A stretch of DNA of 63,572 nt, the filler included, from Licmophora abbreviata (lineage: Eukaryota), in NCBI GenBank assembly GCA_900291995.1. It is 21 parts of 21 records of this genome, joined end to end, with 100 filler letters (N's around TTAATTAATTAA, not from the genome) between each part and the next. Parts side by side here need not be neighbours in the genome. Positions count along the whole stretch, not along the records: positions 1 to 20,078 come from OLMU01004501.1; 20 more parts are not named here. One strand, 5' to 3'. This document shows positions 1 through 63,572 of this stretch, one piece after another (within the stretch, counting starts at the first letter, position 1; each line of letters opens with the position of its first letter). The notes under the pieces are model-generated. The model was not told where the DNA came from. It searched no databases and saw only the letters and a program-made list of their open reading frames with translations. The translations under genes were made by a program, and so were the position numbers.

Positions 1-284
1 GCCGCATGCAGCATATTCGCTGCGTTCAACAGCATATTGAAATCCGTTGGCGTTAAGTCAGCGCCGTTGAACTCCTCAATAGCTCCATCGTAACCAGCCG
101 CGCGATAGCGTTCGCGCACAATCACCCGTGCTGTTGTTGTTTTTGCCGTTCCAGGCGGTCCCCAAAGCATTAACGGCTTGGAAGCACTGCCTGCAGCGTA
201 ACGCTGGCATTTTGCCTGCGCGGTTTGGTCCGCAAATATCAGCTCTGCAACTGTTTGCGGTTCGTACTTTTCTTCAAAATTCAT
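1..284 (-). CDS. Clamp-loader/RFC-like AAA+ ATPase, N-terminal part (runs off window)
   Basis: Own translation, not in the ORF track: MNFEEKYEPQTVAELIFADQ...KPLMLWGPPGTAKTTTARVI. RFC-box-II-like EKYxP plus Walker A; GGAGA RBS upstream. Confidence 0.75.
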   Translation of the reverse strand, partial: MNFEEKYEPQTVAELIFADQTAQAKCQRYAAGSASKPLMLWGPPGTAKTTTARVIVRERYRAAGYDGAIEEFNGADLTPTDFNMLLNAANMLHA

Positions 285-307
285 CTTATTTCTCCATTTA
301 AAAGTTA

Positions 308-340
308 AGTGCACGCAAAGCGCTCAGCTCTGCGTGCACT
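308..340. terminator. Intergenic hairpin (10-bp perfect stem)
   Basis: AGTGCACGCA-N13-TGCGTGCACT between the 251-aa gene and the ATPase gene; terminator or processing role is inferred. Confidence 0.45.
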
Positions 341-348
341 GTTTTTGC

Positions 349-1104
349 TTAAGCTTGCGCTACTGTTTCAGCTGTCAGCACCTGTGCAACAAACTGCTTC
401 ATATCTGCAGCTTTGCGCTGTTTCACTTCGTCAAGCGTGTCTTTGCTCGCAGCCTTTTTTTGCTGCTCGTCAAGCTCCTTGCCCATTACAGCAAGTGCAG
501 CGTTAACCAGCGCACGCTTGTTGCTGCCGTGCACAATCCTACCGTTGCCGCTGCCATCGCAATGCACCAGCGCCACCACGTAATCTGTGTCGTTTTCGCT
601 GTCGCTCAGCATGTAGTCTTGCAAGCCAAACGTCGCCAAAGCGTGCTCACCTGTCAGCGCATTAGCTGCAATGTCCCTGTAATCGTCAGCACTAAGCTTG
701 TTTGCTGTCTTGCTGCTTGCTGTGCGCCGCACATTTTCAATGCCGCCACGCTCAATTACAAAGTTTGTCAGCGTTTGTGCATCATCATGCTCGTCAAACC
801 ACACCTTCAGCACACTTGCATATGCATGCTCTCTGTTGCGCTCTTGTCCAAAAACAACACGCACAATTTTAAGCGCCAAGCTTGTGCCTTTGTTAAACTT
901 AACGCCCAGCTCTTCCGCTAGCGCATTAAACGCACGTGCGTGTGTTTTGTCTTCCTTAAGCTGTGCGTAAATGCCAGCGCACTGTTCCAAAATTGCGTAC
1001 AGCTCCGCGTTTGCTTGCTTGTAAACACCGTTTTCCCAGTGCTCGCGCTGTGCCACAAGTTCGTGCAGTGTCGCGCTAAGTGTAGTTTTAAAGTTTGTAG
1101 TCAT
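349..1104 (-). CDS. Hypothetical 251-aa protein, proline-free, element core gene
   Basis: Long ORF with AAAGGA RBS; helical-looking sequence with FVIERGGIENVRR; coding strand lacks TC and CC. Confidence 0.85.
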   Translation of the reverse strand: MTTNFKTTLSATLHELVAQREHWENGVYKQANAELYAILEQCAGIYAQLKEDKTHARAFNALAEELGVKFNKGTSLALKIVRVVFGQERNREHAYASVLKVWFDEHDDAQTLTNFVIERGGIENVRRTASSKTANKLSADDYRDIAANALTGEHALATFGLQDYMLSDSENDTDYVVALVHCDGSGNGRIVHGSNKRALVNAALAVMGKELDEQQKKAASKDTLDEVKQRKAADMKQFVAQVLTAETVAQA

Positions 1105-1191
1105 TTTAGTTCCTTTCTAGGTTTAAATTCGACGCAACACTGCGTTGCGCCGATGCAAGGAATGTGCCGCAGAGCATTGCACTTTGCTCTT

Positions 1192-1221
1192 CCAACATTA
1201 GTCCTTGAATAATGATGTTGG
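1192..1221. promoter_or_regulatory. Inverted repeat CCAACAT-N16-ATGTTGG, copy 1
   Basis: Arms and spacer length are conserved with copy 2, while the spacer sequence differs. Confidence 0.65.
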
Positions 1222-1271
1222 AGTTGCTTTTGCATGTTAAAATTGCAAACCCACAACCCAGAGATCATGCT

Positions 1272-1379
1272 GTGTACGAAGACTTTTTTCGTAGGCGCGG
1301 TCGGAGCGTGTTATTCTTTCGCTACGCGCCCCCGATGCCGGGTCGCGAGATGTCAGATGTCTTGTTTCTCTCATGTTGA
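1272..1379 (+). pseudogene. Truncated copy of the first 29 codons of the 264-aa regulator (35-aa mini-ORF)
   Basis: GTG start, then YEDFFRRRGRSVLFFRYAPPMPGREMSD-VLFLSC*. Confidence 0.7.
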
Positions 1380-1450
1380 TGGTGTCTGCCGAGCTCAAGT
1401 GGAGCTGCTCGGTGACAGGAATGTGCCGCAGGAATTTGCACATTGCTTTT

Positions 1451-1501
1451 CCAACATTAATTAGATTGTGATGATGTTGGGCTGATTTCACATGTTATAA
1501 T
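1451..1501 (+). promoter_or_regulatory. CCAACAT-N16-ATGTTGG copy 2 plus extended -10 (TGtTATAAT)
   Basis: IR at 1451-1480; TGTTATAAT at 1493-1501; GGGGG RBS before ATG 1529. Confidence 0.65.
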
Positions 1502-1528
1502 TGTGGCGCCACTACTTAGGGGGGCATA

Positions 1529-2323
1529 ATGTACGAAGACTTTTTTCGTAGGCGTGGTCGGAAAGTTTTGTTCTTCCGCTACGCACCCCCGATGCCGGGT
1601 CGGGAGGTGTCAGATGACATCTCGACAGCAAAGCAACCAAACCCACCCTATCCTGGTGCGCCGGGCTGGCGGTGCAGCGTCTATTATTATTGGTGGCGTT
1701 TTCTGAGGGAAAATTCTGACTTTGAAACCGTTGTCAGGTCCGGCAAAGCGATTGTACCCGACACCGTAGCTTATGATTTTCGTCACGTTTTCAACTCGAA
1801 CTTCAGGGTTTGGTGGGCACATCATGGGCGCTGGCTATTCTGCGAGCCACCCCGTGATCGTTTGCGAGTGGAAGACCCGCCTGTGTTTGACGATGATCCG
1901 ACGCGATTGCTGCTGTCGATCCCCGCAAGTGCAAATTTGGAAACAACGCTTTCTGATTTGCGCACGATCTTGCAGCCGATATTGGCGCAAAACAAAGCCG
2001 CAGCTGGCGGCAGCAAAGCGCGATACCCGGTGTGGACCAAGCCCGTTGTCACATCATTGCATCAGCACTTGCATGTTTGGGAGGTACATCGACAAAATCC
2101 CGATCTGAATTTCATTCAGTTGGCCGACGCTGTGGGTATCTTGCGGGGCGAGGACGATAGCTTGGAGACCAGAAATAAAAAGTCAGCCATCACCAGCCGT
2201 TTGGTGAAACAATCCAAGTTCATGATTGAGCAGGTGGCGTATGGCCGCTTTCCCGTTATGAACAATCAACAGCTTGAAGCTGGTATCAAGAAGTTCAAGT
2301 CTTTGCCTGATCGCAGATGGTAA
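1529..2323 (+). CDS. Putative FseA-like (DUF6499+DUF2285-like) transcriptional activator
   Basis: YYWWRFLRENSDF resembles the DUF6499 AWEFLRRN motif; C-terminal HTH-like LHVWE...FIQLADAVG...SRLVKQSKFMI...GRFP resembles DUF2285. Confidence 0.55.
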   Translation: MYEDFFRRRGRKVLFFRYAPPMPGREVSDDISTAKQPNPPYPGAPGWRCSVYYYWWRFLRENSDFETVVRSGKAIVPDTVAYDFRHVFNSNFRVWWAHHGRWLFCEPPRDRLRVEDPPVFDDDPTRLLLSIPASANLETTLSDLRTILQPILAQNKAAAGGSKARYPVWTKPVVTSLHQHLHVWEVHRQNPDLNFIQLADAVGILRGEDDSLETRNKKSAITSRLVKQSKFMIEQVAYGRFPVMNNQQLEAGIKKFKSLPDRRW

Positions 2324-2362
2324 GCCTGTTTGAGAAGACGTGCCCATGCTCTGTGGTGACAG

Positions 2363-2416
2363 AACACAGTCTTTAAAACACAGTGTTTTGACACCAGTGT
2401 TTAACCACAGTGTTTG
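2363..2416. repeat. Four tandem ~13-14 bp CAGT(G/C)TTT repeats including palindrome AAAACACAGTGTTTT
   Basis: Read directly, upstream of the DUF6626-like gene. Confidence 0.75.
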
Positions 2417-2486
2417 CGCTCAGCTTCACAACGGCAGCTTTCCCGACACGTTGAGATAAATACACGTGCGAATAGGGAGAATGATC

Positions 2487-2813
2487 ATGTCCAGACAGAT
2501 ATTGGAACAGATACGCGACGAACTGGTCAGCTGCGGTGTTGTGTCGTCGAACAAGGAGTTTTGCGAAAGCTGGTTGGCACGGGATGCAAGCTACATACGC
2601 GGGCTGAAGTTCCGCAACTTGGAGCCCAGTGCCGCGACACTGGCCACCTGCGCCAGCAAGCTGAGTTATTATGCCTACCACATTGCCAAAAGCGAGAAGC
2701 TTGAACACAAAGACTGGCATCGCCGCTTTGTTGAGCTGCGCCAGCTGTGTGAGCAGGCCATAGAACGACAGGCGAGGGCGCAGTGGATGACACCAAAGCG
2801 AATGGGGCTGTGA
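2487..2813 (+). CDS. DUF6626-like protein
   Basis: EFCESWLARDASYIRGLK..EPS pattern recalled for this family; AGGGAG RBS. Confidence 0.55.
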   Translation: MSRQILEQIRDELVSCGVVSSNKEFCESWLARDASYIRGLKFRNLEPSAATLATCASKLSYYAYHIAKSEKLEHKDWHRRFVELRQLCEQAIERQARAQWMTPKRMGL

Positions 2814-3172
2814 TGGGGACATGCATGATGGATTTCCCCCTACACAGCGAAAATCCCGCCGCGCGAAATCTCCTAGCCAGTTACTTATCGTTTCGGGGTG
2901 GTGAATTTGCATCACCCCAACCACGCACTATGGGAAATCCCGTATGCTGGTGAGCGAAGTCGTGGGCGAGGCTGTGTGCACGCAGCACTTCAAACCCAAG
3001 CAGTTGCCCATACCCGGTCCGACGAAAGCAAAGCCGCGCCCAAAGCCGAAAAAACGCAAGACACCCAAGCCATTTAATAAGCTAAAGCCAGACGAGTTGA
3101 GTTGATGGCGTCAACGACACGCTGCGCGGGCCCAGTAGTAGTCTTTCGGCACCAGCTCGCGCCGTGTGTATT

Positions 3173-3303
3173 GGGCAACGACTGGTCGCCGACGTGTGTG
3201 CAAATTTGGTGCGAAGTATCACGGGCTTGGCTGGTGTGAGGTTCCCACACAGACCTTGACACTACGGCTGGCGCACATAGCCCAAATAGCTTAACATGCT
3301 TGG
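3173..3303 (+). repeat. Conserved non-coding cis-element, copy A
   Basis: Core 3255-3303 matches 14958-15006 at 44/49; upstream GGGCAACGAC and GTGTGTGCA blocks also shared. Confidence 0.85.
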
Positions 3304-3320
3304 AAAATCGGGAGTTATGC

Positions 3321-3740
3321 ATGGAGCAATCAGCCCGCAACCTGTACTATGAGCGCATTGGGGCTGCGCCACTGGCAGCATGGTGCTTTTTCGAGAGCGT
3401 AGACGTGCACTTTCGCCCGCGCAATGATGTGGACGTTCGTTCTACGCACCCGAACGTTGAGGACATGAGGCTTCGGGCTGTTTGGAAGGCTGACGCGGGC
3501 AAGCCGCCGGAACAAGTGTTTGCCAAGATGACTTGGCAACCCAAGAACCTTGCTGTGTTTTCACGAATCAAGCTGACACCGGCACAGTTTGCTCATTTTG
3601 GATTTCAAGACGCTGAGAAGCCGAAAGCGGATAGCGAGCCCCAAAACAGCGATATCCGTCCATTTGAGGACAGCTGGCGCTATGGGGCGCTTCCATTCAT
3701 TCGTGCGCTTGAAACGGAGAAAATAAAATTGCCAAACTAA
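3321..3740 (+). CDS. Hypothetical protein
   Basis: ORF with GGAG RBS before ATG 3321; no recognisable motif. Confidence 0.65.
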   Translation: MEQSARNLYYERIGAAPLAAWCFFESVDVHFRPRNDVDVRSTHPNVEDMRLRAVWKADAGKPPEQVFAKMTWQPKNLAVFSRIKLTPAQFAHFGFQDAEKPKADSEPQNSDIRPFEDSWRYGALPFIRALETEKIKLPN

Positions 3741-3814
3741 AAAGCATTGCCAAGTGAGACCATGACAATTGGCTTTCCTTTTATTGTATAATTTTGGAAC
3801 ATCTTAATCACAAA

Positions 3815-6400
3815 CTATTCTTGGGGTATGGTTTCGATCAGAGCAGTTTTTGTATCAGACCAAAGCACTGATACGAAAGCAACTTCTTCCAATGATACCT
3901 CAGCGCCCGCTTTTATCGTCTGTTCAAGCTCGGCCATTGCCCTTGAAATTTTCACACAACCAAGGTTGGCAGAGCTCCCCTTTAATCGGTGCGCACTAGT
4001 TGCGGCTTCTGTATAATCATCTTCGCTAATATACCTTTCGATTTCGCAAACAATGATATCGCCGTTTGCAATAAAAGTTTCCAAAAGTCGGGAGAAGTCT
4101 TCACTCTTGAACATTGAGCGCAAAGGACCAAGTCGCTCCATGTCAATTAGACTAATGTCTTCTGCCTCTACTGGACTGAGGTCACCTGTTTCTTTGTTTT
4201 CTTTTTCAACAGGAGCCTCAAAAGGATGGTGCCCTTTAGAAGAAGTCAGCTTAGAGGAGATTTTGATTATCAAGCTATCGCGATTGGTAGGCTTTTCTAT
4301 GAACCCATCCATGCCTACACCTTTAGCGTTATCTTTGAATTCTTTTAAAACATTACCAGAGACTGCCATAATTAGGCTTGGTGCAATGCCACTTTGAGAT
4401 TCCAGCTTGCGGATCCTTTTTGTTGCCTCAAAACCATCCATATTGGGCATGGAAATATCCATCAGGACCACTTCTGGCTTGTAATTGGTAAACACTTCAA
4501 GCGCTTCAACGCCATCATTGGCAACTCGTAATATCGCACCGGTTGGCTGCAGCTGTTGCGATAAGACTCTTAGGTTCACCTCATGATCGTCCACCAATAA
4601 AAACTTTACACCATCGAAAACTTTTTGTTCCGGTGACAACATTTCACCATCGTTCAAGTGCTCCGCTTCACGATGGTCGGTCAAAGTATCATAAAGGGCT
4701 TTCGCCAGCATTTTGGGCCGCAAAGGCTTAGACACGATAGATGTGTGATCTTTATTGGTTGCTAAAAGTTCTTGGATATCTCCCCGCATCGACCCCATAA
4801 AAATAACTGAAGTGTTTTCGATTAGTGGATTGGAATAAATTTTATCAATCAGGGACTCATTGCGCAACTTAGGCATTTGAGATGCTAGAAGCAGTATATC
4901 GTAACGTTCTTCCGATGCAGCTGCAGCTTCGAGCAATGGCAGGATCTTCTCCCACCGGTTAGCTGTATCATAGTAGATACCCCACCATGATAAATGCTTT
5001 GAAGCAATCGCAATACTGGCTTGGCAATTGTCTACCAATAAAACCTTGAAAGGGCGGTTCTCTGTTAACGATTTGAGCGCTGTGTATTCCTCGGGGAAGT
5101 CGCTGACTGCCCCACACTGAAATAGAACTCTGCATGTAAATTTCGACCCATTGCCGAGGGAGGAAGCCGCAGTCAGCTCACCACTCATCATTCGGACAAG
5201 CTCTTGAGAAATCGTTAGCCCCAGGCCAGTGCCACCATATTTTCTGGTCGTACTTTCGTTCACTTGGTTAAACGGTTTGAAAATCGCTTCGAATGCATCT
5301 GCCGATATGCCTATGCCAGTGTCAGCGACACTGCAGTAAACTTCCGAACAGCCATCCTGGGGTACGAGCCTAACTTCTAGCGTTACAGCTCCCTTGCTCG
5401 TGAACTTAATGGCGTTGCTTAAAAGGTTCAGCAATACTTGCCTAAAGCGTGCACCATCACCGAAGAGATTATATTCAAGGTGTGTAGGACAATTGACCAA
5501 CAACTCTATGCCTTTTCCGGCAGCATTAAGCTCGACCATACTGACTGTGTCAAAAATTAAATCAATGAGGTCAAATTCTTCATTGTTAAGCTTGATTCCC
5601 GTCGCGTCGATCTGTGCAAAGTCCAGGATGTCTTCGATGATTAACTTGAGTGCGTTGCCTGAGTTCGTGATGGTATTTACGCACTCACGTTGACTGATGG
5701 TAAGGTTGGTCTCTCTGAGAAACTCAGCGTTACCTAAGACGCCATGTAAAGGAGTGCGGAGCTCATGACTCATATTTGCAAGAAAACGAGTTTTCGAAGA
5801 ATTTGCGTCTTCAGCCACATCGCGTGCGTGAACGATGTCCTTGATCAAAGCTTTTAGTGGTCTTCCGACGATTGCTCGAAAAGCAAACCAACTAGAAAGA
5901 ATTGAGGCCAGAAGGCTGAGAGCCAGAACAGTGATGGAGTTGCGTATTTGGGACTGACGTATCTGTGATACTTGTTCAGTGCTGAACCCAACGCGGAGTG
6001 TTGCCCAATCAGCGGCATTAAGTTGAACCTCAAGCCAATCGTCTACGTCAGCAAATTTGCAACCTATCATTGAAGGCGCCGAAAAATCGGGGACTTCAAC
6101 ACCGTTACGTGAAAGTGTTGCGCATTTGATCGATTGATTGCCAAGCAGAAGCTGTAAAAGCTGATTAGTGATATCATTTTTTGCATTCTGATCGAGGTTG
6201 GGGTTTTCTAATACGCCTTCAATCGACCCGGCAGTGCGGGCAACTGTGTTTCCAAGGCGTGTCGAAAAGTTATCGCGAGCGTCAAAAAAGCGCTCACTGT
6301 ATACGAAGTAGAGTGCAAGTGTGGACAACAGGAGAAAGATGGGGGTTGTAAACAGTAACAGCTTCGCAAAAAGAACAGTTGGTTGCGGCAGCTGGAGCAA
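3815..6400 (-). CDS. Hybrid sensor histidine kinase (2 TM, HisKA, HATPase, two REC, Hpt)
   Basis: FLANMSHELRTP, NLLSNAIKFT, DTGIG, GGTGLGL, VLMDISMP, AHRLKGSSANLG. Confidence 0.95.
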   Translation of the reverse strand: MLQLPQPTVLFAKLLLFTTPIFLLLSTLALYFVYSERFFDARDNFSTRLGNTVARTAGSIEGVLENPNLDQNAKNDITNQLLQLLLGNQSIKCATLSRNGVEVPDFSAPSMIGCKFADVDDWLEVQLNAADWATLRVGFSTEQVSQIRQSQIRNSITVLALSLLASILSSWFAFRAIVGRPLKALIKDIVHARDVAEDANSSKTRFLANMSHELRTPLHGVLGNAEFLRETNLTISQRECVNTITNSGNALKLIIEDILDFAQIDATGIKLNNEEFDLIDLIFDTVSMVELNAAGKGIELLVNCPTHLEYNLFGDGARFRQVLLNLLSNAIKFTSKGAVTLEVRLVPQDGCSEVYCSVADTGIGISADAFEAIFKPFNQVNESTTRKYGGTGLGLTISQELVRMMSGELTAASSLGNGSKFTCRVLFQCGAVSDFPEEYTALKSLTENRPFKVLLVDNCQASIAIASKHLSWWGIYYDTANRWEKILPLLEAAAASEERYDILLLASQMPKLRNESLIDKIYSNPLIENTSVIFMGSMRGDIQELLATNKDHTSIVSKPLRPKMLAKALYDTLTDHREAEHLNDGEMLSPEQKVFDGVKFLLVDDHEVNLRVLSQQLQPTGAILRVANDGVEALEVFTNYKPEVVLMDISMPNMDGFEATKRIRKLESQSGIAPSLIMAVSGNVLKEFKDNAKGVGMDGFIEKPTNRDSLIIKISSKLTSSKGHHPFEAPVEKENKETGDLSPVEAEDISLIDMERLGPLRSMFKSEDFSRLLETFIANGDIIVCEIERYISEDDYTEAATSAHRLKGSSANLGCVKISRAMAELEQTIKAGAEVSLEEVAFVSVLWSDTKTALIETIPQE

Positions 6401-6416
6401 AATACACTCCTACCAA

Positions 6417-6803
6417 TTATTTGATGCGTTCGACGCGACCCGCCATCATTAGCTTTTCAAGCGCCTCGCGATTGTTGATCTCGGTCTGATAAACGCGAAA
6501 GCCACTGTCAGTTTTTGTGATATAAAAGTCTACCGGAGCTGAAGATCCATTTTCTGTGGTTAGGTCCAAACAAAGAACATAGTCTTCGCCAATAGTCATA
6601 ACCATTGAATGGGTATCAATCGGATAGTATTTAACTACGTCTCCGGTCTCGAATTCGCGCCTTTGGATTGCGCCATCAACTAGAGATTGATCTACGTGTC
6701 TCTGCATGGTCAGCTGTAGTTCGGCAACCAAATCAGTCGTGTCATCGGCTAGTGCCGGTGACAACGAAAGAAATAACGCAAAAACTGGTGCTTGTAGGCG
6801 CAT
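6417..6803 (-). CDS. Secreted hypothetical protein, probably co-transcribed with the kinase
   Basis: Signal peptide ending ALA-DD; 16-nt gap to the kinase start. Confidence 0.8.
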   Translation of the reverse strand: MRLQAPVFALFLSLSPALADDTTDLVAELQLTMQRHVDQSLVDGAIQRREFETGDVVKYYPIDTHSMVMTIGEDYVLCLDLTTENGSSAPVDFYITKTDSGFRVYQTEINNREALEKLMMAGRVERIK

Positions 6804-7133
6804 CTTTTCCCCCCGCTGCAAGCTCCTTACGCTGACTTATTAACTCGACTGACCCTTAATTTACGCCAGCCTAGTTTTTTTAAGTCTACGTGCCAACTAT
6901 CCTTTCTGTTATAAGTGTTATCTTTCGCGTTCTGTTGCCCGCCTCCGAGCTGCATGTCTTTGGCTGCGAGTGAAGCGTGGCTGATCAATTTGATGTAGAG
7001 GTCCTTTTCCACAAAGGCAGCGTTAGTTTCATATCCCACACACTGTAACAAACACAGTGTTTGAGTTTACGGTGTCGAACATAGCGTTCCGCCAACCCGC
7101 TGCGTGAATAAATTTAAATAATGCGTCACAAAG

Positions 7134-7324
7134 GTAGCGCACTTTGTAGCGCAGCTTAAAAAATAACGATTAAGGCATTGTTAATAAACGTATATTTAAC
7201 GTGTTCTCAAATCATAATCCGCGTGTCGGGGGTTCAAGTCCCTCCTCCGCTACCAAAATACCCCTAAAACAAAGACTTGAGAGTTTGGGTGACGCGTTTT
7301 GCGCGTAGCGCACCTGTAGCGCAC
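7134..7324 (+). repeat. Putative integrase arm-type sites GTAGCGCA(C/G) flanking the att core
   Basis: Direct repeats at 7134, 7146, 7305 and 7316; AATGCGTCA (7120) mirrored by TGACGCGTT (7290). Confidence 0.7.
7210..7255 (+). mobile_element. att core: 3' half of tRNA(CAT), Met-type
   Basis: AATCATAATCCGCGTGTCGGGGGTTCAAGTCCCTCCTCCGCTACCA has anticodon loop, T-arm and CCA, but the 5' half is absent. Confidence 0.9.
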
Positions 7325-7472
7325 TTTTCCGTCGCGCAGCTGCGCTTTTGAGCGTGGAATCAACTGTGTTGAATTCAGTGTTTGCAAAAGAGTTTCTGAA
7401 CACGGTGTTTGGCGAAACCGGCGTAACCACAGCTTTCATAAAGAAGTTCGTCAACCTACCCCATGCCTGCGG

Positions 7473-8187
7473 TGCCCCTGGATTTTTTGTAGGCGCCTTG
7501 CGGCCTAACGTTGAGGCCAGGAGGGCGACATGGGGACAAGCCATTACAGCGACGAGTTCAAGCGCGATGCGGTGCATCAGATCACGGTGCGGGGCTATCC
7601 GGTTCGGGAGGTTTCCCGGCGCTTGGGTGTCAGTACGCGTTCTCTTTACAAGTGGATGAAGCTGTTCGGCGATCCTGCGCCAAGGAAGCCGGACGTCGAT
7701 CATGAAGCCGAGAAGCGGCAGCCGAAGCGCCAGTTCGCCAGGATGACCGAGAAGCGCGATATTCTAAAAAGGGCAACGGTGTACTTCGCGCGAGGGTCCC
7801 AATGAAGTAAGCCGTCATCCGGGAGCACCGCGAAGAGTTCGGCATCCGAGCCATGTTCCGGGTGCTTCGGGTTCATTTCTCAGGCTTCTATGCATGGCTT
7901 AAGGAACCGCTTTAAAGACGAAACTCAAGACGTCGCACTAATGGCTTGAATCCAAGACTGCCACGACAATTCCGTCGCACAGAGTTTCTTCCAGCTCCTG
8001 AAAAGGGAACGGATCAGGCGGCGCACCTATCAAAGCCGCGACGACGCCAAACGGGGCGTGTTCGACTACATCAAGATGTTCCACAACCCGAAACGCAAAC
8101 ACACATACAACGCCATGCTATCGCCCGTCGACTTCGAAGAAAGACAGATCAAACTGAAACAGGCAGGTGCATTGGAAACTAGGGGCA
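7473..8187 (+). mobile_element. IS3-family remnant, internally deleted
   Basis: Terminal IRs TGCCCCTGG / CTAGGGGCA; orfA 7530-7805 (YSDEFKRDAV); broken orfB ending FDYIKMFHNPKRKH...LSPVDFE. Confidence 0.9.
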
Positions 8188-8189
8188 CC

Positions 8190-11100
8190 TCACTCAGTTT
8201 GCTCGAGGCTGTCACGTCGGAACATAAGTCGATAGGCTGCGGGAACAAACAGCAAACTCAATGGCGACGAAATGAGTAGGCCGCCGATCATAAGGATCGC
8301 CATCGGTTCGAAGAGCGCCCCGCCAAACAGCGCCATCGGCACGAGCCCTAGAACGGTGGTGAGCGAGGTCAGCATGACGGGGGTCGCGCGCTTCTTTGCG
8401 CCGGTGACGATCGCCTCGTCCAAAGGCATGGTCCTTCGCTCGATATCGATCTGATCGATTAGAACGATGGCGTTGTTAATGATGATTCCCATCAGTGAGA
8501 TCAGCCCGAGGATGGCGAAGAACGACATCGGACGCTCAGCCAGATAGAGCGCCAGCGGCGCCCCCACGATGATCAGCGGGATGGTCATGAAGGTCAGCGA
8601 AACCCTCCGGGCGGAATTGAACTGGTAGACAAGCGCAGCCAGCATTACCGCAAGTGCCAGGGGCAGACCCGCCCCAAGCTTGGCGTTGACGTCATGGCTT
8701 TGCTCGCTCTCACCGCCGACCTTGACGGTAAACCGGTCATCCAGGTCGAGCCCGGCCAGCGTTGGCTCGATCAGCGCCTCGACTTCAGACGCCGCAAGCG
8801 TGGCGCTTTTTCCTGAAATCACGATCTGGCGCACTTGGTTCTCGCGACGGAACTGAGAGAATTCCAGCGAGGGTCGGAATGTCGCCACCTGGGCCAGCGA
8901 CACCATACCGCTGCCCGCAGGAACCGACAAGTTGGCAAGATCCTCGAGGCTGTCGCGAAAGCTTGCTTCGGCCCGCGCCACGATCGGGATCGCGTCCGAC
9001 CCGTCCCGGTAGGTCGAATAATCCGTGCCGCTGAAATAGGTATCCATCACATCGGAGATATCGCTGGACGTGACCCCCAGTTCGCGGGCCTTGTCCTGCG
9101 CGATGTCAATGATGATCTTGAGCCGCTTGTTGCCCCAGTCGTTCTGGTTCAGCACCAGATCGGGTACTTCGGCAAAAGCCCCTTCGACCTGTTTTGCCGC
9201 CAAGAGGAGCACATTCGCATCCGGGCCAGTGATCTCCACTTCGACAATGCCGGATTCCGACCCCCCCATGGACAGCCGCGTGACCCGTGCCCGCGCGGCC
9301 GGGTGGTTTTCGAAAAGATGCCTGCGCGCGCGATCGGCGGCGACAACGGCGCCTTGGTAATCATGCGTGTTCACAAGGATGAAGGCACTTGCCGGGTCAG
9401 TTTCGGCCGGGGCGAGCGCAAGGTAGAACCGAGGCCCGCCATCGCCAACGAACAGCGTGGTGTCGCGCACCTCGGGGTTCACGGATGTATCGCGCAGCCA
9501 GGCCTCGGCGCGACGCGCCTCTTCTTCCGTCGCCGTGATCGCGGTGCCTTTGGGCATGTCGATATAGATCAGGTATTCCGCCCTTTCACTCAGAGGGAAC
9601 ATCTCTGATTTGAGAAGCGGAAACACCATGATCGAGGCCGCGACCAATCCATAGCAGACCAAGATGATCGGAAGACCGAGGGGCAAGATCGCGCGGGTCA
9701 GCTCGCCATAGCTTCGCACGAACCAGCCCTCGCCGTCGCGCAGGCTTCGACGGGGGCGCAGAAGTTTCGCGGCCAGAAACGGCAGAATGTAGTGCGCCGT
9801 GAACCAAGAGCCCGCCAGCATTATGCCGACGACCGCGCCCAGGGAAAAGGCAAACTCGCCCTCCGTTCCGTCAAGGATCCACATCGGTATGAAGGCCGAG
9901 ACGGTGGTGATCGAGGCAACGGCCAAGGGTGCGAAAAACTGCCCGCCAGAGGCGATGGCGGCCTCCTCGGGGTCGCTGCCCGCATTCACGCGCGCTTCGA
10001 TGTCCTCCACCACGACCAGCCCATTGTCCACGAGTAACCCCAGCGAGACAATGAACGCGGCGATGGAAATCTGTTCGAGATCGATACCGATCTGCGCCAT
10101 TCCCAGAAGGGCGAACATCATGGTAAATGGAACTATGCTCGCTATAATGAGCGCAGGCCGCAGGCCGAGGAAGACCAGCATGACAAGCAGCACAACGGCA
10201 AAGGTCTGGCCAACGTTCGACAGCGCATTGTTGATCGCAACGGTGACGTTCTTTTCCTGGAAGGTCGAGATATTGTAGCTGATGCCAATGGGCTGCGTGG
10301 CCTCGAGCGCCGTGATCTGATCTCGCAATGCGTGGCCTACCTGCTGAATGTCACGATCATCCGACATCTCGACCGCGACGAGCAATGCGGGTTGTCCATT
10401 GTAGAAAATGGGCTTTTCCGCCGGATCGACATAGCCGCGGCGCACGGTCAGGATATCCTTCAGGCGCACCAGTCCGGCAAGGCCGGAAACCTTGGTCAGC
10501 ACACCCTCCAACTCCTCGACCGAGCCAAGATCGCCATTGGCCTCGAGGATGATATTGGTGCCGTTCGCATCCAGCTGACCAGCAGGCAGGATCACATTCT
10601 GAGCGGCTAGGTCGTTCAGAACCTGCTGTATCTGCACCCCCACGGTGGCTAGTCTTCGGCTGTCGATCTCCAGCCAGATACGCTCCTCCTGCTCTCCGTA
10701 GATTGTGATCTTGGTGATCCCGTCAAGCCCGTAAAGCCCCGCGCGCAGATCATCTGCGGCATCGAAGACCTCGGCCGGTGTAAAGCCTTCGCCTGTCACC
10801 GCCACGGTCGCAATCGACACGTCGCCGAAATTGGTATTCACACTTGGCCCGGACGTGCCCTGTGGCAGGTCGCCCTTGGCCTCATCCATGCGGTTGCGGA
10901 TATCTTGGAAAATCTGGTCCAGTTTTTCTCTGGGCACCGAATCGTAGACGCTTAGCGTAAGCTTGGCCGTGCCCGTCAGGATCAGCGTCGAGATATCCTC
11001 TACCTCCGCTATCTCTCGTGCGGCCCGTTCGAGCGGGATCGCTATCAGGTCTTCGACACGTTCGGGCGACATGCCCGGCAACGAGGCCGTGACGATGGCA

Positions 11101-11234
11101 GAGCGGATGGTGATCGCTGGATTTTCCCGTTTGGGCAAACTGATGTATGTCATCGTGCCCAGGAGCAACAGTCCTATCATTACAAGGATTGTCAGGCGCG
11201 ATTTTTCAAGGCCGAGGCGAGTCAGGAAATCCAT
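8190..11234 (-). CDS. RND efflux permease (AcrB/AcrD/AcrF family)
   Basis: 1014 aa; GLLVDNGLVVVE, GIIINNAIVLID, RATPVMLTSLTT. Confidence 0.95.
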   Translation of the reverse strand: MDFLTRLGLEKSRLTILVMIGLLLLGTMTYISLPKRENPAITIRSAIVTASLPGMSPERVEDLIAIPLERAAREIAEVEDISTLILTGTAKLTLSVYDSVPREKLDQIFQDIRNRMDEAKGDLPQGTSGPSVNTNFGDVSIATVAVTGEGFTPAEVFDAADDLRAGLYGLDGITKITIYGEQEERIWLEIDSRRLATVGVQIQQVLNDLAAQNVILPAGQLDANGTNIILEANGDLGSVEELEGVLTKVSGLAGLVRLKDILTVRRGYVDPAEKPIFYNGQPALLVAVEMSDDRDIQQVGHALRDQITALEATQPIGISYNISTFQEKNVTVAINNALSNVGQTFAVVLLVMLVFLGLRPALIIASIVPFTMMFALLGMAQIGIDLEQISIAAFIVSLGLLVDNGLVVVEDIEARVNAGSDPEEAAIASGGQFFAPLAVASITTVSAFIPMWILDGTEGEFAFSLGAVVGIMLAGSWFTAHYILPFLAAKLLRPRRSLRDGEGWFVRSYGELTRAILPLGLPIILVCYGLVAASIMVFPLLKSEMFPLSERAEYLIYIDMPKGTAITATEEEARRAEAWLRDTSVNPEVRDTTLFVGDGGPRFYLALAPAETDPASAFILVNTHDYQGAVVAADRARRHLFENHPAARARVTRLSMGGSESGIVEVEITGPDANVLLLAAKQVEGAFAEVPDLVLNQNDWGNKRLKIIIDIAQDKARELGVTSSDISDVMDTYFSGTDYSTYRDGSDAIPIVARAEASFRDSLEDLANLSVPAGSGMVSLAQVATFRPSLEFSQFRRENQVRQIVISGKSATLAASEVEALIEPTLAGLDLDDRFTVKVGGESEQSHDVNAKLGAGLPLALAVMLAALVYQFNSARRVSLTFMTIPLIIVGAPLALYLAERPMSFFAILGLISLMGIIINNAIVLIDQIDIERRTMPLDEAIVTGAKKRATPVMLTSLTTVLGLVPMALFGGALFEPMAILMIGGLLISSPLSLLFVPAAYRLMFRRDSLEQTE

Positions 11235-12332
11235 TTAGTCCGCTGCCTCTATAAGCTTGACCTCTTGCCCGTCGCGCAGGAACGACACACCCGCCGAGGC
11301 GATGCGGTCGCCCGCCTCTAGCCCGTCAATCACCAGCAGCGCGTTCTCGCGCACGCCCGCGATCTGGATCTTTCGGCGCTTCACGGTCGAGGTGTCTGGT
11401 TCATAGGCAAAGACCTGCGCGGCGCCCGGGCCCGCGCGATCTGCGATGTCGCCCTCCATGATGATCGCGGTCAACGGGATGGAGAAACCTTGCTCCTTCG
11501 GAAGCGGCAGCTCGATGGCCACTTCGACCGCCATCCCCGCCTTCAGGATCGGGTCTGCTTCGTCCAGCGTTACGACGACCGGAAAGCTCGAAACCGCATC
11601 GGCGCGCGAGCCAAGTTCGCTTACCACGCCGCGCAGGACAAGATCCGGCCGGTCGGCCAGCCGCACCGAAGCGGGCGTTCCGACAACGAGCTGGCTGATC
11701 ATGTCGAAGTTGACGCTAAACGAGACTTCGAATGCGTCTGGCGCATAGAGCGACACGATGGGCGTGCCGGTCGAAACCGTCTGGAAACTCTGGACCTCCA
11801 CTGCGTTCAGTATGGAATCGAACGGAACCACGAGAACCGCTTTGGCCAAATCGTCCTTGGCGGCGCCAAGCGAGGCTTCGGCCTGTTCCAGTTGCGCCTT
11901 GTCCGTGACCACGCCGGTCTTGGCATTGTCCAGCGCTACCTTGGTAATCGTGCCCGATTTGAAAAGTTCCTGCTGGCGGGCCAGTGTCTCGAGCGCACTG
12001 GCGTAAGCCGCTTGTGCCGCACGCACTCCCGCTTCGGAATTTGCAATCTGTATCTTGAACGCCTCGGGGTCGAGCCGTGCCAGAACCTCTCCGGCATCGA
12101 CCCGTTGACCGACCTGAAGATCGACCTCAAGCAGTTTGCCGGACGTGTCGAAAGACAACACGTTGAGCGACGTGGGTTCCAGCACAGAAGGAAACCGCCG
12201 CACGGTGGCCCTCTGGGTATCGGCAACCAGATGCGTCTTGAGTCCGCGGATCGGCGCGTCAGCGGTCTTTTTTTCTTCGTCGAGGCATCCCGCGAGTGCG
12301 AATGTTATACCCAGTATCAAAATCCGTTTCAT
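11235..12332 (-). CDS. RND periplasmic adaptor (MFP), lipoprotein
   Basis: LAGC lipobox, GQRVDAGEVLARLD, coiled hairpin; abuts the permease. Confidence 0.93.
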   Translation of the reverse strand: MKRILILGITFALAGCLDEEKKTADAPIRGLKTHLVADTQRATVRRFPSVLEPTSLNVLSFDTSGKLLEVDLQVGQRVDAGEVLARLDPEAFKIQIANSEAGVRAAQAAYASALETLARQQELFKSGTITKVALDNAKTGVVTDKAQLEQAEASLGAAKDDLAKAVLVVPFDSILNAVEVQSFQTVSTGTPIVSLYAPDAFEVSFSVNFDMISQLVVGTPASVRLADRPDLVLRGVVSELGSRADAVSSFPVVVTLDEADPILKAGMAVEVAIELPLPKEQGFSIPLTAIIMEGDIADRAGPGAAQVFAYEPDTSTVKRRKIQIAGVRENALLVIDGLEAGDRIASAGVSFLRDGQEVKLIEAAD

Positions 12333-12426
12333 GCCCTCGCCCTTCTTCTTGTGCTGTAGATGGAAAAAATGCCGAGTGATCTGGTGAATACCTTTGAGCC
12401 GGCATTCCCCAGGTGGCTCGCAACGA

Positions 12427-12756
12427 TCAACTCACCGGCTGGGCACAGGTTGCTTCGATCAAGGCAATATACGCCTCGAGTTCTTCGGCGGTACGCCCGC
12501 TCACGATATCCGTCTTGTCGCGGTTCTCACCCTTGATCGCGCCGGTAGCAAGGCCAACAGGTGTGACGAGACGCACCGCGCTTACAGCGCGTTCGCCGCG
12601 CTTTGGCATGGCGGCTTGCAGGGCCGCAATATCCGCCTCGGCGGTCATGCAATCCACCGGCTGTTCAAGCAGTTGCGCGCGCTTCTCGGTCTTGGACGTC
12701 CCGCAACCGGCAAGCAGTGCGACACTGAGCAGGACAAGCAGTTTCTTCAGATCCAT
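12427..12756 (-). CDS. Small lipoprotein
   Basis: LLAGC lipobox; two further Cys. Confidence 0.8.
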   Translation of the reverse strand: MDLKKLLVLLSVALLAGCGTSKTEKRAQLLEQPVDCMTAEADIAALQAAMPKRGERAVSAVRLVTPVGLATGAIKGENRDKTDIVSGRTAEELEAYIALIEATCAQPVS

Positions 12757-12827
12757 CTTAATCTCTTTTCAATTGATCCATTTGCCCAGGGGAACGCCGA
12801 GGCGCGAGGGGCAACTTGTTTTTGGGG

Positions 12828-13223
12828 TTACTGTTTCATCGCCGCGCTAAGTTTGCTGACCGTAGTCACGCAGACCGCCTCGACCTCTGCCGCTCTCCGC
12901 ATGAGGCAGGCCATGATCCGACCATCGCCCGGCGCCACATCCGCGCAATGGGTTTGGATATCGGTCGCGCAGGTTTCATAGGTCTGGACAACAATATCGA
13001 AGAACGCCTCTATGATACTGTCAGTTGCCGTGGTCGCCGCATGGCAGGTCTCCGTCACGCGGTCGCTGTGGGCGTAGAGGCAAGCTGCCGGCCGGCCATC
13101 TCGTGGCGTGACAGAGTTGCAATAGGTGGCGATGTCAACCTCGCAGGGCACGACAAAGGTTCGTGCCGAGGCGAGCGGTGCCACAGCCGGTGCGATGACA
13201 AGGGCAAGGGTTTTGGAATACAT
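12828..13223 (-). CDS. Secreted cysteine-rich repeat protein
   Basis: Two repeats of CxxDIxxxCxxVxPxDGRxxACL. Confidence 0.8.
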   Translation of the reverse strand: MYSKTLALVIAPAVAPLASARTFVVPCEVDIATYCNSVTPRDGRPAACLYAHSDRVTETCHAATTATDSIIEAFFDIVVQTYETCATDIQTHCADVAPGDGRIMACLMRRAAEVEAVCVTTVSKLSAAMKQ

Positions 13224-13232
13224 AAAGCTGCC

Positions 13233-13546
13233 TTAAGGAGTGACGATGATGTAAGCGGTTTTGCCGGTTCCGTCGGTCACGGGCTGGTAATAGACCCCGC
13301 CGCAATAGTGATAGATCACACCGCTCACCGTGCGCGTTACGCAGCTTTGCGGTAGGGAACAGTAATAGGTGCTCCGGCGCACCTGCCGGCGGGTCGTTCG
13401 AATGATCTGCCCGGCCTCTGCCGGGCTGATACCCAACGGCAGCGCGATCGAAACACCCGCTATTCGGATTTCACTGGACCTGTCCCCATCAAAAGGCCCA
13501 TGGCGACTGCCGCGCAAAAGGCGTTTTTTGATTTTAAGTTGTTCAT
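13233..13546 (-). pseudogene. Small secreted protein, apparent frameshift near 13471
   Basis: Signal-like MNNLKSKNAFCAAVAMGLLMGTGPV is out of frame with IRIAG...LPQSC...YCGGVYYQP. Confidence 0.55.
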
Positions 13547-13565
13547 CCCCATCGGCCTTCCAAGA

Positions 13566-13844
13566 TCAGAGTTTCTCAAGACAGGCTATCACCGCCTTGG
13601 CATTGGCGCGGGCATCTACCTGTGTCAGACTACCTGACTGCACCATGGGCTTGAGGATGCCACGCATCTCACTTTTCATGTTGTCCCCGGACGAGACACT
13701 CGGTGCCACGGCGGCATACATGGTCTGGCCCGTTGCCGTCAGGGAGGCGGCGCAGGCATCGGCTTCGGCCTGACCGGCGATAGCGGCTTGTCCCGTGGCG
13801 GTTATCAGGAATGTCACGGCGGCCGTGCGAATGGCGTTTCTCAT
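13566..13844 (-). CDS. Small secreted protein with two Cys
   Basis: MRNAIRTAAV...AAIA signal peptide; AAGGA RBS. Confidence 0.75.
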   Translation of the reverse strand: MRNAIRTAAVTFLITATGQAAIAGQAEADACAASLTATGQTMYAAVAPSVSSGDNMKSEMRGILKPMVQSGSLTQVDARANAKAVIACLEKL

Positions 13845-14227
13845 CTCGAAGGTCCTTTCAAGGCCAATGGAACCGGGTCGGTATGCCTGACCGCCCCTTC
13901 CTGAATTGTTCGTCAAATACATCTCTCGATGACGGCGCAGGATGTGTCAGGATCGTGCCGTGCGCTGATCGCGCCGAAATATGCACCGGATAACATCTTG
14001 TAGCTTTACGACGCCGCTAGAAACCTATCTTGCGAGTTTCTTCTGCCCAAAGCGCTGCTTTACGCTCTTTGGGGTAAATTCTGGCTGAGTGCAGGATGAC
14101 ACGCTACAGGCATCGTCCGAATGCTAAGAGTATTAGGGGGAGATAACGCGCTCAATGAACAGGCCAGCGTAATGTCAAAAAGGGCGATCCAAAGGCCGCA
14201 TTTTTCGTTCTCGTGAGTTGCGTTTTA

Positions 14228-14835
14228 GGGTCAGGACCCATTGAATTCAGCACCTTAGCGTGAGTCACCGCGCAAGAACGAAAGGTGATATGTCTGATAT
14301 CTTCTGGCTGACCGATGCTCAGATGGTGCGTCTGGGGCTCTATTTTCCGAAGCCCCACGGCAAGCCATGGGTGGATGACCAGCGTGTGTTGAGTGGGATT
14401 ATTTTCACAAATCGCAATGGCTTGCGCTGGCGTCATGCCCCGAGGGAATACGGGCCTCACAAGACACTCTACACCCGACGGAAGCGATGGAGTGATAAAG
14501 GCATCTTTGCCAAGTCATGATCGGTCTGGCCGCCGAGCAAGGCGAGAAAAATACCGTGATGATCGACGCTACTTATCTCAAGGCTCACAGGACAGCGACC
14601 AGCATGGGCGTGATAAGGGTGGCAATGATCAACCGGGGCGCCTGATCGGTCGCACCAAGGGCGGGATGAAAACCAAGGTACAGGCTATCTGCGACAGCAA
14701 AGGCCGCCCGCGTGACCTCTTCGTCACTGCCGGTCAGGTCAGCGACTATATGGGTGCCCGGGCATTGCCCAAAGATCTTGCTCTCCACCATCGCTCTTGC
14801 AGCAATCGTCATCTATTGGCTATGAATCCTGACCC
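14228..14835 (+). mobile_element. IS5-family remnant, internally deleted
   Basis: IRs GGGTCAGGA / TCCTGACCC flanked by TA; fragments MSDIFWLTDAQM...GLRWR..P.EYGPHKTLY and IGRTKGGMKTK. Confidence 0.9.
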
Positions 14836-14883
14836 TAAGCGCCCTGTTTGTGTTGGTTGATCACGCGCACGCACCCATGCACC

Positions 14884-15006
14884 GGGCAACGACCAAGATT
14901 TGCTGTGTGTGCAGATTTTTGGCGAGGGATGTGGTGGGTGTTAGGTCCCTCGTAGTGCTTGACACTACGGCTGTCACACATAGCCCAAATGGCCTAACGT
15001 GCTTGG
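14884..15006 (+). repeat. Conserved non-coding cis-element, copy B
   Basis: Homologous to 3173-3303. Confidence 0.85.
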
Positions 15007-15213
15007 CGAACTGTGAAGCACAGCAAGCATCACTCAGCCCAAATTAACTTCTCCCAGCTAGGCCGCGTCACCCCACCGCGCGGCGCCAACTGAACGCTCC
15101 ATCTGCGTCGCATTAGATACGGTGCAAAAGGCTTTGGACCCGACGAAATGATGGATCACCTGCAGATCGCTCATGCAGGACGACGACACCGCAAAAGACT
15201 GCCTCAGGGCAGC

Positions 15214-16854
15214 TCACTTGGGGCGGGGCATCCATCCGAACGGAAACGGGCGTATCCCAAGGATCACCACGGTCATGCGTGTCACGAAGGTGCCGATGAC
15301 CGTGACCACGATGGCCAGTGCGATCTCTTCCGGCGCCAGCACATTGGGGCGGGTCAGCAGGAACAGCGAAAAGGCCAGCCCCCAGAAAAACGGAACTTCG
15401 GCGTAAAACTCGGTCTTTAGAGTTCCGACCTGGCCGGATTGCCGCACAATATCACGCAGGATGCCGCCACCGGCGGCTGTCAGCATCGCGAGGATCGGCC
15501 CCCATAGCCACAATGGCTCCGCGTCCATGGATATTGCGATGGCAAGCCCCGAGACCGTGAAGACGGCCATTCCCAGTGAATCGGTCAGCTCCTGAACATT
15601 GGCGATCGTGACAAATCGGGGTACTTTGGGCAGGCGTGACGGTGTCCAGCCCCGGGTTGCCATAAGCCGTAGCGCAAGAATGATCGCAAAACCCACCAGA
15701 ACGGTCACGCCGACAAGGCATAGGTAAAGCGGTGATGACATCATGCCCAACGGGTGCCGGTCCAACAGGATGTCCCGCAAGGCCCCGCCTCCAAGGGCCG
15801 GAAGCGCGGACAGCACCAGCGCACCGAAGAAACTGAAATTTTCCCGATAGGCGATCAACACGCCCGACACGGCAAAGGCCACTGTTCCAACAATGGTCAG
15901 AATAAAGAACAGCCGCGTGTCGAGCACGTAACTCATCAACACCGAGGAAATGCTTGAATGGAGGCGTTTCTTCAATTGTCCATTGTCTTCCAATGTCTTG
16001 ATTGCCTGATCGATGGCGGCCAGCGATGAAGGTTGCATGGTGGTCTTGCTGAAAATGAAATGAACACTCGTGATACCAGGCATCATGATTTCGGCCGCCT
16101 GGAATTTCAGCCCAGCCTCAAGGGCCGCTGTCGATACGCCAAGCCTGTCTCCGACAAAACCATCGATCCGTCCTGCCAGCAGGTTGCGAAGATTTTCCTC
16201 GTCATTCGACGCGGGAATGACCCGCCGTTCCCGTGTCGCGGTGTCGATGCTTTGATTCAGCGCGGGGTCCGCGAACAGACGGCCAGGAATGACCCCAAGC
16301 CGGAAATCGGGCGTTTCGATGATTAACTTGGCGATATCGGTCGTGTCATGCAGGCTGATCTCGTCCTGCCTGACATAAAGCGCGATCCGCGCCCATCGAT
16401 AGGGCAAAGAATAATGAAACCTGTCATCGCCATTCTCGGGCTGAAATGCCCCAAGCGCAATGTCGCCTCGGCCTTCGCCGAGATCTTGCAACTGATCCTG
16501 CCAGGACTGTCTGCGAAGATGGGCGTCCATTCCGGCCAAGTGCAACACATCGGCCAGGATTGCGATGTCCAGCCCCTCGACGCCTTGAAGCTGTCCGACC
16601 GCCGCTGTCTGATAAGGTTTCGACATGATCCAGCCGCCGCGTAAGCTGGTCATGTCATAAGTCTGGTGCGGTGGCTCAAGATCTGTCTCCGCCGCATTGA
16701 CCACGTCCTGTGCCATCGCTGGTGATGTGATCGAACCACACAGACCCCACATCGCGGCGAGACCGAAGGTTGCGGAAAACAGGAACGACCAGAGGCAGGA
16801 TCGCATCTTCAAGCCTGCTTTGGCCAGCCACTCGTCATGGCGTCGGGGGCACAC
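15214..16854 (-). CDS. Substrate-binding domain (family 3) fused to a TRIC/UPF0126 membrane domain
   Basis: EGLDIAIL...L.EGRGDIA...LLAGRIDGF, then GTVAFAVSG...GGGALRD and LTAAGGGILRD. True start may be ~16807. Confidence 0.85.
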   Translation of the reverse strand: MCPRRHDEWLAKAGLKMRSCLWSFLFSATFGLAAMWGLCGSITSPAMAQDVVNAAETDLEPPHQTYDMTSLRGGWIMSKPYQTAAVGQLQGVEGLDIAILADVLHLAGMDAHLRRQSWQDQLQDLGEGRGDIALGAFQPENGDDRFHYSLPYRWARIALYVRQDEISLHDTTDIAKLIIETPDFRLGVIPGRLFADPALNQSIDTATRERRVIPASNDEENLRNLLAGRIDGFVGDRLGVSTAALEAGLKFQAAEIMMPGITSVHFIFSKTTMQPSSLAAIDQAIKTLEDNGQLKKRLHSSISSVLMSYVLDTRLFFILTIVGTVAFAVSGVLIAYRENFSFFGALVLSALPALGGGALRDILLDRHPLGMMSSPLYLCLVGVTVLVGFAIILALRLMATRGWTPSRLPKVPRFVTIANVQELTDSLGMAVFTVSGLAIAISMDAEPLWLWGPILAMLTAAGGGILRDIVRQSGQVGTLKTEFYAEVPFFWGLAFSLFLLTRPNVLAPEEIALAIVVTVIGTFVTRMTVVILGIRPFPFGWMPRPK

Positions 16855-17237
16855 GGGCGGTCTCGTTGCTTATTGCAATGATGGAAGGGATCACAAGGCA
16901 GCTTTTGTCAAAGTCGTGCAAGGTCAAATTCCTGAGTGGCGTCGCCTCGGAAATGGTTGGAGCATTCAGCCCCTGAATACAAGGCCCAGGCGTTCCGGCA
17001 GCTTGATACGCCGACTCGCCAGCGCCTCAACCCGCTGATATTTCGTGAAAATCCACCTTGGCCTCCGCTATCGATCGACCTATCCAGACAATAAAAACCT
17101 GCTGCCCTTGGCGTATTGGTGTCATTGTCCTGACATCGATATGCAAACACCTCCAGATGGCGCGTCATCTCTCTTTCGATAGTGGCGACACCGCCTCTTA
17201 GAAGTCTTGTTTCAGGATCTCAACCGACATTCCCCAA

Positions 17238-17772
17238 GTGGCCAGCCGAAGCACACCTTACGAGAACCTGCTTGAGCAAGCATCCGAATTAAAGCGTTTC
17301 GCCTTTGACCTGAGGCATCAGCTAAAGGCGAAACGCGCGCAACGATCGAACAAAGCCCTGCATTTCGCGAAACGCATTAGAGCAGCTGTTTTGGGAATTT
17401 TGGAGTGCAGGGTTCGAGCAGGCCGTGCGTCTGCGTCCAGAGGCTTGCCGGGCGTACTTTGATGCTGAAGACACGCGGGTAGAAGTTGCGTTTTCTTGTA
17501 TGTGCGGTCTTCTTGCGATGCAGCTTGGTGAAAGCTCTTTGCCCCAAGAGCGGCGGGGCGAATTACAGAAATGCGCCTGCAACCTGATACCTGAAGTGGT
17601 CACGGTGATGAACGACTGGATCAAATCACAGGCACCCGTCCCTATGGATGCTGCACCGGATTGTCTCAGTGCAGCGAACGTGAATTTAGGTCCAGCGCGA
17701 TCAAACAAGGTTGGGCGTAAGAACAATGCGTTTGTGGAGGCGGTGGAAAGTACAAGCGATGCTGTGGGGTAA
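17238..17772 (+). pseudogene. Possible frameshifted hypothetical gene
   Basis: Two overlapping open frames (17238-17462 and ~17326-17772); no motif recognised. Confidence 0.3.
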
Positions 17773-17785
17773 ATTGAGGCTTTGA

Positions 17786-17908
17786 AATGCGTCAAGAGCG
17801 TAGCTCACTATAATGTTCCAAATTCAAGTCATTGAAAGTAAATATTTAAATAGCGTGCCCTGAAATCATAATCCGTGTGTCGGCGGGCAGGTTCCTCCTC
17901 CTCTATCA
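17786..17908 (+). mobile_element. Degenerate outer att site with arm sequence
   Basis: AATCATAATCCGTGTGTCGGCGGGCAGGTTCCTCCTCCTCTATCA (17864-17908), preceded by AATGCGTCA-N5-GTAGCTCAC as at 7120-7142. Confidence 0.8.
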
Positions 17909-17914
17909 TCACCC

Positions 17915-18709
17915 TCATCCACGTCTCGCGATCGTATCGCCGTGCTGGCCGCAAGCGCGCAGGACATCGCGCACGCGTTCGGCGTTGTCCGCCGCTTGTC
18001 GGCCATCGCCATGCCACAGCGAATTTTCGAATCCGACGCGGAGTTTGCCCCCGCGTTTGTGCGCCTCCACAAGGCTGGCCGTTTCGCCCCTGCCGAAAGC
18101 ACAGACGGCCCAATCCGCCTCGGGGTTCACGTCTGACAAACGCTCGGTGAACGGTACAAGGTCTGATGGCGCGCTTTCCTGATCGCGCCTGTAGCGCCCC
18201 AGCACAAAGATCAGCTGCAAGCCCGGATCCAGAAGCAGGCGTTCGGGCAGAAGGCGGGTCAACAGGTCGAAATCACTGGTATCATACAAGATATGCTGAA
18301 CCGCGATGCCCTGCTCGGCGCAGTTCCGGTAAAAGGCCGTGGCTATCGCGTCTTCGGTCTGATGCGTCATTTCCCGCAAGGCGGCCGAAACAAGCGTTGC
18401 GCCGGAATGAAGGGCGACGTGCCGTTGATGCGGTGCGTCATAGATGCCTACCGCTTCCGTGGTGATCTGAACCGCGAGGCCCGGCAGGACGCTGTTCAAT
18501 TCGCCAAGCGCTTCGCGGTACAGTCCCGCATCCAGCAGATGGCGACCTGCGGCATCGCGCAAGTGCAGGTGCAGCCCGTCTGCTCCCGCCGCAGCGCAAT
18601 CGCGCGCCGTTTCGACAATCTCCGGCAGCGTCAGCGGAATGGCCGGATGATCGGATTTCACGCGCCGCGCCCCGTTCGGTGCGACCATGACATCTGGCAG
18701 CGCCGTCAT
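17915..18709 (-). CDS. 3-keto-5-aminohexanoate cleavage enzyme family (BKACE/DUF849)
   Basis: VMVAPNGAR..K.DHPAIP, HLHLRD, RVGFEN. Confidence 0.9.
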   Translation of the reverse strand: MTALPDVMVAPNGARRVKSDHPAIPLTLPEIVETARDCAAAGADGLHLHLRDAAGRHLLDAGLYREALGELNSVLPGLAVQITTEAVGIYDAPHQRHVALHSGATLVSAALREMTHQTEDAIATAFYRNCAEQGIAVQHILYDTSDFDLLTRLLPERLLLDPGLQLIFVLGRYRRDQESAPSDLVPFTERLSDVNPEADWAVCAFGRGETASLVEAHKRGGKLRVGFENSLWHGDGRQAADNAERVRDVLRACGQHGDTIARRG

Positions 18710-19374
18710 GGAAGCGCCGCGCCGGTGGCTTGCGACAGCTTGTCCACGAGCTCCCCGGTTTGATCCGCGCTCAGAATGCGGTAATGCGCATCGGTTGGCA
18801 CGCAGTCCGCGCCATTTATTGGCAGCATGTCCTGCGGGCAGGCGGACATCGCCACGATGCAATCCATCTGTGCGCGCAAGACCACGACATCCCCGGGTTT
18901 CGACAAGGGCTCGCCCCAGCTGGTCGTGCCATCCTGCGCCACCGGAATATTCATCCAAAGGTTCAGCGGGCTTGGGCAGTCATGCGTGATGACCCCGATT
19001 CTGCGCATCGCGGCGTGCAGGTTGTCGGTGCAGTTGTCGTGATAGTCACGACAGCCCAGAAGCCCGTAGCGATAATCGTCACATGCCGCGATCAGCGTAT
19101 CGTGCCGGCCCGGAGACGTGTCTTCTTCGAGAATGAGGATGGGGCGGCGCCGGTTCGTGATCAACGGATCGCCCTTGGCCGGCCACAGCTTGCCAAGGCT
19201 CGCGCGCATATGCTCGTTCGACAGGAACTCCGAGATGTCTTCCGCATTGAAGGCCCATGTGTCCACCACCTGTGATCCATGGGTGTTGATGATCTCTATG
19301 GCCTCGCCTTTGGTCAGGCGAACGGCGCGCCCTTTGCGGGCAGGAAGAAGGGTCAGTTGGGGGGCAGGGGACAT
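18706..19374 (-). CDS. Urea carboxylase-associated family protein (DUF1989)
   Basis: GSQVVDTWAFNA, HDTLIAAC, NCTDNL, MSACPQD. Confidence 0.9.
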   Translation of the reverse strand: MSPAPQLTLLPARKGRAVRLTKGEAIEIINTHGSQVVDTWAFNAEDISEFLSNEHMRASLGKLWPAKGDPLITNRRRPILILEEDTSPGRHDTLIAACDDYRYGLLGCRDYHDNCTDNLHAAMRRIGVITHDCPSPLNLWMNIPVAQDGTTSWGEPLSKPGDVVVLRAQMDCIVAMSACPQDMLPINGADCVPTDAHYRILSADQTGELVDKLSQATGAALP

Positions 19375-19706
19375 CGGCATGCTCCAGTGGGTGCGAAGGT
19401 CTTCGAGCAAGGACGCCCAGATGACCGTATCTGAACTATAAATCTGCATCTTGCGCGGGTCGGCACAAGCGCTTTCGGGCAGAACCCACTGCCCCGCCCG
19501 TACACGTCCTGACCTGTATCTTGACCGTCATTGCATGGCCGGGCCGATCCGCGCGCCTTGCTTGGGCCATGACCCGTACAAGACCTGCCTTCGGATTGTG
19601 CAGATCGACTGGCCGCGCAACGATTTTGCTGCACTGCAGCGCGAATCATCTTGTCTTCGGCTGATCGGCTTACACAAATAAATTATGACACCGATGGGGG
19701 ATCGCA

Positions 19707-20024
19707 ATGACGCAATTTGATGAAAGCGCGCTCGAGTTTGCGAATTTCATTTTCGACCGGAAAAAGGTGGTGTGTTACGGCCTGCAGAACGCCGCCGGAG
19801 GGACGACGACCATCCTCAACTTTCCGACGGCGTCTCTGGCGGATGCGTTCCGCACGGCGTTTCTCGAAGGCCGCAATTTCCGCATCGTCCAGAACGGTGC
19901 GCAGATCATCTGCCTTGCCGATTATGAGACCGTGATGCGGTGCTCATCCGATGATCCCCGGGTTCAGCCCCTGAGATACAGTCGCGATTACATGATGGGC
20001 ACACTGTCGCACATGGTCTGCTGA
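19707..20024 (+). CDS. Hypothetical protein
   Basis: ORF with GGGGGA RBS and host-like codons. Confidence 0.65.
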   Translation: MTQFDESALEFANFIFDRKKVVCYGLQNAAGGTTTILNFPTASLADAFRTAFLEGRNFRIVQNGAQIICLADYETVMRCSSDDPRVQPLRYSRDYMMGTLSHMVC

Positions 20025-20178
20025 GCGAATTGTCCTGATTGATCAACCGGCCCTGATCAGAGCGCCTTCGATACCCTGNNNNNNNNNNNNNNNNNNNNNN
20101 NNNNNNNNNNNNNNNNNNNNNNTTAATTAATTAANNNNNNNNNNNNNNNNNNNNNNNNNNNNNNNNNNNNNNNNNNNN

Positions 20179-20674
20179 CTGTCAGGACAAGCTGGGCATG
20201 GTGCCCAATGTGCTCAAGGCCTATGCCTTCGACATCGCCAAGCTGGATGCGTTCACCGCGATGTATAACGACCTGATGCTGGCCGAGAGCGGCCTGAGCA
20301 AACTGGACCGCGAGATGATCGCGGTGGTGGTCAGCTCGATCAATCGCTGCTGGTATTGTCAGGTGGCACATGGTGCGGCGGTGCGGCAATTGTCGGGCCG
20401 TCCCGAACTGGGCGAGGCGATGGTGATGAACTGGCGCGCCGCCGATCTGGATGCGCGCCAGACCGCCATGCTGGGTTTTGCCGAAAAGATCACCCGCGCC
20501 AGCGCCGAGATTTCCGAGGCGGACCGGCAGGGCTTGCGCGATGCAGGCCTGTCGGATCGCGACATCTGGGACATCGCCAATGTGGCGGGATTTTTCAACA
20601 TGACCAACCGCGTGGCCAGCGCCACGGGCATGCAGCCCAACCCCGAATATCACGCTCAGGCACGTCAGGGCTGA
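20179..20674 (+). CDS. AhpD-like peroxidase-related enzyme (5' end in gap)
   Basis: REMIAVVVSSINRCWYCQVAHG, FFNMTNR. Confidence 0.9.
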
Positions 20675-21720
20675 TGCTGGCGCGGCTGGTCCTTCTGCTG
20701 CTGTGCCTTTCCTTTCCTTCGGTCGGCGCACAGGCTCAAAACCCGGCCCAGACCCCGGCCCAGACTCCGATCGCCGGGCTGTCGATGCCGGGCACGGCTG
20801 TTCTGACCCGCGAACTGGTCGAAGAGGCGGGCAGCTACCGGCTTCCGGTGGGACCGTTCGGCGATGGCATCATGCGCACTCTCAGGGTTGAGGGCCGCAT
20901 CGTGCAACAGGCATGGCGGATCGAGGCACAGGGCATGACCACGCTGCAAATTCTGGCGCCCTTGCGCGACCAGCTGACCGGCGCCGGGTTCAACATTCTG
21001 TACGACTGTGCGGCGACCGCCTGTGGCGGGTTCGATTTCCGTTTCAACACGCGCGTCATGGCGGCGCCCGATATGTTCGTGGACCTGCTCGATTACCGGT
21101 TTCTGTCGGCGCGGCGCGATGGCCCGAACGGCGTGGGGCAGTATGCGTCCCTGCTGGTCAGCCGCTCGGGCGCCAGCGGCTATATCCAGATGATCCATGC
21201 CGGCGGTGCGCGGATCGGCCTTTCGGACGATGCCGGCACCATCCCGGCCAGCAACACTGGCACCAACACTGGCGCCAACACTGGCACCAACACTGGCACC
21301 AACACTGGCACTGGCACGGCGATCCCCACCCCTGCGCAGGATCTGCCCCTGGCCGAGGCCCTGCTTGACTGGGGTCACGTCCGTCTGGCCGATCTCGAAT
21401 TCGAAACCGGACGCTCGGCACTGGGGCAGGGGCCGTTCGCTTCGCTCGCGGCGCTTGCCGCCTTTCTGAGCGAAGACGATGGCAGGCGTGTCGCCCTTGT
21501 GGGGCATACCGATTCCGTAGGCGCGCTCGAGCCGAATATCGACCTGTCGCGCGCCCGCGCCACTGCAGTGATGACCCGGCTCATCGATACATACGGCGTG
21601 CGCCCCGAGCAGCTCGAGGCGCGCGGCGTGGGCTATCTCGCGCCCATCGCCTCGAACCGCACGGATACCGGCCGCGATGCCAACCGCCGCGTTGAGGCGG
21701 TGCTTCTGAACACCGAATAA
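20674..21720 (+). CDS. OmpA-family protein
   Basis: Signal peptide; CGGFDFRF; VGHTD...N..LS.ARA...NRRVE. Confidence 0.9.
   Translation: MLARLVLLLLCLSFPSVGAQAQNPAQTPAQTPIAGLSMPGTAVLTRELVEEAGSYRLPVGPFGDGIMRTLRVEGRIVQQAWRIEAQGMTTLQILAPLRDQLTGAGFNILYDCAATACGGFDFRFNTRVMAAPDMFVDLLDYRFLSARRDGPNGVGQYASLLVSRSGASGYIQMIHAGGARIGLSDDAGTIPASNTGTNTGANTGTNTGTNTGTGTAIPTPAQDLPLAEALLDWGHVRLADLEFETGRSALGQGPFASLAALAAFLSEDDGRRVALVGHTDSVGALEPNIDLSRARATAVMTRLIDTYGVRPEQLEARGVGYLAPIASNRTDTGRDANRRVEAVLLNTE
21253..21312 (+). repeat. 5 x 12-bp in-frame tandem repeat (AACACTGGCACC)
   Basis: Encodes NTG(T/A) x5 in the OmpA linker. Confidence 0.95.
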
Positions 21721-21916
21721 CCCCGCCGGGTGGGCGATCAGCGGGCGAGCGGTTGCGCCCGCGGGCGCCTTGCGCTATGCCGCGACGCAGCGAACATGGA
21801 GCCGGGTGCGATCCCCGGCTGGCTCTTCCGGCCGCCGATCCGCCGGACAACAAGACCACAAGCCATAACCGCGCCGTTCCTGCTGCGCCGGCACGGCTCA
21901 AGGGAACCTAAGTCTC

Positions 21917-23501
21917 ATGATCTCTCTCTCCGCCTACCGGCGCGACTGGACCGGCAACATCCGTGCTGATCTTCTGTCCGGGCTTGTCGTGGCCCTAGCC
22001 CTTATCCCCGAAGCCATCGCCTTTTCGATCATCGCGGGGGTTGATCCCAAGGTGGGGCTTTATGCCAGCTTCTCGATTGCCGTGATCACCGCGATCACCG
22101 GCGGGCGGCCCGGCATGATCTCGGCGGCGACCGCCGCGACGGCGGTTCTTATGGTCACGCTGGTGCGCGATCACGGGCTGGAATATCTGCTGGCCGCCAC
22201 CGTGCTGGCCGGTCTGTTGCAGATCGTCGCGGGTTTCCTGCGCCTGGGCTATGTGATGCGCTTCGTGTCGCGCTCGGTGATGACCGGCTTCGTGAACGCC
22301 TTGGCGATCCTGATCTTCATCGCGCAGCTGCCCGAGCTCGACCCCACGAGGGTGCCGATGCTGACCTATGCGCTGGTCGCGGGCGGTCTGGCGATCATCT
22401 ACCTTTTCCCGCGGATCACGACCGTGATCCCCTCTCCGCTGGTCACCATCATCGTGCTGACGGCGCTTGTTGTGGTGATGGGGNNNNNNNNNNNNNNNNN
22501 NNNNNNNNNNNNNNNNNNNNNNNNNNNTTAATTAATTAANNNNNNNNNNNNNNNNNNNNNNNNNNNNNNNNNNNNNNNNNNNNGTGCGCACCGTGGGCGA
22601 TATGGGCCAGTTGCCCGATACGCTGCCGGTTTTCCTGATCCCCGACATTCCGCTCAATTTCGAGACGCTGCAGATCATCTTCCCCTATGCGCTGGCCGTG
22701 GCCGTCGTTGGTCTTCTGGAAAGCCTGATGACCCAGCAGATCGTCGATGACCTGACCGACACGGCCTCCAGTCGCAATCAGGAATGCATCGGGCAAGGGC
22801 TGGCCAATACCGCCACCGGCTTCATCGGCGGGATGGCCGGTTGCGCGATGATCGGGCAGTCGATCATCAACGTGAAATCCGGCGGGCGGGGGCGGCTGTC
22901 TTGCTTTGTCGCGGGGATTTTCCTGCTGATCCTGTGCGTGGTGCTGGGCGATATCGTGGCGATCATCCCGATGGCCGCGCTGGTGGCGATCATGATCATG
23001 GTGTCGATCGGCACCTTTTCGTGGTCTTCGATCAAGAACCTGCGCGATCATCCGCGCTCGTCCTCGATCGTGATGCTGGCGACGGTGTTCTTCGTGATCT
23101 ACACCCATAACCTTGCCATCGGGGTTCTGGTCGGCGTGCTCTTGTCGGGCATCTTCTTTGCGTGGAAGATCGCGCAGCTGTTCCGCGTCCGCTCCGAGAT
23201 CACCGCCGACGGCACCCACCGCACCTATATCGTCGAGGGACAGCTGTTCTTCGCCTCGACCGAGGACTTCATGAAAGCGTTCGACTTCCGGGAAGCCCCC
23301 CGCAAAGTGACCATCGATGTCAGCCGCGCGCATATCTGGGACATTTCCTCGGTTGCGGCGGTGGACATGGCTGTGCTCAAGTTCCGCCGCGAGGGGGCCG
23401 AGGTCGAGATCATCGGCATGAACGAAGCCTCCGAGACCATCGTCGATCAGCTTGCCGTGCATGACAAGCCCGGCGCGATGGACAAGTTGCTGGGCCATTG
23501 A
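21917..23501 (+). CDS. SulP-family anion transporter with STAS domain (split by gap)
   Basis: [34 protein letters not shown]. Confidence 0.95.
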
Positions 23502-23515
23502 GGAAGGACAGGATC

Positions 23516-24365
23516 ATGACAACCGACACACTCATCGCCCTTGTCGACGGCTCGGCTTATTCCGAAAGCGTCTGCCACCATGCCGCATGGATCGCCGCGC
23601 GCGCCGGCTGGAGCGTCAAGGTCTATCACGTGCTGGGCCGGCGCGATGCGCCCGCCACAAGCGATCTGAGCGGCGCGATCCGGCTTGGGGCGCGCAGCGC
23701 CCTGCTGGAACAGCTCTCGGATCTCGATGCGCAGCGCGCCAAGCTCGCCCATGAACAGGGCCGCGCGATCCTCGACGATGCCCGCGCGATCATCGAAGGG
23801 GCGGGCGACATCGTCGTGGAAACCCGCCTGCGTCAGGGCGATCTGGTCGAAACGGTCACCGCCAAAGAAGAGAGCGGCGACATGATCGTGATCGGCAAAC
23901 GCGGCGAGGCGGCGGGACTGGCTGCGGCGCATCTCGGCTCCAACCTCGAACGGATCGTGCGGGCCAGCCACAGGCCGGTCTTTGTGGCCAACCGCGCCTT
24001 TCATGAGATCAAACGCGTGCTGGTGGCCTTTGATGGCGGCGCGTCCTCGCTTCGGGCGGTGGATTACATCGCGCGCAGCCCGATCTTTGCCGGGCTCACG
24101 GTGACGCTGGTCTTTGCCGGGGTCGAAACCCCCACTGTCGTCCGGGCGCTCGAGGATGCCGCGGCGACCCTGCGCGCCGGTGGCTTCAGCCCCGAAACTG
24201 TGATCCGTCCCGGCGAGCCGGAAAAGGTGCTGGCGGCGATGACCGCCGATACCGGTGGCGATCCCCAGCCCGATGCGGGCCATGATCTTCTGGTGATGGG
24301 GGCTTATGGCCACAGCCGGGTGCGCACGCTTCTGATCGGCTCCACCACGACCGAGATGATCCGCT
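23516..24365 (+). CDS. Tandem universal stress protein (3' end in gap)
   Basis: LVDGS, IGKRG...LGSNLE, MGAYGHSR...IGSTT. Confidence 0.92.
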
Positions 24366-24507
24366 NNNNNNNNNNNNNNNNNNNNNNNNNNNNNNNNNNN
24401 NNNNNNNNNTTAATTAATTAANNNNNNNNNNNNNNNNNNNNNNNNNNNNNNNNNNNNNNNNNNNNCTGAACCGCTGCGGCGCGCCTATCCCCAGCCGGCG
24501 GGGGCGT

Positions 24508-25206
24508 TCAGGCCCCCGGACGCTCGGGGATAAGCTGTTGTGCGATGCCCGCGAACAGCAGGTAGACGCTGGTCACCACCAGCCCCCAATGCGCCCAGCT
24601 TTCGGGGTGGAAATCGACCCAGGCCGCCCATCCCGCAAAGAAGGTCCAGGCGAATGTCATGGGCAGCGACAGCAATCGCCAGCGTTCGGTGCGCACCGGA
24701 TGGATGAATTTCAGCGGCAGGAACATCGCCACCGACAAAAGCGTGACCAGCAGCAGGATCAGCCATGTGGGCGGCTGCACGGCGAACATGACCAGCACGG
24801 TCATCTGCCAGCATCCCGGAAAGCCGGAAAACGAATTGTCCTTCGTTTTCATGTTGGTATCGGCGAAATACAGCGCGCTGGCATAGGTGATGATGATGAT
24901 CGCCATCCATCCCGTCCAGCCCGGCAGAAGATCGGACTTGAACAGCGCAAAGGCCGGGATGAACACATAGGTCAGGTAATCGATGATGAGATCCAGCAAC
25001 ACCCCGTCAAAGCGCGGGGCGTTCTGCCAGACCAGATAGCGGCGTGCCAGCGGCCCGTCGATCCCGTCCACGGCAAAAGCCACGACCAGCCACAGGAACA
25101 TCATCGCCCATTCGCGATCCATCGCCGCCAGCAGCGCCAGCATCGCAAACACCGCACCCGAGGCCGTCAGGAAATGGACCAGTAATGCCTTGTAGCTCAG
25201 ACTCAT
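24508..25206 (-). CDS. pcs: Phosphatidylcholine synthase (CDP-alcohol phosphotransferase)
   Basis: VHFLTASG, DGIDGPLAR...DGVLLDLIIDYLTYVFIPA. Confidence 0.85.
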   Translation of the reverse strand: MSLSYKALLVHFLTASGAVFAMLALLAAMDREWAMMFLWLVVAFAVDGIDGPLARRYLVWQNAPRFDGVLLDLIIDYLTYVFIPAFALFKSDLLPGWTGWMAIIIITYASALYFADTNMKTKDNSFSGFPGCWQMTVLVMFAVQPPTWLILLLVTLLSVAMFLPLKFIHPVRTERWRLLSLPMTFAWTFFAGWAAWVDFHPESWAHWGLVVTSVYLLFAGIAQQLIPERPGA

Positions 25207-25241
25207 GACGTCCTCTTCGCGCAGCTACGCGCCCGATGCAA

Positions 25242-26238
25242 TCACCCTTTGGGATGCGCTTTGCGATAAACCTCCATCAGACGGCTGGTATCGACCGCCG
25301 TGTAGGCCTGCGTCGTCGACAGGGAGGCATGCCCCAACAGCTCCTGAATGGCGCGCAGATCGCCGCCCGCATTCAACAGATGGGTGGCAAAGCTGTGGCG
25401 CATCGCAGTGGGGTGTGGCAGTTGCGGGAAGCCCAGCTGGGTGCGGGCGGCCTCGGTCACCTTNTGCANNNNNNNNNNNNNNNNNNNNNNNNNNNNNNNN
25501 NNNNNNNNNNNNTTAATTAATTAANNNNNNNNNNNNNNNNNNNNNNNNNNNNNNNNNNNNNNNNNNNNCGGGCACCCGCATGCCGCGAAAGAGCGGCGTG
25601 CCGGGGCGCAGGTCGAACGGGCAGAGCCGCGCATAATGCGCCACCGCATCGCGCGCGGGCGCGATCACCGGCACGATCCGTTCCTTGCCGCCCTTGCCGG
25701 TGATCCTGAGCGCCTCGCCCATGGGCAGATCACCGCCCGTCAGGCCAAGCGCCTCGGAAATCCGCAGCCCGCAGCCGTAAAGCAGCGTCACCACCGCCTG
25801 ATCGCGCGCCGCCACCCAGGGCGTCGCCGATTGCAGCTCGAGCGTGTCGATCAGGTCCTGTGCCGCTTCGGGCGCCAGCGGGCGCGGCAGCTTGCGCTGG
25901 AACTTGGGCGCGCGCGCCGACAGAACGGCGGTCGCATCGAACCCCTCGCGCTCGGACAGCCAGCGATAGAAGCTTTTCACCGCCGACAGCTTGCGCGCCA
26001 AGGACCGGGGACCGACATCCCCACCCCTGGTGAAAGCCATCCATGCGCGCATGTCGGTGACGCCGATCCGGGTCAGCGGCGCGATGCCCTGCATCTCGCC
26101 CTTGTGCCCGGTCATGAAGGTCAGAAACCCGGCCACATCCCGGCCATAGGCCTCGAGCGTATTGTCGGCCGCACCCTTCAGGGCCTTTTGCGTCTCCAGC
26201 CAGCCCTGCAACGCATCGCGGGCCGCCGGGCTGATCAT
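25242..26238 (-). CDS. xerC: Tyrosine recombinase XerC (split by gap)
   Basis: [27 protein letters not shown]...[15 protein letters not shown]; next to DUF484. Confidence 0.9.
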
Positions 26239-26942
26239 GACAGCCAGCGCCGCATCGCGCGCTCGAACACGCCCGCAAAGAACGCCAGAAGGTCCGTGCC
26301 CTGCTGCGGGCTGAACTGATGCGGGTCCTCGGCGCCCATGGCCAGCATCCCCGGCAAACGTCCCTCGCCGAAATCCAGCATCAAACAGGCCTCCGAGCGC
26401 AGATAGGCCGCGTCCTGTCCATAGACGCGCGGATCGCCCTCGTGGATCTGGCGCAAGGTCACCTGTCGCGGCGCGGCATTGCGCCCGTCAGTCAGGTAGC
26501 GCCGCACAAATCCCGTTTCGGCCACCGACAGCACAGTGCCAAGGCGCTTGATCGTGAGGTCGTTTTCATCCTGCACGGTTTCCAGAACCAGCTTCATGCT
26601 GTCCACCCGCAGGATATCGGCCACCTCGCCGCCCAGATCGCGCAGGAACACTTCGAACTCAACCGGGTCCAGCATCCGCAGGATCGCGCGATGCACCTGA
26701 TTCGTGCCGGCAAGATTGTCATAGGCCGCCGCGATCACCGATCGGTGGGTGTCCTCCAGCCGGTCCAGACGCGCCTCGAGACGTTCCATCGCGATGCCGC
26801 GCAGATCGACGATATTGTTGCCCATCGACCGCTCGTTCGCCGCGATAAGCGCGCGCATGAGGTCTTGATCTTCAAGGATAACATTGGGCTGCGCGATGAT
26901 ACGCTCACGCAGCTTGTCTTCCATTTCCGGCGTACCGCTCAT
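26235..26942 (-). CDS. DUF484 family protein
   Basis: NIVDLRG...QGTDLLAFF; conserved position before xerC. Confidence 0.85.
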   Translation of the reverse strand: MSGTPEMEDKLRERIIAQPNVILEDQDLMRALIAANERSMGNNIVDLRGIAMERLEARLDRLEDTHRSVIAAAYDNLAGTNQVHRAILRMLDPVEFEVFLRDLGGEVADILRVDSMKLVLETVQDENDLTIKRLGTVLSVAETGFVRRYLTDGRNAAPRQVTLRQIHEGDPRVYGQDAAYLRSEACLMLDFGEGRLPGMLAMGAEDPHQFSPQQGTDLLAFFAGVFERAMRRWLS

Positions 26943-26981
26943 GCTGGCCTCTGTCTTGTTTTCCCGGCGTTATAACATGGG

Positions 26982-27635
26982 TCACAGAATTTTCTGCCCT
27001 GTTTTTTCCCAATCTTTCATGAAGGCCTCAAGCCCCTTGTCGGTCAGCACGTGCGACGCCATCGCCTTGATCACCGAGGGCGGCGCCGTCATCACATCGG
27101 CGCCGATCTGGGCCGACTGGAACGCGTGATTGACCGTGCGGATCGAGGCCGCAAGGATCTGCGTGTCGAACGCGTAGTTGTCATAGATCTGGCGGATATC
27201 CGCGATCAGCTCCATGCCATCGAGATTGATGTCGTCCAGCCGCCCGATGAACGGGCTGATGAAGGTGGCCCCCGCCTTGGCCGCCAGCAGCGCCTGATTG
27301 GCCGAGAAACACAGCGTGACATTGACCATCCGGCCTTCGCCCGACAGCACCTTGCAGGCCTTCAGCCCGTCCCATGTCAGCGGCACCTTCACGGCGATAT
27401 TCTCGGCGATCGCGGCCAGCTTGCGGCCCTCTTCGATCATCGCATCGGCCTCCAGCGCGACCACTTCGGCGCTCACCGGGCCATCGACCATCTCGGCGAT
27501 CTCGCGGGTGACTTCGAGGATGTCGCGCCCCGATTTCAGGATCAGCGAGGGGTTGGTCGTCACACCATCCACCATGCCCAGATCGTTCAGCTCGGCAATA
27601 GCATCGACATCGGCGGTATCTACGAAGAATTTCAT
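26982..27635 (-). CDS. fsa: Transaldolase / fructose-6-phosphate aldolase
   Basis: [33 protein letters not shown]. Confidence 0.93.
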
Positions 27636-27713
27636 ATCAGCGGTCCCTTGGCGCGGGTTGGGGTTTTTCATCCCCGGCTTTACCCCATAGAGTGACATGC
27701 CGAAACCCCTCAC

Positions 27714-30012
27714 TTGGAGCCGCCGCCGCCCGTGTCACCCTCAGGTCCGGATTTTTTCGCCGAAGGCGATCTGGTGGGCGTGCTCACCACCCAGCCGCTC
27801 GACCGGCTGCTGGATTACCGCGCGCCCGAAGGTGGCTGCCATGTCGGCGCCTTCGTCGAGGTGCCGCTGGGGCCGCGCAAGGTGCCGGGGGTGGTCTGGG
27901 GGCCGGGGCGCGGGGATTTCGACATCTCCAAGGTCCGGCAGGTGCTGCGCGTGCTCGACGTGGCACCGATGCGCGCCGAGATGCAGGACTTCCTGCGCCG
28001 CGCCGCCGACTATACCCTGACGCCGATGCCTGCCATGCTGCGGCTCGCCACCCGCGCGCCGGGCCTGTCGAACCCGCCCTCGATGCAGAAGATCTACCGC
28101 TCGGGGCCCGCCGCGCCCGACCGCATGACCGATGCGCGCCGCCGGGTGCTGGCCGTGCTGTCCGAGTATGGCGCGCTCTCGTTCACCCTGGGCGAGCTGG
28201 CCGAGCAGGCGGGCGTCACCACATCCGTTATCAAGGGGCTCGTCAAGCAAGGCGCCGTGCTGGAAGAGGACTGCCCCCGCGATCTGCCCTTTCCGCATCT
28301 TGATCCGGCGCTNNNNNNNNNNNNNNNNNNNNNNNNNNNNNNNNNNNNNNNNNNNNTTAATTAATTAANNNNNNNNNNNNNNNNNNNNNNNNNNNNNNNN
28401 NNNNNNNNNNNNCGATCAGTCCAGCGCCGCCGCCACGCTCTGCGCGGCGCTTCGCGGCGGTGGCTATGGCACGACGCTTTTGCGCGGCGTCACCGGGTCG
28501 GGCAAGACCGAGGTCTATCTCGAAGCCGTGGCCGAAACCCTGCGGCAGGGGCGTCAGGCGCTGGTCCTGCTGCCCGAGATCGCGCTGACCTCGGAATTCC
28601 TCACCCGGATCGAGGCGCGCTTCGGCGCGCGCCCCGCCGAATGGCATTCGGGCGTCACGATGACTGAACGCCGCCGCACATGGAAAATGCTGGGTGAGGG
28701 GGGGTGTCAGGTTGTCGTCGGCGCGCGCTCGGCGCTGTTCCTGCCGTTCCGCGATCTGGGGCTGATCGTGGTCGATGAGGAACACGACACCTCCTACAAG
28801 CAGGAAGACGGCGTGCTCTATAATGCGCGCGACATGGCCGTTCTACGGGCCTCGATCTGTGGGGCGCAGGTGGTGCTGGCCTCGGCCACCCCGTCGCTCG
28901 AAAGCTGGGCCAATGCCGAGGCCGGGAAATACACGCGGCTTGACCTGACTGCGCGGTTCGGCGCGGCGGTCATGCCGCAGATGCGCGCCATCGATATGCG
29001 CGCCAAGACGCTCCCCGCCAGCCGCTGGATCTCGCCCAGCCTTCAGGCCGCTGTCACCGCGCGCGTCGAAGTCGGCGAACAGGCGCTCTTGTTCATCAAC
29101 CGCCGGGGCTATGCGCCGGTGACGCTGTGCCGGGCCTGCGGGCATCAGATCGGCTGCGATCATTGCGATGCGCGCATGGTCGAACACCGCTTTCAGCAAC
29201 GCCTCGTCTGCCACCAATGCGGCGAGACGAAAGCCGTGCCCAAGGCCTGCCCCTCCTGTGGCGTCGAAGACAAGCTGGCCGCCGTTGGCCCCGGTGTCGA
29301 GCGTCTGACCGAAGAGGCGCAGGCGCTGTTCCCGCAGGCCCGCATCGCCACGCTCAGTTCCGATCTCTTCGGCTCGGCCCGCGCCCTCAAGGAACAGATC
29401 CGCGCCATTGCCGAAGGCGATACCGACATCGTCATCGGCACGCAGCTTGTTGCCAAGGGGCATAATTTCCCGCGCCTCACGCTGGTCGGCGTGATCGACG
29501 CCGATCTGGGCCTGCAAGGCTCGGATCTGCGCGCGGCCGAACGCACGTTTCAACTGATGCGGCAGGTGGCGGGCCGCGCCGGGCGCACCGAAAAGCCGGG
29601 CACGGCGCTGTTGCAGACCTTTCAGCCCGAACACCCGGTGATCCGTGCGATCCTGTCGGGCGACGAGGAAGGCTTCTGGCGCGCCGAGGCCGAGGAACGC
29701 CGCCATGCGGGCGTGCCGCCCTATGGGCGCATGGCGGGCATCATCCTGTCCTCCACCGATGCGCGCGAGGTGTTCGATTTCGCCACCGAGCTTGCCCGCC
29801 GGGATGGGCCTCTGCGGGCCGTGGGCGCGCAGGTCTTCGGCCCGGCGCCTGCGCCCATCGCGCGCATTCGCGGGCGGCACCGGGTGCGGCTTCTGGTCAA
29901 GGCGGCACGGGGCGTGGCGCTTCAGGGGGCCGTGGCGCAATGGGTGGCGCAGCTCAAGCCGCCGGGACAGCTGCGCCTGAGCATCGACATCGACCCGCAA
30001 AGCTTCCTATGA
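27714..30012 (+). CDS. priA: Primosomal protein N' (split by gap)
   Basis: [20 protein letters not shown], CxxC cluster, IDIDPQSFL. Confidence 0.96.
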
Positions 30013-30073
30013 TCGGGGGGGCAAGCGGCTTTCAAGCCGCTTTCACGCGCTTTTCAAAGCGCGTCCGCCCCGG

Positions 30074-31249
30074 TCACGCGGGTGCGCGCACGCCGCGTTG
30101 ATCCACCAGAACATCCGTCACCATGGCACCCACCCACATGCAGAGCAGCGCAAGCCATGCCGTGCCCGCAAAGACCGATCCGCCGGTCACGCCATTGCCG
30201 ATGGCGCAGCCGCCCGCCAACATGCCGCCAAACCCCATCAGGGCCGCACCAGTCAGCGCGCGGCGCATGTTGGCCTCGTCCTCGAACCCTTGAAACTTGA
30301 ATTCCCCGGTCAGCCACGAGGCGAGGAACGCGCCCAGAAACACCCCTGGCACCAGCCCGATATCGAACTCAAGCACCGTCGTATGATCGAGGAAAAACAT
30401 CAGCGTATTGGCCGACGGCCCGGTGAAGGTGGCGCTTTCGATGGCCACCGGCTCGAACGCGATCTGCGACAGCGCATAGGTCGACACCCAGCCCACCGCC
30501 ACCGCGAACCCAACGCCCGACGCAAAGATGAGGCGCGCTGCGCCGATCCGGTTATGCGCGGCCACCGCCAGTGCGACGCCCGCCACCACGATCCCGAACA
30601 TCAGCCCGGCGATATCCGGCAGACCAAGGGCCGCCAGCAGATCCATGTTCTGCCCGCCCGCTGTGACCGACAGCGCCGCCAGCTTGTCGCGGGTCGGCGC
30701 CAGCCAGCCCGACAGGCTCATTTGCGCCACCACCGCAAAGACCAGCCCGGACACCACCGATCGCAGGTTGCCCGTCGCCGCCAGCACCAGCAGACGCCCC
30801 GAACAGCCCCGCGCCAGCACCATGCCCACCCCGAACAGAAGCCCGCCGATCACCGCGCCCGACCAGCTGCCCGGCACCGCCATGATCCGCGCATCCTCGG
30901 CGCGAAACAGGCCCAGATATTGCGCCCCCTGCACCCAGACCACGGCGGTCGAAAACGTCAGCAGCCACACCGCGACCTTGTCGCCCATCCGCCCGCGGGC
31001 GAATTCCACCGTCGCCGCGCGCAGACAGAACCGCGACCGCTGCGCCGCCACGCCGAAGATCACGCCGGTCATCAACCCCAGCAGGGCCGCCGCAGGTGCT
31101 TCGCCGATGCGTTCCACGAGNNNNNNNNNNNNNNNNNNNNNNNNNNNNNNNNNNNNNNNNNNNNTTAATTAATTAANNNNNNNNNNNNNNNNNNNNNNNN
31201 NNNNNNNNNNNNNNNNNNNNATGCGTTCCACGAGTGTCAGAAGATCCAT
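30074..31249 (-). CDS. YeeE/YedE sulfur-compound transporter
   Basis: RSRFCLR, ARGC, AGGCAIG; start MDLLTLVER lies across a linker whose flanks overlap by 14 bp. Confidence 0.9.
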
Positions 31250-31360
31250 GGCCCGGCCCTTTCGTGCTGCCCTGTCGCGTATCGCGCGTGCATGACATGC
31301 AGAACCCTGAATGTCTTTGATCCAGATCAGGCGCCGCCGCGCCTCCTTGCGCGCGCGCAA

Positions 31361-31412
31361 CCCGCAAAACCGGCCCGCAAAACCGGCCCTCAAAACCAAC
31401 CCGCAAAACGCA
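31361..31412 (+). repeat. 4 x 13-bp repeat CCCGCAAAACCGG (degenerate)
   Basis: In the divergent yeeE/MFS intergenic region. Confidence 0.85.
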
Positions 31413-31456
31413 GCTTGCCTCTCGCCAAGCCCGCGCGATGGGCGTAAAGCAGTCCC

Positions 31457-32689
31457 ATGATCCGGATCGTTCCCCTGGCCCACGCGCGGCACCTGCCGTT
31501 CTGGCGCCGTCCCGTGACATTGCTGTTCCTGATGGCCGCCGCCATGCCGGTGGCTTTTGCCACATGGTCCGCACTTCTGAACAATTTCGTGATCGAGGCG
31601 GCGCAGTTCGATGGCTCGGATATCGGCTGGCTGCACACCGTGCGCGAAATCCCCGGCTTTCTGGCCATCGGCGTGATCGCGATCATCATCTTCATGCGCG
31701 AACAGGTGCTGGGGCTGGTCTCTCTGATCCTGCTGGGCGTGGCCACGGCGATGACCGCCTGGTTCCCCTCGCTGGGCGGCATCCTTGTCATCACAATGCT
31801 CAGCTCGATCGGCTTTCACTATTACGAAACGGTCAACCAGTCGCTGCAGCTGCAATGGATCGACAAGCTGCGCGCGCCGCAGGTGCTGGGCTGGCTCATC
31901 GCCGCCGGATCGGCCGCGACCCTCGTGGCCTATCTGCTGATCGTGCTGACCTGGGAGACGCTCGATCTGAGCTACAACACCGTCTACATGCTGGCCGGTG
32001 GCTTTACCGCTCTGGTCGCGCTCTTTTGCCTGCTCGCCTATCCCCAGTTCGAAGCGCCCAACCCCCAGATCAAGCGCATGGTGCTGCGCCGCCGCTACTG
32101 GCTCTATTATGCCCTGCAATTCATGGCCGGCGCCCGGCGGCAGATCTTCGTGGTCTTCGCGGGCTTCATGATGGTCGAGAAATTCGGCTTCGCCGTTCAC
32201 GAGGTGACAGCGCTCTACATGGTCACGCTGGTGGCCAACATGGTGTTCGCGCCGCTGATGGGCCGGGCCGTGCGCGTCTATGGCGAACGCGCCACGCTGA
32301 CCTTCGAGTATGCCGGGCTTGCGCTGGTGTTCCTGGCCTATGGCGGGATCTACATGTTCGGCTGGGGTGTCATGCTGGCGGCCGCACTCTATGTGGTCGA
32401 TCACCTGCTCTTCGCGCTGGCCCTCGCGCTCAAGACCTATTTCCAGAAGATCGCCGATCCCGGCGATATCGCACCCACCGCCGCCGTGGCCTTCACCATA
32501 AACCACATCGCGGCGGTGTTCCTGCCCGCACTTCTGGGCTATCTGTGGCTGGTCTCTCCGGCGTCGGTCTTCATCATGGCGGCGGGTATGGCGGGCGTGT
32601 CCTTCCTGCTGGCCATGCTGATCCCGCGCCATCCATCGCCGGGGCATGAAACCATTCTCAGCCCGCCGGCCCCCGCGCCCGCGGAATGA
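31457..32689 (+). CDS. MFS transporter
   Basis: 410 aa, polytopic hydrophobic; REIPGFLA, GARRQIF. Confidence 0.88.
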   Translation: MIRIVPLAHARHLPFWRRPVTLLFLMAAAMPVAFATWSALLNNFVIEAAQFDGSDIGWLHTVREIPGFLAIGVIAIIIFMREQVLGLVSLILLGVATAMTAWFPSLGGILVITMLSSIGFHYYETVNQSLQLQWIDKLRAPQVLGWLIAAGSAATLVAYLLIVLTWETLDLSYNTVYMLAGGFTALVALFCLLAYPQFEAPNPQIKRMVLRRRYWLYYALQFMAGARRQIFVVFAGFMMVEKFGFAVHEVTALYMVTLVANMVFAPLMGRAVRVYGERATLTFEYAGLALVFLAYGGIYMFGWGVMLAAALYVVDHLLFALALALKTYFQKIADPGDIAPTAAVAFTINHIAAVFLPALLGYLWLVSPASVFIMAAGMAGVSFLLAMLIPRHPSPGHETILSPPAPAPAE

Positions 32690-32718
32690 TCCAGACCCGA
32701 CAAAAGGCACGACACGAT

Positions 32719-33576
32719 ATGGCCACCTTCACCGCCCTGACGACCCTGACCGGCAAGGACCAGGCCGAGGCTTTGGCCGCGGCCCTCGAAACGCTCGATC
32801 CGGAACCCACCGGGATCGGCATCTTCGAGATGGAGGACGGCTCGGGCCTGTGGGAGGTTGGCGGCTATTTCGACACCGACCCCGATCAGGCCGGTCTGGC
32901 GCTTCTGGCCTCAATGCATGGCGCGCGGCCCTTCGCGATCTCGGAACTGCCCGACACCGACTGGGTCGCCAAGGTCCGCCGCGAGCTTGTCCCGGTCGAG
33001 GCCGGGCGCNNNNNNNNNNNNNNNNNNNNNNNNNNNNNNNNNNNNNNNNNNNNTTAATTAATTAANNNNNNNNNNNNNNNNNNNNNNNNNNNNNNNNNNN
33101 NNNNNNNNNCCCTCGACCGGCTGGCCGGGCAGGGCTTTGTTGCGCATTCCGTGATCGATATCGGCTGCGGCACCGCGGTTCTGGCGATGGGTGCTGCGCG
33201 GGTCTGGCCCGACAGCGTTCTGGGCACGGTTCTCGCCAGCGATATCGACGAGGTCGCGGTTGAGGTGGCGCGCGCCAATGTGATCGCCAACGATCTGGGC
33301 GGGCGCGTCACCTGCCTTGAGGCCATGGGGCTCGATCATCCGGTGATCGCCTCGGCCGCGCCCTTCGATCTGATCTTCGCCAACATCCTCAAGGGGCCGC
33401 TGATCGACATGGCGGGGGACGTGACCGCCGCGCTGGCGCCGGGCGGGCGGGTGATTCTCTCAGGGGTTCTGAACGAGCAGGCCGACGAGGTGATCGCGGT
33501 TTATCGCGATGCTGGAAACAGTCTTGAGTACCGCGAAGAGATTGGTGACTGGACGACGATAACTCTGGCCAAATAG
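32719..33576 (+). CDS. prmA: Ribosomal protein L11 methyltransferase (split by gap)
   Basis: DWVAKV..L.PV.AGR; DIGCGTAVLA; ANIL. Confidence 0.92.
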
Positions 33577-33702
33577 GCCTCATATCTTCTTGATATCTTT
33601 TGGTGAATGAAGGCAAGATTGTGGCAATTGCCATAAAAGCGCCGTGTTTTTTTTGTATGTATGTTGATTATTTTGAACGGCTCGACACCAAGAGGATTGG
33701 AT

Positions 33703-34047
33703 ATGTCGGAGATTTTCAAGGATTTTGACGATCGGATCGAGCGTATTACCAACAAACGCGCGAAGATGCGCGATGGCTATGTCGGCCGGGTCGACAAGAA
33801 CGGGCTTGTCGTGTTCCGCCCCAAGCGCCGCTCCCTTTCGGTCTCGCCGCGCGGCGTCGCGATGGTGGTTTTCGCCTTCATCTTCTTCAAGGCGCTGATC
33901 GTGTCGCATCTGGGGATGGCGCTCTATCAGGACCGGATCAATACGCTGCGCTCCGGCTCGCTGGTCGAACAGGCCGGCGCCTTCGTCATGCAGCCGGACC
34001 CGGCCACGCTTTGGCTGGCCGTCAAGATGCGCCCCTACCTGCAATAG
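33703..34047 (+). CDS. Hypothetical membrane protein
   Basis: AGAGGA RBS; one hydrophobic segment. Confidence 0.75.
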   Translation: MSEIFKDFDDRIERITNKRAKMRDGYVGRVDKNGLVVFRPKRRSLSVSPRGVAMVVFAFIFFKALIVSHLGMALYQDRINTLRSGSLVEQAGAFVMQPDPATLWLAVKMRPYLQ

Positions 34048-34059
34048 CCGTCGGGCGGA

Positions 34060-34107
34060 GGATTTCTTTCTAAGAAATCCTTCCGGAAACTTTCAAAGTT
34101 TCCGGAA
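34060..34107. repeat. Twin perfect palindromes (REP-like)
   Basis: GGATTTCTT-tct-AAGAAATCC followed by TTCCGGAAACTTT-c-AAAGTTTCCGGAA. Confidence 0.7.
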
Positions 34108-34365
34108 CCCGCCGAGCCAGCCCTGGGCCTTGTTGGTCCCNNNNNNNNNNNNNNNNNNNNNNNNNNNNNNNNNNNNNNNNNNNNTTAATTAATTAANNNN
34201 NNNNNNNNNNNNNNNNNNNNNNNNNNNNNNNNNNNNNNNNCCTTTCCCTTCGATCACCGGTTCTCTGCGGTGCCGGCCTGCATCATCACCCGGCCAAGCC
34301 CGGTGATGTGCCTTGCGCCGGCGCGCCGCGCACCACCTTGGCCCGGAATCACGGCGGCGCTCGCG

Positions 34366-34399
34366 AAAAAGCCCTGCACGGGTCTCCGCACAGGGCTTT
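34366..34399 (-). terminator. Intrinsic terminator after the DUF1127 gene
   Basis: AAAAAGCCCTGCACGG-GTCT-CCGCACAGGGCTTT hairpin with T-tail on the minus strand. Confidence 0.75.
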
Positions 34400-34470
34400 G
34401 GACGTCGCTGCGTCCGATAGCGCCGGTCCGGGGAACGCCGGATGCCTGGATCGGTGTATCGATCACACGG

Positions 34471-34662
34471 TCACAGGTTGCGGGCAACCGTGTCGATGTC
34501 GCCGCGTGTCAGGCCGATATCGTCCAGTTCGCGGTCGGTCAGTTTGGACAGCGCCGAGCGGGTCGCGCGGGCGTCGTTCCAGCTTGCGAAGCTGTGCAGC
34601 AGATGGGCCAGCACGCCGCGCAGGCCGGGTGCGGCAGGGCGGGAGGTGTCGATGGCGGACAT
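34471..34662 (-). CDS. DUF1127 (YjiS-like) small protein
   Basis: TRSALSKLTDRELDDIGLTRGDI. Confidence 0.92.
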   Translation of the reverse strand: MSAIDTSRPAAPGLRGVLAHLLHSFASWNDARATRSALSKLTDRELDDIGLTRGDIDTVARNL

Positions 34663-34756
34663 GGTCATGTTCCTTGATGAATGAATGCTCTGTGCGGGTT
34701 CCCCGCGCCTGAGCGGCAGGTATGCCGAAGCCGCTTTGCTGACAAGTTGGGCTTTT

Positions 34757-34773
34757 TGCATAATCCTTATGCA
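34757..34773. promoter_or_regulatory. LysR-type palindrome TGCATAA-tcc-TTATGCA
   Basis: Perfect dyad containing T-N11-A, upstream of the DUF1127 gene. Confidence 0.55.
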
Positions 34774-34889
34774 GTTTGCGCATGACTTGTGGCCCGTCTC
34801 TCGTGTCGCGCCCATCACGCATTCTTCTTGGTCTTTGTTCCCGTTTCGTGCTAATCCTCTGCAAAAGCCAGAAGAGCGGGGCAGGACAT

Positions 34890-35384
34890 ATGCGGGTATT
34901 GGGGATCGACCCCGGATTGCGGAACCTCGGCTGGGGTGTGATCGACGTGGATGGCAGCCGCCTGTCACATGTCGCCAATGGCATCTGCAAGTCTTCGGGC
35001 ACGGATATGGCCGCGCGGCTGATGTCCCTGCATGTCCAGCTGACCGAGATATTCCGCCAATTCGCGCCTCAGACAGCGGCAGTGGAGCAGACCTTCGTCA
35101 ACAAGGACGGCGCGGGCACGCTCAAGCTCGGGCAGGCGCGCGGGATCGCCTTGCTTGTTCCGGCGCAATTCGGTCTGGCGGTGGGCGAATACGCGCCCAA
35201 TAAAGTCAAGAAAACCGTGGTCGGTGTGGGCCACGCCACCAAGGACCAGATCGCCCATATGGTGCGTGTCCAGCTTCCCGGCATCACGCTTGCCGGCGCC
35301 GATGCCGCCGACGCGCTGGCCATCGCGATCTGTCACGCGCATCACGCCCGCATGCCCGCGCTTGCCCGGAGGGTGGGGGCATGA
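34890..35384 (+). CDS. ruvC: Holliday junction resolvase
   Basis: [23 protein letters not shown]. Confidence 0.97.
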
Positions 35385-36052
35385 TCGGGCGGATCGCCGG
35401 GCGCATCGACTACCGCGCCAGTGATCATGTGCTGATCGATGTGCGCGGCGTGGGCTATCTTGTCTATTGTTCCGACCGCACGCTGCAATCGCTGCCGCGC
35501 GTGGGCGAGCATACCGCCCTTTATACCGATCTCGTGGTGCGCGAGGACCTGCTTCAGCTTTTCGGCTTTCCCACGCTCATCGAAAAGGAATGGCACCGCC
35601 TGTTGATGAGTGTGCAAGGCGTCGGCGCCAAGGCGTCGCTGGCCATTCTCGGCGCGCTTGGCCCCGATGGCGTGGGCCGCGCGATTGCGTTGGGCGACTG
35701 GAATTCGGTCAAGGCCGCCCGCGGGATCGGCCCCAAGACCGCGCAGCGCGTCGTCAACGAACTCAAGGACAAGTTGCCGGAACTGATGGCCATGGGCACG
35801 ACCCCGACGGCTCCGGCCCCCGCGCCGTCCTCCGACGCCGAGGATGCGGTGATCGAACCCGCCAGCGTGGCCGCGGCACCCCCGCCGTCGCGCTCGGATG
35901 CGCAGGCCGAGGCGCTGTCGGCCCTCACCAATCTGGGCTATGCCCCCGGCGAGGCGGCGCGGGCCGTGGCGCAGGCCGCCGAGTCCGACCCGCAAGCCGA
36001 GACCGCCGCCATGATCCGCGCCGCCCTCAGGCTGCTGGCACCGAAAGGCTAG
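35381..36052 (+). CDS. ruvA: Holliday junction DNA-binding subunit
   Basis: MIG...DVRGVGY, VRED..LFGF, ALTNLGY. Confidence 0.97.
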
Positions 36053-36055
36053 GCC

Positions 36056-37135
36056 ATGGACAGCCCCGATCCCACGCTGCGCCCCGATCCTCTTCCCGAG
36101 GATTCCGACCGCTCCTTGCGGCCACAGGCCCTGAGTGAATTCATCGGGCAGGCCGAGGCCCGCGCCAATCTGCGCATCTTCATCCAATCCGCCCGCCAGC
36201 GCGGCGAGGCGATGGACCACACCCTGTTTCACGGCCCCCCCGGCCTTGGCAAGACGACGCTCGCACAGATCATGTCGCGCGAGCTTGGGGTGGGGTTCCG
36301 TATGACCTCGGGGCCGGTTCTGGCCAAGGCGGGCGATCTGGCGGCGATCCTCACCAATCTCGAACGCAACGACGTTCTCTTCATCGACGAGATCCACCGC
36401 CTCAACCCCGCCGTCGAAGAGGTGCTCTATCCCGCGATGGAGGATTTCGAGCTGGATCTGGTGATCGGCGAAGGCCCTGCCGCGCGCACGGTCCGGATCG
36501 AGTTGCAGCCCTTCACCCTTGTCGGCGCCACGACACGGCTGGGCCTTCTGACCACCCCGCTGCGGGATCGGTTCGGCATCCCCACCCGGCTCGAATTCTA
36601 TACCGAGGATGAACTGCACGAGATCGTCACCCGCAACGCTGTGCTGCTGAATGCCCCCGCCGATACCGAGGGCGCGCGCGAGATCGCGCGGCGCGCGCGC
36701 GGCACGCCCCGGATNNNNNNNNNNNNNNNNNNNNNNNNNNNNNNNNNNNNNNNNNNNNTTAATTAATTAANNNNNNNNNNNNNNNNNNNNNNNNNNNNNN
36801 NNNNNNNNNNNNNNGACGGGCGCATCACCCGCAATCTGGCCGATCACGCGCTGACCCGTCTGGGCGTCGACAAGCTGGGCCTCGACGGGGCTGACCGGCG
36901 CTACCTGCGCCTGATCGCCGAGGCCTATCAGGGCGGTCCCGTCGGCATCGAAACCCTCAGCGCCGCACTCAGCGAAAGCCGCGATGCCCTCGAAGAGGTG
37001 ATCGAGCCGTTTTTGCTGCAACAGGGGCTCATCCAGCGCACGCCGCGTGGCCGGATGCTGGCGCAGCGCGCATGGGCGCATCTGGGCATGGCCCCGCCAA
37101 ATGCGGCCGGGCAAAGCGATCTTTTCGGCAAATAG
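36056..37135 (+). CDS. ruvB: Holliday junction helicase (split by gap)
   Basis: [36 protein letters not shown]. Confidence 0.97.
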
Positions 37136-37189
37136 CCCCATGCGCCCCGGCCCATCCATAGCGGCACGCGAGGGCCCTACCGGCGGGTC

Positions 37190-37957
37190 ATGCCCTGCCC
37201 GGCCATGGCCGTGCCTTTCCTCATGCTGCGGGACCTGCCCCCTTTGCGCCTCGTCGACACCCCTCTGATCCCGCTGCTCGCGGCGCAGGCCGTCTGGGTC
37301 GCCGCCCGCGCCCGCCGCCTGCCCGAGGCGCGCGGCCCCCGGTCGGGGCAGTCCGGCGATGGCGCGCCCCTTCGACTGCTGGTGCTGGGCGACAGTTCCG
37401 CCGCGGGCGTCGGCGTCGCCCATCAGGACATGGCGCTTGCCGGTCGGCTGGCGGCGCATCTCGCGCCGCATCGCTCGGTGCAGTGGCGGCTTCATGCCCG
37501 GAGCGGCGCCACCGCCCGCAGCACGCTCAAAAGCCTCGATACCCTGCCGCCCGGCGCCTATGACGCCGCCGTGCTGGCGCTTGGGGTGAACGACACCAAG
37601 AACGGCCTGTCCGCCGGGCGCTGGCGGCGTGACTATGCGGCCTTGCTCGATGCGCTGGCCACCCGCTTCGGCGTGACGCTCTTTGTCGCATCGGGTGTGC
37701 CGCCGCTCGATCGTTTTCCGCTGCTGCCGCGCCCGCTGCGCGATGTTCTGGGCCGTCGGGCCATGTTGCTCGATCACGACCTCGCGCAGCTCGCGGCCTT
37801 GCGCCCGGATGTCATCCACCTGTCCGTGGGCGACGCCCTCGATCCCTCCGCCATGGCTGAGGACGGCTTTCATCCCGGCCCGGCGGTCTATGACGCCTGG
37901 GCGCGGCGCGTGGCGCAGGCCCTGCTCGATCGGCCCCTGCCCGGCGTCGCCCTCTGA
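37190..37957 (+). CDS. SGNH/GDSL hydrolase
   Basis: LGDSSAAGVG, LGVND, DGFHP; start codon uncertain. Confidence 0.9.
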   Translation: MPCPAMAVPFLMLRDLPPLRLVDTPLIPLLAAQAVWVAARARRLPEARGPRSGQSGDGAPLRLLVLGDSSAAGVGVAHQDMALAGRLAAHLAPHRSVQWRLHARSGATARSTLKSLDTLPPGAYDAAVLALGVNDTKNGLSAGRWRRDYAALLDALATRFGVTLFVASGVPPLDRFPLLPRPLRDVLGRRAMLLDHDLAQLAALRPDVIHLSVGDALDPSAMAEDGFHPGPAVYDAWARRVAQALLDRPLPGVAL

Positions 37958-38243
37958 GCCCTGCCGCATCGCGGGCATATCCCGCAGGATCGCCCACTGC
38001 CCGATCCGGTGGGCACAAACCCGGCCAGCCCGCCGCAATCCCGCAAGGCTCCGGCCCGGCCACATGCCCCCAAACAGCACCTTGCCTGACAAGGTCCGGC
38101 CCGCATCAGTTGTCCCCGACACCAGATGCCCCACAGCCCGGATCCTTGCCATAGCTTTGCCGCAGAAGTGCCGCATAGGCGACCAGATGCCGATCTGTAT
38201 TAAGGGTGTTTCGAGTTTCCTCAGGTTAGAATATGCTCTCGCC

Positions 38244-38858
38244 ATGATTGTTCAGTGCTTACTCTTAAGTATAGGTATCGTCGCTCTGGTGACTGCGCAT
38301 GTTCTGCCTGTCATGCCGGGTATGGCCATTGTGGCCGAGGCTTGGGTCATCGCCGCGCTCCTGTTGCTGCTCAAGGCGGTCTGGCGCCGCCGCGCGCATG
38401 TGGTTCCGGTGGTGGTGGACGGATCCAACGTCATGCATTGGCGCGATGAAACCCCGCGCGCCGACACGCTGCGCGAGGTGGTCGACCATCTCAAGCAACT
38501 TGGCCTGTCGCCGGATGTCGTCTTCGATGCCAATGCGGGGTATCTGCTGGCGGGGCGGTATCTTCGCGGGGACGAGCTGGGCCGGATGCTGGGCTTGCCC
38601 GGAACGCAGGTCAGGGTCGTGCCGCGCGGTTGCCCGGCCGATCCCGAAATCCTCGACATGGCGCTCGACAAGCGGGCGCGCGTCGTGTCGAACGACCGGT
38701 TCCGCGACTGGGCGCAGGACCATCCCGAACTCACCCGCCCCGGCCATGTGATCCGTGGGCGCTATGACGGGGACAAGCTGGTTCTCGACATGCATGATTC
38801 TGGCCTCCCTTCGATTGGACCGCACCGGGATCAGAGGCCCAATACTGGCCTGCACTGA
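38244..38858 (+). CDS. Membrane-anchored NYN/PIN (Zc3h12a-like) RNase-domain protein
   Basis: Two N-terminal TM segments; VVDGSNV, FDAN, AD..IL, VVSNDRFRDW. Confidence 0.8.
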   Translation: MIVQCLLLSIGIVALVTAHVLPVMPGMAIVAEAWVIAALLLLLKAVWRRRAHVVPVVVDGSNVMHWRDETPRADTLREVVDHLKQLGLSPDVVFDANAGYLLAGRYLRGDELGRMLGLPGTQVRVVPRGCPADPEILDMALDKRARVVSNDRFRDWAQDHPELTRPGHVIRGRYDGDKLVLDMHDSGLPSIGPHRDQRPNTGLH

Positions 38859-39072
38859 TTAAGATCGTGTTACCGCATGGCGCGCGCAGGGGGCGAAGGG
38901 GGCGCGCTGCGGTGATTTGCGTACGGGATGGACACAAATAGCGGGTTTGCGCCCGCATTCCGTCCCAAACGCGTGTCTGTTCCGTACGAACCTTACACAA
39001 ACCGTCCTTTCGCGATATTTGCCTCTGCGCCGGGCTCTGCTAAGGGGGGGGGCATGTGGAAGGAGGGGGATC

Positions 39073-39711
39073 ATGACCGCATCTCTGAGCGCCGAACAGA
39101 TCGAACGGCTTTTCACCCGCTCCGATGGCTCCTACATGTTCGCCCGCTGGGGACGGCCCATCGCGCCTGTCGTTTTTGGCGTGGATAATCAGATACTTGG
39201 CGTTGTCAAAGGCGCGATCGAGGCGGTCGCCACGCTGGCCAATCACCAGATGGCCGAGACCGATCCCGAACTGGGCATCAACCTCATGGTGTTTTTTTTC
39301 CGCGATTGGGAAGAACTTTTGCAAGTCCCTGACCTGGATAGGTTAATTCCCGATCTGGCGCCTCTGGTCGCACGTCTTGTCGCGGCCGATGCCAACCAGT
39401 ATCGCATCTTTCGCTTCGATACCGCTGGCGCGATCAAGGCCAGCTTCGTTTTTCTGAGGATGGACAAGGAGTTAAGCTCTGTCCCGGCGGAAACGCTGGC
39501 GCTGTCGCAGGTCGTTCAGACGATCCTCCTATGGTCCGATACCGCCTTCAAGGACGCCTCTCCGCTGGCCCGCGTGCCCGAGACCGGCGCCGTCATCCTG
39601 CGGCCCGACATCGCCTCGCTCATTCGTGCCGCCTATGATTCGGTGATGCCGGTTTTCGCGCAGGACAGCAGCCATGCAATGCGTCTGGCGGCCCGGATCA
39701 TGCCCAACTAA
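39073..39711 (+). CDS. Hypothetical protein
   Basis: Strong RBS and host-like codons; FTRSDGSYMFARWGRPIAP. Confidence 0.8.
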   Translation: MTASLSAEQIERLFTRSDGSYMFARWGRPIAPVVFGVDNQILGVVKGAIEAVATLANHQMAETDPELGINLMVFFFRDWEELLQVPDLDRLIPDLAPLVARLVAADANQYRIFRFDTAGAIKASFVFLRMDKELSSVPAETLALSQVVQTILLWSDTAFKDASPLARVPETGAVILRPDIASLIRAAYDSVMPVFAQDSSHAMRLAARIMPN

Positions 39712-39723
39712 AGGTCTGATATC

Positions 39724-39935
39724 ATGCGGCTTTTCGTTGCCATAGGTCTGCCCGATGTGGTGCGCGCGGCGCTCTCGCGTCTGCAATCGGATCTGCGCGT
39801 GGGCCGTCTGGTGGAGCCGGACAACCTGCATCTCACCCTCGCGTTTCTGGATGAACAGGACCTGCCCACCGCCGAGGCCGTTAACGAATTGCTCGGTGAT
39901 ATCCGCGCCCCGGCCTTCGATCTACGCATCGCCGG
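39724..39935 (+). CDS. thpR: RNA 2',3'-cyclic phosphodiesterase (partial)
   Basis: MRLFVAI, NLHLTLAFL. Confidence 0.85.
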
Positions 39936-40035
39936 NNNNNNNNNNNNNNNNNNNNNNNNNNNNNNNNNNNNNNNNNNNNTTAATTAATTAANNNNNNNNN
40001 NNNNNNNNNNNNNNNNNNNNNNNNNNNNNNNNNNN

Positions 40036-40367
40036 TGGCCATCTCCAAGGAAACCGAAGAGCTTCAAAGCGGCCTGCAAATCCTTGCAACCATCGGATCG
40101 ACCACACCGTTCATCGGTCTGTTCGGCACGGTCTGGGGGATCATGAACGCCTTCATCGAGATCGCCGAGCAGCAGAACACGAGCCTTGCCGTTGTCGCCC
40201 CCGGCATCGCCGAGGCGCTTCTGGCCACCGGGCTTGGCCTTCTTGCGGCGATCCCCGCGGTTATCTTCTACAACAAGCTGAGTTCGGATTCCGACCGCAT
40301 CGTGGGCAGTTACGAGGCCTTCGCCGATGAATTCGCGACGATCCTCAGCCGCCAACTGGATTCCTGA
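40036..40367 (+). CDS. tolQ: TolQ, C-terminal part
   Basis: PFIGLFGTVWGIM, VAPGIAEAL. Confidence 0.92.
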
Positions 40368-40370
40368 CCG

Positions 40371-40847
40371 ATGGGGGCAGGTGTAGCCGAGAAATCAGGC
40401 GGCAGTGGCCGCAGGCGGCGGGGCAGGGGCCGGTCTCGTCCGATGGCCGAGATCAACGTCACGCCCTTCGTGGACGTGATGATGGTGCTGCTCATCATCT
40501 TCATGGTGGCGGCCCCGCTGATGACCGTGGGTGTGCCGGTAGAGTTGCCGAAAACCGCCGCCAACGCCTTGCCGGGCGAGGAAGAGGAAGAGCCTCTGAC
40601 GGTCACTCTGACCGCCGAAGGTGTCCTGACCATCCAGACATCCGAAGTGCCGCGCGAGGAGTTGGTGACGCGGCTGCGCGCGATCGCGGCGGAGCGTGAC
40701 AGCACCCGTGTCTTCCTGCGTGCTGATGGCGCGGTGCCCTATGCGGATGTGATGCAGGTCATGGGGGCGCTCAACCGGGGCGGCTTCTCGGATATCGGAC
40801 TGGTCACGGATATGGGTGGGCCCGCGCTCGACGGGCAGGACAGCTGA
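40371..40847 (+). CDS. tolR: TolR
   Basis: EINVTPFVDVMMVLLIIFMV. Confidence 0.93.
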   Translation: MGAGVAEKSGGSGRRRRGRGRSRPMAEINVTPFVDVMMVLLIIFMVAAPLMTVGVPVELPKTAANALPGEEEEEPLTVTLTAEGVLTIQTSEVPREELVTRLRAIAAERDSTRVFLRADGAVPYADVMQVMGALNRGGFSDIGLVTDMGGPALDGQDS

Positions 40848-40857
40848 AGGCGATCAG

Positions 40858-41985
40858 GTGAACACCGGCCAGATCATATCCGGAACGGCCCATATCGGGC
40901 TGATCGCCTTCGCGGTGTTCGGCGGGGCGTTCAAATCGGACCCTTTGCCATTCGAAGTCACCTCCGTTACGGCGATTTCCGCCGAGGAGTATGCCGCATT
41001 GATCGATGCGCCGCGCGCCCCCGAAGCTGTGGCGAATGTGGACACGCCCGAACCGCCCGCCGAAGGGCAGGGCCTGCCCGAGCTGACCTCGACCAGTGAT
41101 GCGGCGCCGGATCTTTCGCAACCCGAGGTCACGCAAACCCCGCCGCCCGACGATGTCCCCGAGGTCGTCGATCCCGTGCCCGTGCCGGAGGCCGAGGTCA
41201 GCGATGAGCCGCCGGTGATGCAACCCCCGCAGGAGGACATCGCCGCTGTGGTGCCCGAAGTCTCGCCCCGTCCGCAGCCCAGACCCGCGCCGCGGGTCGC
41301 CCCCGAGGCGGTCGCCCCTCCCGAGCCGGATGTCGCGATTGACGAGGTCGAGCGTCAGGAGACCGCGCCCGATGCCGACGCCGCCGATAACGTCGAGCCG
41401 GAAACGCAAGCGACAGCCCCCGAGGAAGCCGCAACCGAAATCGTGACCGAAGCCGAACAGGTCGATCCCGCCAGCGCCGCCCCGTCGCGGTCGGTGCGGC
41501 CCAAGACGCGGCCCGCGCAACCCCAGCCCGCCGAGCAGACGCAGCCGGCCGAGGACACCCAGACCGCTGCAAGGCCGCAGCCCGATGAAAGCGCCGTCAA
41601 CGACGCCCTTGCCGAAGCTCTCGGGCAGGCCGGTGGCGCGGATCAGGGCGCGCCCTCGGGGCCGCCACTGACGGCAGGTGAAAAAGACGCGCTCAGGGTT
41701 TCGGTGCAGCAATGCTGGAATGTCGGATCGCTGAGCTCCGAGGCGCTACGCACGACCGTCGTTGTGAAGGTTCGCATGGGCGAGGATGCAAAACCGGTCT
41801 CGGGCTCGATCGAACTGCTCAGTTCGTCGGGCGGCAGCGATGCTGCGGCAAGACAGGCCTATGAAGCCGCGCGACGGGCGATCATCCGCTGTGGTGCGAA
41901 CGGCTATGATTTGCCGAAAGACAAATACGATCACTGGCGTGATATTGAAATGACGTTCAATCCGGAGAGAATGAGGATCAAATGA
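40858..41985 (+). CDS. tolA: TolA-like protein
   Basis: N-terminal TM with SxxxH, Pro/Glu-rich linker, CWN...AARRAIIRC; operon position. Confidence 0.85.
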
Positions 41986-43408
41986 TGCGTTATATACTGA
42001 GCCTCCTGACCGTCATGATGCTGTGGTCGTTCCCTGCCACGGCGCAGAACGGCCCGCTTCGGATCGAGATCACCGAAGGCGTCATCGAACCTTTGCCCTT
42101 CGCGGCGCCGGATTTCGTGTCCGATAGCACGACAGGGGCGGAATTCGGGCGGCGCATCGCCGAGGTCATCGCGGCCGACCTGACGGGCACGGGCCTGTTC
42201 CGCGAAATCCAGCCAGAGGCGTTCATCAGCCGGGTGACCAGTTTTTCCAGCCCGGTGCAATATGCCGACTGGAAGGCGATCAACGCGCAGGCGCTTGTGA
42301 CCGGCGCTGTGTCGGTGGATGCGGGCGGCCAGTTGGTGGTGCGTTTCCGGCTTTATGACGTGTTCGCGGGGCAGGAACTNNNNNNNNNNNNNNNNNNNNN
42401 NNNNNNNNNNNNNNNNNNNNNNNTTAATTAATTAANNNNNNNNNNNNNNNNNNNNNNNNNNNNNNNNNNNNNNNNNNNNAACTGGGTCAGGGCCTGCAAC
42501 TCGTCGGCACGCAAGACGGCTGGCGGCGCATCGCGCACAAGGTCGCCGACCAGATCTACAGCCGGATCACCGGCGAGGCCCCGTATTTCGACAGCCGTGT
42601 GGTCTATGTCGCGGAAACCGGACCCAAGGACCAGCGGATCAAGCGGCTGGCGATCATGGATTATGATGGCGCCAATGTCAGCTATCTGACCGACAGCGCC
42701 TCGATCGTGCTGGCGCCGCGCTTCTCGCCGGATGGCAGGCAGGTGCTCTATACCAGCTACGAAAGCGGCTTTCCGCGGATTTACGTTCTGCAGGTCGGCA
42801 CCGCGCAGCGCCGTGTGCTCGAGCAGCAAGACGGCACCATGAGTTTTGCGCCGCGCTTTGCGCCGGATGGGCGCAGGGTGGTCTATTCGCTGTCGAGTGG
42901 CGGCAATACGGATCTCTACATGATGGATATCGGCAGCGGGACGAGCACCCGGCTGACCAATGCGCCGTCGATCGAGACCGCACCCAGTTTCAGCCCCGAT
43001 GGCAGCCGGATCGTGTTCGAATCCGACCGCTCGGGCAGCCCACAGCTCTATATCATGCCGTCCGCTGGCGGCGACGCGCAGCGCATCAGCTTCGGGCAGG
43101 GGCGTTATGGAACGCCGGTCTGGTCTCCGCGCGGTGATCTGATCGCCTTCACCAAGCAATCCAAGGGCCGGTTTCATATCGGTGTGATGCGCACCGATGG
43201 CAGCGAAGAGCGCCTGCTCACGGCATCGTTTCTTGACGAGGGGCCGACATGGTCGCCCAATGGGCGGGTCATCATGTTCACGCGCGAGACGCAGGGCGCA
43301 CAGGGCAGCGCCAGCCTCTATTCGGTGGATATTTCCGGGCGCAACCTGCGCAAGGTGCCGACCGAAGCAGGGGGCAGCGATCCGTCGTGGTCGCCGCTGC
43401 AGGACTAG
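41982..43408 (+). CDS. tolB: TolB (split by gap)
   Basis: IMDYDGAN and repeated PxFSPDG motifs. Confidence 0.95.
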
Positions 43409-43495
43409 GACACCGAGGACCGGCGCATTCCCAAGATGCAGTGGCTATGATAGATTTGACGACAGCAACGACACCAGAAAAGAACGAGGCACCCA

Positions 43496-44011
43496 ATGAC
43501 CTATCTGAGCAAGACCCTTTTGCTGTGCGCGGGGCTCGCGCTGGCGGCCTGCTCGAACCCCGACCGGTTCGACGATGGCACAGGCGCAGGCTTCAACAAT
43601 GGCGGCATGAATGCCGGCATGGCCGGATCAGCCAGTGATCCCACCTCGCCGCTCTATTTCCAGCAAACCATCGGCGACAGGGTTCTGTTTGCCGTGGATC
43701 AATCCACCCTTTCGTCCGAGGCCCAGGCCGTTCTGGACGGTCAGGCGCAGTGGTTGATGACCAATATCGATTACTCGGCCGTGATCGAAGGCCATGCCGA
43801 TGAGCAGGGCACACGGGAATACAACCTCGCGCTTGGCGCGCGCCGAGCCAATGCCGTTCAGGAATATCTTGTCAGCCGCGGCATTGCCGGTAATCGCCTG
43901 AAGGTGGTCAGCTATGGCAAGGAACGTCCCATCGAGCTGTGCAGCAATGAGGCCTGTTACGCCAAGAACCGCCGCGCCGTGACGGTCATTTCCGCCGTCC
44001 CGAGCAGCTGA
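43496..44011 (+). CDS. pal: Peptidoglycan-associated lipoprotein
   Basis: LAAC lipobox; EGHADEQGTREYNLALG. Confidence 0.96.
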   Translation: MTYLSKTLLLCAGLALAACSNPDRFDDGTGAGFNNGGMNAGMAGSASDPTSPLYFQQTIGDRVLFAVDQSTLSSEAQAVLDGQAQWLMTNIDYSAVIEGHADEQGTREYNLALGARRANAVQEYLVSRGIAGNRLKVVSYGKERPIELCSNEACYAKNRRAVTVISAVPSS

Positions 44012-44039
44012 CGCCACCACGCGCATGAGGGGAGTGCCG

Positions 44040-44410
44040 ATGCACTGGATCGTGACGATTCTGACAGTTCTTGCGTTAAGTCTTCCGGGCCAAGCCATGG
44101 CGCAGGCAAACACGGAAACCCTGGCGGATATCCGGCAGGAACTGTCGGTGCTTTTTGTCGAGTTGCAGAAACTCAAGCGGGAACTGAACACCACCGGCGC
44201 CGCAGGTCAGTTGAGCGGAAGCGGCACGGTGATCGAGCGCGTGAACGCCATCGAAAGCGAGTTGCAGCGCTTGACGGCCAAGACCGAAGAGCTGCAATTC
44301 AAGGTGGAACGCGTGGCCGAGGACGGGGCGAACCGGATCGGCGACCTCGAATTCCGGCTGTGCGAACTTGAAACCGATTGCGACATTGGAGCGCTTGGCG
44401 ACAGCACCAC
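44040..44410 (+). CDS. ybgF: YbgF/CpoB (partial)
   Basis: Signal peptide plus coiled coil, directly after pal. Confidence 0.8.
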
Positions 44411-44510
44411 NNNNNNNNNNNNNNNNNNNNNNNNNNNNNNNNNNNNNNNNNNNNTTAATTAATTAANNNNNNNNNNNNNNNNNNNNNNNNNNNNNNNNNN
44501 NNNNNNNNNN

Positions 44511-45471
44511 GGATCAGGCCCGCCGGGCGCGATATGGCCTGATGGCTCAGTGGGCACGCAGGCAGGGTATCGCCTGTATCGCCATCGCCCATACGGCGGA
44601 CGATCAGGCCGAGACGTTCCTCATGCGGCTTGCACGCGGCGCTGGTGTTGATGGCTTGTCCGCCATGTCGGAGCGCTTCGAAAGCCATGGCGTGACCTTT
44701 TGCCGTCCGGCCCTTGCCGTCTTTCGGCACGAGCTGCGCGCCGTTCTTGAAGGCCGGGGCATGACTTGGGTGGAGGATCCCAGTAACGAAGATCCCCGCT
44801 ATGAGCGCGTCAAGGCGCGGGCGGCCTTGCGGGAACTGGCCCCTCTCGGGATTACGGCGGCGGGCCTTTTGGCGGTGGCGCGCAGGATGTCGGATGTGCG
44901 GCAAACCCTTTATCTCTATGCGCTTGAGGCGGCGCGACAGCATGTTCGCATCCAGTCGGGTGATCTGATTGTCGACAGGCCGGGCTTCGACGGCCTGCCC
45001 CGAGAAACGGCTCGTCGCATCTTGCAGACCTCGCTGAAATGGATCAGCGGCGCGGAATATGTCCCCCGTGGTCGGGCGCTCGATGATCTTCTCGAGGCTA
45101 TCGCCGAAGGGCGCGACATGACGTTGCAGGGGTGTCTTGTGACGCTGCGAAAAGATCATCTGCGGATCACGAGGGAATGGAAGGCGGTCGCTTCGGAACG
45201 GTGCAAGGTGACGGATGTCTGGGATGGCCGGTGGCGGCTGGAGGGGCCTGACATTGCGGGCGCCGAGCTGCGCGCCTTGGGTAAAAACGGCCTTTTACAG
45301 TGTGTAGGGCGCCGGGAAACGGGTCTGCCGGCTGCGTCCCTGATCGCCGGCCCTTCGGCCTGGCGAGGGGATGAGCTGTTGGCCGCACCGCTTGCCGGTC
45401 TTGAAAACGGGTGGCGCGCCATTCTGATCCGCGACGAAGAGGCATACTTCACCTCTTTTTTATCGCATTGA
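44511..45471 (+). CDS. tilS: tRNA(Ile)-lysidine synthetase (5' end in gap)
   Basis: ARRARY, AHTADDQAETFLMRL.RG, EDPSN.D..Y.R. Confidence 0.95.
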
Positions 45472-45550
45472 AGTAATGGATGTTATCTCTATTTTAGTCG
45501 GGTGGGTCTCGTGGTAGGTCCGCTCTATCCGAATTTTGAGGAGAGTTTCC

Positions 45551-46715
45551 TTGGGCAACGCAAGAAATATCGCCTTCTGGCTGGTTCTGTTCCTGCTGAT
45601 ATTGGCACTGTTCAATCTGTTCAGCGGCCCGGGCAACACGCTCCAGAGCAAGGCGATCAAGTATTCCGAGTTCGTGACCGCGATCGAGGACGGCAATGTG
45701 AGCCAAGTCACGCTTGATGGCGAAAACGTGCGCTTCCGCGGTGCGGATGGCAAAGAATACGTCACCATCAAGCCCCAGGATGCCGAACTGACCAATATGC
45801 TGATCGCGGCGGATATCCCGGTCAATGCCGAGCCGCAGGAGCAGTCGGGTTTTCAGACCTTCCTGATCTCGCTCTTGCCATTTGTTCTGCTGATCGGCGT
45901 GTGGATCTATTTCATGAACCGCATGCAGGGCGGCGGCAAGGGCGGCGCGATGGGCTTTGGCAAGTCCAAGGCAAAGATGCTGACCGAAAAGCACGGGCGC
46001 GTCACATTCGACGATGTGGCCGGTATCGATGAGGCCAAGGAAGAGCTGGAAGAGATCGTGGAATTTCTGCGCAATCCGCAGAAGTTCAGCCGTCTTGGCG
46101 GCAAGATCCCCAAAGGTGCTTTGCTCGTCGGCCCTCCGGGCACCGGTAAGACGCTGCTGGCGCGCGCCATCGCCGGGGAGGCCGGGGTTCCGTTCTTCAC
46201 CATCTCCGGCTCGGATTTCGTGGAAATGTTCGTGGGCGTCGGTGCCAGCCGAGTGCGCGACATGTTCGAACAGGCCAAGAAGAACGCGCCCTGTATCGTG
46301 TTCATCGACGAAATCGACGCCGTGGGTCGGCACCGCGGTGCCGGCTATGGCGGCGGGAATGACGAGCGCGAACAGACGCTCAACCAGCTCTTGGTTGAAA
46401 TGGACGGCTTTGAGGCGAATGAGGGCGTGATCATCATCGCGGCAACCAACCGCAAGGACGTTCTTGATCCTGCGCTTCTGCGTCCAGGCCGGTTCGACCG
46501 TCAGATCACCGTTCCCAACCCCGATATCAAAGGGCGCGAGAAGATCCTCGGCGTGCATGCCCGCAAGACCCCGCTTGGCCCCGATGTGGACCTGCGGATC
46601 ATTGCGCGCGGCACCCCCGGCTTTTCCGGTGCCGATCTTGCAAACCTCGTGAACGAAGCCGCGTTGATGGCGGCGCGCGTGGGCCGTCGTTTCGTGACGA
46701 TGGAGGATTTCGAGA

Positions 46716-46752
<37 letters not shown>

Positions 46753-47548
46753 GTCGATGGTCCTGACTGACGACCAGAAGGAAAAGACCGCCTATCACGA
46801 AGCGGGCCACGCCGTGGTCGGTCTTGCGCTGCCGAAATGCGATCCGGTCTACAAGGCCACGATCATTCCGCGCGGTGGTGCGCTTGGCATGGTTGTCAGC
46901 CTGCCCGAGATCGACCGCCTGAACTGGCACAAGTCGGAATGCGAACAGAAGCTGGCCATGACCATGGCGGGCAAAGCGGCCGAGATCCTCAAATACGGCC
47001 CTGATGATGTGTCGAACGGTCCGGCGGGTGACATCCAGCAGGCCAGTGGCCTTGCGCGGGCGATGGTCCTGCGGTGGGGCATGTCCGACAAGGTGGGCAA
47101 TGTCGATTACGAACAGGCCCACGAGGGGTACATGGGCAATGGTGCGGGCGGCTTCTCGATTTCCGCCCATACCAAGGAACTCATCGAAGACGAGGTGAAG
47201 CGCCTGATCGACGAAGCCTATGCGTCGGCCTTCAAGATCCTGACCGAGCGCAAGGACGAGTGGGAGCGACTGGCCCAGGGCCTTCTTGAATACGAGACCC
47301 TCACTGGCGAAGAAATCGCGCGCGTCATCCGTGGCGAGCCGCCCGAGGCCGGTGACGACGAAGGCAGCGCCCCCCGAGGAGAAGAAAAAANNNNNNNNNN
47401 NNNNNNNNNNNNNNNNNNNNNNNNNNNNNNNNNNTTAATTAATTAANNNNNNNNNNNNNNNNNNNNNNNNNNNNNNNNNNNNNNNNNNNNACCCAAATCC
47501 TCGCCTGGATTGGGTGAAGGCGGGCCGGAGCCCGAGCCCTCAGCGTGA
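45551..47548 (+). CDS. ftsH: ATP-dependent zinc protease FtsH (gap near C-terminus)
   Basis: [24 protein letters not shown]. Confidence 0.98.
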
Positions 47549-48330
47549 GCGGGTCTTCTGTAAAAACCGACTGGAATCCCGGAGCCTATGCAAGGTTCCG
47601 GGATTTGAGGTTGCGACCCGGGTTGGACCTGCTGAATGCGGTCGGCCAGATGGGGGCCGGGGATGTCGTTGATCTGGGCTGTGGCAACGGGTCCATCGGC
47701 GAGGCGCTGAAGGCCCGCGCCGGTGGGCGTCAGGTGATCGGTGTGGACGCATCGCCTGCAATGCTGCAAAAGGCCCGGCAAGCGATGGGGTATGACAGTG
47801 TGCAGCAGGCGGATATCAAGGACTGGCATCCGCGCCGCGCGCCAGGTTTGATCTTCTCGAACGCGGCGTTGCACTGGGTCGGCAATCATGAGCAATTGAT
47901 GCCCCGCCTGGCACGGATGCTGGGCAAGGGTGGCACTCTGGCGGTGCAGATGCCGCATCAGAACAAGGCGCCGTCGCATCGCGTCTGGCTGAGTCTGGTT
48001 GAAGAATTGGTGCCGGGGCGCGTGGACAAGATGGGCACGCCCGGCGTCATGACCCCCGTGAAATATGAAGAGCTTCTCACGCCGCTTGGTCAGTTCCGTA
48101 TGTGGGAGACCGAGTATTACCAGCGGCTGATGGCCGAGGCGGGTAGCCACCCTGTGCGTCGCTTCACCGAAAGCACTTATGCGCGACCGGTGCTCGAAGT
48201 TCTGGACGAGGCCGAAAAAGCCGAGTTGATCCGCCGCTACGAAGAGGTCATGCACGCGGCCTATCCCGTGCGGTCGGATGGATCGGTTTTGTTCCCGTTC
48301 CGCCGGTTGTTCTTTACGCTTACCGTCTGA
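47545..48330 (+). CDS. tam: Trans-aconitate 2-methyltransferase-like protein
   Basis: WNP..Y, DLGCGNG, SNAALHW, FPFRRLF. Confidence 0.85.
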   Translation: MSGSSVKTDWNPGAYARFRDLRLRPGLDLLNAVGQMGAGDVVDLGCGNGSIGEALKARAGGRQVIGVDASPAMLQKARQAMGYDSVQQADIKDWHPRRAPGLIFSNAALHWVGNHEQLMPRLARMLGKGGTLAVQMPHQNKAPSHRVWLSLVEELVPGRVDKMGTPGVMTPVKYEELLTPLGQFRMWETEYYQRLMAEAGSHPVRRFTESTYARPVLEVLDEAEKAELIRRYEEVMHAAYPVRSDGSVLFPFRRLFFTLTV

Positions 48331-48424
48331 CGGCGGCTCATATGCTGGGGCGCATGTCGTCCTTTGGCCGCGCTTTGCCCGTTCTGCAACGAGTTTGGGT
48401 TGATGATGCAAGAAGACACATGAC

Positions 48425-49024
48425 ATGCCGGCATTGATCCCCACCGACTTCACCGCGAAGATCATCTGGCTGGGGCGCGTGGCGGATCGCGACGCGACCC
48501 TGCGCGCCGAGCCTCTTGATGAGGTGATGGCGACGTTCGCCGGGGTCGAGGGCGAAGAGCATGCCGGTCTGACCCGACCATCTTGCAGCCGGGTCACAAG
48601 CCAGTATCCAAGGGGCACGGACATTCGCAACGTGCGTCAGTTTTCCATCCTTTCCGCCGAAGACCTCGATGCGATCGCCACCCGGATGGGCATGGGGGCC
48701 ATCAATCCCGCATGGGTCGGGGCGTCGATGGTGCTGCAAGGCATCCCCGACTTCACTCATGTGCCGCCATCCTCCCGGCTTCAGAGCTCTGCGGGCACGA
48801 CGCTGGTGGTGGATATGGAAAACCGCCCCTGTCATCTGCCCGCCAAGGTCATAGACGAGGATGCGCCCGGTAACGGCAAAGCCTTTAAAGCTGCCGCCAA
48901 GGGCCGCCGGGGCGTGACGGCTTGGGTCGAACGTGAAGGCATTTTTCGGGTTGGCGACACGGTGACGCTGCATGTGCCGGATCAAAGGCCATGGCCCCAT
49001 ATGAAAGCCATACGTGGCGCTTGA
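48425..49024 (+). CDS. MOSC domain protein
   Basis: RNVRQFSILS, ENRPC, GRRGV...EG...VGD. Confidence 0.88.
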   Translation: MPALIPTDFTAKIIWLGRVADRDATLRAEPLDEVMATFAGVEGEEHAGLTRPSCSRVTSQYPRGTDIRNVRQFSILSAEDLDAIATRMGMGAINPAWVGASMVLQGIPDFTHVPPSSRLQSSAGTTLVVDMENRPCHLPAKVIDEDAPGNGKAFKAAAKGRRGVTAWVEREGIFRVGDTVTLHVPDQRPWPHMKAIRGA

Positions 49025-49246
49025 TCGCCTGACCTGGGCCTGTTCGCCGCGGGCTTGACCCTGCTGCCTGCCCGCCGGTTGCCGCTGATTTCCTTCTGTC
49101 GCGCGCTGTTTCCGATCAGAAACGGCGCTGCGACAGCCCGCCGCAACAGCTACCGGATATGTCGGAATCGCGTGCTGTATACTGTCGCAGACGAGCTAAG
49201 AGCGACGGGAAAGCATCACCGCCTTTGGCCACCACGAGGAAATAAA

Positions 49247-50693
49247 ATGAGCTACAAGTCCGACATCGAAATCGCCCGTGAAGCCAACAAGAAGCCGATT
49301 CAGGAAATCGGCGAGAAGCTTGGCATCCCAAGCGATCACCTGCTGCCCTACGGCCATGACAAGGCCAAGGTCAGCCAGGACTTCATCAACTCGGTAAAAG
49401 GCAACAAGAACGGCAAACTGGTTCTCGTGACGGCGATCAACCCGACGCCGGCCGGCGAAGGCAAGACCACGACCACTGTGGGTCTGGGAGATGGCCTGAA
49501 CCGGATCGGCAAGAAAGCGGCAGTCTGTATTCGCGAGGCAAGCCTTGGCCCGTGCTTCGGCATGAAGGGCGGCGCGGCCGGCGGCGGCTATGCGCAGGTG
49601 GTTCCGATGGAGGAAATGAACCTGCATTTCACCGGGGATTTCCACGCGATCACCACGGCTCACAACCTGCTGAGCGCGATGATCGACAACCACATCTACT
49701 GGGGCAACGAGCTGGGTATTGACGAGCGNNNNNNNNNNNNNNNNNNNNNNNNNNNNNNNNNNNNNNNNNNNNTTAATTAATTAANNNNNNNNNNNNNNNN
49801 NNNNNNNNNNNNNNNNNNNNNNNNNNNNCGGTCCGTTCGCAAATATCGCGCATGGCTGCAACTCGGTCATGGCGACGACAACGGCACTGAAACTGGCCGA
49901 CTACGTCGTGACCGAAGCAGGCTTCGGGGCGGATCTGGGCGCCGAGAAATTCATGAACATCAAGTGTCGCAAGGCCGGGCTTGCGCCATCCGTGGTGGTG
50001 GTTGTGGCGACCGTGCGCGCGATGAAGATGAACGGCGGTGTGGCCAAGGCCGATCTGGGCGCGGAGAATGTCGAGGCGGTCAAGAAGGGTTGCCCGAACC
50101 TTGGCCGCCATATCGAGAACGTCAAATCCTTCGGCGTGCCGGTGGTTGTGGCGATCAACCATTTCGTGACCGATACCGATGCCGAAGTGCAGGCCGTTAA
50201 GGATTACGTGGCCGAACAGGGCTCAGAGGCTATCCTTTGCCAACACTGGGCCAAAGGGTCGGAAGGCACCGAGGAGCTGGCGACCCGCGTGGCCGCCATT
50301 GCCGAGGCCGATCAGGCGAATTTTGCCCCGCTTTATCCCGATGACATGCCGCTGCTACAAAAGGCCGAGACCATCGCCAAGCGGATTTATCGCGCCGATG
50401 AGGTGCTGGCCGATCAGAAGATCCGCAACCAGCTCAAGGAATGGGAAGATGCAGGCTATGGCAATCTGCCTGTTTGCATGGCCAAGACACAATACAGCTT
50501 CACCACCGATCCGGGACGTCGTGGCGCGCCCACGGGCCACTCGGTGCCGATCCGCGAAGTTCGTCTGAGTGCGGGTGCGGGTTTCGTCATCGTGATCTGT
50601 GGTGAGATCATGACCATGCCCGGCCTGCCCAGCAAACCGGCGGCCGAGGCCATCAAGCTGAACGCTGATGGCGATATCGAGGGCCTGTTCTAA
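49247..50693 (+). CDS. fhs: Formate-tetrahydrofolate ligase (split by gap)
   Basis: [35 protein letters not shown]. Confidence 0.98.
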
Positions 50694-50770
50694 GGTCTGA
50701 CTCTTGACCATATGCGCCCCGTATCCTGTATTCGGGGCGCAGCATTACCCATGTTCGGAAAGGGAAACCG

Positions 50771-51673
50771 ATGACGGCACAGATCATCGACGGCAAGGCT
50801 TTTGCAGCCACGGTACGCGAGAAAGTGGCGGGGCATGTCGCGCGTCTGAAGGAAGAGCATGCGATCACCCCCGGCCTCGCCGTGGTGCTGGTCGGAGAGG
50901 ATCCCGCCAGCCAGGTCTATGTCCGGTCAAAGGGCAAGCAGACCGTCGAAGTCGGGATGAATTCCTATGAGCATAAGCTGGATGTCGATACTTCGGAAAA
51001 GGATCTTCTGGCGCTGATCGATACGCTGAACAACGCCCCCGAGGTGCATGGCATTCTGGTCCAGTTGCCACTGCCAAAGCACCTGAACGAGGATCTGGTG
51101 ATAAACTCCATTGATCCGGCCAAGGATGTGGACGGGTTCCATATCTCGAATGTCGGGCTTTTGGGGACCGGACAGAAATCCATGGTGCCTTGCACCCCGC
51201 TTGGCTGCCTGATGATGCTGCGCGACTATCATGGCAGCCTGTCGGGCATGGATGCGGTGGTTATCGGGCGCTCGAACATCGTGGGCAAACCGATGGCCCA
51301 GCTTTTGCTGGGGGACAGCTGCACGGTGACCATCGCGCATAGCCGCACCAAGGATATTCAAGATGTGACCCGTCGCGCCGATATCGTCGTGGCAGCCGTT
51401 GGGCGCCCAGAAATGGTGACTGGCGACTGGATCAAGCCCGGCGCGACCGTGATCGACGTGGGCATCAACAGGATCGATGCCCCGGACAAGGGCGAGGGCC
51501 AGACGCGCCTTGTGGGTGATTGCCATTTCGACAGCTGCGCAGAGGTAGCGGGTGCCATCACTCCCGTGCCGGGCGGGGTGGGGCCGATGACGATTGCGTG
51601 CCTTCTGGCCAACACGGTCACCGCCTGCTGCCGCGCCAATGGCTTGTCAGAACCCGAGGGATTGACGGCCTGA
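50771..51673 (+). CDS. folD: Methylene-THF dehydrogenase/cyclohydrolase
   Basis: [29 protein letters not shown]. Confidence 0.98.
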
Positions 51674-51724
51674 ATGCCTCGATCATCTGCCGAGATGTGC
51701 CCCTGACCCCTGCTTAGGGGCATA

Positions 51725-52147
51725 TCATTTGGGCGCTACGGGCATCATCGTTCCGGTCATCAGGGCGATATGGGTCTCCTTGCCATCGGTGAGGGCAAAG
51801 ACATCCGCCTGCACGATGACCAGCCTGCGCCCCGGCTTGATGACCTTGCCCCGCGCGACCAGCAGATCGCCTTGACCGGGGGCAAGCAGGTTTACCTTCA
51901 TCTCGGTGGTCAGCACTTCGTACCCCTCGGGAAGGACTGACAAGGCCACATATCCTGCGGCACTGTCTCCGATCGCGAATGTCAGCCCGGCATGGGCGAA
52001 TCCGTGCTGCTGGAGACTGCCGGGCAGGATCGGCGCTTCGATCTCCACCGCGCCTTCCTCGACCCGAGCCAGCGTCGCCCCGAAGGTTGCCATAAGGGAT
52101 TGAGCGGCGAAGCTTTGGCGAATTCGGTCTTCGATCACTGGCGCCAT
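51725..52147 (-). CDS. PaaI-family thioesterase
   Basis: QQHGFAHAG...DSAAGY. Confidence 0.88.
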   Translation of the reverse strand: MAPVIEDRIRQSFAAQSLMATFGATLARVEEGAVEIEAPILPGSLQQHGFAHAGLTFAIGDSAAGYVALSVLPEGYEVLTTEMKVNLLAPGQGDLLVARGKVIKPGRRLVIVQADVFALTDGKETHIALMTGTMMPVAPK

Positions 52148-52274
52148 TGTGTCTGTTCCCTTGTTCTTCACGGTTATTTGCTCACACTCCGAAATGCGAT
52201 GCTAGTCGCTTGAATAGTTGGCAGATCGTGAAATGGCGTTTTACCGAGCAGAAAAGGTTACATTTGGGTAAAGT

Positions 52275-52643
52275 ATGAAGCTGTCTGACAAGGTTGCGTC
52301 GGCGTTTTCAGAGACGTTCCTGTATTGCATTGCTCCGCTCAACGGTTTTGTCTGGGTCACAAGCATCGTTGTCACGCTGGCATTTTTGTTCGGCTATTCG
52401 GCTCATGCGATCATCCGCGTGGTGATCGGTCCTGGTCGGTGTGTCCTGTTCGATGGCTTTGCCGTGCTGCTGATGGGCTTGGTCTTCGGACTGACCGTGT
52501 TTGGGCTGCGCGCGGTTTTCCAACCCGAGACGATCGGCGTGGATGTCCATCTGACCCGGGTGACGTTCAACGTGTTTTGCATGGCCAAGCATCGCAGTTA
52601 CCTGCTTGTTGACGATATGGGGGGCGGGCCATCGGGCAACTAA
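52275..52643 (+). CDS. Hypothetical membrane protein
   Basis: Hydrophobic ORF with atypical codons; no motif recognised. Confidence 0.45.
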   Translation: MKLSDKVASAFSETFLYCIAPLNGFVWVTSIVVTLAFLFGYSAHAIIRVVIGPGRCVLFDGFAVLLMGLVFGLTVFGLRAVFQPETIGVDVHLTRVTFNVFCMAKHRSYLLVDDMGGGPSGN

Positions 52644-52762
52644 CCGAATTGCTCAGACGCCTGTCCGGTGAAAATATCGGACGGGTCTCGAAGAGGCGGG
52701 TGTCATCGAGCGTGACCCGGCGGTGCACCTCAAACTGGTCAGCAGGTCATGATTCCGCGATG

Positions 52763-53421
52763 TCAGCGCGGCATTGGCACGGGATGCGGTATCGGCCCGG
52801 TCATGACAGCCAGTGCCTCGGAGCGCATCAACCCGGCCAAGGCCACATTATCACTGTGCAGCCCGCCGGTATAGGTGCCGTAAGCCGGCATAACGACCTT
52901 GTCCCCATCGATCAGAAAAGCCGGGCGTGTGATCGCGCGGCCCCGCGCCCGGATCGTGGCCTTGGGGTGGTAATGTCCTGACACTTCCCCGCTGTGACCG
53001 GGCTGCGCGATATGGCGGAACACCAGAGGCGGCAGGGGCAGTTCGGCCAGATGCGCGCCGCCAAGTTCGACCGGGCCGGGATCATGATTGCCCTCGATCC
53101 AGACCCAACGACGCCCCGCTTGCAGCGCGATGATCCACAGTTTGTCTTCTTCCGGCAGCGCCCGTGCGGCGGCATCGTCGTCGAAACTGTCGCCAAGGCA
53201 AATGACGGTCGTGGCTCCGGTCTTGTTGAGATCGGCCTCGAGCCGGGTCAGGGTGTCGCGCGTTTCGTAGGGCGGCAAAGGCGCTTCGCCGCGTCGGGCG
53301 CGGCGCTCGGATTTACCCAAGTGGAGGTCCGACACACAGAGCAACGCGTTGGATGGCCAGTAAAGCGCGCCTGATCCCAGGGCCACAAGGCGTTGTCCGG
53401 CAAGAGTGAAGTCATATCCGT
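52763..53421 (-). CDS. pdeM: Ligase-associated DNA damage response endonuclease (metallophosphoesterase)
   Basis: SDLHLGK, LGDSF, GNHD, SGHYHPK; follows Lhr. Confidence 0.88.
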
Positions 53422-53521
53422 NNNNNNNNNNNNNNNNNNNNNNNNNNNNNNNNNNNNNNNNNNNNTTAATTAATTAANNNNNNNNNNNNNNNNNNNNNNN
53501 NNNNNNNNNNNNNNNNNNNNN

Positions 53522-55958
53522 TGGAACGTTCTTCGCGTGCCATGCCTGGGATTGCAAGCCTTCGCGGTCAAGGCCTGCGATCTGCATGAGCTTCGCTGTT
53601 TCTTCGGCCAGCAGCCGTTCCTGTGCTGCGCCCTCGACCGGAGTGCGCCCGGCCTCGAGAAAAAGGGGCGCTGCAAAGGGTGTGACGCGGGCCAAGCGCA
53701 ACAGGTCGATCCGACCACCAACGCGGCTCAGCATCTGTTCGATGCGACCGAAATCGATCAGTCCGCGCATCGCCTCCTGGCGGGTGATGTCCAGCAGAAG
53801 GTGGCCGGGATCGTATTTGACCAGCGTGTCATAGAGGATGTCCGAGGAAAACGTCGCCTGCCGCCCGGTCTTGCGAGCCTGAGGGGTATTGCGCTGAATG
53901 AGGCCCGCAATCGTGGCTGAGGCCCGAAAGGTCCGTTTCATGAGCGCATTGCCGGCAAGCCATTGCTCAAGCCCGTCGCGCAGGGCTTCGGGGGCAAAGA
54001 TCGGCGCAGGGTCGGTCATTGGCTCAAGCCCCCAGATCAGCGTGGCATAGTCCGTCGACACGAAGCCAAGCGGGGCAAGGCCCATCTCTTCCATCCGCTT
54101 GGTGACCAGAAGCCCCAGCGTCTGTTGAGCGTTGCGCCCTGCGAAACCATAGATGCAGACATGCTCGCGCCCGTCATGCGGAAAGCTTTCGATCAACAGA
54201 CGGCCCTTTTCGGGCAGGCGGGACAGGTCGCGCTGCAGATGCAGCCAGTCCCTTGCATGAGTGGGCAGCTCGGGCCAGTCGTCCTGCGCGAGCATCGACA
54301 GGATGCGATCGCTCAGCTGGGTGGAGGTGGCGAATTTGGTGCCCATGAAGGTCGCGATCTTGGGGGTTCGGCCTTTGTCACGGCTGACTTCGACGACCAT
54401 TTCGCGCAAGGATTCGAACCGCACGATCTGCCCGCCGATCAGGAACGTGTCGCCGGGCGTCAATGACGCGGCAAAGCCTTCTTCGATTTCGCCAAGTGGT
54501 TTGCCGCCACGCGTGCGGCGCATCCGGACTTTCAGCGTATCGGTGTCCTGGATCGTTCCGATATTCATCCGGATCAGCCGCGCACTGCGTGGGTCGCGCA
54601 AGTGCCACCGCCCATCCGGCATCTGCTTGAGCCGCTGCCACTGATCATAGGCGCGCAGGGCATAGCCGCCAGTGGCGCAGAACTCGAGACAGGCATCGAA
54701 ATCCGCGCGACTGAGATCGGCATAGGCCCCGGCGCTTGTGACCTCGGCATAAAGCGCGTCGGCCTCGAACGGTCCGGCGCAGGCAGTGATCAGAATGTGC
54801 TGACACAGAACATCGCGCGGTCCGGGGCCACGTCGCTCACCGTCCAGATCGTGATCGCGCACGGCTTGCAGGGCGGCACGGCATTCCACGATTTCGAAGC
54901 GGTTTGCCGGCACCAGCAGCGCCTTTGAGGGCGCGTTGTAGCGGTGGTTGGCCCGCCCGATCCGCTGTACCAGCCGCTTGACGTTCTTGGGTGCGCCGAT
55001 CTGGATCACCAGATCCACATCGCCCCAATCGATCCCCAAATCCAGACTGCCGGTGCAGACGATCGCCCTCAACTCGCCGCGCTGCATGGCGCCCTCGACC
55101 CGGTCGCGCTGTTGGCGATCGAGCGACCCGTGGTGAATGCCGATCGGCAGCGCGTCTTCGTTCGCCAGCCAGAGGTTGTGAAAGAACAGCTCGGCCTGCG
55201 CGCGGGTGTTATGGAAGATCAGTGTGGTGGTGTGCGCCTTGACCTGCTCCAGAACCGCGGGGATCGCATAGGCGGCCCCGCCACCGGCCCAGGGCGGCGC
55301 CTGATCTGTTTCGAGCATCGAGATGTCCGGCTCGGGGCCGGNNNNNNNNNNNNNNNNNNNNNNNNNNNNNNNNNNNNNNNNNNNNTTAATTAATTAANNN
55401 NNNNNNNNNNNNNNNNNNNNNNNNNNNNNNNNNNNNNNNNNGCGTCTGCAGCCGCGCCAGTGCCAGCATCAACTGGTCACCGCGTTTTGACTCGGCCAGG
55501 GCATGGATTTCGTCGACCACCACCCGACGCAGCCCCTTGAAGATGCGCGGCGCGTCCTCATACGAGGTCAGCAGCGCCAGACTCTCTGGGGTTGTCAGAA
55601 GGATATGCGGGGGATCGGCGCGTTGGCGGCGCTTGCGGCTTGCGGGTGTGTCGCCGGTCCGGTCCTCGACCCGGATGGGCAGGTCCATTTCGGTGATCGG
55701 CGTGGTCAGGTTGCGGCGGATATCAGCAGCCAACGCCTTGAGCGGCGAGATATAGAGCGTGTGCAGCCCGTCATGCCCACCTTGTGCCAGATCGACAAGC
55801 GTCGGCAGAAACCCCGCCAGCGTCTTGCCCCCGCCTGTCGGGGCGATGAGCAAGGTGGCAGGGTCGTTCGCACGCTCGAGCATGGCGTACTGGTGCGGGT
55901 GGATCGACCACCCGCGCAAGGCAAACCATCGTTTGAAGACATCGGGCACGGAGCGCAT
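53522..55958 (-). CDS. lhr: Lhr-core ligase-associated DEXH helicase (split by gap)
   Basis: APTGGGKT, TTPES, DEIH, HHGSL, QRIGRANH. Confidence 0.93.
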
Positions 55959-55997
55959 GCCCAAGAGGTAGGCGAAAGGGTATGCCCCGGCCAGAGG

Positions 55998-57308
55998 TTA
56001 CTTCACGATCTTTTCGTCCTTCACGAACATATTGGCCCAGGCCCTGTCGATCAGTTCGGGGCTCATCTGATAGGGTATGCCCTCGAACTCGCAGATCGAG
56101 ATCATCTGATCGATCAGGAAGACCGGCTGGTAATTCGCATAGACATTGTCGATCGTGGGATATTTCGTCTTTAGCAGATGCACCAAAGCCGCTTCATCCA
56201 GCGGCATCTGACGTTTCTTGGCCACCATGGCAAAGATCTTGAGGAAATTCTCCTGATTGGGGCCGTCGATCTTGATCTTGAAGAAGATCCGGCGCAGGGC
56301 GGCCCGGTCGAAGATCTCGTTGGGATGGAAGTTGGTCGAGAAGATGACCAGCGTGTCGAAGGGCACCTCGAATTTTTCGCCTGACTGCAGGGCGAGGATG
56401 TCCTTGGCTTCCTCGAGCGGAACGATCCAGCGGTTGACCAGGGCCTGCGGCGGCTCGGCCTGTCGGCCGAGGTCGTCGACGATGAAGATGCCGCCGGTCG
56501 ATTTCAACTGCAACGGGGCCTGATAGGTTCGCGCCGTCGGATTGTAGACCAGATCCAGCATGTTCAAACTCAACTCGCCGCCGGTGATGACGGTCGGCCG
56601 TTCGCATCGCACATATCGCGTATCGAATGTCCGCTTGCGGCGCAGACTGTTGGGATCATCGGTTTCGCTTTCGGCCTTGGAATGCACGATCGGGTCATAG
56701 ACAGTGATGACCTGACCGGAATATTCAATGGCACGCGGCACATAGATCCTGTCGCCCATGGCATCGCGTATGCCGTTCGAAATACTCGATTTCCCGTTCC
56801 CCGGAGGACCATACATCAGGATCGATCGTCCGGCGGACACCGCAGGACCCAGATGATCCAGCAGGCTGTCAGGCAAGACCAGATGCCCCATCGCATTGGT
56901 CAACTCCTGCCGTGTGATCTGAATGTTGCGGATGGATTGGCGGGCAACCTGAGCGCGGTAAACCTCGAGCGGGACCGGCATGGCGCCGTAATATTCGGAT
57001 TGCGAGAGCGCATCGAGCGCCCGGGATTTACCCGAATCCGTCAGCTGATATCCCATTTCGCTGCCAGAATTTGCGTTTAGCGTTCCGGTCGCCTCGACCA
57101 GCTTCTGTTCGCGCGCGACGTCGATCAATTCCTGCGTCACGGTGCGGGGCAGGCAGATCGCCTCGGCCAGTTCACTGGCGGTATCGATATTCTTGCGAAA
57201 CATGGTCTTTATCAGGATGTCGCGCATCATCACGATGGGCAGTTTCATTTCCTGAAGTCCGCTTGGCGGCGGCGGTGGCTGGACACCTTGGGTGGTTTGC
57301 ATGTTCAT
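55998..57308 (-). CDS. AAA+ ATPase at the end of the tad cluster
   Basis: GPPGNGKS, IVDDLGRQ, FSTN, RRI. Confidence 0.88.
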   Translation of the reverse strand: MNMQTTQGVQPPPPPSGLQEMKLPIVMMRDILIKTMFRKNIDTASELAEAICLPRTVTQELIDVAREQKLVEATGTLNANSGSEMGYQLTDSGKSRALDALSQSEYYGAMPVPLEVYRAQVARQSIRNIQITRQELTNAMGHLVLPDSLLDHLGPAVSAGRSILMYGPPGNGKSSISNGIRDAMGDRIYVPRAIEYSGQVITVYDPIVHSKAESETDDPNSLRRKRTFDTRYVRCERPTVITGGELSLNMLDLVYNPTARTYQAPLQLKSTGGIFIVDDLGRQAEPPQALVNRWIVPLEEAKDILALQSGEKFEVPFDTLVIFSTNFHPNEIFDRAALRRIFFKIKIDGPNQENFLKIFAMVAKKRQMPLDEAALVHLLKTKYPTIDNVYANYQPVFLIDQMISICEFEGIPYQMSPELIDRAWANMFVKDEKIVK

Positions 57309-57441
57309 AAGGATTTGCCCGACTACCGGAGTTGCATGTCATCAGGCCCTCTGTGTATCAGAAGGCCCGCGCCGCAAAGGTGCCAGAGAAATATGAGCAG
57401 ATTAAGGAGAGTGTCGGGCAGGCGCGGGGCAGCAGGATGCC

Positions 57442-57942
57442 CTACTGCCCCAACGCGATCCCCATCCCGAGATAGATCACCAATGAGCTGCCAAGCGCAA
57501 AACCCATGGGAAACTTGCCTTCCCGTGACCAACTGATCCAGTCGGGCGCCAGTTGCCGCAAGGTGCTTTTCTTGACCAGACGGTGCGTGACGAAACAGGC
57601 CAGAAGGTTGGCCGAGAAGATCACGAACAAGGGCACGACATCGCCCGGATCGATGAAAGGTGCCGCCGCAGCGAGGAACTTGGAATCGCCCGCCCCCATT
57701 ATTCCGGCTGCATTGAGTAGTATCCCGATCAGCAGCACGATCACCAGATTGACCAGCCGCCATGGGTAGTCATGCAAGGGCAATACGAACAGACCGACCA
57801 CAAGAAACACGCATGTCAACGCGATGACGGATGTATTCGGAATGCGCATGGCGCTCAAGTCCGTCCAGATCACCCAAACGCAAATCGGCAGGACGAAAGG
57901 CAGAAACCATGCGGCCTGCATCGCGGTGATCTGGAGCGGCAT
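57442..57942 (-). CDS. cpaA: Prepilin peptidase (A24)
   Basis: TDLSAMRIPN, MGAGDSK. Confidence 0.88.
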   Translation of the reverse strand: MPLQITAMQAAWFLPFVLPICVWVIWTDLSAMRIPNTSVIALTCVFLVVGLFVLPLHDYPWRLVNLVIVLLIGILLNAAGIMGAGDSKFLAAAAPFIDPGDVVPLFVIFSANLLACFVTHRLVKKSTLRQLAPDWISWSREGKFPMGFALGSSLVIYLGMGIALGQ

Positions 57943-58060
57943 CGGTAGGTCCCGAACTAGNNNNNNNNNNNNNNNNNNNNNNNNNNNNNNNNNNNNNNNN
58001 NNNNTTAATTAATTAANNNNNNNNNNNNNNNNNNNNNNNNNNNNNNNNNNNNNNNNNNNN

Positions 58061-59013
58061 AGATTGATGATGTCGCCATCCACAACCCGCGGAATGAAAT
58101 TCAATTCAACGCCGAAGGGTTTGAATTCGATCGATGTCGTGTTGTTGTCCTGCGCGACGGGCACAGGATATTCGCCGCCTGCAAGGAACTTGGCCTCTTG
58201 TCCCGAAAGAGCTGTCAGGTTTGGTTCTGCAAGGGTACGCACGACCCCTTTGGATTCGAGCGCTTCGAGCAGGATGCCGATTTCGACCGACCCGATGTCA
58301 AAGCCGAAGAAGGCGGCACCGGCGTTGTTGTTTGCGGTGATACCGCCCCGATTGGCACCCGCTGACGGCAGATTGCTGCCGGCAAGAGCGGCCCCGTTGC
58401 CGCTGACCCCCAGAGCGTCGACCGCAAGGGATGTGGACAGCTGCTTGGATACGCTGCGCTGCATTTCTGCAAACCGTACCTTGAGCATGACCTGTTGATT
58501 GCCTGCTACGACCATGAGGTTCGATACGCGCTCTGGCGCATAGCGCTGCGCCAGAGACAGCGCACGCTCCATGCGCGCCGTGCTCGATACGCTACCAGAC
58601 AGGACAATGCCGTCATTGGCGGTGCGCACCTCGATCCGTTCGTTCGGGAGGATTTGCTGAAGCCGTTCCTTGAACTCCGAAACGTCCGTCGACACGTGGA
58701 TTTCAACGTTGGTGATCAGGCGCCCGCTGTCGTCCAGCAACGTCAGCGTGGTCCGTCCGGGGGCCTTGCCAAGCACGTAAATCGTTCTGTCGGACAAGGT
58801 CGAGAAATCCGCGATGGACGGGTTCGCGATGCTCAGTTCCGCGAATGGCACATCGCTTTCGACGACAACGGCCCGGTTCATCGTGACGTTGAGATCGCGC
58901 GCCGCACCGTTGCGGACAACCTGTAGGTTTTCTGCCTGCAGCTCGGTAACGAATCCACTGAATACCATTGCCAGCCCCAAAAGGGCGGCTTTGAATAAGC
59001 CTGCGTTTTTCAT
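58061..59013 (-). CDS. cpaC: Tad secretin CpaC/RcpA (3' end in gap)
   Basis: IANPSIAD, QQVMLKVRFAE, LAEPNL..LSG..A.FLAGGE.P. Confidence 0.93.
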
Positions 59014-59215
59014 GTGACCTGCCTTTCCGATCACGCCTCATTTGGTCGGGTCTTTGGTCGCCCGGTTTGAGTGTTACTTTGCGGCACTTCTTGCGAATTT
59101 TCAAGAATCAACGACTTTTTGTCGAATTTTCCGAAGATTGTGGCGGAAAAACAGCCACCCACCAAAAAGGGCGCCCTTAACCCGGGCGCCCGATGCTGTC
59201 TTGACTGTCCGGCTG

Positions 59216-60170
59216 TCAGTTCGTGCAGGGGATCTGGCTGACGATGACTTCCGCGCCACGGCGTGTCCGGATGGTGCACACCTCCTGGCGTTGCGGTGCC
59301 GGGGCCGCTTCGATCCGCGATAGCCCCAACAGCCGATTCTGGTCGACCTCGATCACCTCGGCCACGGATTCCTCGTCCGTGCCGACCAGCGACAGTGACA
59401 AGCGGCCGGTTGCCTGAGCCTGTGCTAGGGCGGCGACCTGCTGTGGTTTGGCCGCGACCGTGACGGTGCGGGCAATGATCGCCTGAGTGGTGTTCTCATC
59501 CGAGATCTGATCCACGNNNNNNNNNNNNNNNNNNNNNNNNNNNNNNNNNNNNNNNNNNNNTTAATTAATTAANNNNNNNNNNNNNNNNNNNNNNNNNNNN
59601 NNNNNNNNNNNNNNNNGTTTCGATGAGTTTCGTGACATCGCCCATCGAATTACCCTCGGTCCGCACGTCGCTGCCGCCGCGCACTTGGCCTGTCCAATAG
59701 ACATCGACCCGGTCGCCCGGGCGTAGAAAGCCGGACACACCGCTGGCCACGTCGACCTTGATTGCAAAGGCGCGCATGCCTTGCGCCAGCTGGGACGAAA
59801 TGCCCGCATCCTCTCCCGGTGCGGTGACTTTGACCGCCATGATCGCCTCGTTGACTTCCATGGCGCGGCGCACTGCGCGGGGCTCCTGCTCACCCTTGGG
59901 AAACAGCGCATCCATCGTCGTGAACACGCCCTCGGGGAGAGCGTCCTTGGGGAATTTCACTAGACGCACCGCGTCGGGCTTCAGCTTTTGCCCGTATTTC
60001 AGCGGTGCCTTCGCGACCAAAACCTCGACGGTTTCGATCTGAGGCGCGCGTTGTGCCCGTTCCAGCGCAAGCTGGTTCTGATATCCCTGGATATAGCTCT
60101 TGGCCATGTAAACGGCGAAGCCCGCCAGACCCAGACCCAGGACAAGCACCAGTCCAAATACCAATCTCAT
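59216..60170 (-). CDS. cpaB: Flp pilus assembly protein CpaB (split by gap)
   Basis: SAF domain; GMRAFAI.VD..SGVSGFLRPGDRVDV. Confidence 0.93.
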
Positions 60171-60404
60171 GGTCCGTCCTCTCGATAATTCCTATGTGCC
60201 GGAGCGATCCGATCGCCCGTCAATCCATCGCAGATTGGCGGTTTATTGTGGCGAAATGAGGGAAAGCCGGTGATCGTTTCTGGATCATGCACAACGCTCG
60301 GATCTGTTGCGTTCGGGTGTCACAGGCCCTCGACACAGAAAAGGCCGACGCAACTTTGCATCAGCCCTTTGCTTTTGCCGGGGTCTTGTCGCTTGTGATG
60401 CCGA

Positions 60405-60599
60405 TCACTCCAGATTGAGGCTCTGGATTTCTGCGGCATTCATCGTGCTTGCGACCCTGTTGCCTATGGAATTGTTCGCGGCCAGCAAGGTGGTTACGAC
60501 ACCGACGCCAAGGCCCACGACAGCCGCTGTGATGACGACCCAGTCAACCGTTACCGCGCCGTCCTCGTTACAGATGAATGTCTTCAGATACTCGTTCAT
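60405..60599 (-). CDS. Flp-type pilin
   Basis: EDG/AVTVDWVV followed by a hydrophobic helix. Confidence 0.85.
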   Translation of the reverse strand: MNEYLKTFICNEDGAVTVDWVVITAAVVGLGVGVVTTLLAANNSIGNRVASTMNAAEIQSLNLE

Positions 60600-60697
60600 G
60601 GCGCATTCCTTTTTCTTGGTGCGACTGCATCGCTGCGCGGTGTGCCTGCTCGTTCTTGTGTCTTGCGGCGTCAGGTAAACAGGATCGCCGTCCTAAA

Positions 60698-60734
60698 AAA
60701 ATCTGGCCGCAAAGCGGTCTTGCGGCCAGATTTT
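60698..60734 (-). terminator. Intrinsic terminator between the pilin genes
   Basis: AAAATCTGGCCGCAA-N7-TTGCGGCCAGATTTT. Confidence 0.8.
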
Positions 60735-60904
60735 GTGTTATNNNNNNNNNNNNNNNNNNNNNNNNNNNNNNNNNNNNNNNNNNNNTTAATTAATTAANNN
60801 NNNNNNNNNNNNNNNNNNNNNNNNNNNNNNNNNNNNNNNNNCTGGCCGCAAAGCGGTCTTGCGGCCAGATTTTGTGTTATCCAAAAGTCTCTCGAGCAGA
60901 TGTC

Positions 60905-61165
60905 TTAAAGGCCGTCGCCGCCGCCTGCGTCTGCGCCGCCTGCGTCTGCACCGCCACCGCCGGTCGTCTGACCCAGGGTGCCGAGGCTGACCACGCTTGC
61001 GCCGCTCAGTTCGCCGCTTACGCTGCTGGCGAGGCCATCAACACCGCCTTTGACGGTTGCCACACCGGCCACGCCAAGGCCCACGACTGCTGCGGTCAGA
61101 ACGACCCAGTCAACTGTCACGGCGCCGTCTTCTTCTTTCAGGAATTGCTTGATGAACTTGTTCAT
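60905..61165 (-). CDS. Flp-type pilin with Gly/Ala/Asp tail
   Basis: EEDG/AVTVDWVV; tail GGADAGGADAGGG; GGAGG RBS. Confidence 0.88.
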   Translation of the reverse strand: MNKFIKQFLKEEDGAVTVDWVVLTAAVVGLGVAGVATVKGGVDGLASSVSGELSGASVVSLGTLGQTTGGGGADAGGADAGGGDGL

Positions 61166-61519
61166 TGTTGGTCCCTCCATAGGATCACTGTCTCAGGTTT
61201 AACCGTTTGAGCATGTCCGGGCCGCCTCTCTCTTTGGCCCATCACTCTTGCGGTATGACGCTATAAAGCCCATCAATTCAGGCAGGAATTTGGCGCGATT
61301 AGAACGTTTTTTGAGACCATCGGAGTTTTTTGATCTTGGGGCTTTAATGAGCTGATTTAGAAGGAAAAATTTATCTGCCTTTCAGATTTTTGGCGTGGAT
61401 TTTAGGGATTTTGCACCTGTGTGTCCGGCGCGCCGTTTCCGTAAATCACACAATTATGGAAAATCACCCATTCTTTTGCGATAATGCGCGAAACTGAACA
61501 TTCAGAGCAGATCGAAATC

Positions 61520-62281
61520 ATGAAATGTGTTGGAATCGTCGCCTTGGGCGTTGCCCTTTGGTTGCCGGGGCTGTCCCATGCCGGCGATCCGTCGCCATTC
61601 CCCGACTTCACCTTCAAGATGGGCAAGCCGCCGCCGCCCGACACCTCGAGGCGCATCACCGTGCAGATCGAACCTCAGCCCGAAGCGCCCGCCACTGCCC
61701 CCGATCAGACCGCACCCTTGGGTGACGGCGCTGCACCGCCTGTATCTCGATATGGCTGGTTCTGGGAAAAGGTCTCTCCCGAGATCGGCGTGGATGGCGT
61801 GGCCCGGCTGCGCGATGCTTTCGTCATGCTCTCGGACGGGCCGGCGGGGGCTTCGGTCTCCGGGCCGCGCCTGCAGACTGTGCAGGATATCGCGGCAGCC
61901 CAAGGGCCGCATGTTCTGCGCGCCACGATCGGAACACAGGTGTCACCGGCACTGGTTCTGGCGGTCATCGCGGTCGAGTCGGGCGGCAAGCCGACCGCTG
62001 AAAGCCCGAAAGGCGCGCAGGGCCTGATGCAGCTGATGCCGGACACGGCACGGCGCTTCGGTGTGACCGACAGCCTTTCTCAGGCCGAGAACATCCGTGG
62101 TGGGGTCGCCTATCTCGATTGGCTTTTGACGGAATTTCAGGGCGACGCGGTGCTGGCTCTTGCCGGCTACAATGCGGGGGAAAATGCCGTCAAGAAACAC
62201 AACGGTGTTCCGCCCTTCGCCGAAACCCGTGACTACGTGCCCAAAGTCCTCGCCGCGTTCGAGGTGGCCAGAGCCCTGTGC
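61520..62281 (+). CDS. Lytic transglycosylase (SLT), 3' end in gap
   Basis: VES, GAQGLMQLMP, YNAG, ETRDYV. Confidence 0.92.
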
Positions 62282-62381
62282 NNNNNNNNNNNNNNNNNNN
62301 NNNNNNNNNNNNNNNNNNNNNNNNNTTAATTAATTAANNNNNNNNNNNNNNNNNNNNNNNNNNNNNNNNNNNNNNNNNNNN

Positions 62382-63027
62382 GCATCCCGAAATTCTCGTC
62401 CACCCCCAGAAAGGTGCCGGTCAGCCCGTTGCAGGTGATATCCTCGCCGACCCCATGGGCCAGACCGCGCCAATCCGCATGCAGGGCGCGCGGGCCGTCG
62501 TCTTCCCACCGGGTGATCCAGGCCAGCGTGTGCCGCGCCCATGATTCCAGCAGCTCGGTCGCATCCACATCGGCGCACCCCTCGTCATAAAGCGCTGTTT
62601 CGTCCGGGCGCTCGCCGGGGGCATGGCCGACGCTCAACAGCGGCACCTCCAGCCCCACCACCAGCCAGTCGGGCAAGGCGGTGGCATCGGGTGTGCTGGC
62701 CATCGCCCGCAGCCTGCCGCAGGAGGCGCCGTTCACCCGAAGCCCCCCCGCCCATTCCAGATGCACCGCCACTTCGGGGGGCCCGAGCGCGCCAAGGGCG
62801 TTCTGGAAGCCCACACCGCAAAGCGGCAGCATGGCCATCGCCTGCTCCAGCGGCACCTCCGGCGCCATGACCAGAGCCGCCGCCAGCCGGTTGGCCGCGA
62901 TGTTGTGCACGATCAGTCCCGCATCGCAGCCAAGCGCGGCCATGGCACAGGCCTTTTCGAACGGGTCGATCCCGGCATCGACCGGGTGGCCCGACATCAG
63001 CGGTGGAAAGGCCGGGACGTCGCTCAT
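62382..63027 (-). CDS. Biotin/lipoate ligase-like (DUF4444-type) protein, partial
   Basis: LVMAPEVPL, HLEW.G.LRVNG..CG, F.GVDENFG. Confidence 0.75.
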
Positions 63028-63572
63028 GCCACCCCCTGGGCCACCAGATAGCGCGCGATGTCGCGGAACGCCTGCGCCTGTGGCGCATCGGGTTTCGACA
63101 CCACGATCGGCGCCCCCCCGTCCGAGGCGGTGCGGATGTCGATATGCAACGGCACTTCCGCCAGAAGCGGCACGCCGATCTTCTCGCATTCCGCCTTCAC
63201 GCCGCCATGCCCGAAAACGTGTTCCTCGTGGCCGCACTCACTGCAGATATGGGTGGACATGTTCTCGATCATGCCCAGCACGGGGACATGCAGCTGATTG
63301 AACATGTCGATCCCCTTGCGCGCATCCAGAAGCGCCACGTCCTGCGGGGTCGAAACGATGATCGCACCGTCGACCACGGCCTTTTGCGCCAGCGTCATCT
63401 GCACGTCGCCGGTGCCGGGCGGCAGATCGACCAGCAGCACGTCAAGCGCGCCCCACTGGACTTGTGTCAGCATTTGCTGCAGCGCCCCCATCAGCATCGG
63501 ACCGCGCCAGACCACGGCCTGATCCTCGTTGGTCATCAGACCGATCGACATCATGGTGACGCCGTGATTGCG
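63024..63572 (-). CDS. apbC: Mrp/ApbC Fe-S carrier ATPase, C-terminal part
   Basis: WRGPM, DLPPGTGD, TPQ, ENMS..C..C. Confidence 0.95.
   Translation of the reverse strand, partial: RNHGVTMMSIGLMTNEDQAVVWRGPMLMGALQQMLTQVQWGALDVLLVDLPPGTGDVQMTLAQKAVVDGAIIVSTPQDVALLDARKGIDMFNQLHVPVLGMIENMSTHICSECGHEEHVFGHGGVKAECEKIGVPLLAEVPLHIDIRTASDGGAPIVVSKPDAPQAQAFRDIARYLVAQGVA

Follow-up and report, generated by a model that had tools for sequence, protein, structure and literature searches.

The beginning of the window (by which we mean the whole stretch of DNA that was analysed, 63,572 nt) carries the gene of a 251-residue protein, P0001, and the features surrounding it (Table 1). These belong to a conserved small integrative element of Rhodobacteraceae, which comprises a DUF6626 gene, a gene of 265-317 aa without family, a divergent control region and the P0001 gene, the latter being the first gene on one side of the control region. 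Beyond the P0001 gene, the order continues with the clamp-loader-like AAA ATPase gene, a 77-aa gene, a gene of ~145 aa, DUF3768 and, further on, an integrase. No mention of DUF3768 was found in the literature search.

Table 1. Features at the start of the window, with the basis of each assignment.
Feature	Position	Strand	Basis
YC-free stretch, no TC/CC on the message strand, 861 nt	260..1120	-	sequence counts, shuffles
251-aa ORF P0001, no Pfam/PHROG/NCBIfam family	349..1104	-	ORF call, profile searches
Ribosome-binding site AAAGGAA, kept in relatives	1110..1116	-	sequence, comparison of relatives
Conserved terminator-like hairpin with U-rich tail, separating the ORF from the ATPase gene	308..340	-	comparison of relatives
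Clamp-loader-like AAA ATPase gene, 5' part, cut by the window start	3..284	-	profile searches
Conserved inverted repeat, 5' leader or operator, contains YC, outside the ban	1131..1151	-	comparison of relatives
264-aa gene, no family, divergently transcribed, position kept in related elements	1529..2323	+	profile searches
DUF6626 gene, conserved member of the same element as P0001	2466..2813	+	profile searches

Several other observations concern the element and the window as such. The control region is duplicated in tandem (1151-1359 and 1410-1616, period about 258 bp), and the duplication takes in some 29 codons from the beginning of the 264-aa gene, with blocks of 87 nt and 50 nt that are 90% and 82% identical, respectively, and the upstream copy terminates in a short truncated ORF. 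A hybrid histidine kinase with receiver and Hpt domains (3818-6400, minus strand, GC 0.45) adjoins the element, and the element or an island may extend as far as this gene. The first 8 kb of the window are low in GC, and the remainder has a GC of about 0.6. Positions 1-1600 were found complete in sequencing runs labelled as at least five organisms; either the identical element may be present in several strains or species, or the run labels may overlap. Further into the window, PriA is encoded in adjacent ORFs, with its 3' DNA-binding domain apart from the helicase part (27714-30009), and formate-tetrahydrofolate ligase is encoded as two halves in adjacent ORFs (49055-50690). These splits may be frameshifts, pseudogenes or assembly errors.

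Throughout the YC-free stretch, neither GA nor GG occurs on the plus strand, so that the minus strand, which is the message strand, contains no TC and no CC (together, YC). The earlier note on this DNA had counted by hand about 173 G on the plus strand between 261 and 1119, all preceding C or T; the exact count is indeed 173, with C as the next base in 105 cases, T in 68 and a purine in none. As the plus strand of this segment still has 61 TC and 40 CC, the ban is confined to one strand, as had been claimed. The runner-up YC-free runs in the window measure 139 nt on the plus strand and 135 nt on the minus strand. Mononucleotide shuffles of the segment (n = 2000) gave 70.1 ± 5.9 GA/GG, with a minimum of 48, where the segment itself has none, and, with the per-base YC rate set at 0.09 to 0.159, the chance of zero YC over 860 nt is 6e-36 to 2e-65.

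Codon counts bore out what had been noted of the protein: the P0001 ORF has no Pro, encodes Ser by AGY only (11 codons) and Phe by TTT only (8 codons), and contains no NTC or NCC codon. When synonymous codons were permuted inside the ORF (n = 10,000), codon junctions had 12.0 ± 2.1 YC, with a minimum of 5, as against the observed 0. The junction rule thus exceeds the effect of codon choice, which agrees with the earlier view that a rule obeyed by codon junctions and by non-coding DNA is not codon bias. Redrawing the codons for the P0001 protein from three background usages (5000 draws each) yielded 42-82 YC, with a minimum of 23. Neither the composition shuffles nor the synonymous-codon shuffles ever reached 0 YC.

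The ban covers one unit, consisting of the ribosome site, the 251-aa ORF, the hairpin and the first ATPase codons. Before the P0001 ORF, the window has its last YC at -17 relative to the ATG; across the loci compared, the ban begins 16-36 nt 5' of the ATG. Its edge is immediately 5' of the ribosome site (AAAGGA). At the other end, it reaches 65-95 nt beyond the stop codon, as far as the conserved Pro in the EKYEP motif of the ATPase, whose codon provides the first YC of the ATPase gene in the window after seven YC-free codons. The mean profile of 11 loci has an abrupt 5' edge, and on the 3' side the return of YC is gradual and extends over about 600 nt. The partial depletion of the ATPase gene described earlier was exact as counted: a purine follows G at 13 of the 66 G of the fragment present in the window, and 5 of these 13 sites are within Pro codons.

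The hairpin located 3' of the ORF comprises 11 pairs, of which four show compensatory changes. At the pair where a G-C would create a UC, five sequences have G.U and five have A-U, and G-C is present only in the relaxed L002 locus. Upstream of the ribosome site, the leader contains an inverted repeat that is conserved, a candidate -10 word and 3-4 remaining YC; transcription of the P0001 gene would presumably start in this region.

With regard to the function of P0001, searches against Pfam, PHROGs and NCBIfam gave no usable match, and the PADLOC rows pointing to Cas10 were weak (19 bits) and were taken as chance. The AlphaFold2 model (pLDDT 78.5) predicts a mainly helical protein with one beta hairpin. 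This model had no match at E <= 0.001 in Foldseek searches against PDB and BFVD, and only generic helical matches (Z <= 6.2) in a wide structural search. In the protein atlas, P0001 falls in unnamed clusters only, and tblastn searches of a plasmid collection, a phage collection and viral contigs gave no match.

Relatives of P0001 are numerous (61 at 53-87% identity), and the majority of them are without Pro. We compared the DNA of 49 loci (L001-L049) from Rhodobacteraceae genomes and from marine and saline metagenomes. Fourteen of them have a protein identity of at least 54%, namely 11 YC-free loci, L002, L017 and L018. The 11 YC-free loci (54-88% protein identity) have 0-3 YC in the matched part, where about 16-65 would be expected by length, so the absence of TC/CC and of Pro holds well beyond the window. 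L002 and L017 have 11-12 YC in the matched part, L018 has 75 (77 in the tree set) and 3 Pro, and the 35 more distant loci have 16-86. The family gene is absent from G001, the genome nearest to the window.

On the tree, the YC-free genes form a clade of 14 rows with a support of 100/100. L018 is nested in this clade on a long branch, and L002/L017 are likewise on a long branch. This placement indicates that the ancestor of the clade was YC-free, from which it follows on this tree that the ban was lost once (L018) and loosened once (L002/L017). The deep YC-free lineages have a nucleotide identity of 65-70%, with up to 256 differences and up to 35% divergence; pairwise dS is about 0.8-1.7 (about 1) and dN/dS is 0.15-0.36. 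These values argue that synonymous sites have fully turned over without YC having been regained, and that the protein is under purifying selection. The protein is intact and shows 44 invariant columns.

Outside this clade, 7 of 401 Rhodobacteraceae genomes have distant family members, mostly with normal YC, and two of these members are depleted. L119 (124-972) has no Pro in 282 aa and 11 YC in the matched 408 nt (27 YC/kb); its whole open frame (849 nt) has about 32 YC (about 38/kb), with YC-free stretches of 100-160 nt. L124 (1432-2193) has 33 YC in 663 nt. Hence the pressure on YC seems to recur in the family at differing strengths, L119 and L124 being partly depleted. In addition, three genomes (G237, G377 and G200) have 2-4 copies of the family gene each, so such elements can sit several times in one chromosome.

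The composition of the YC-free genes shows how the pattern was achieved. In the 11 YC-free genes, the observed/expected ratio is 0.00 for CC and 0.02 for TC, versus 0.55 and 0.93 in the sister clade; the other ratios are 1.14 for CT, 1.58 for TT, 1.36 for AC and 2.03 for GC. At four-fold sites after a pyrimidine, C is found in 0 of 880 cases, versus a share of 0.23 in the sister clade. The share of T is the same in both groups (0.27 versus 0.26), and it is A and G that were gained. Following a purine, the third position favours C (0.47). Of the NRY codons, 439 have C and 148 have T at their end; for NTY codons the counts are 3 with C and 174 with T. Of 443 codons starting with C, 440 follow a purine and only 3 a pyrimidine. 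The 11 proteins together have no Pro, and their Ser residues are encoded by TCN once and by AGY 101 times. Dipeptides that force a YC ([DNYHCFS][QHP]) are absent from these proteins and occur 8 times in L018, which also has 11 TCN-Ser. The amino-acid sequence itself is thus shaped by the ban. Pyrimidines still make up 40% of the YC-free gene, and the antisense strand of these genes has 106-117 YC/kb.

The earlier note had left a choice between selection to escape a YC-specific agent and saturation of the exposed non-template strand by C>T mutation. A burst of such mutation, or its continuation, in the absence of selection would leave a neutral scar in the direction observed, as deaminase and UV mutagenesis run YC>YT. 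However, such a scar would hardly persist through a dS of about 1 and up to 35% divergence at a dN/dS of 0.2-0.3 in a protein that remains intact at its invariant columns. It would also have produced an excess of T, which is missing: purines took the place of the lost C, NRY codons favour C, and Ser is kept as AGY, which C>T changes cannot reach. We therefore consider the neutral explanation extremely improbable. The pattern is better described as avoidance of YC than as decay, and the survival of the ban down to 54% protein identity at saturated synonymous sites, together with its loss in one nested lineage, speaks for the selective alternative. The ban is selected, old and gene-specific, and is no mutational scar.

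The specificity of the ban is apparent from its surroundings. In a test for an APOBEC-type spread of the depletion, only the P0001 gene was YC-free, its neighbours having 52-150 YC/kb on the message strand. The ATPase gene that follows a YC-free gene has 52-98 YC/kb, with the lowest density in the first 300 nt; the corresponding value is 125 for L018 and 95-122 for the sister clade. Across 1,170,119 bases (about 35%) of the carrier genome G002, YC-free runs on the two strands reach 100 nt at most, and the equally long runs in unrelated genes that would have spoken against the earlier claim are not found there. Outside the family gene, the longest run on either strand of loci L001-L049 (288,858 bases) is 149 nt. 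Within the sampled DNA, the ban is specific to the P0001 gene.

Among the agents that could read YC, we tentatively favour the termination factor Rho, although we hold this reading of the P0001 unit, as an extreme and gene-specific case of Rho avoidance, with somewhat less than even confidence. The primary binding clefts of Rho are described as binding 5'-YC (PMC12360218), and Rho is described as recognising up to six CC/UC dinucleotides, its avoidance driving the purine bias of the coding strand (PMC13323073). If this applies here, the P0001 transcript would have to stay invisible to Rho. Each of the six primary clefts takes one 5'-YC of single-stranded RNA, and an RNA without YC and with more G than C would offer Rho no grip. 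Transcription of the unit, with read-through into the partly depleted ATPase gene, could then proceed independently of close ribosome coupling. As Rho associates with the degradosome in Rhodobacter capsulatus, according to a work cited in PMC12360218, a YC-free message might also be spared that decay route. We infer Rho as the reader of YC, a fitness cost of each single YC through the binding energy it adds, and likewise the reason why this gene in particular would be exposed.

Several observations are consistent with Rho avoidance. The banned words are exactly the ligand of Rho, they are depleted on the message strand alone, and the lost C was replaced by purines and not by T. The pressure is graded, both in the ATPase gene and in other lineages of the family, as would be predicted for a reader that acts by avidity. 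Windows of 78 nt with C>G bubbles amount to 0-12% in the 11 YC-free genes versus 17-53% in 27 sister genes, so such bubbles are nearly absent from the former; in PMC6144790, 28 of 32 regions without C>G bubbles showed no Rho termination in vitro. Rho itself is encoded in G001, G002 and G003 (PF07497 above cut-off). Residues 5-422 of the Rho of the carrier host G002 align to solved Rho chains with an E value of 2.6e-188, and its RNA-binding segments DGFGFLR, PDDIYVS and ERYFAL are identical to those of the solved chains.

Other observations fit this reading less well. Rho is thought to require several YC within about 60-80 nt, and a lone YC should therefore be nearly harmless; yet only 8 YC are left across the 11 YC-free genes at a dS of about 1, which means that selection acts on single sites. 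This could be reconciled with Rho only if the RNA were often naked and every YC contributed appreciably to the binding energy. Moreover, the ban holds in the stable hairpin and at the far end of the unit, where Rho loading should matter little, whereas the presumed 5' leader retains YC. Finally, coupling of transcription and translation is predicted for Pseudomonadota (PMC13323073), and the exposure of this one gene would need a reason of its own. Because of these weak points, an agent for which one hit suffices stays a rival, with RNA or the displaced non-template DNA strand as its target. An undescribed nuclease or modifier of this kind, reading YC site by site and active when mobile elements are switched on or when phages infect marine bacteria, is less likely than not. 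If it existed, the island would have adopted a YC-free spelling, and paid for it with the loss of proline, so as to function while this agent is present.

If the agent acted on RNA, it would be a YC-specific endoribonuclease or RNA-modifying enzyme of the host, the element or a phage, and the P0001 message would stay intact and translatable while others are destroyed, as ACA-less mRNAs do in the presence of MazF. This is a doubtful yet serious candidate. It accounts directly for selection on single sites and for the extent of the ban, which takes in everything between the ribosome site and the 3' hairpin, both included, that is, the part needed whole for a stable, translatable mRNA, and leaves YC in the leader. 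On the other hand, we know of no described RNase with YC specificity, and no second YC-free gene was present within the 1.17 Mb of the carrier genome. The partial depletion of the ATPase gene, with at least 40 sites left, would be useless against an efficient cutter, and the stable stem obeys the ban although it would be out of reach for a single-strand-specific enzyme. For a deaminase, RNase or ADP-ribosyltransferase, as looked for at the suggestion of the earlier note, searches with Pfam, PADLOC and NCBIfam gave no domain among 30 neighbouring proteins, 15 from the element and 47 from the window; several of these are without family and might hide one. One locus (L014, 8305-8962) has a Phd/YefM-type antitoxin gene beside a 146-aa gene without family, near the integrase; this pair is not conserved elsewhere.

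A DNA-level agent, such as a YC-specific cytidine deaminase or a dC-specific ssDNA endonuclease acting on the exposed non-template strand, would account for the restriction to one strand, the limits of the unit, the weaker effect past the terminator and the indifference of the ban to RNA structure. Known enzymes have suitable specificities, as APOBEC3 enzymes prefer TC and CC contexts and phage T4 endonuclease IV cleaves before dC. However, the same scan detected no deaminase or nuclease domain in the neighbours, and the T share at four-fold sites lacks the excess of product that a deaminase would leave. Selection against mutability is second-order and usually leads to partial depletion only, the early part of the presumed transcript retains YC, and neither the element nor the sampled host DNA has a second affected gene. 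We regard this explanation as unlikely. Still less probable is a reader of the template strand, for which the rule can equally be stated as no GA and no GG, for instance if RNA polymerase were hindered by a modified G in these contexts. The G of GA and GGC is reportedly a target of 7-deazaguanine systems, but neither the 47 proteins of the window nor the scanned neighbours in the element yielded a transglycosylase or queuosine-pathway domain, and a host-wide modification would hit all genes, whereas only the P0001 gene is shaped. A similarly slim chance is given to the protection of ribosome sites: a message without UC and CC has no Watson-Crick complement to the Shine-Dalgarno sequence of P0001 or of the gene that follows, and both ribosome sites lie within the ban. 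A preprint (PMC12697547) reports that expression is reduced by anti-RBS sequences located far away. For this purpose, however, only complements of 3-4 nt need avoiding and not each isolated YC, and neither the total lack of Pro nor the purines before nearly all codons starting with C would be explained.

Four other ideas were set aside. Avoidance of UV photoproducts is at odds with a template strand rich in YC, on which lesions would block RNA polymerase, and with the enrichment of TT on the message strand. Recognition of double-stranded DNA, as in the avoidance of restriction sites or PAMs, would not respect one strand. A codon- or tRNA-level cause is at odds with junctions, non-coding spacer and hairpin all following the rule, and avoidance of CcrM/GANTC sites accounts for a small subset of the banned words only.

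Whichever agent reads YC, an entire transcription unit has stayed purged of a two-letter word for more time than synonymous sites need to saturate. This purge takes one amino acid from the protein and reshapes the stem of the terminator, and the ban is among the strongest sequence-level constraints seen apart from the genetic code. Were Rho the reader, the P0001 gene would be a natural Rho-proof gene, showing at dinucleotide resolution what Rho sees in vivo. It would also provide a recoding rule to insulate transgenes from Rho, and a pair of native and recoded genes would be suited to gauging single YC steps in termination. If Rho is not the reader, there would be an unknown YC-specific activity that mobile elements of several kinds must evade.

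With regard to known systems, the literature search returned no description of a gene-wide ban on YC or on another dinucleotide, and gave only a paper on purine bias and work on rut sites of Rho. The earlier statement that no described system explains the ban stands in so far as none describes such a gene-wide ban, and no longer holds for its recognition, as the primary site of Rho reads exactly 5'-YC. The footprints of APOBEC in viral genomes resemble the pattern in their TC/CC contexts and their restriction to one strand. They are, however, partial and genome-spanning, with an excess of TT/CT products, whereas the depletion in the P0001 gene is total, is limited to one unit and shows no excess of T. 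The ACA-less mRNAs that resist MazF share with it the absence of a short word from a whole message, implying harm from every copy of that word. In contrast to these mRNAs, the word has just two letters here, the trait is confined to one gene in the host DNA sampled, and a YC-specific nuclease is neither known nor was one found among the scanned proteins. The pattern is also related to Rho, as the avoided words UC and CC are the ligand of its primary site, and to the purine bias of Bacilli genes (PMC13323073, Nat Microbiol 2026). As described in that paper, this bias is a genome-wide statistical shift (54% versus 46% purine) found in species that have runaway transcription. Both cases show a message-strand bias against pyrimidine-rich RNA with more G than C, and the antisense strand of the P0001 gene stays YC-rich. 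The P0001 gene differs in being a single gene of a Pseudomonadota host under an absolute ban on two dinucleotides, in which pyrimidines are still common, C is preferred after purines and the amino-acid repertoire is changed.

Follow-up and report, generated by a model that had tools for sequence, protein, structure and literature searches.

Gene content of the two islands

The first 17,908 nucleotides of the window, by which we mean the whole stretch of 63,572 nucleotides that was analysed, hold two islands: island 1 covers at least 1-7255, with its left part beyond the window, and island 2 covers 7256-17908. At the left end of the window lie the first 104 codons of an RFC/clamp-loader-like AAA+ ATPase core gene (3-314, minus strand), which runs off that end and is 83% identical to the full 234-aa gene of the related locus L013. 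Its RFC-like character, claimed in a preliminary description of this DNA, was borne out by matches to Pfam AAA (1.5e-4) and Rad17, the NCBIfam RFC large subunit (4.4e-9) and the phrog_168 clamp loader (9e-11). On the same strand follows the gene for P0001 (349-1104), a mostly helical core protein of 251 aa with 61 homologues at E<=1e-3, for which no informative fold or profile match was found, the AF2 model (mean pLDDT 80.6) having no BFVD match at E<=0.001. The divergent control region between P0001 and P0002 (1105-1528) is marked by a 259-bp tandem duplication (1151-1359 and 1410-1616), by CCAACAT..ATGTTGG inverted repeats and by the repeat families D1 (87 nt, 90%) and D5 (50 nt, 82%).

P0002 (1529-2323, plus strand; 264 aa, AF2 mean pLDDT 90.9) is a putative transcription activator with 337 representative clusters at E<=1e-3. 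It had been called FseA-like, and what stands of this is a remote likeness to FseA and RovC. The best match of the model among 48,161 chains was RovC (6xz5_A, rmsd 5.4, 139 aligned) with Z 5.0, a weak value since, as the tool cautions, Z below 8 can reflect a common arrangement; the next structural matches were to sigma region 4 (Z<=3.8). In the Atlas cluster reached at score 0.94, 14% of the members carry PF20109, and the family consensus WWxFLRxN resembles AWEFLRRN of FseA (PMC10359603). Further support did not come from Pfam (no match in 70/70 family members), Foldseek or a PDB profile search, none of which returned a match.

Upstream of the DUF6626 gene, a cluster of ACNGTGTTT words that includes the palindrome AAACACAGTGTTT (2364-2415, repeat family D2) is a putative operator; there are nine ACNGTGTTT matches in the window against 0.63 expected (0/100 shuffles reach 9), eight of them within 1-7410. 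The DUF6626 core gene itself (2466-2813, plus strand, 115 aa) was recognised as described before (Pfam PF20331, E 2.4e-35), and is followed on the plus strand by two small conserved ORFs of 56 aa (2783-2953) and 53 aa (2944-3105, very basic and Pro/Lys-rich), which have no Pfam match and are 42-73% identical to sequences of L014, L016, L018 and L020 by tblastn. Next come a conserved non-coding motif, CTTGACACTACGGCTG..CACATAGCCCAAAT.. (3233-3310, plus strand), a probable promoter or leader, and just 3' of it the gene for p146 (3321-3740, plus strand), a 146-aa core protein with 62% identity to L016, 44% to L018 and 32% to L020, and no family match in Pfam, NCBIfam and PHROG searches. The 'YC-free gene' formerly placed in this core was not confirmed, as every listed ORF has Y or C.

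The cargo of island 1 consists of a hybrid sensor histidine kinase (3815-6400, minus strand) with HisKA (Pfam 5e-21), HATPase_c (3e-25), receiver (Response_reg, 4e-28) and Hpt (1e-9) domains, and a 134-aa protein with a hydrophobic N-terminus in its translation (6417-6821, minus strand), for which Pfam, NCBIfam and PHROG searches gave no family match. Island 2 carries an RND efflux transporter (8190-11234, minus strand; Pfam ACR_tran, 2.8e-150) and the membrane-fusion protein of the pump (11235-12332, minus strand; Pfam HlyD_3, 2.8e-12), an IS5-family transposase fragment (14393-14860, plus strand; NCBIfam NF033580, 2.9e-11, profile positions 102-173 of 258 only), and a fusion of a solute-binding domain to a UPF0126/'Gly_transporter' membrane domain (15214-16854, minus strand; Pfam Gly_transporter 2e-27, SBP_bac_3 5e-8). 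Near its right end is a broken UPF0149/SEC-C-motif gene (17238-17774, plus strand), found by tblastn with L016 17681-18649 as three pieces in different frames that match residues 173-187, 194-304 and 305-322 of the L016 protein (58% identity over the main piece); the UPF0149 label comes from the Pfam assignment of that protein.

The motif upstream of p146 returns in island 2, where 14937-15006 is 83% identical to 3233-3303 over 71 nt (E 2e-14) and a weaker likeness extends across about 140 nt; the motif stands 2.9 kb before the second right end as compared with 3.9 kb before the first, and is the shared element of about 130 bp noticed earlier. A nhmmer profile made from three seed stretches (both islands and L016) gave 11 matches at E<=1, that is, the seeds plus eight further loci (L015, L020, L053 and L054 at E<=1e-5; L018, L055, L078 and G297 at E 9e-4 to 0.018), and the motif lies directly 5' of a p146 homologue in L016, L018, L053, L054 and L055. 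The 77-nt copy in island 2 (14937-15013, plus strand; nhmmer E 1.7e-19) is a relic, the p146 gene being absent after it.

tRNA copies, att arms and a strain without island 2

ARAGORN found no whole tRNA in the window. At the junction of the two islands lies an exact 46-nt copy of a tRNA(CAT) 3' part (7210-7255, plus strand), which begins with the last base of the 5' strand of the anticodon stem and ends with the CCA. Among the 26 places listed as matches, 8 hold tRNA-Met(CAT) genes that are 100% identical to it over 45-49 nt; all eight loci fetched from those matches have an intact 77-nt tRNA-Met(cat). The right end of the array is a decayed copy (17864-17908, plus strand; 38/46, with seven substitutions and one deletion in 46), at a position orthologous to the 3' half of the intact tRNA of G001, the nearest genome; with its arm it gave an alignment of 75% over 84 nt (E 5.7e-9). 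The tRNA 3' halves are thus present at both places where they had been claimed, and no further copy was found elsewhere in the window.

The distal (P-type) att arm of island 1 (7038-7154, plus strand) contains the palindrome AAACACAGTGTTT (7050-7062), AATGCGTCA-N5-GTAGCGCAC (7120-7142) and GTAGCGCAG, and that of island 2 the motif AATGCGTCA-N5-GTAGCTCAC (17786-17808, plus strand). In agreement with the earlier claim of one arm before both tRNA pieces, the common form AATGCGTCA-N5-GTAGCNCAC occurs twice, at these two positions (expected 0.00; 0/100 shuffles reach 2), and all four occurrences of GTAGCNCAC lie within 200 nt of the tRNA pieces (expected 0.65; 0/100 shuffles reach 4). A similar AACACAGTGTT..CCGCC motif is found in the distal arms of elements A and B of the related genome G361. 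The integrase-proximal (P'-type) arm of island 2 (7256-7440, plus strand) has TGACGCG, two GTAGCGCAC words and ACNGTGTTT-type words. L020, a full element inserted at the tRNA used in the window, matches 7210-7432 with 82% identity over 224 nt; the matching segment (L020 13087-12865) spans its tRNA 3' half and the spacer leading to its large integrase. No integrase follows this arm, as judged by tblastn of 1-18000 with the integrases of relatives. Words of the DUF6626 promoter recur in the att arms within the window; among three relatives tested, G297 and G361 element A had no more such sharing than shuffles, and G361 element B had six words common to promoter and att arm, the palindrome not among them.

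In G001 the intact tRNA directly abuts the homologue of window 17900 onward (94%), so the site is empty there, and the start of this homology fits the resumption of the backbone previously placed at 17915. The GC content is 0.484 in island 1, 0.576 in island 2 and 0.603 in the backbone; the lower GC noted before holds clearly for island 1, whereas island 2 is not clearly lower than the backbone. Another public run (X7) has a single 8708-nt contig (depth 16) that covers 1-7208 and then 17863-19332, with no other letters, one gap, and 13 letters that fit both sides of the joint, and the depth in this run is zero or below 1 across most of 8672-14007. Island 2 was therefore gained or lost as a unit; the X7 strain may have lost it, or the strain of the window may have gained it. 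The joint (7208/17863) falls within a 13-nt stretch common to both tRNA copies, which takes in the anticodon loop and 4 nt at the start of the anticodon-stem 3' strand, the remaining repeat being 75% identical. Island 1 is identical in both strains. In the likely source run the intact tRNA 5' half is joined to 7210, and there is a second copy of the tRNA end plus arm, 93% alike; this is indirect support for an integrase and an intact tRNA of island 1, which, like what remains of its core, would lie beyond the window, left of position 1. Judged from its relatives, and with its left part beyond the window, island 1 looks intact. Island 2 is an older, decayed relative which has lost integrase and core and kept both att arms.

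A tyrosine-recombinase element family in the Rhodobacterales

The core order is kept in 50 related loci (9 genome, 41 metagenome), the nine named ones all belonging to the Rhodobacterales, and outside Rhodobacterales genomes the only places where this tyrosine-recombinase element family turned up were metagenome contigs of marine or saline origin. In the orientation of the window, the module consists on the left of the tRNA, a large integrase (410 aa in relatives), a Xer-like recombinase of about 190 aa, DUF3768 and DUF6641, in the middle of a Gp2-like HUH Rep candidate (not in every locus), small ORFs, the RFC-like AAA+ gene and P0001, and on the right of the divergent P0002 regulator, DUF6626, small basic ORFs and p146, followed by cargo and the distal att arm. 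The AAA+ gene adjoins the P0001 family in 35/37 loci with room, in 21/23 loci with room DUF6626 is no more than 2.6 kb from P0001 and on the other strand, and DUF6641 and the short recombinase were found in 15/15 and 8/9 loci, respectively. P0002 was detected by tblastn in 21/40, and two of the misses, when tested by profile, proved to be homologues (hhalign probability 98.2 and 99.8).

Of the eight loci with enough flank, seven (L016, L018, L019, L020, L051, G297 and G361) have a tRNA gene (Met, Phe or Cys), or in G361 element B a 3' copy, at most about 3 kb past the large integrase; in L017 there is none within 4.8 kb beyond the integrase. The search for core-gene synteny at tRNA sites elsewhere, proposed in the preliminary description, thus found the genes together in the 50 loci, with a tRNA near the integrase in 7/8. 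G361 has three units at a tRNA-Phe, bounded by 45-nt tRNA copies (in two the likeness extends to 106 nt), and G297 a single 34-kb unit at a tRNA-Cys with a 45-nt repeat. The family is sporadic, being present in 12/401 genomes of the order and 11/138 genera, with 0/12 in the window's own genus.

With regard to replication and transfer, the Gp2-like candidate of the relatives (232 aa) has an Atlas score of 0.98 to clusters auto-named 'Inovirus Gp2 family protein' and the invariant columns FGTLK, H-x-H-F and Y..T.E.W; 7/12 members match PF23343 below threshold (best E 0.0024), and curated thresholds were reached by none. The gene was found in 16/50 loci only, many loci being short, and in L013, the closest relative, the 1.6 kb that follow the AAA+ gene do not contain it. 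None of the ORFs scanned, whether of the window or of relatives, matched a relaxase, T4SS, capsid, terminase or primase family, in line with the earlier account of a visible core that lacks capsid, T4SS and relaxase genes. Searches of viral contigs (IMG/VR), phage records and plasmid records brought up no family members, and there is thus no direct sign of packaging or plasmid carriage.

Competing readings and a possible mechanism

Our joint reading, to which we give a probability of roughly 0.78, is that two integrative elements stand in tandem in the 3' half of a tRNA(CAT) gene, and that 1-17908 holds the right-hand part of this array. The array of related elements proposed at the outset is upheld by the empty site in G001 and the same arm motifs in both units, by the likeness of the left end of island 2 to the tRNA-to-integrase spacer of L020, and by the promoter motif relic in island 2 and the near-identical strain without exactly this island. 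We consider it unlikely that both islands are immobile relics of old integrations and that the X7 difference arose by short-direct-repeat deletion or homologous replacement, with no element integrase. Island 2, without an integrase and with its broken UPF0149 gene and IS5 fragment, would fit such relics, as would the lack of a visible integrase in the window part of the array, and the runs examined are contigs, in which circles and rare excision products cannot show. The X7 joint, however, lies inside the only long identical stretch of both tRNA copies, and 13 nt are short for RecA-dependent exchange over 10.6 kb, yet are what a tyrosine integrase needs; furthermore, island 1 is identical in both strains, and the family has intact integrases and repeated arrays. 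Very improbable in our view is that the conserved module is itself a cargo system, for example for defence, riding on unrelated integrases. The large integrase does vary (40-86% identity, three different tRNA targets), and the PADLOC models IetA and Cas10 weakly match the AAA+ protein and P0001 (9e-5 and 1.4e-4), but these matches are far from significant for family assignment, the place and order of the module are constant relative to recombinases and att arms, it holds a regulator, a recombinase and a Rep candidate, and the true cargo (histidine kinase, RND, cox and defence-like genes) varies on the far side.

Two further readings concern the kind of element, and both are tentative. The family could possibly be a phage satellite, PICI-like or tycheposon-like, which after excision and replication would be packaged by a helper phage or gene transfer agent. 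Its size, tRNA integration, cargo and missing transfer genes are as expected for this, and DUF6641 (2e-14) and DUF6626 (8e-8) match PHROGs of unknown function. A parallel is provided by Pseudomonas tmRNA islands that carry a tyrosine integrase along with a Gp2-like protein and are transduced by a jumbo phage (PMC12595487). Against packaging, capsid, terminase, portal and primase families were not found in window and relatives, the P0001 profile finds 0 relatives in IMG/VR, phage records give 0 for DUF6626, and BFVD holds no match to the P0001 model at the threshold given above. T4SS plasmids are common in Rhodobacterales, and with a T4SS from a resident conjugative plasmid or ICE the family might instead be an integrative mobilisable element, the Gp2-like HUH protein acting as relaxase at an element oriT, a reading we regard as doubtful. 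It is favoured by the HUH-type motifs of this core protein of relatives, and by FseA-type activators, which control the transfer of conjugative elements (PMC10359603). Nevertheless, nothing was recognised as a coupling protein, a relaxase family or an oriT, the 72,556 plasmid records yielded 0 matches to P0001, and the HUH gene was not seen in every locus.

For the array of integrative elements that we prefer, we propose the following mechanism. The large integrase would bind the GTAGCGCAC arm words and recombine within the anticodon-loop part of the 46-nt repeat; newcomer elements would enter at the intact tRNA, with older ones pushed outward, and a resident integrase may still act in trans on the arms of a decayed unit, which would explain the near-identical strain without exactly island 2. 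P0002 may be the switch that turns on the DUF6626-p146 operon, and the ACNGTGTTT palindromes, in the DUF6626 promoter and in both att arms, could be bound by a regulator or directionality factor that the element encodes. After excision, the Gp2-like protein of relatives may start rolling-circle replication, and cell-to-cell transfer would depend on a helper, be it a phage, a GTA or a conjugative element, although no helper or transfer route was identified in this analysis. The two islands are related mobile islands in series at a tRNA gene of a marine alphaproteobacterium, and the elements are a new, widespread and hitherto undescribed family.

Two tRNA-bounded islands at one insertion site

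That the stretch 1-17908 holds a tandem array of related elements integrated at a tRNA(CAT) gene, as the preliminary description had proposed, is supported by the tRNA repeats, their arms, an empty site in the nearest genome and the synteny of the element family, whereas the integrase and the intact tRNA with the leftmost repeat copy would lie beyond the left end of the window. The copy of the tRNA 3' part that ends island 1, at 7210-7255 (AATCATAATCCGCGTGTCGGGGGTTCAAGTCCCTCCTCCGCTACCA), starts, in a manual cloverleaf reading, with the final base of the anticodon stem's 5' strand and extends to the CCA; at eight of the 26 listed places a tRNA gene matches it perfectly over 45-49 nt, with an intact 77-nt tRNA-Met(cat) in all eight loci retrieved among those matches. 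By our own reading of the cloverleaf this tRNA would be a non-initiator type, either Met or Ile2, since its acceptor stem starts with a G1-C72 pair. The copy that ends island 2 (17864-17908) is decayed, matching at 38 of 46 positions with seven substitutions and one deletion; with their upstream arms the two copies are 75% identical over 84 nt (E 5.7e-9), there is no third copy elsewhere in the window, and ARAGORN finds no whole tRNA there. The arm motif AATGCGTCA-N5-GTAGCNCAC occurs exactly twice in the window, once ahead of each tRNA copy as had been noted (0.00 expected), and the word GTAGCNCAC four times (0.65 expected), always beside the tRNA copies and flanking 7210-7255 on both sides.

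In the nearest genome, G001, collinear blocks of 93-98% identity match window positions 17900-37000, and an intact tRNA-Met directly abuts the homologue of 17900 onward, from which it follows that this site is empty and that 17864-17908 is the displaced 3' half of the chromosomal tRNA. The eight differences within the 46 positions of this copy compare with six between the window and G001 in the first 33 adjoining intergenic bases, a similar divergence, which suggests that the first insertion would be roughly as old as the split between the two lineages. G001:C1 carries about 1.4 kb extra at window position ~18775 and about 14.4 kb extra at ~20078-20180, further indels beside the tRNA hotspot in an otherwise collinear backbone. 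Some 7.5 kb rightward of the array, pieces at 25272-25812 (minus strand) are like the C-terminal part of a tyrosine recombinase, and resemble the short recombinase of the family (41% over 43 aa). In other genomes of the class, two or three copies of the tRNA 3' piece also lie close together (G026:C100 54812, 70163 and 76929; G031:C1 3076999 and 3078145). A P0001 relative was found in none of the five genomes G026, G031, G017, G021 and G022, the first three of which have several copies, and thus unrelated element types also use this tRNA.

From the left edge of the window, island 1 shows the first 104 codons of an RFC-like AAA+ gene (3-314, minus strand), which runs off the window, followed by the 251-aa core protein P0001 (349-1104, minus), the putative activator P0002 (1529-2323, plus), a DUF6626 gene (2466-2813, plus; Pfam 2.4e-35, with 121.3 bits to PF20331 at a gathering cut-off of 27.3), two small conserved ORFs and the 146-aa core protein p146 (3321-3740, plus); its cargo is a hybrid histidine kinase (3815-6400, minus) and a 134-aa protein (6417-6821, minus). 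Island 2 contains an RND pump and the associated fusion protein (8190-12332, minus), an IS5 transposase fragment (14393-14860, plus), a fusion of a solute-binding domain to a UPF0126 membrane domain (15214-16854, minus) and a disrupted UPF0149/SEC-C gene whose pieces lie in three frames (17238-17774, plus). No integrase was found in island 2, and tblastn with the integrases of relatives gave no match in 1-18000. The RFC-like ATPase and DUF6626 gene of the earlier account are thus both recognised in island 1, whereas its 'YC-free gene' is not confirmed: each of 16 ORFs examined contains tyrosine, cysteine or both. The lower GC content that had been noted holds for island 1 (0.484, against 0.603 in the backbone), but island 2 (0.576) does not stand out.

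The ORFs 2373-2924, 16908-17168 and 17322-17795 (all minus) and 12394-12981, 13369-13773 and 7946-8182 (all plus) were dropped as genes, their translations looking non-coding, and a defence system was likewise rejected, with only weak PADLOC matches (Cas10 1.4e-4, IetA 9e-5). A 259-bp tandem duplication (1151-1359 and 1410-1616) covers the promoter region of P0002 and its first ~29 codons (87 nt, 90%), leaving a short upstream ORF with a P0002-like start; in the relative L043 the same P0001-P0002 intergenic region is only about 160 bp long. Within the broken UPF0149 gene, the ~85 bp at 17290-17375 are multi-copy in the public sequencing runs, with raised depth, several contigs that differ by three to seven letters, and loose ends to either side of the stretch in X1, X7 and X8, and are probably a small dispersed repeat. 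Relative to the window, the runs also have an additional T following 3778 (in X1 and X7) and an additional A following 12363 (in X1, X6 and X8); both places are intergenic, and the differences may be single-letter assembly errors of the window.

A conserved core in a sporadic family

P0001 has 61 homologues, and a profile built from them identified nine loci in species genomes, whose record titles all point to Rhodobacterales, and 41 metagenome loci, with a constant gene order across all 50; the expectation that the core genes would be syntenic in other genomes is thereby confirmed. Counted over the loci with room for the feature, the AAA+ gene adjoins P0001 in 35/37, DUF6626 lies within 2.6 kb on its other side in 21/23, DUF6641 within 4.5 kb in 15/15 and a short tyrosine recombinase within 9 kb in 8/9. 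The divergent neighbour is P0002 by tblastn in 21/40, and the two misses tested by profile are both homologues (probability 98.2 and 99.8). Beyond the AAA+ gene the relatives carry small ORFs, a 208-290-aa protein (the Gp2-like candidate), DUF6641 and DUF3768, in some cases with accessory Phd/YefM, Fic or H-NS genes, and further a 188-196-aa Xer-like recombinase consisting of the catalytic domain only and a large integrase of about 410 aa. A tRNA gene or 3' copy follows within ~3 kb beyond the large integrase in seven of the eight relatives with enough flank: tRNA-Phe in L016, L018, L019, L051 and G361, tRNA-Cys in G297, and in L020 the same tRNA as at the array in the window; the exception, with no tRNA found there, is L017. 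In one subfamily a complete tRNA-Met(cat) with a sequence differing from the att tRNA lies inside the core, between DUF6641/DUF3768 and the short recombinase (L017 13566-13642, L019 12527-12602, L062 7376-7452, L065 7387-7463, L079 7420-7496); it is cargo rather than an att site, because the L019 element ends at a tRNA-Phe.

The family is sporadic, being present in 12 of 401 genomes of the order and 11 of 138 genera, with none in the 12 genomes of the window's own genus. The P0001 profile found no relatives in IMG/VR, P0001 had no match in 72,556 plasmid records, and DUF6626 had none in 50,697 phage records. The claimed lack of capsid, T4SS and relaxase genes holds for the window ORFs, which for island 1 means its part from position 1 rightward, when scanned with Pfam, PHROG and NCBIfam, and the same searches of these ORFs and of 41 + 35 + 78 ORFs of relatives gave no match to a T4SS, coupling protein or relaxase; nor did the scanned ORFs of the window or the relatives match capsid, terminase or primase families, or the capsid-remodelling, small-terminase, capsid and primase/helicase genes of PICI type.

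Tandem arrays are a trait of this family. The complete genome G361 has three units after its tRNA-Phe, two of them with the core, bounded by 45-nt tRNA-Phe 3' copies at 92%, 96% and 100%, two of which extend in likeness to 106 nt. In G297 there is one unit only, which lies at tRNA-Cys, spans 34 kb and has a 45-nt repeat (L038/L039, G297:C1 1045815-1080107); in it two cargo blocks, a cox (CO dehydrogenase) cluster and a SNF2-helicase/DUF1156 methylase/DUF499-HEPN block, flank the core; this unit also contains a second integrase and an IS3 element.

Island 2 belongs to the same family in decayed form. From the tRNA copy at its left, window positions 7210-7432 match the tRNA 3' half and the spacer to the integrase in L020 (82% over 224 nt), including TGACGCG, two GTAGCGCAC words and words of the ACNGTGTTT type. 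The element of about 130 bp said to be shared by the islands was recovered as 3233-3303 and 14937-15006 (83% over 71 nt), and this 77-nt motif common to both islands corresponds to a sequence that the family conserves immediately ahead of p146. An nhmmer profile of three sequences gave 11 hits at E<=1, comprising its seeds (both islands and L016), L015, L020, L053 and L054 at E<=1e-5, and L018, L055, L078 and G297 at E 9e-4 to 0.018; the motif stands directly ahead of the p146 homologue in L016, L018, L053, L054 and L055. In island 2 the motif is kept and the p146 gene behind it is gone. Rfam has no match in 1-20000 at E<=1, so the motif corresponds to no known RNA.

The FseA-like activator of the preliminary description survives only as a remote likeness. 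P0002 belongs to a family of 337 representative clusters and is predicted with a mean pLDDT of 90.9; against 48,161 chains its best structural match is RovC (6xz5_A), albeit weak (Z 5.0, rmsd 5.4, 139 aligned), followed by sigma region 4 domains at Z <=3.8. The matching Atlas cluster (0.94) has PF20109 in 14% of its members. According to the FseA study (PMC10359603), an AWEFLRRN helix defines the FseA-type activators of ICE transfer, and Arg37 is essential in FseA. In a comparison with this helix and the Arg-Asp interdomain contact, the P0002 family consensus WWxFLRxN keeps the W, F, L, R and N of the helix, but the position matching Arg37 is variable (consensus x). P0002 itself has no Pfam family at E<=5, and none of 70 family members has any Pfam hit at E<=0.01, DUF6499 and DUF2285 included; Foldseek gave no match, and the best PDB profile match was TraM at E 0.039, over 22 residues only. 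P0002 is like FseA (of ICEMlSymR7A) and RovC, with their DUF6499 and DUF2285 domains, in size and in being encoded on a mobile element beside genes that it possibly switches on, and may resemble them in its three-part helical architecture and its W-x-F-L-R-x-N helix; it differs in matching neither Pfam domain and in the position of Arg37. We read it as a putative, remote FseA/RovC-like activator that is not a member of that family. For P0001 no informative match was found: its best PDB profile E was 0.68, a VIA-wide structure search reached Z 6.1 with helical hairpins only, and Foldseek against PDB and BFVD gave no match at E<=0.001.

The word ACNGTGTTT occurs nine times in the window (0.63 expected), eight of these within 1-7410. 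Such words, including the palindrome AAACACAGTGTTT, lie ahead of the DUF6626 gene and in the distal arm of island 1, a further one lies in the proximal arm of island 2, and the distal arms of the G361 elements have like motifs. When words upstream of DUF6626 were counted in the distal arm and compared with 300 shuffles, the window shared eight (reached by 4/300 shuffles) and element B of G361 six (9/300), against one each in G297 (193/300) and element A of G361 (218/300), and the link between this promoter and the distal arm is not general.

The Rep candidate of the relatives, a 232-aa protein, has its gene in 16 of 50 loci, and the gene was not found in the window. Its Atlas score is 0.98 to clusters automatically named 'Inovirus Gp2 family protein', and seven of 12 members match PF23343 (REP_ORF2-G2P) below threshold (best E 0.0024). 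The alignment of the 12 sequences has invariant FGTLK, H-I/V-H-F and Y..T.E.W columns, which we take to resemble HUH Rep motifs 1-3. There was no PDB profile match at E<=10, no PHROGs match, and nothing relevant in NCBIfam at E<=1, where one of the 12 members gave two chance-level hits (E 0.09 and 0.3).

A strain pair with and without island 2

Four public runs were compared with positions 1-20000 as contigs only; no RNA datasets are listed among the public runs that hold the stretch. Run X7, which comes from a different study and carries a different organism label, has one contig of 8708 nt (depth 16) that covers 1-7208 without other letters and continues with 17863-19332, skipping 10,654 nt, and its depth is zero or below 1 over most of 8672-14007, in the body of island 2. 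At the joint the 13 letters AAATCATAATCCG fit both sides (7209-7221 = 17863-17875), and they fall within the anticodon-loop part of the repeat, the only long stretch identical between the two copies. If Logan contigs are assembled from words of 31 letters, the word length of the Logan index, the joint cannot be an assembly artefact of a 13-letter repeat. An identity of 13 nt is what an integrase-type exchange needs, and is short for RecA. The favoured reading is that island 2, which looks old and whose outer tRNA copy is decayed, was lost in the X7 lineage, with the island 1 integrase acting in trans as the catalyst; a gain of island 2 in the lineage of the window is less likely.

In run X1, which may be the source of the window, loose ends before 7210 read into the 5' half of the tRNA, and a second contig of 102 nt over 7231-7331 differs by seven letters and one gap; an intact tRNA is therefore present in this sample, together with another version of the tRNA end and its arm at 93% likeness. 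Such a version is what would be expected at the left junction of island 1, for which it is a candidate. In both X1 and X7 the Logan contigs over the window's first positions stop just 27-29 letters to the left of position 1; a break in these assemblies where the window itself begins suggests that the adjoining leftward DNA, with the remaining core genes, occurs repeatedly in these genomes.

Relation to known islands and significance

In their working mode these elements are a textbook case of integrase islands accreting at a tRNA. Islander reportedly catalogues tyrosine-integrase genomic islands that accrete in tandem at tRNA and tmRNA genes, and the family is like such islands in its insertion in the 3' part of the tRNA, the repeated tRNA 3' segment at each junction, the integrase next to an intact tRNA (seen in relatives), the empty site in a related genome, and the older units pushed outward and decaying. 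It is unlike them in that the core beyond the integrase consists of families without known function and includes a second recombinase with a catalytic domain only. Tycheposons, described in a preprint (bioRxiv 10.1101/2020.12.28.424599) as Prochlorococcus elements with a tyrosine recombinase at tRNA genes and partial tRNAs at their ends, share the latter two features and the marine host, as well as repeated integration at one site that displaces older elements into the island and leaves degenerate remnants, niche-adaptive or defence cargo, and the lack of conjugation or capsid machinery of their own; unlike in tycheposons, the hosts are Rhodobacterales rather than cyanobacteria, and the hallmark primase, helicase and polymerase, compared at the level of Pfam families, were not found. 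The Pseudomonas IntY/AlpA/Gp2-like islands I23, I44 and I55, which lie downstream of tmRNA and are transduced by a jumbo phage (PMC12595487), are similar in their tyrosine integrase, direct repeats, many unknown ORFs, variable cargo including defence, lack of autonomous-transfer genes and an inovirus Gp2-like protein in the core (here below threshold, and in relatives only), but differ in that the target here is a tRNA and that AlpA, RadC and YqaJ have no family match; their helper phage is proven, whereas any helper of the present family is hypothetical. As far as tested, the family belongs to neither the tycheposons nor the tmRNA islands, because there is no primase, helicase, AlpA, RadC or YqaJ match and because target and hosts differ. 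No description of it was found in the literature on DUF6626, DUF6641 and DUF3768, nor in the titles and opening lines of abstracts on tandem tRNA-integrase islands in Rhodobacteraceae.

A wider reading, to which we give a probability of only about 0.3, is that the module is a self-contained switch, excision and rolling-circle system representing a new class of helper-dependent integrative elements of marine Rhodobacterales, which would accrete tRNA islands and prune or re-mobilise integrase-less neighbours in trans. Its parts would be the FseA-like switch, the large integrase, the catalytic-only Xer-like recombinase, the Gp2-like HUH Rep and the RFC-like AAA+ protein, and the neighbours would be pruned or re-mobilised through common att arms. 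If true, the RND pump and other decayed cargo blocks would remain mobile, and recombination in trans could explain the continued movement of decayed islands; it is directly testable in the near-identical pair of the window and X7, with and without an integrase-less island. Roseobacter-group bacteria are abundant in the sea, and their gene swapping is only partly understood. The main assets of the present family are its unstudied conserved core and this strain pair, which makes excision in trans testable: it offers first functional contexts for DUF6626, DUF6641 and DUF3768, and it ties niche genes, here and in relatives sensor kinases, efflux pumps, CO-dehydrogenase clusters and defence-like systems, to some ten conserved genes, all of them unstudied.
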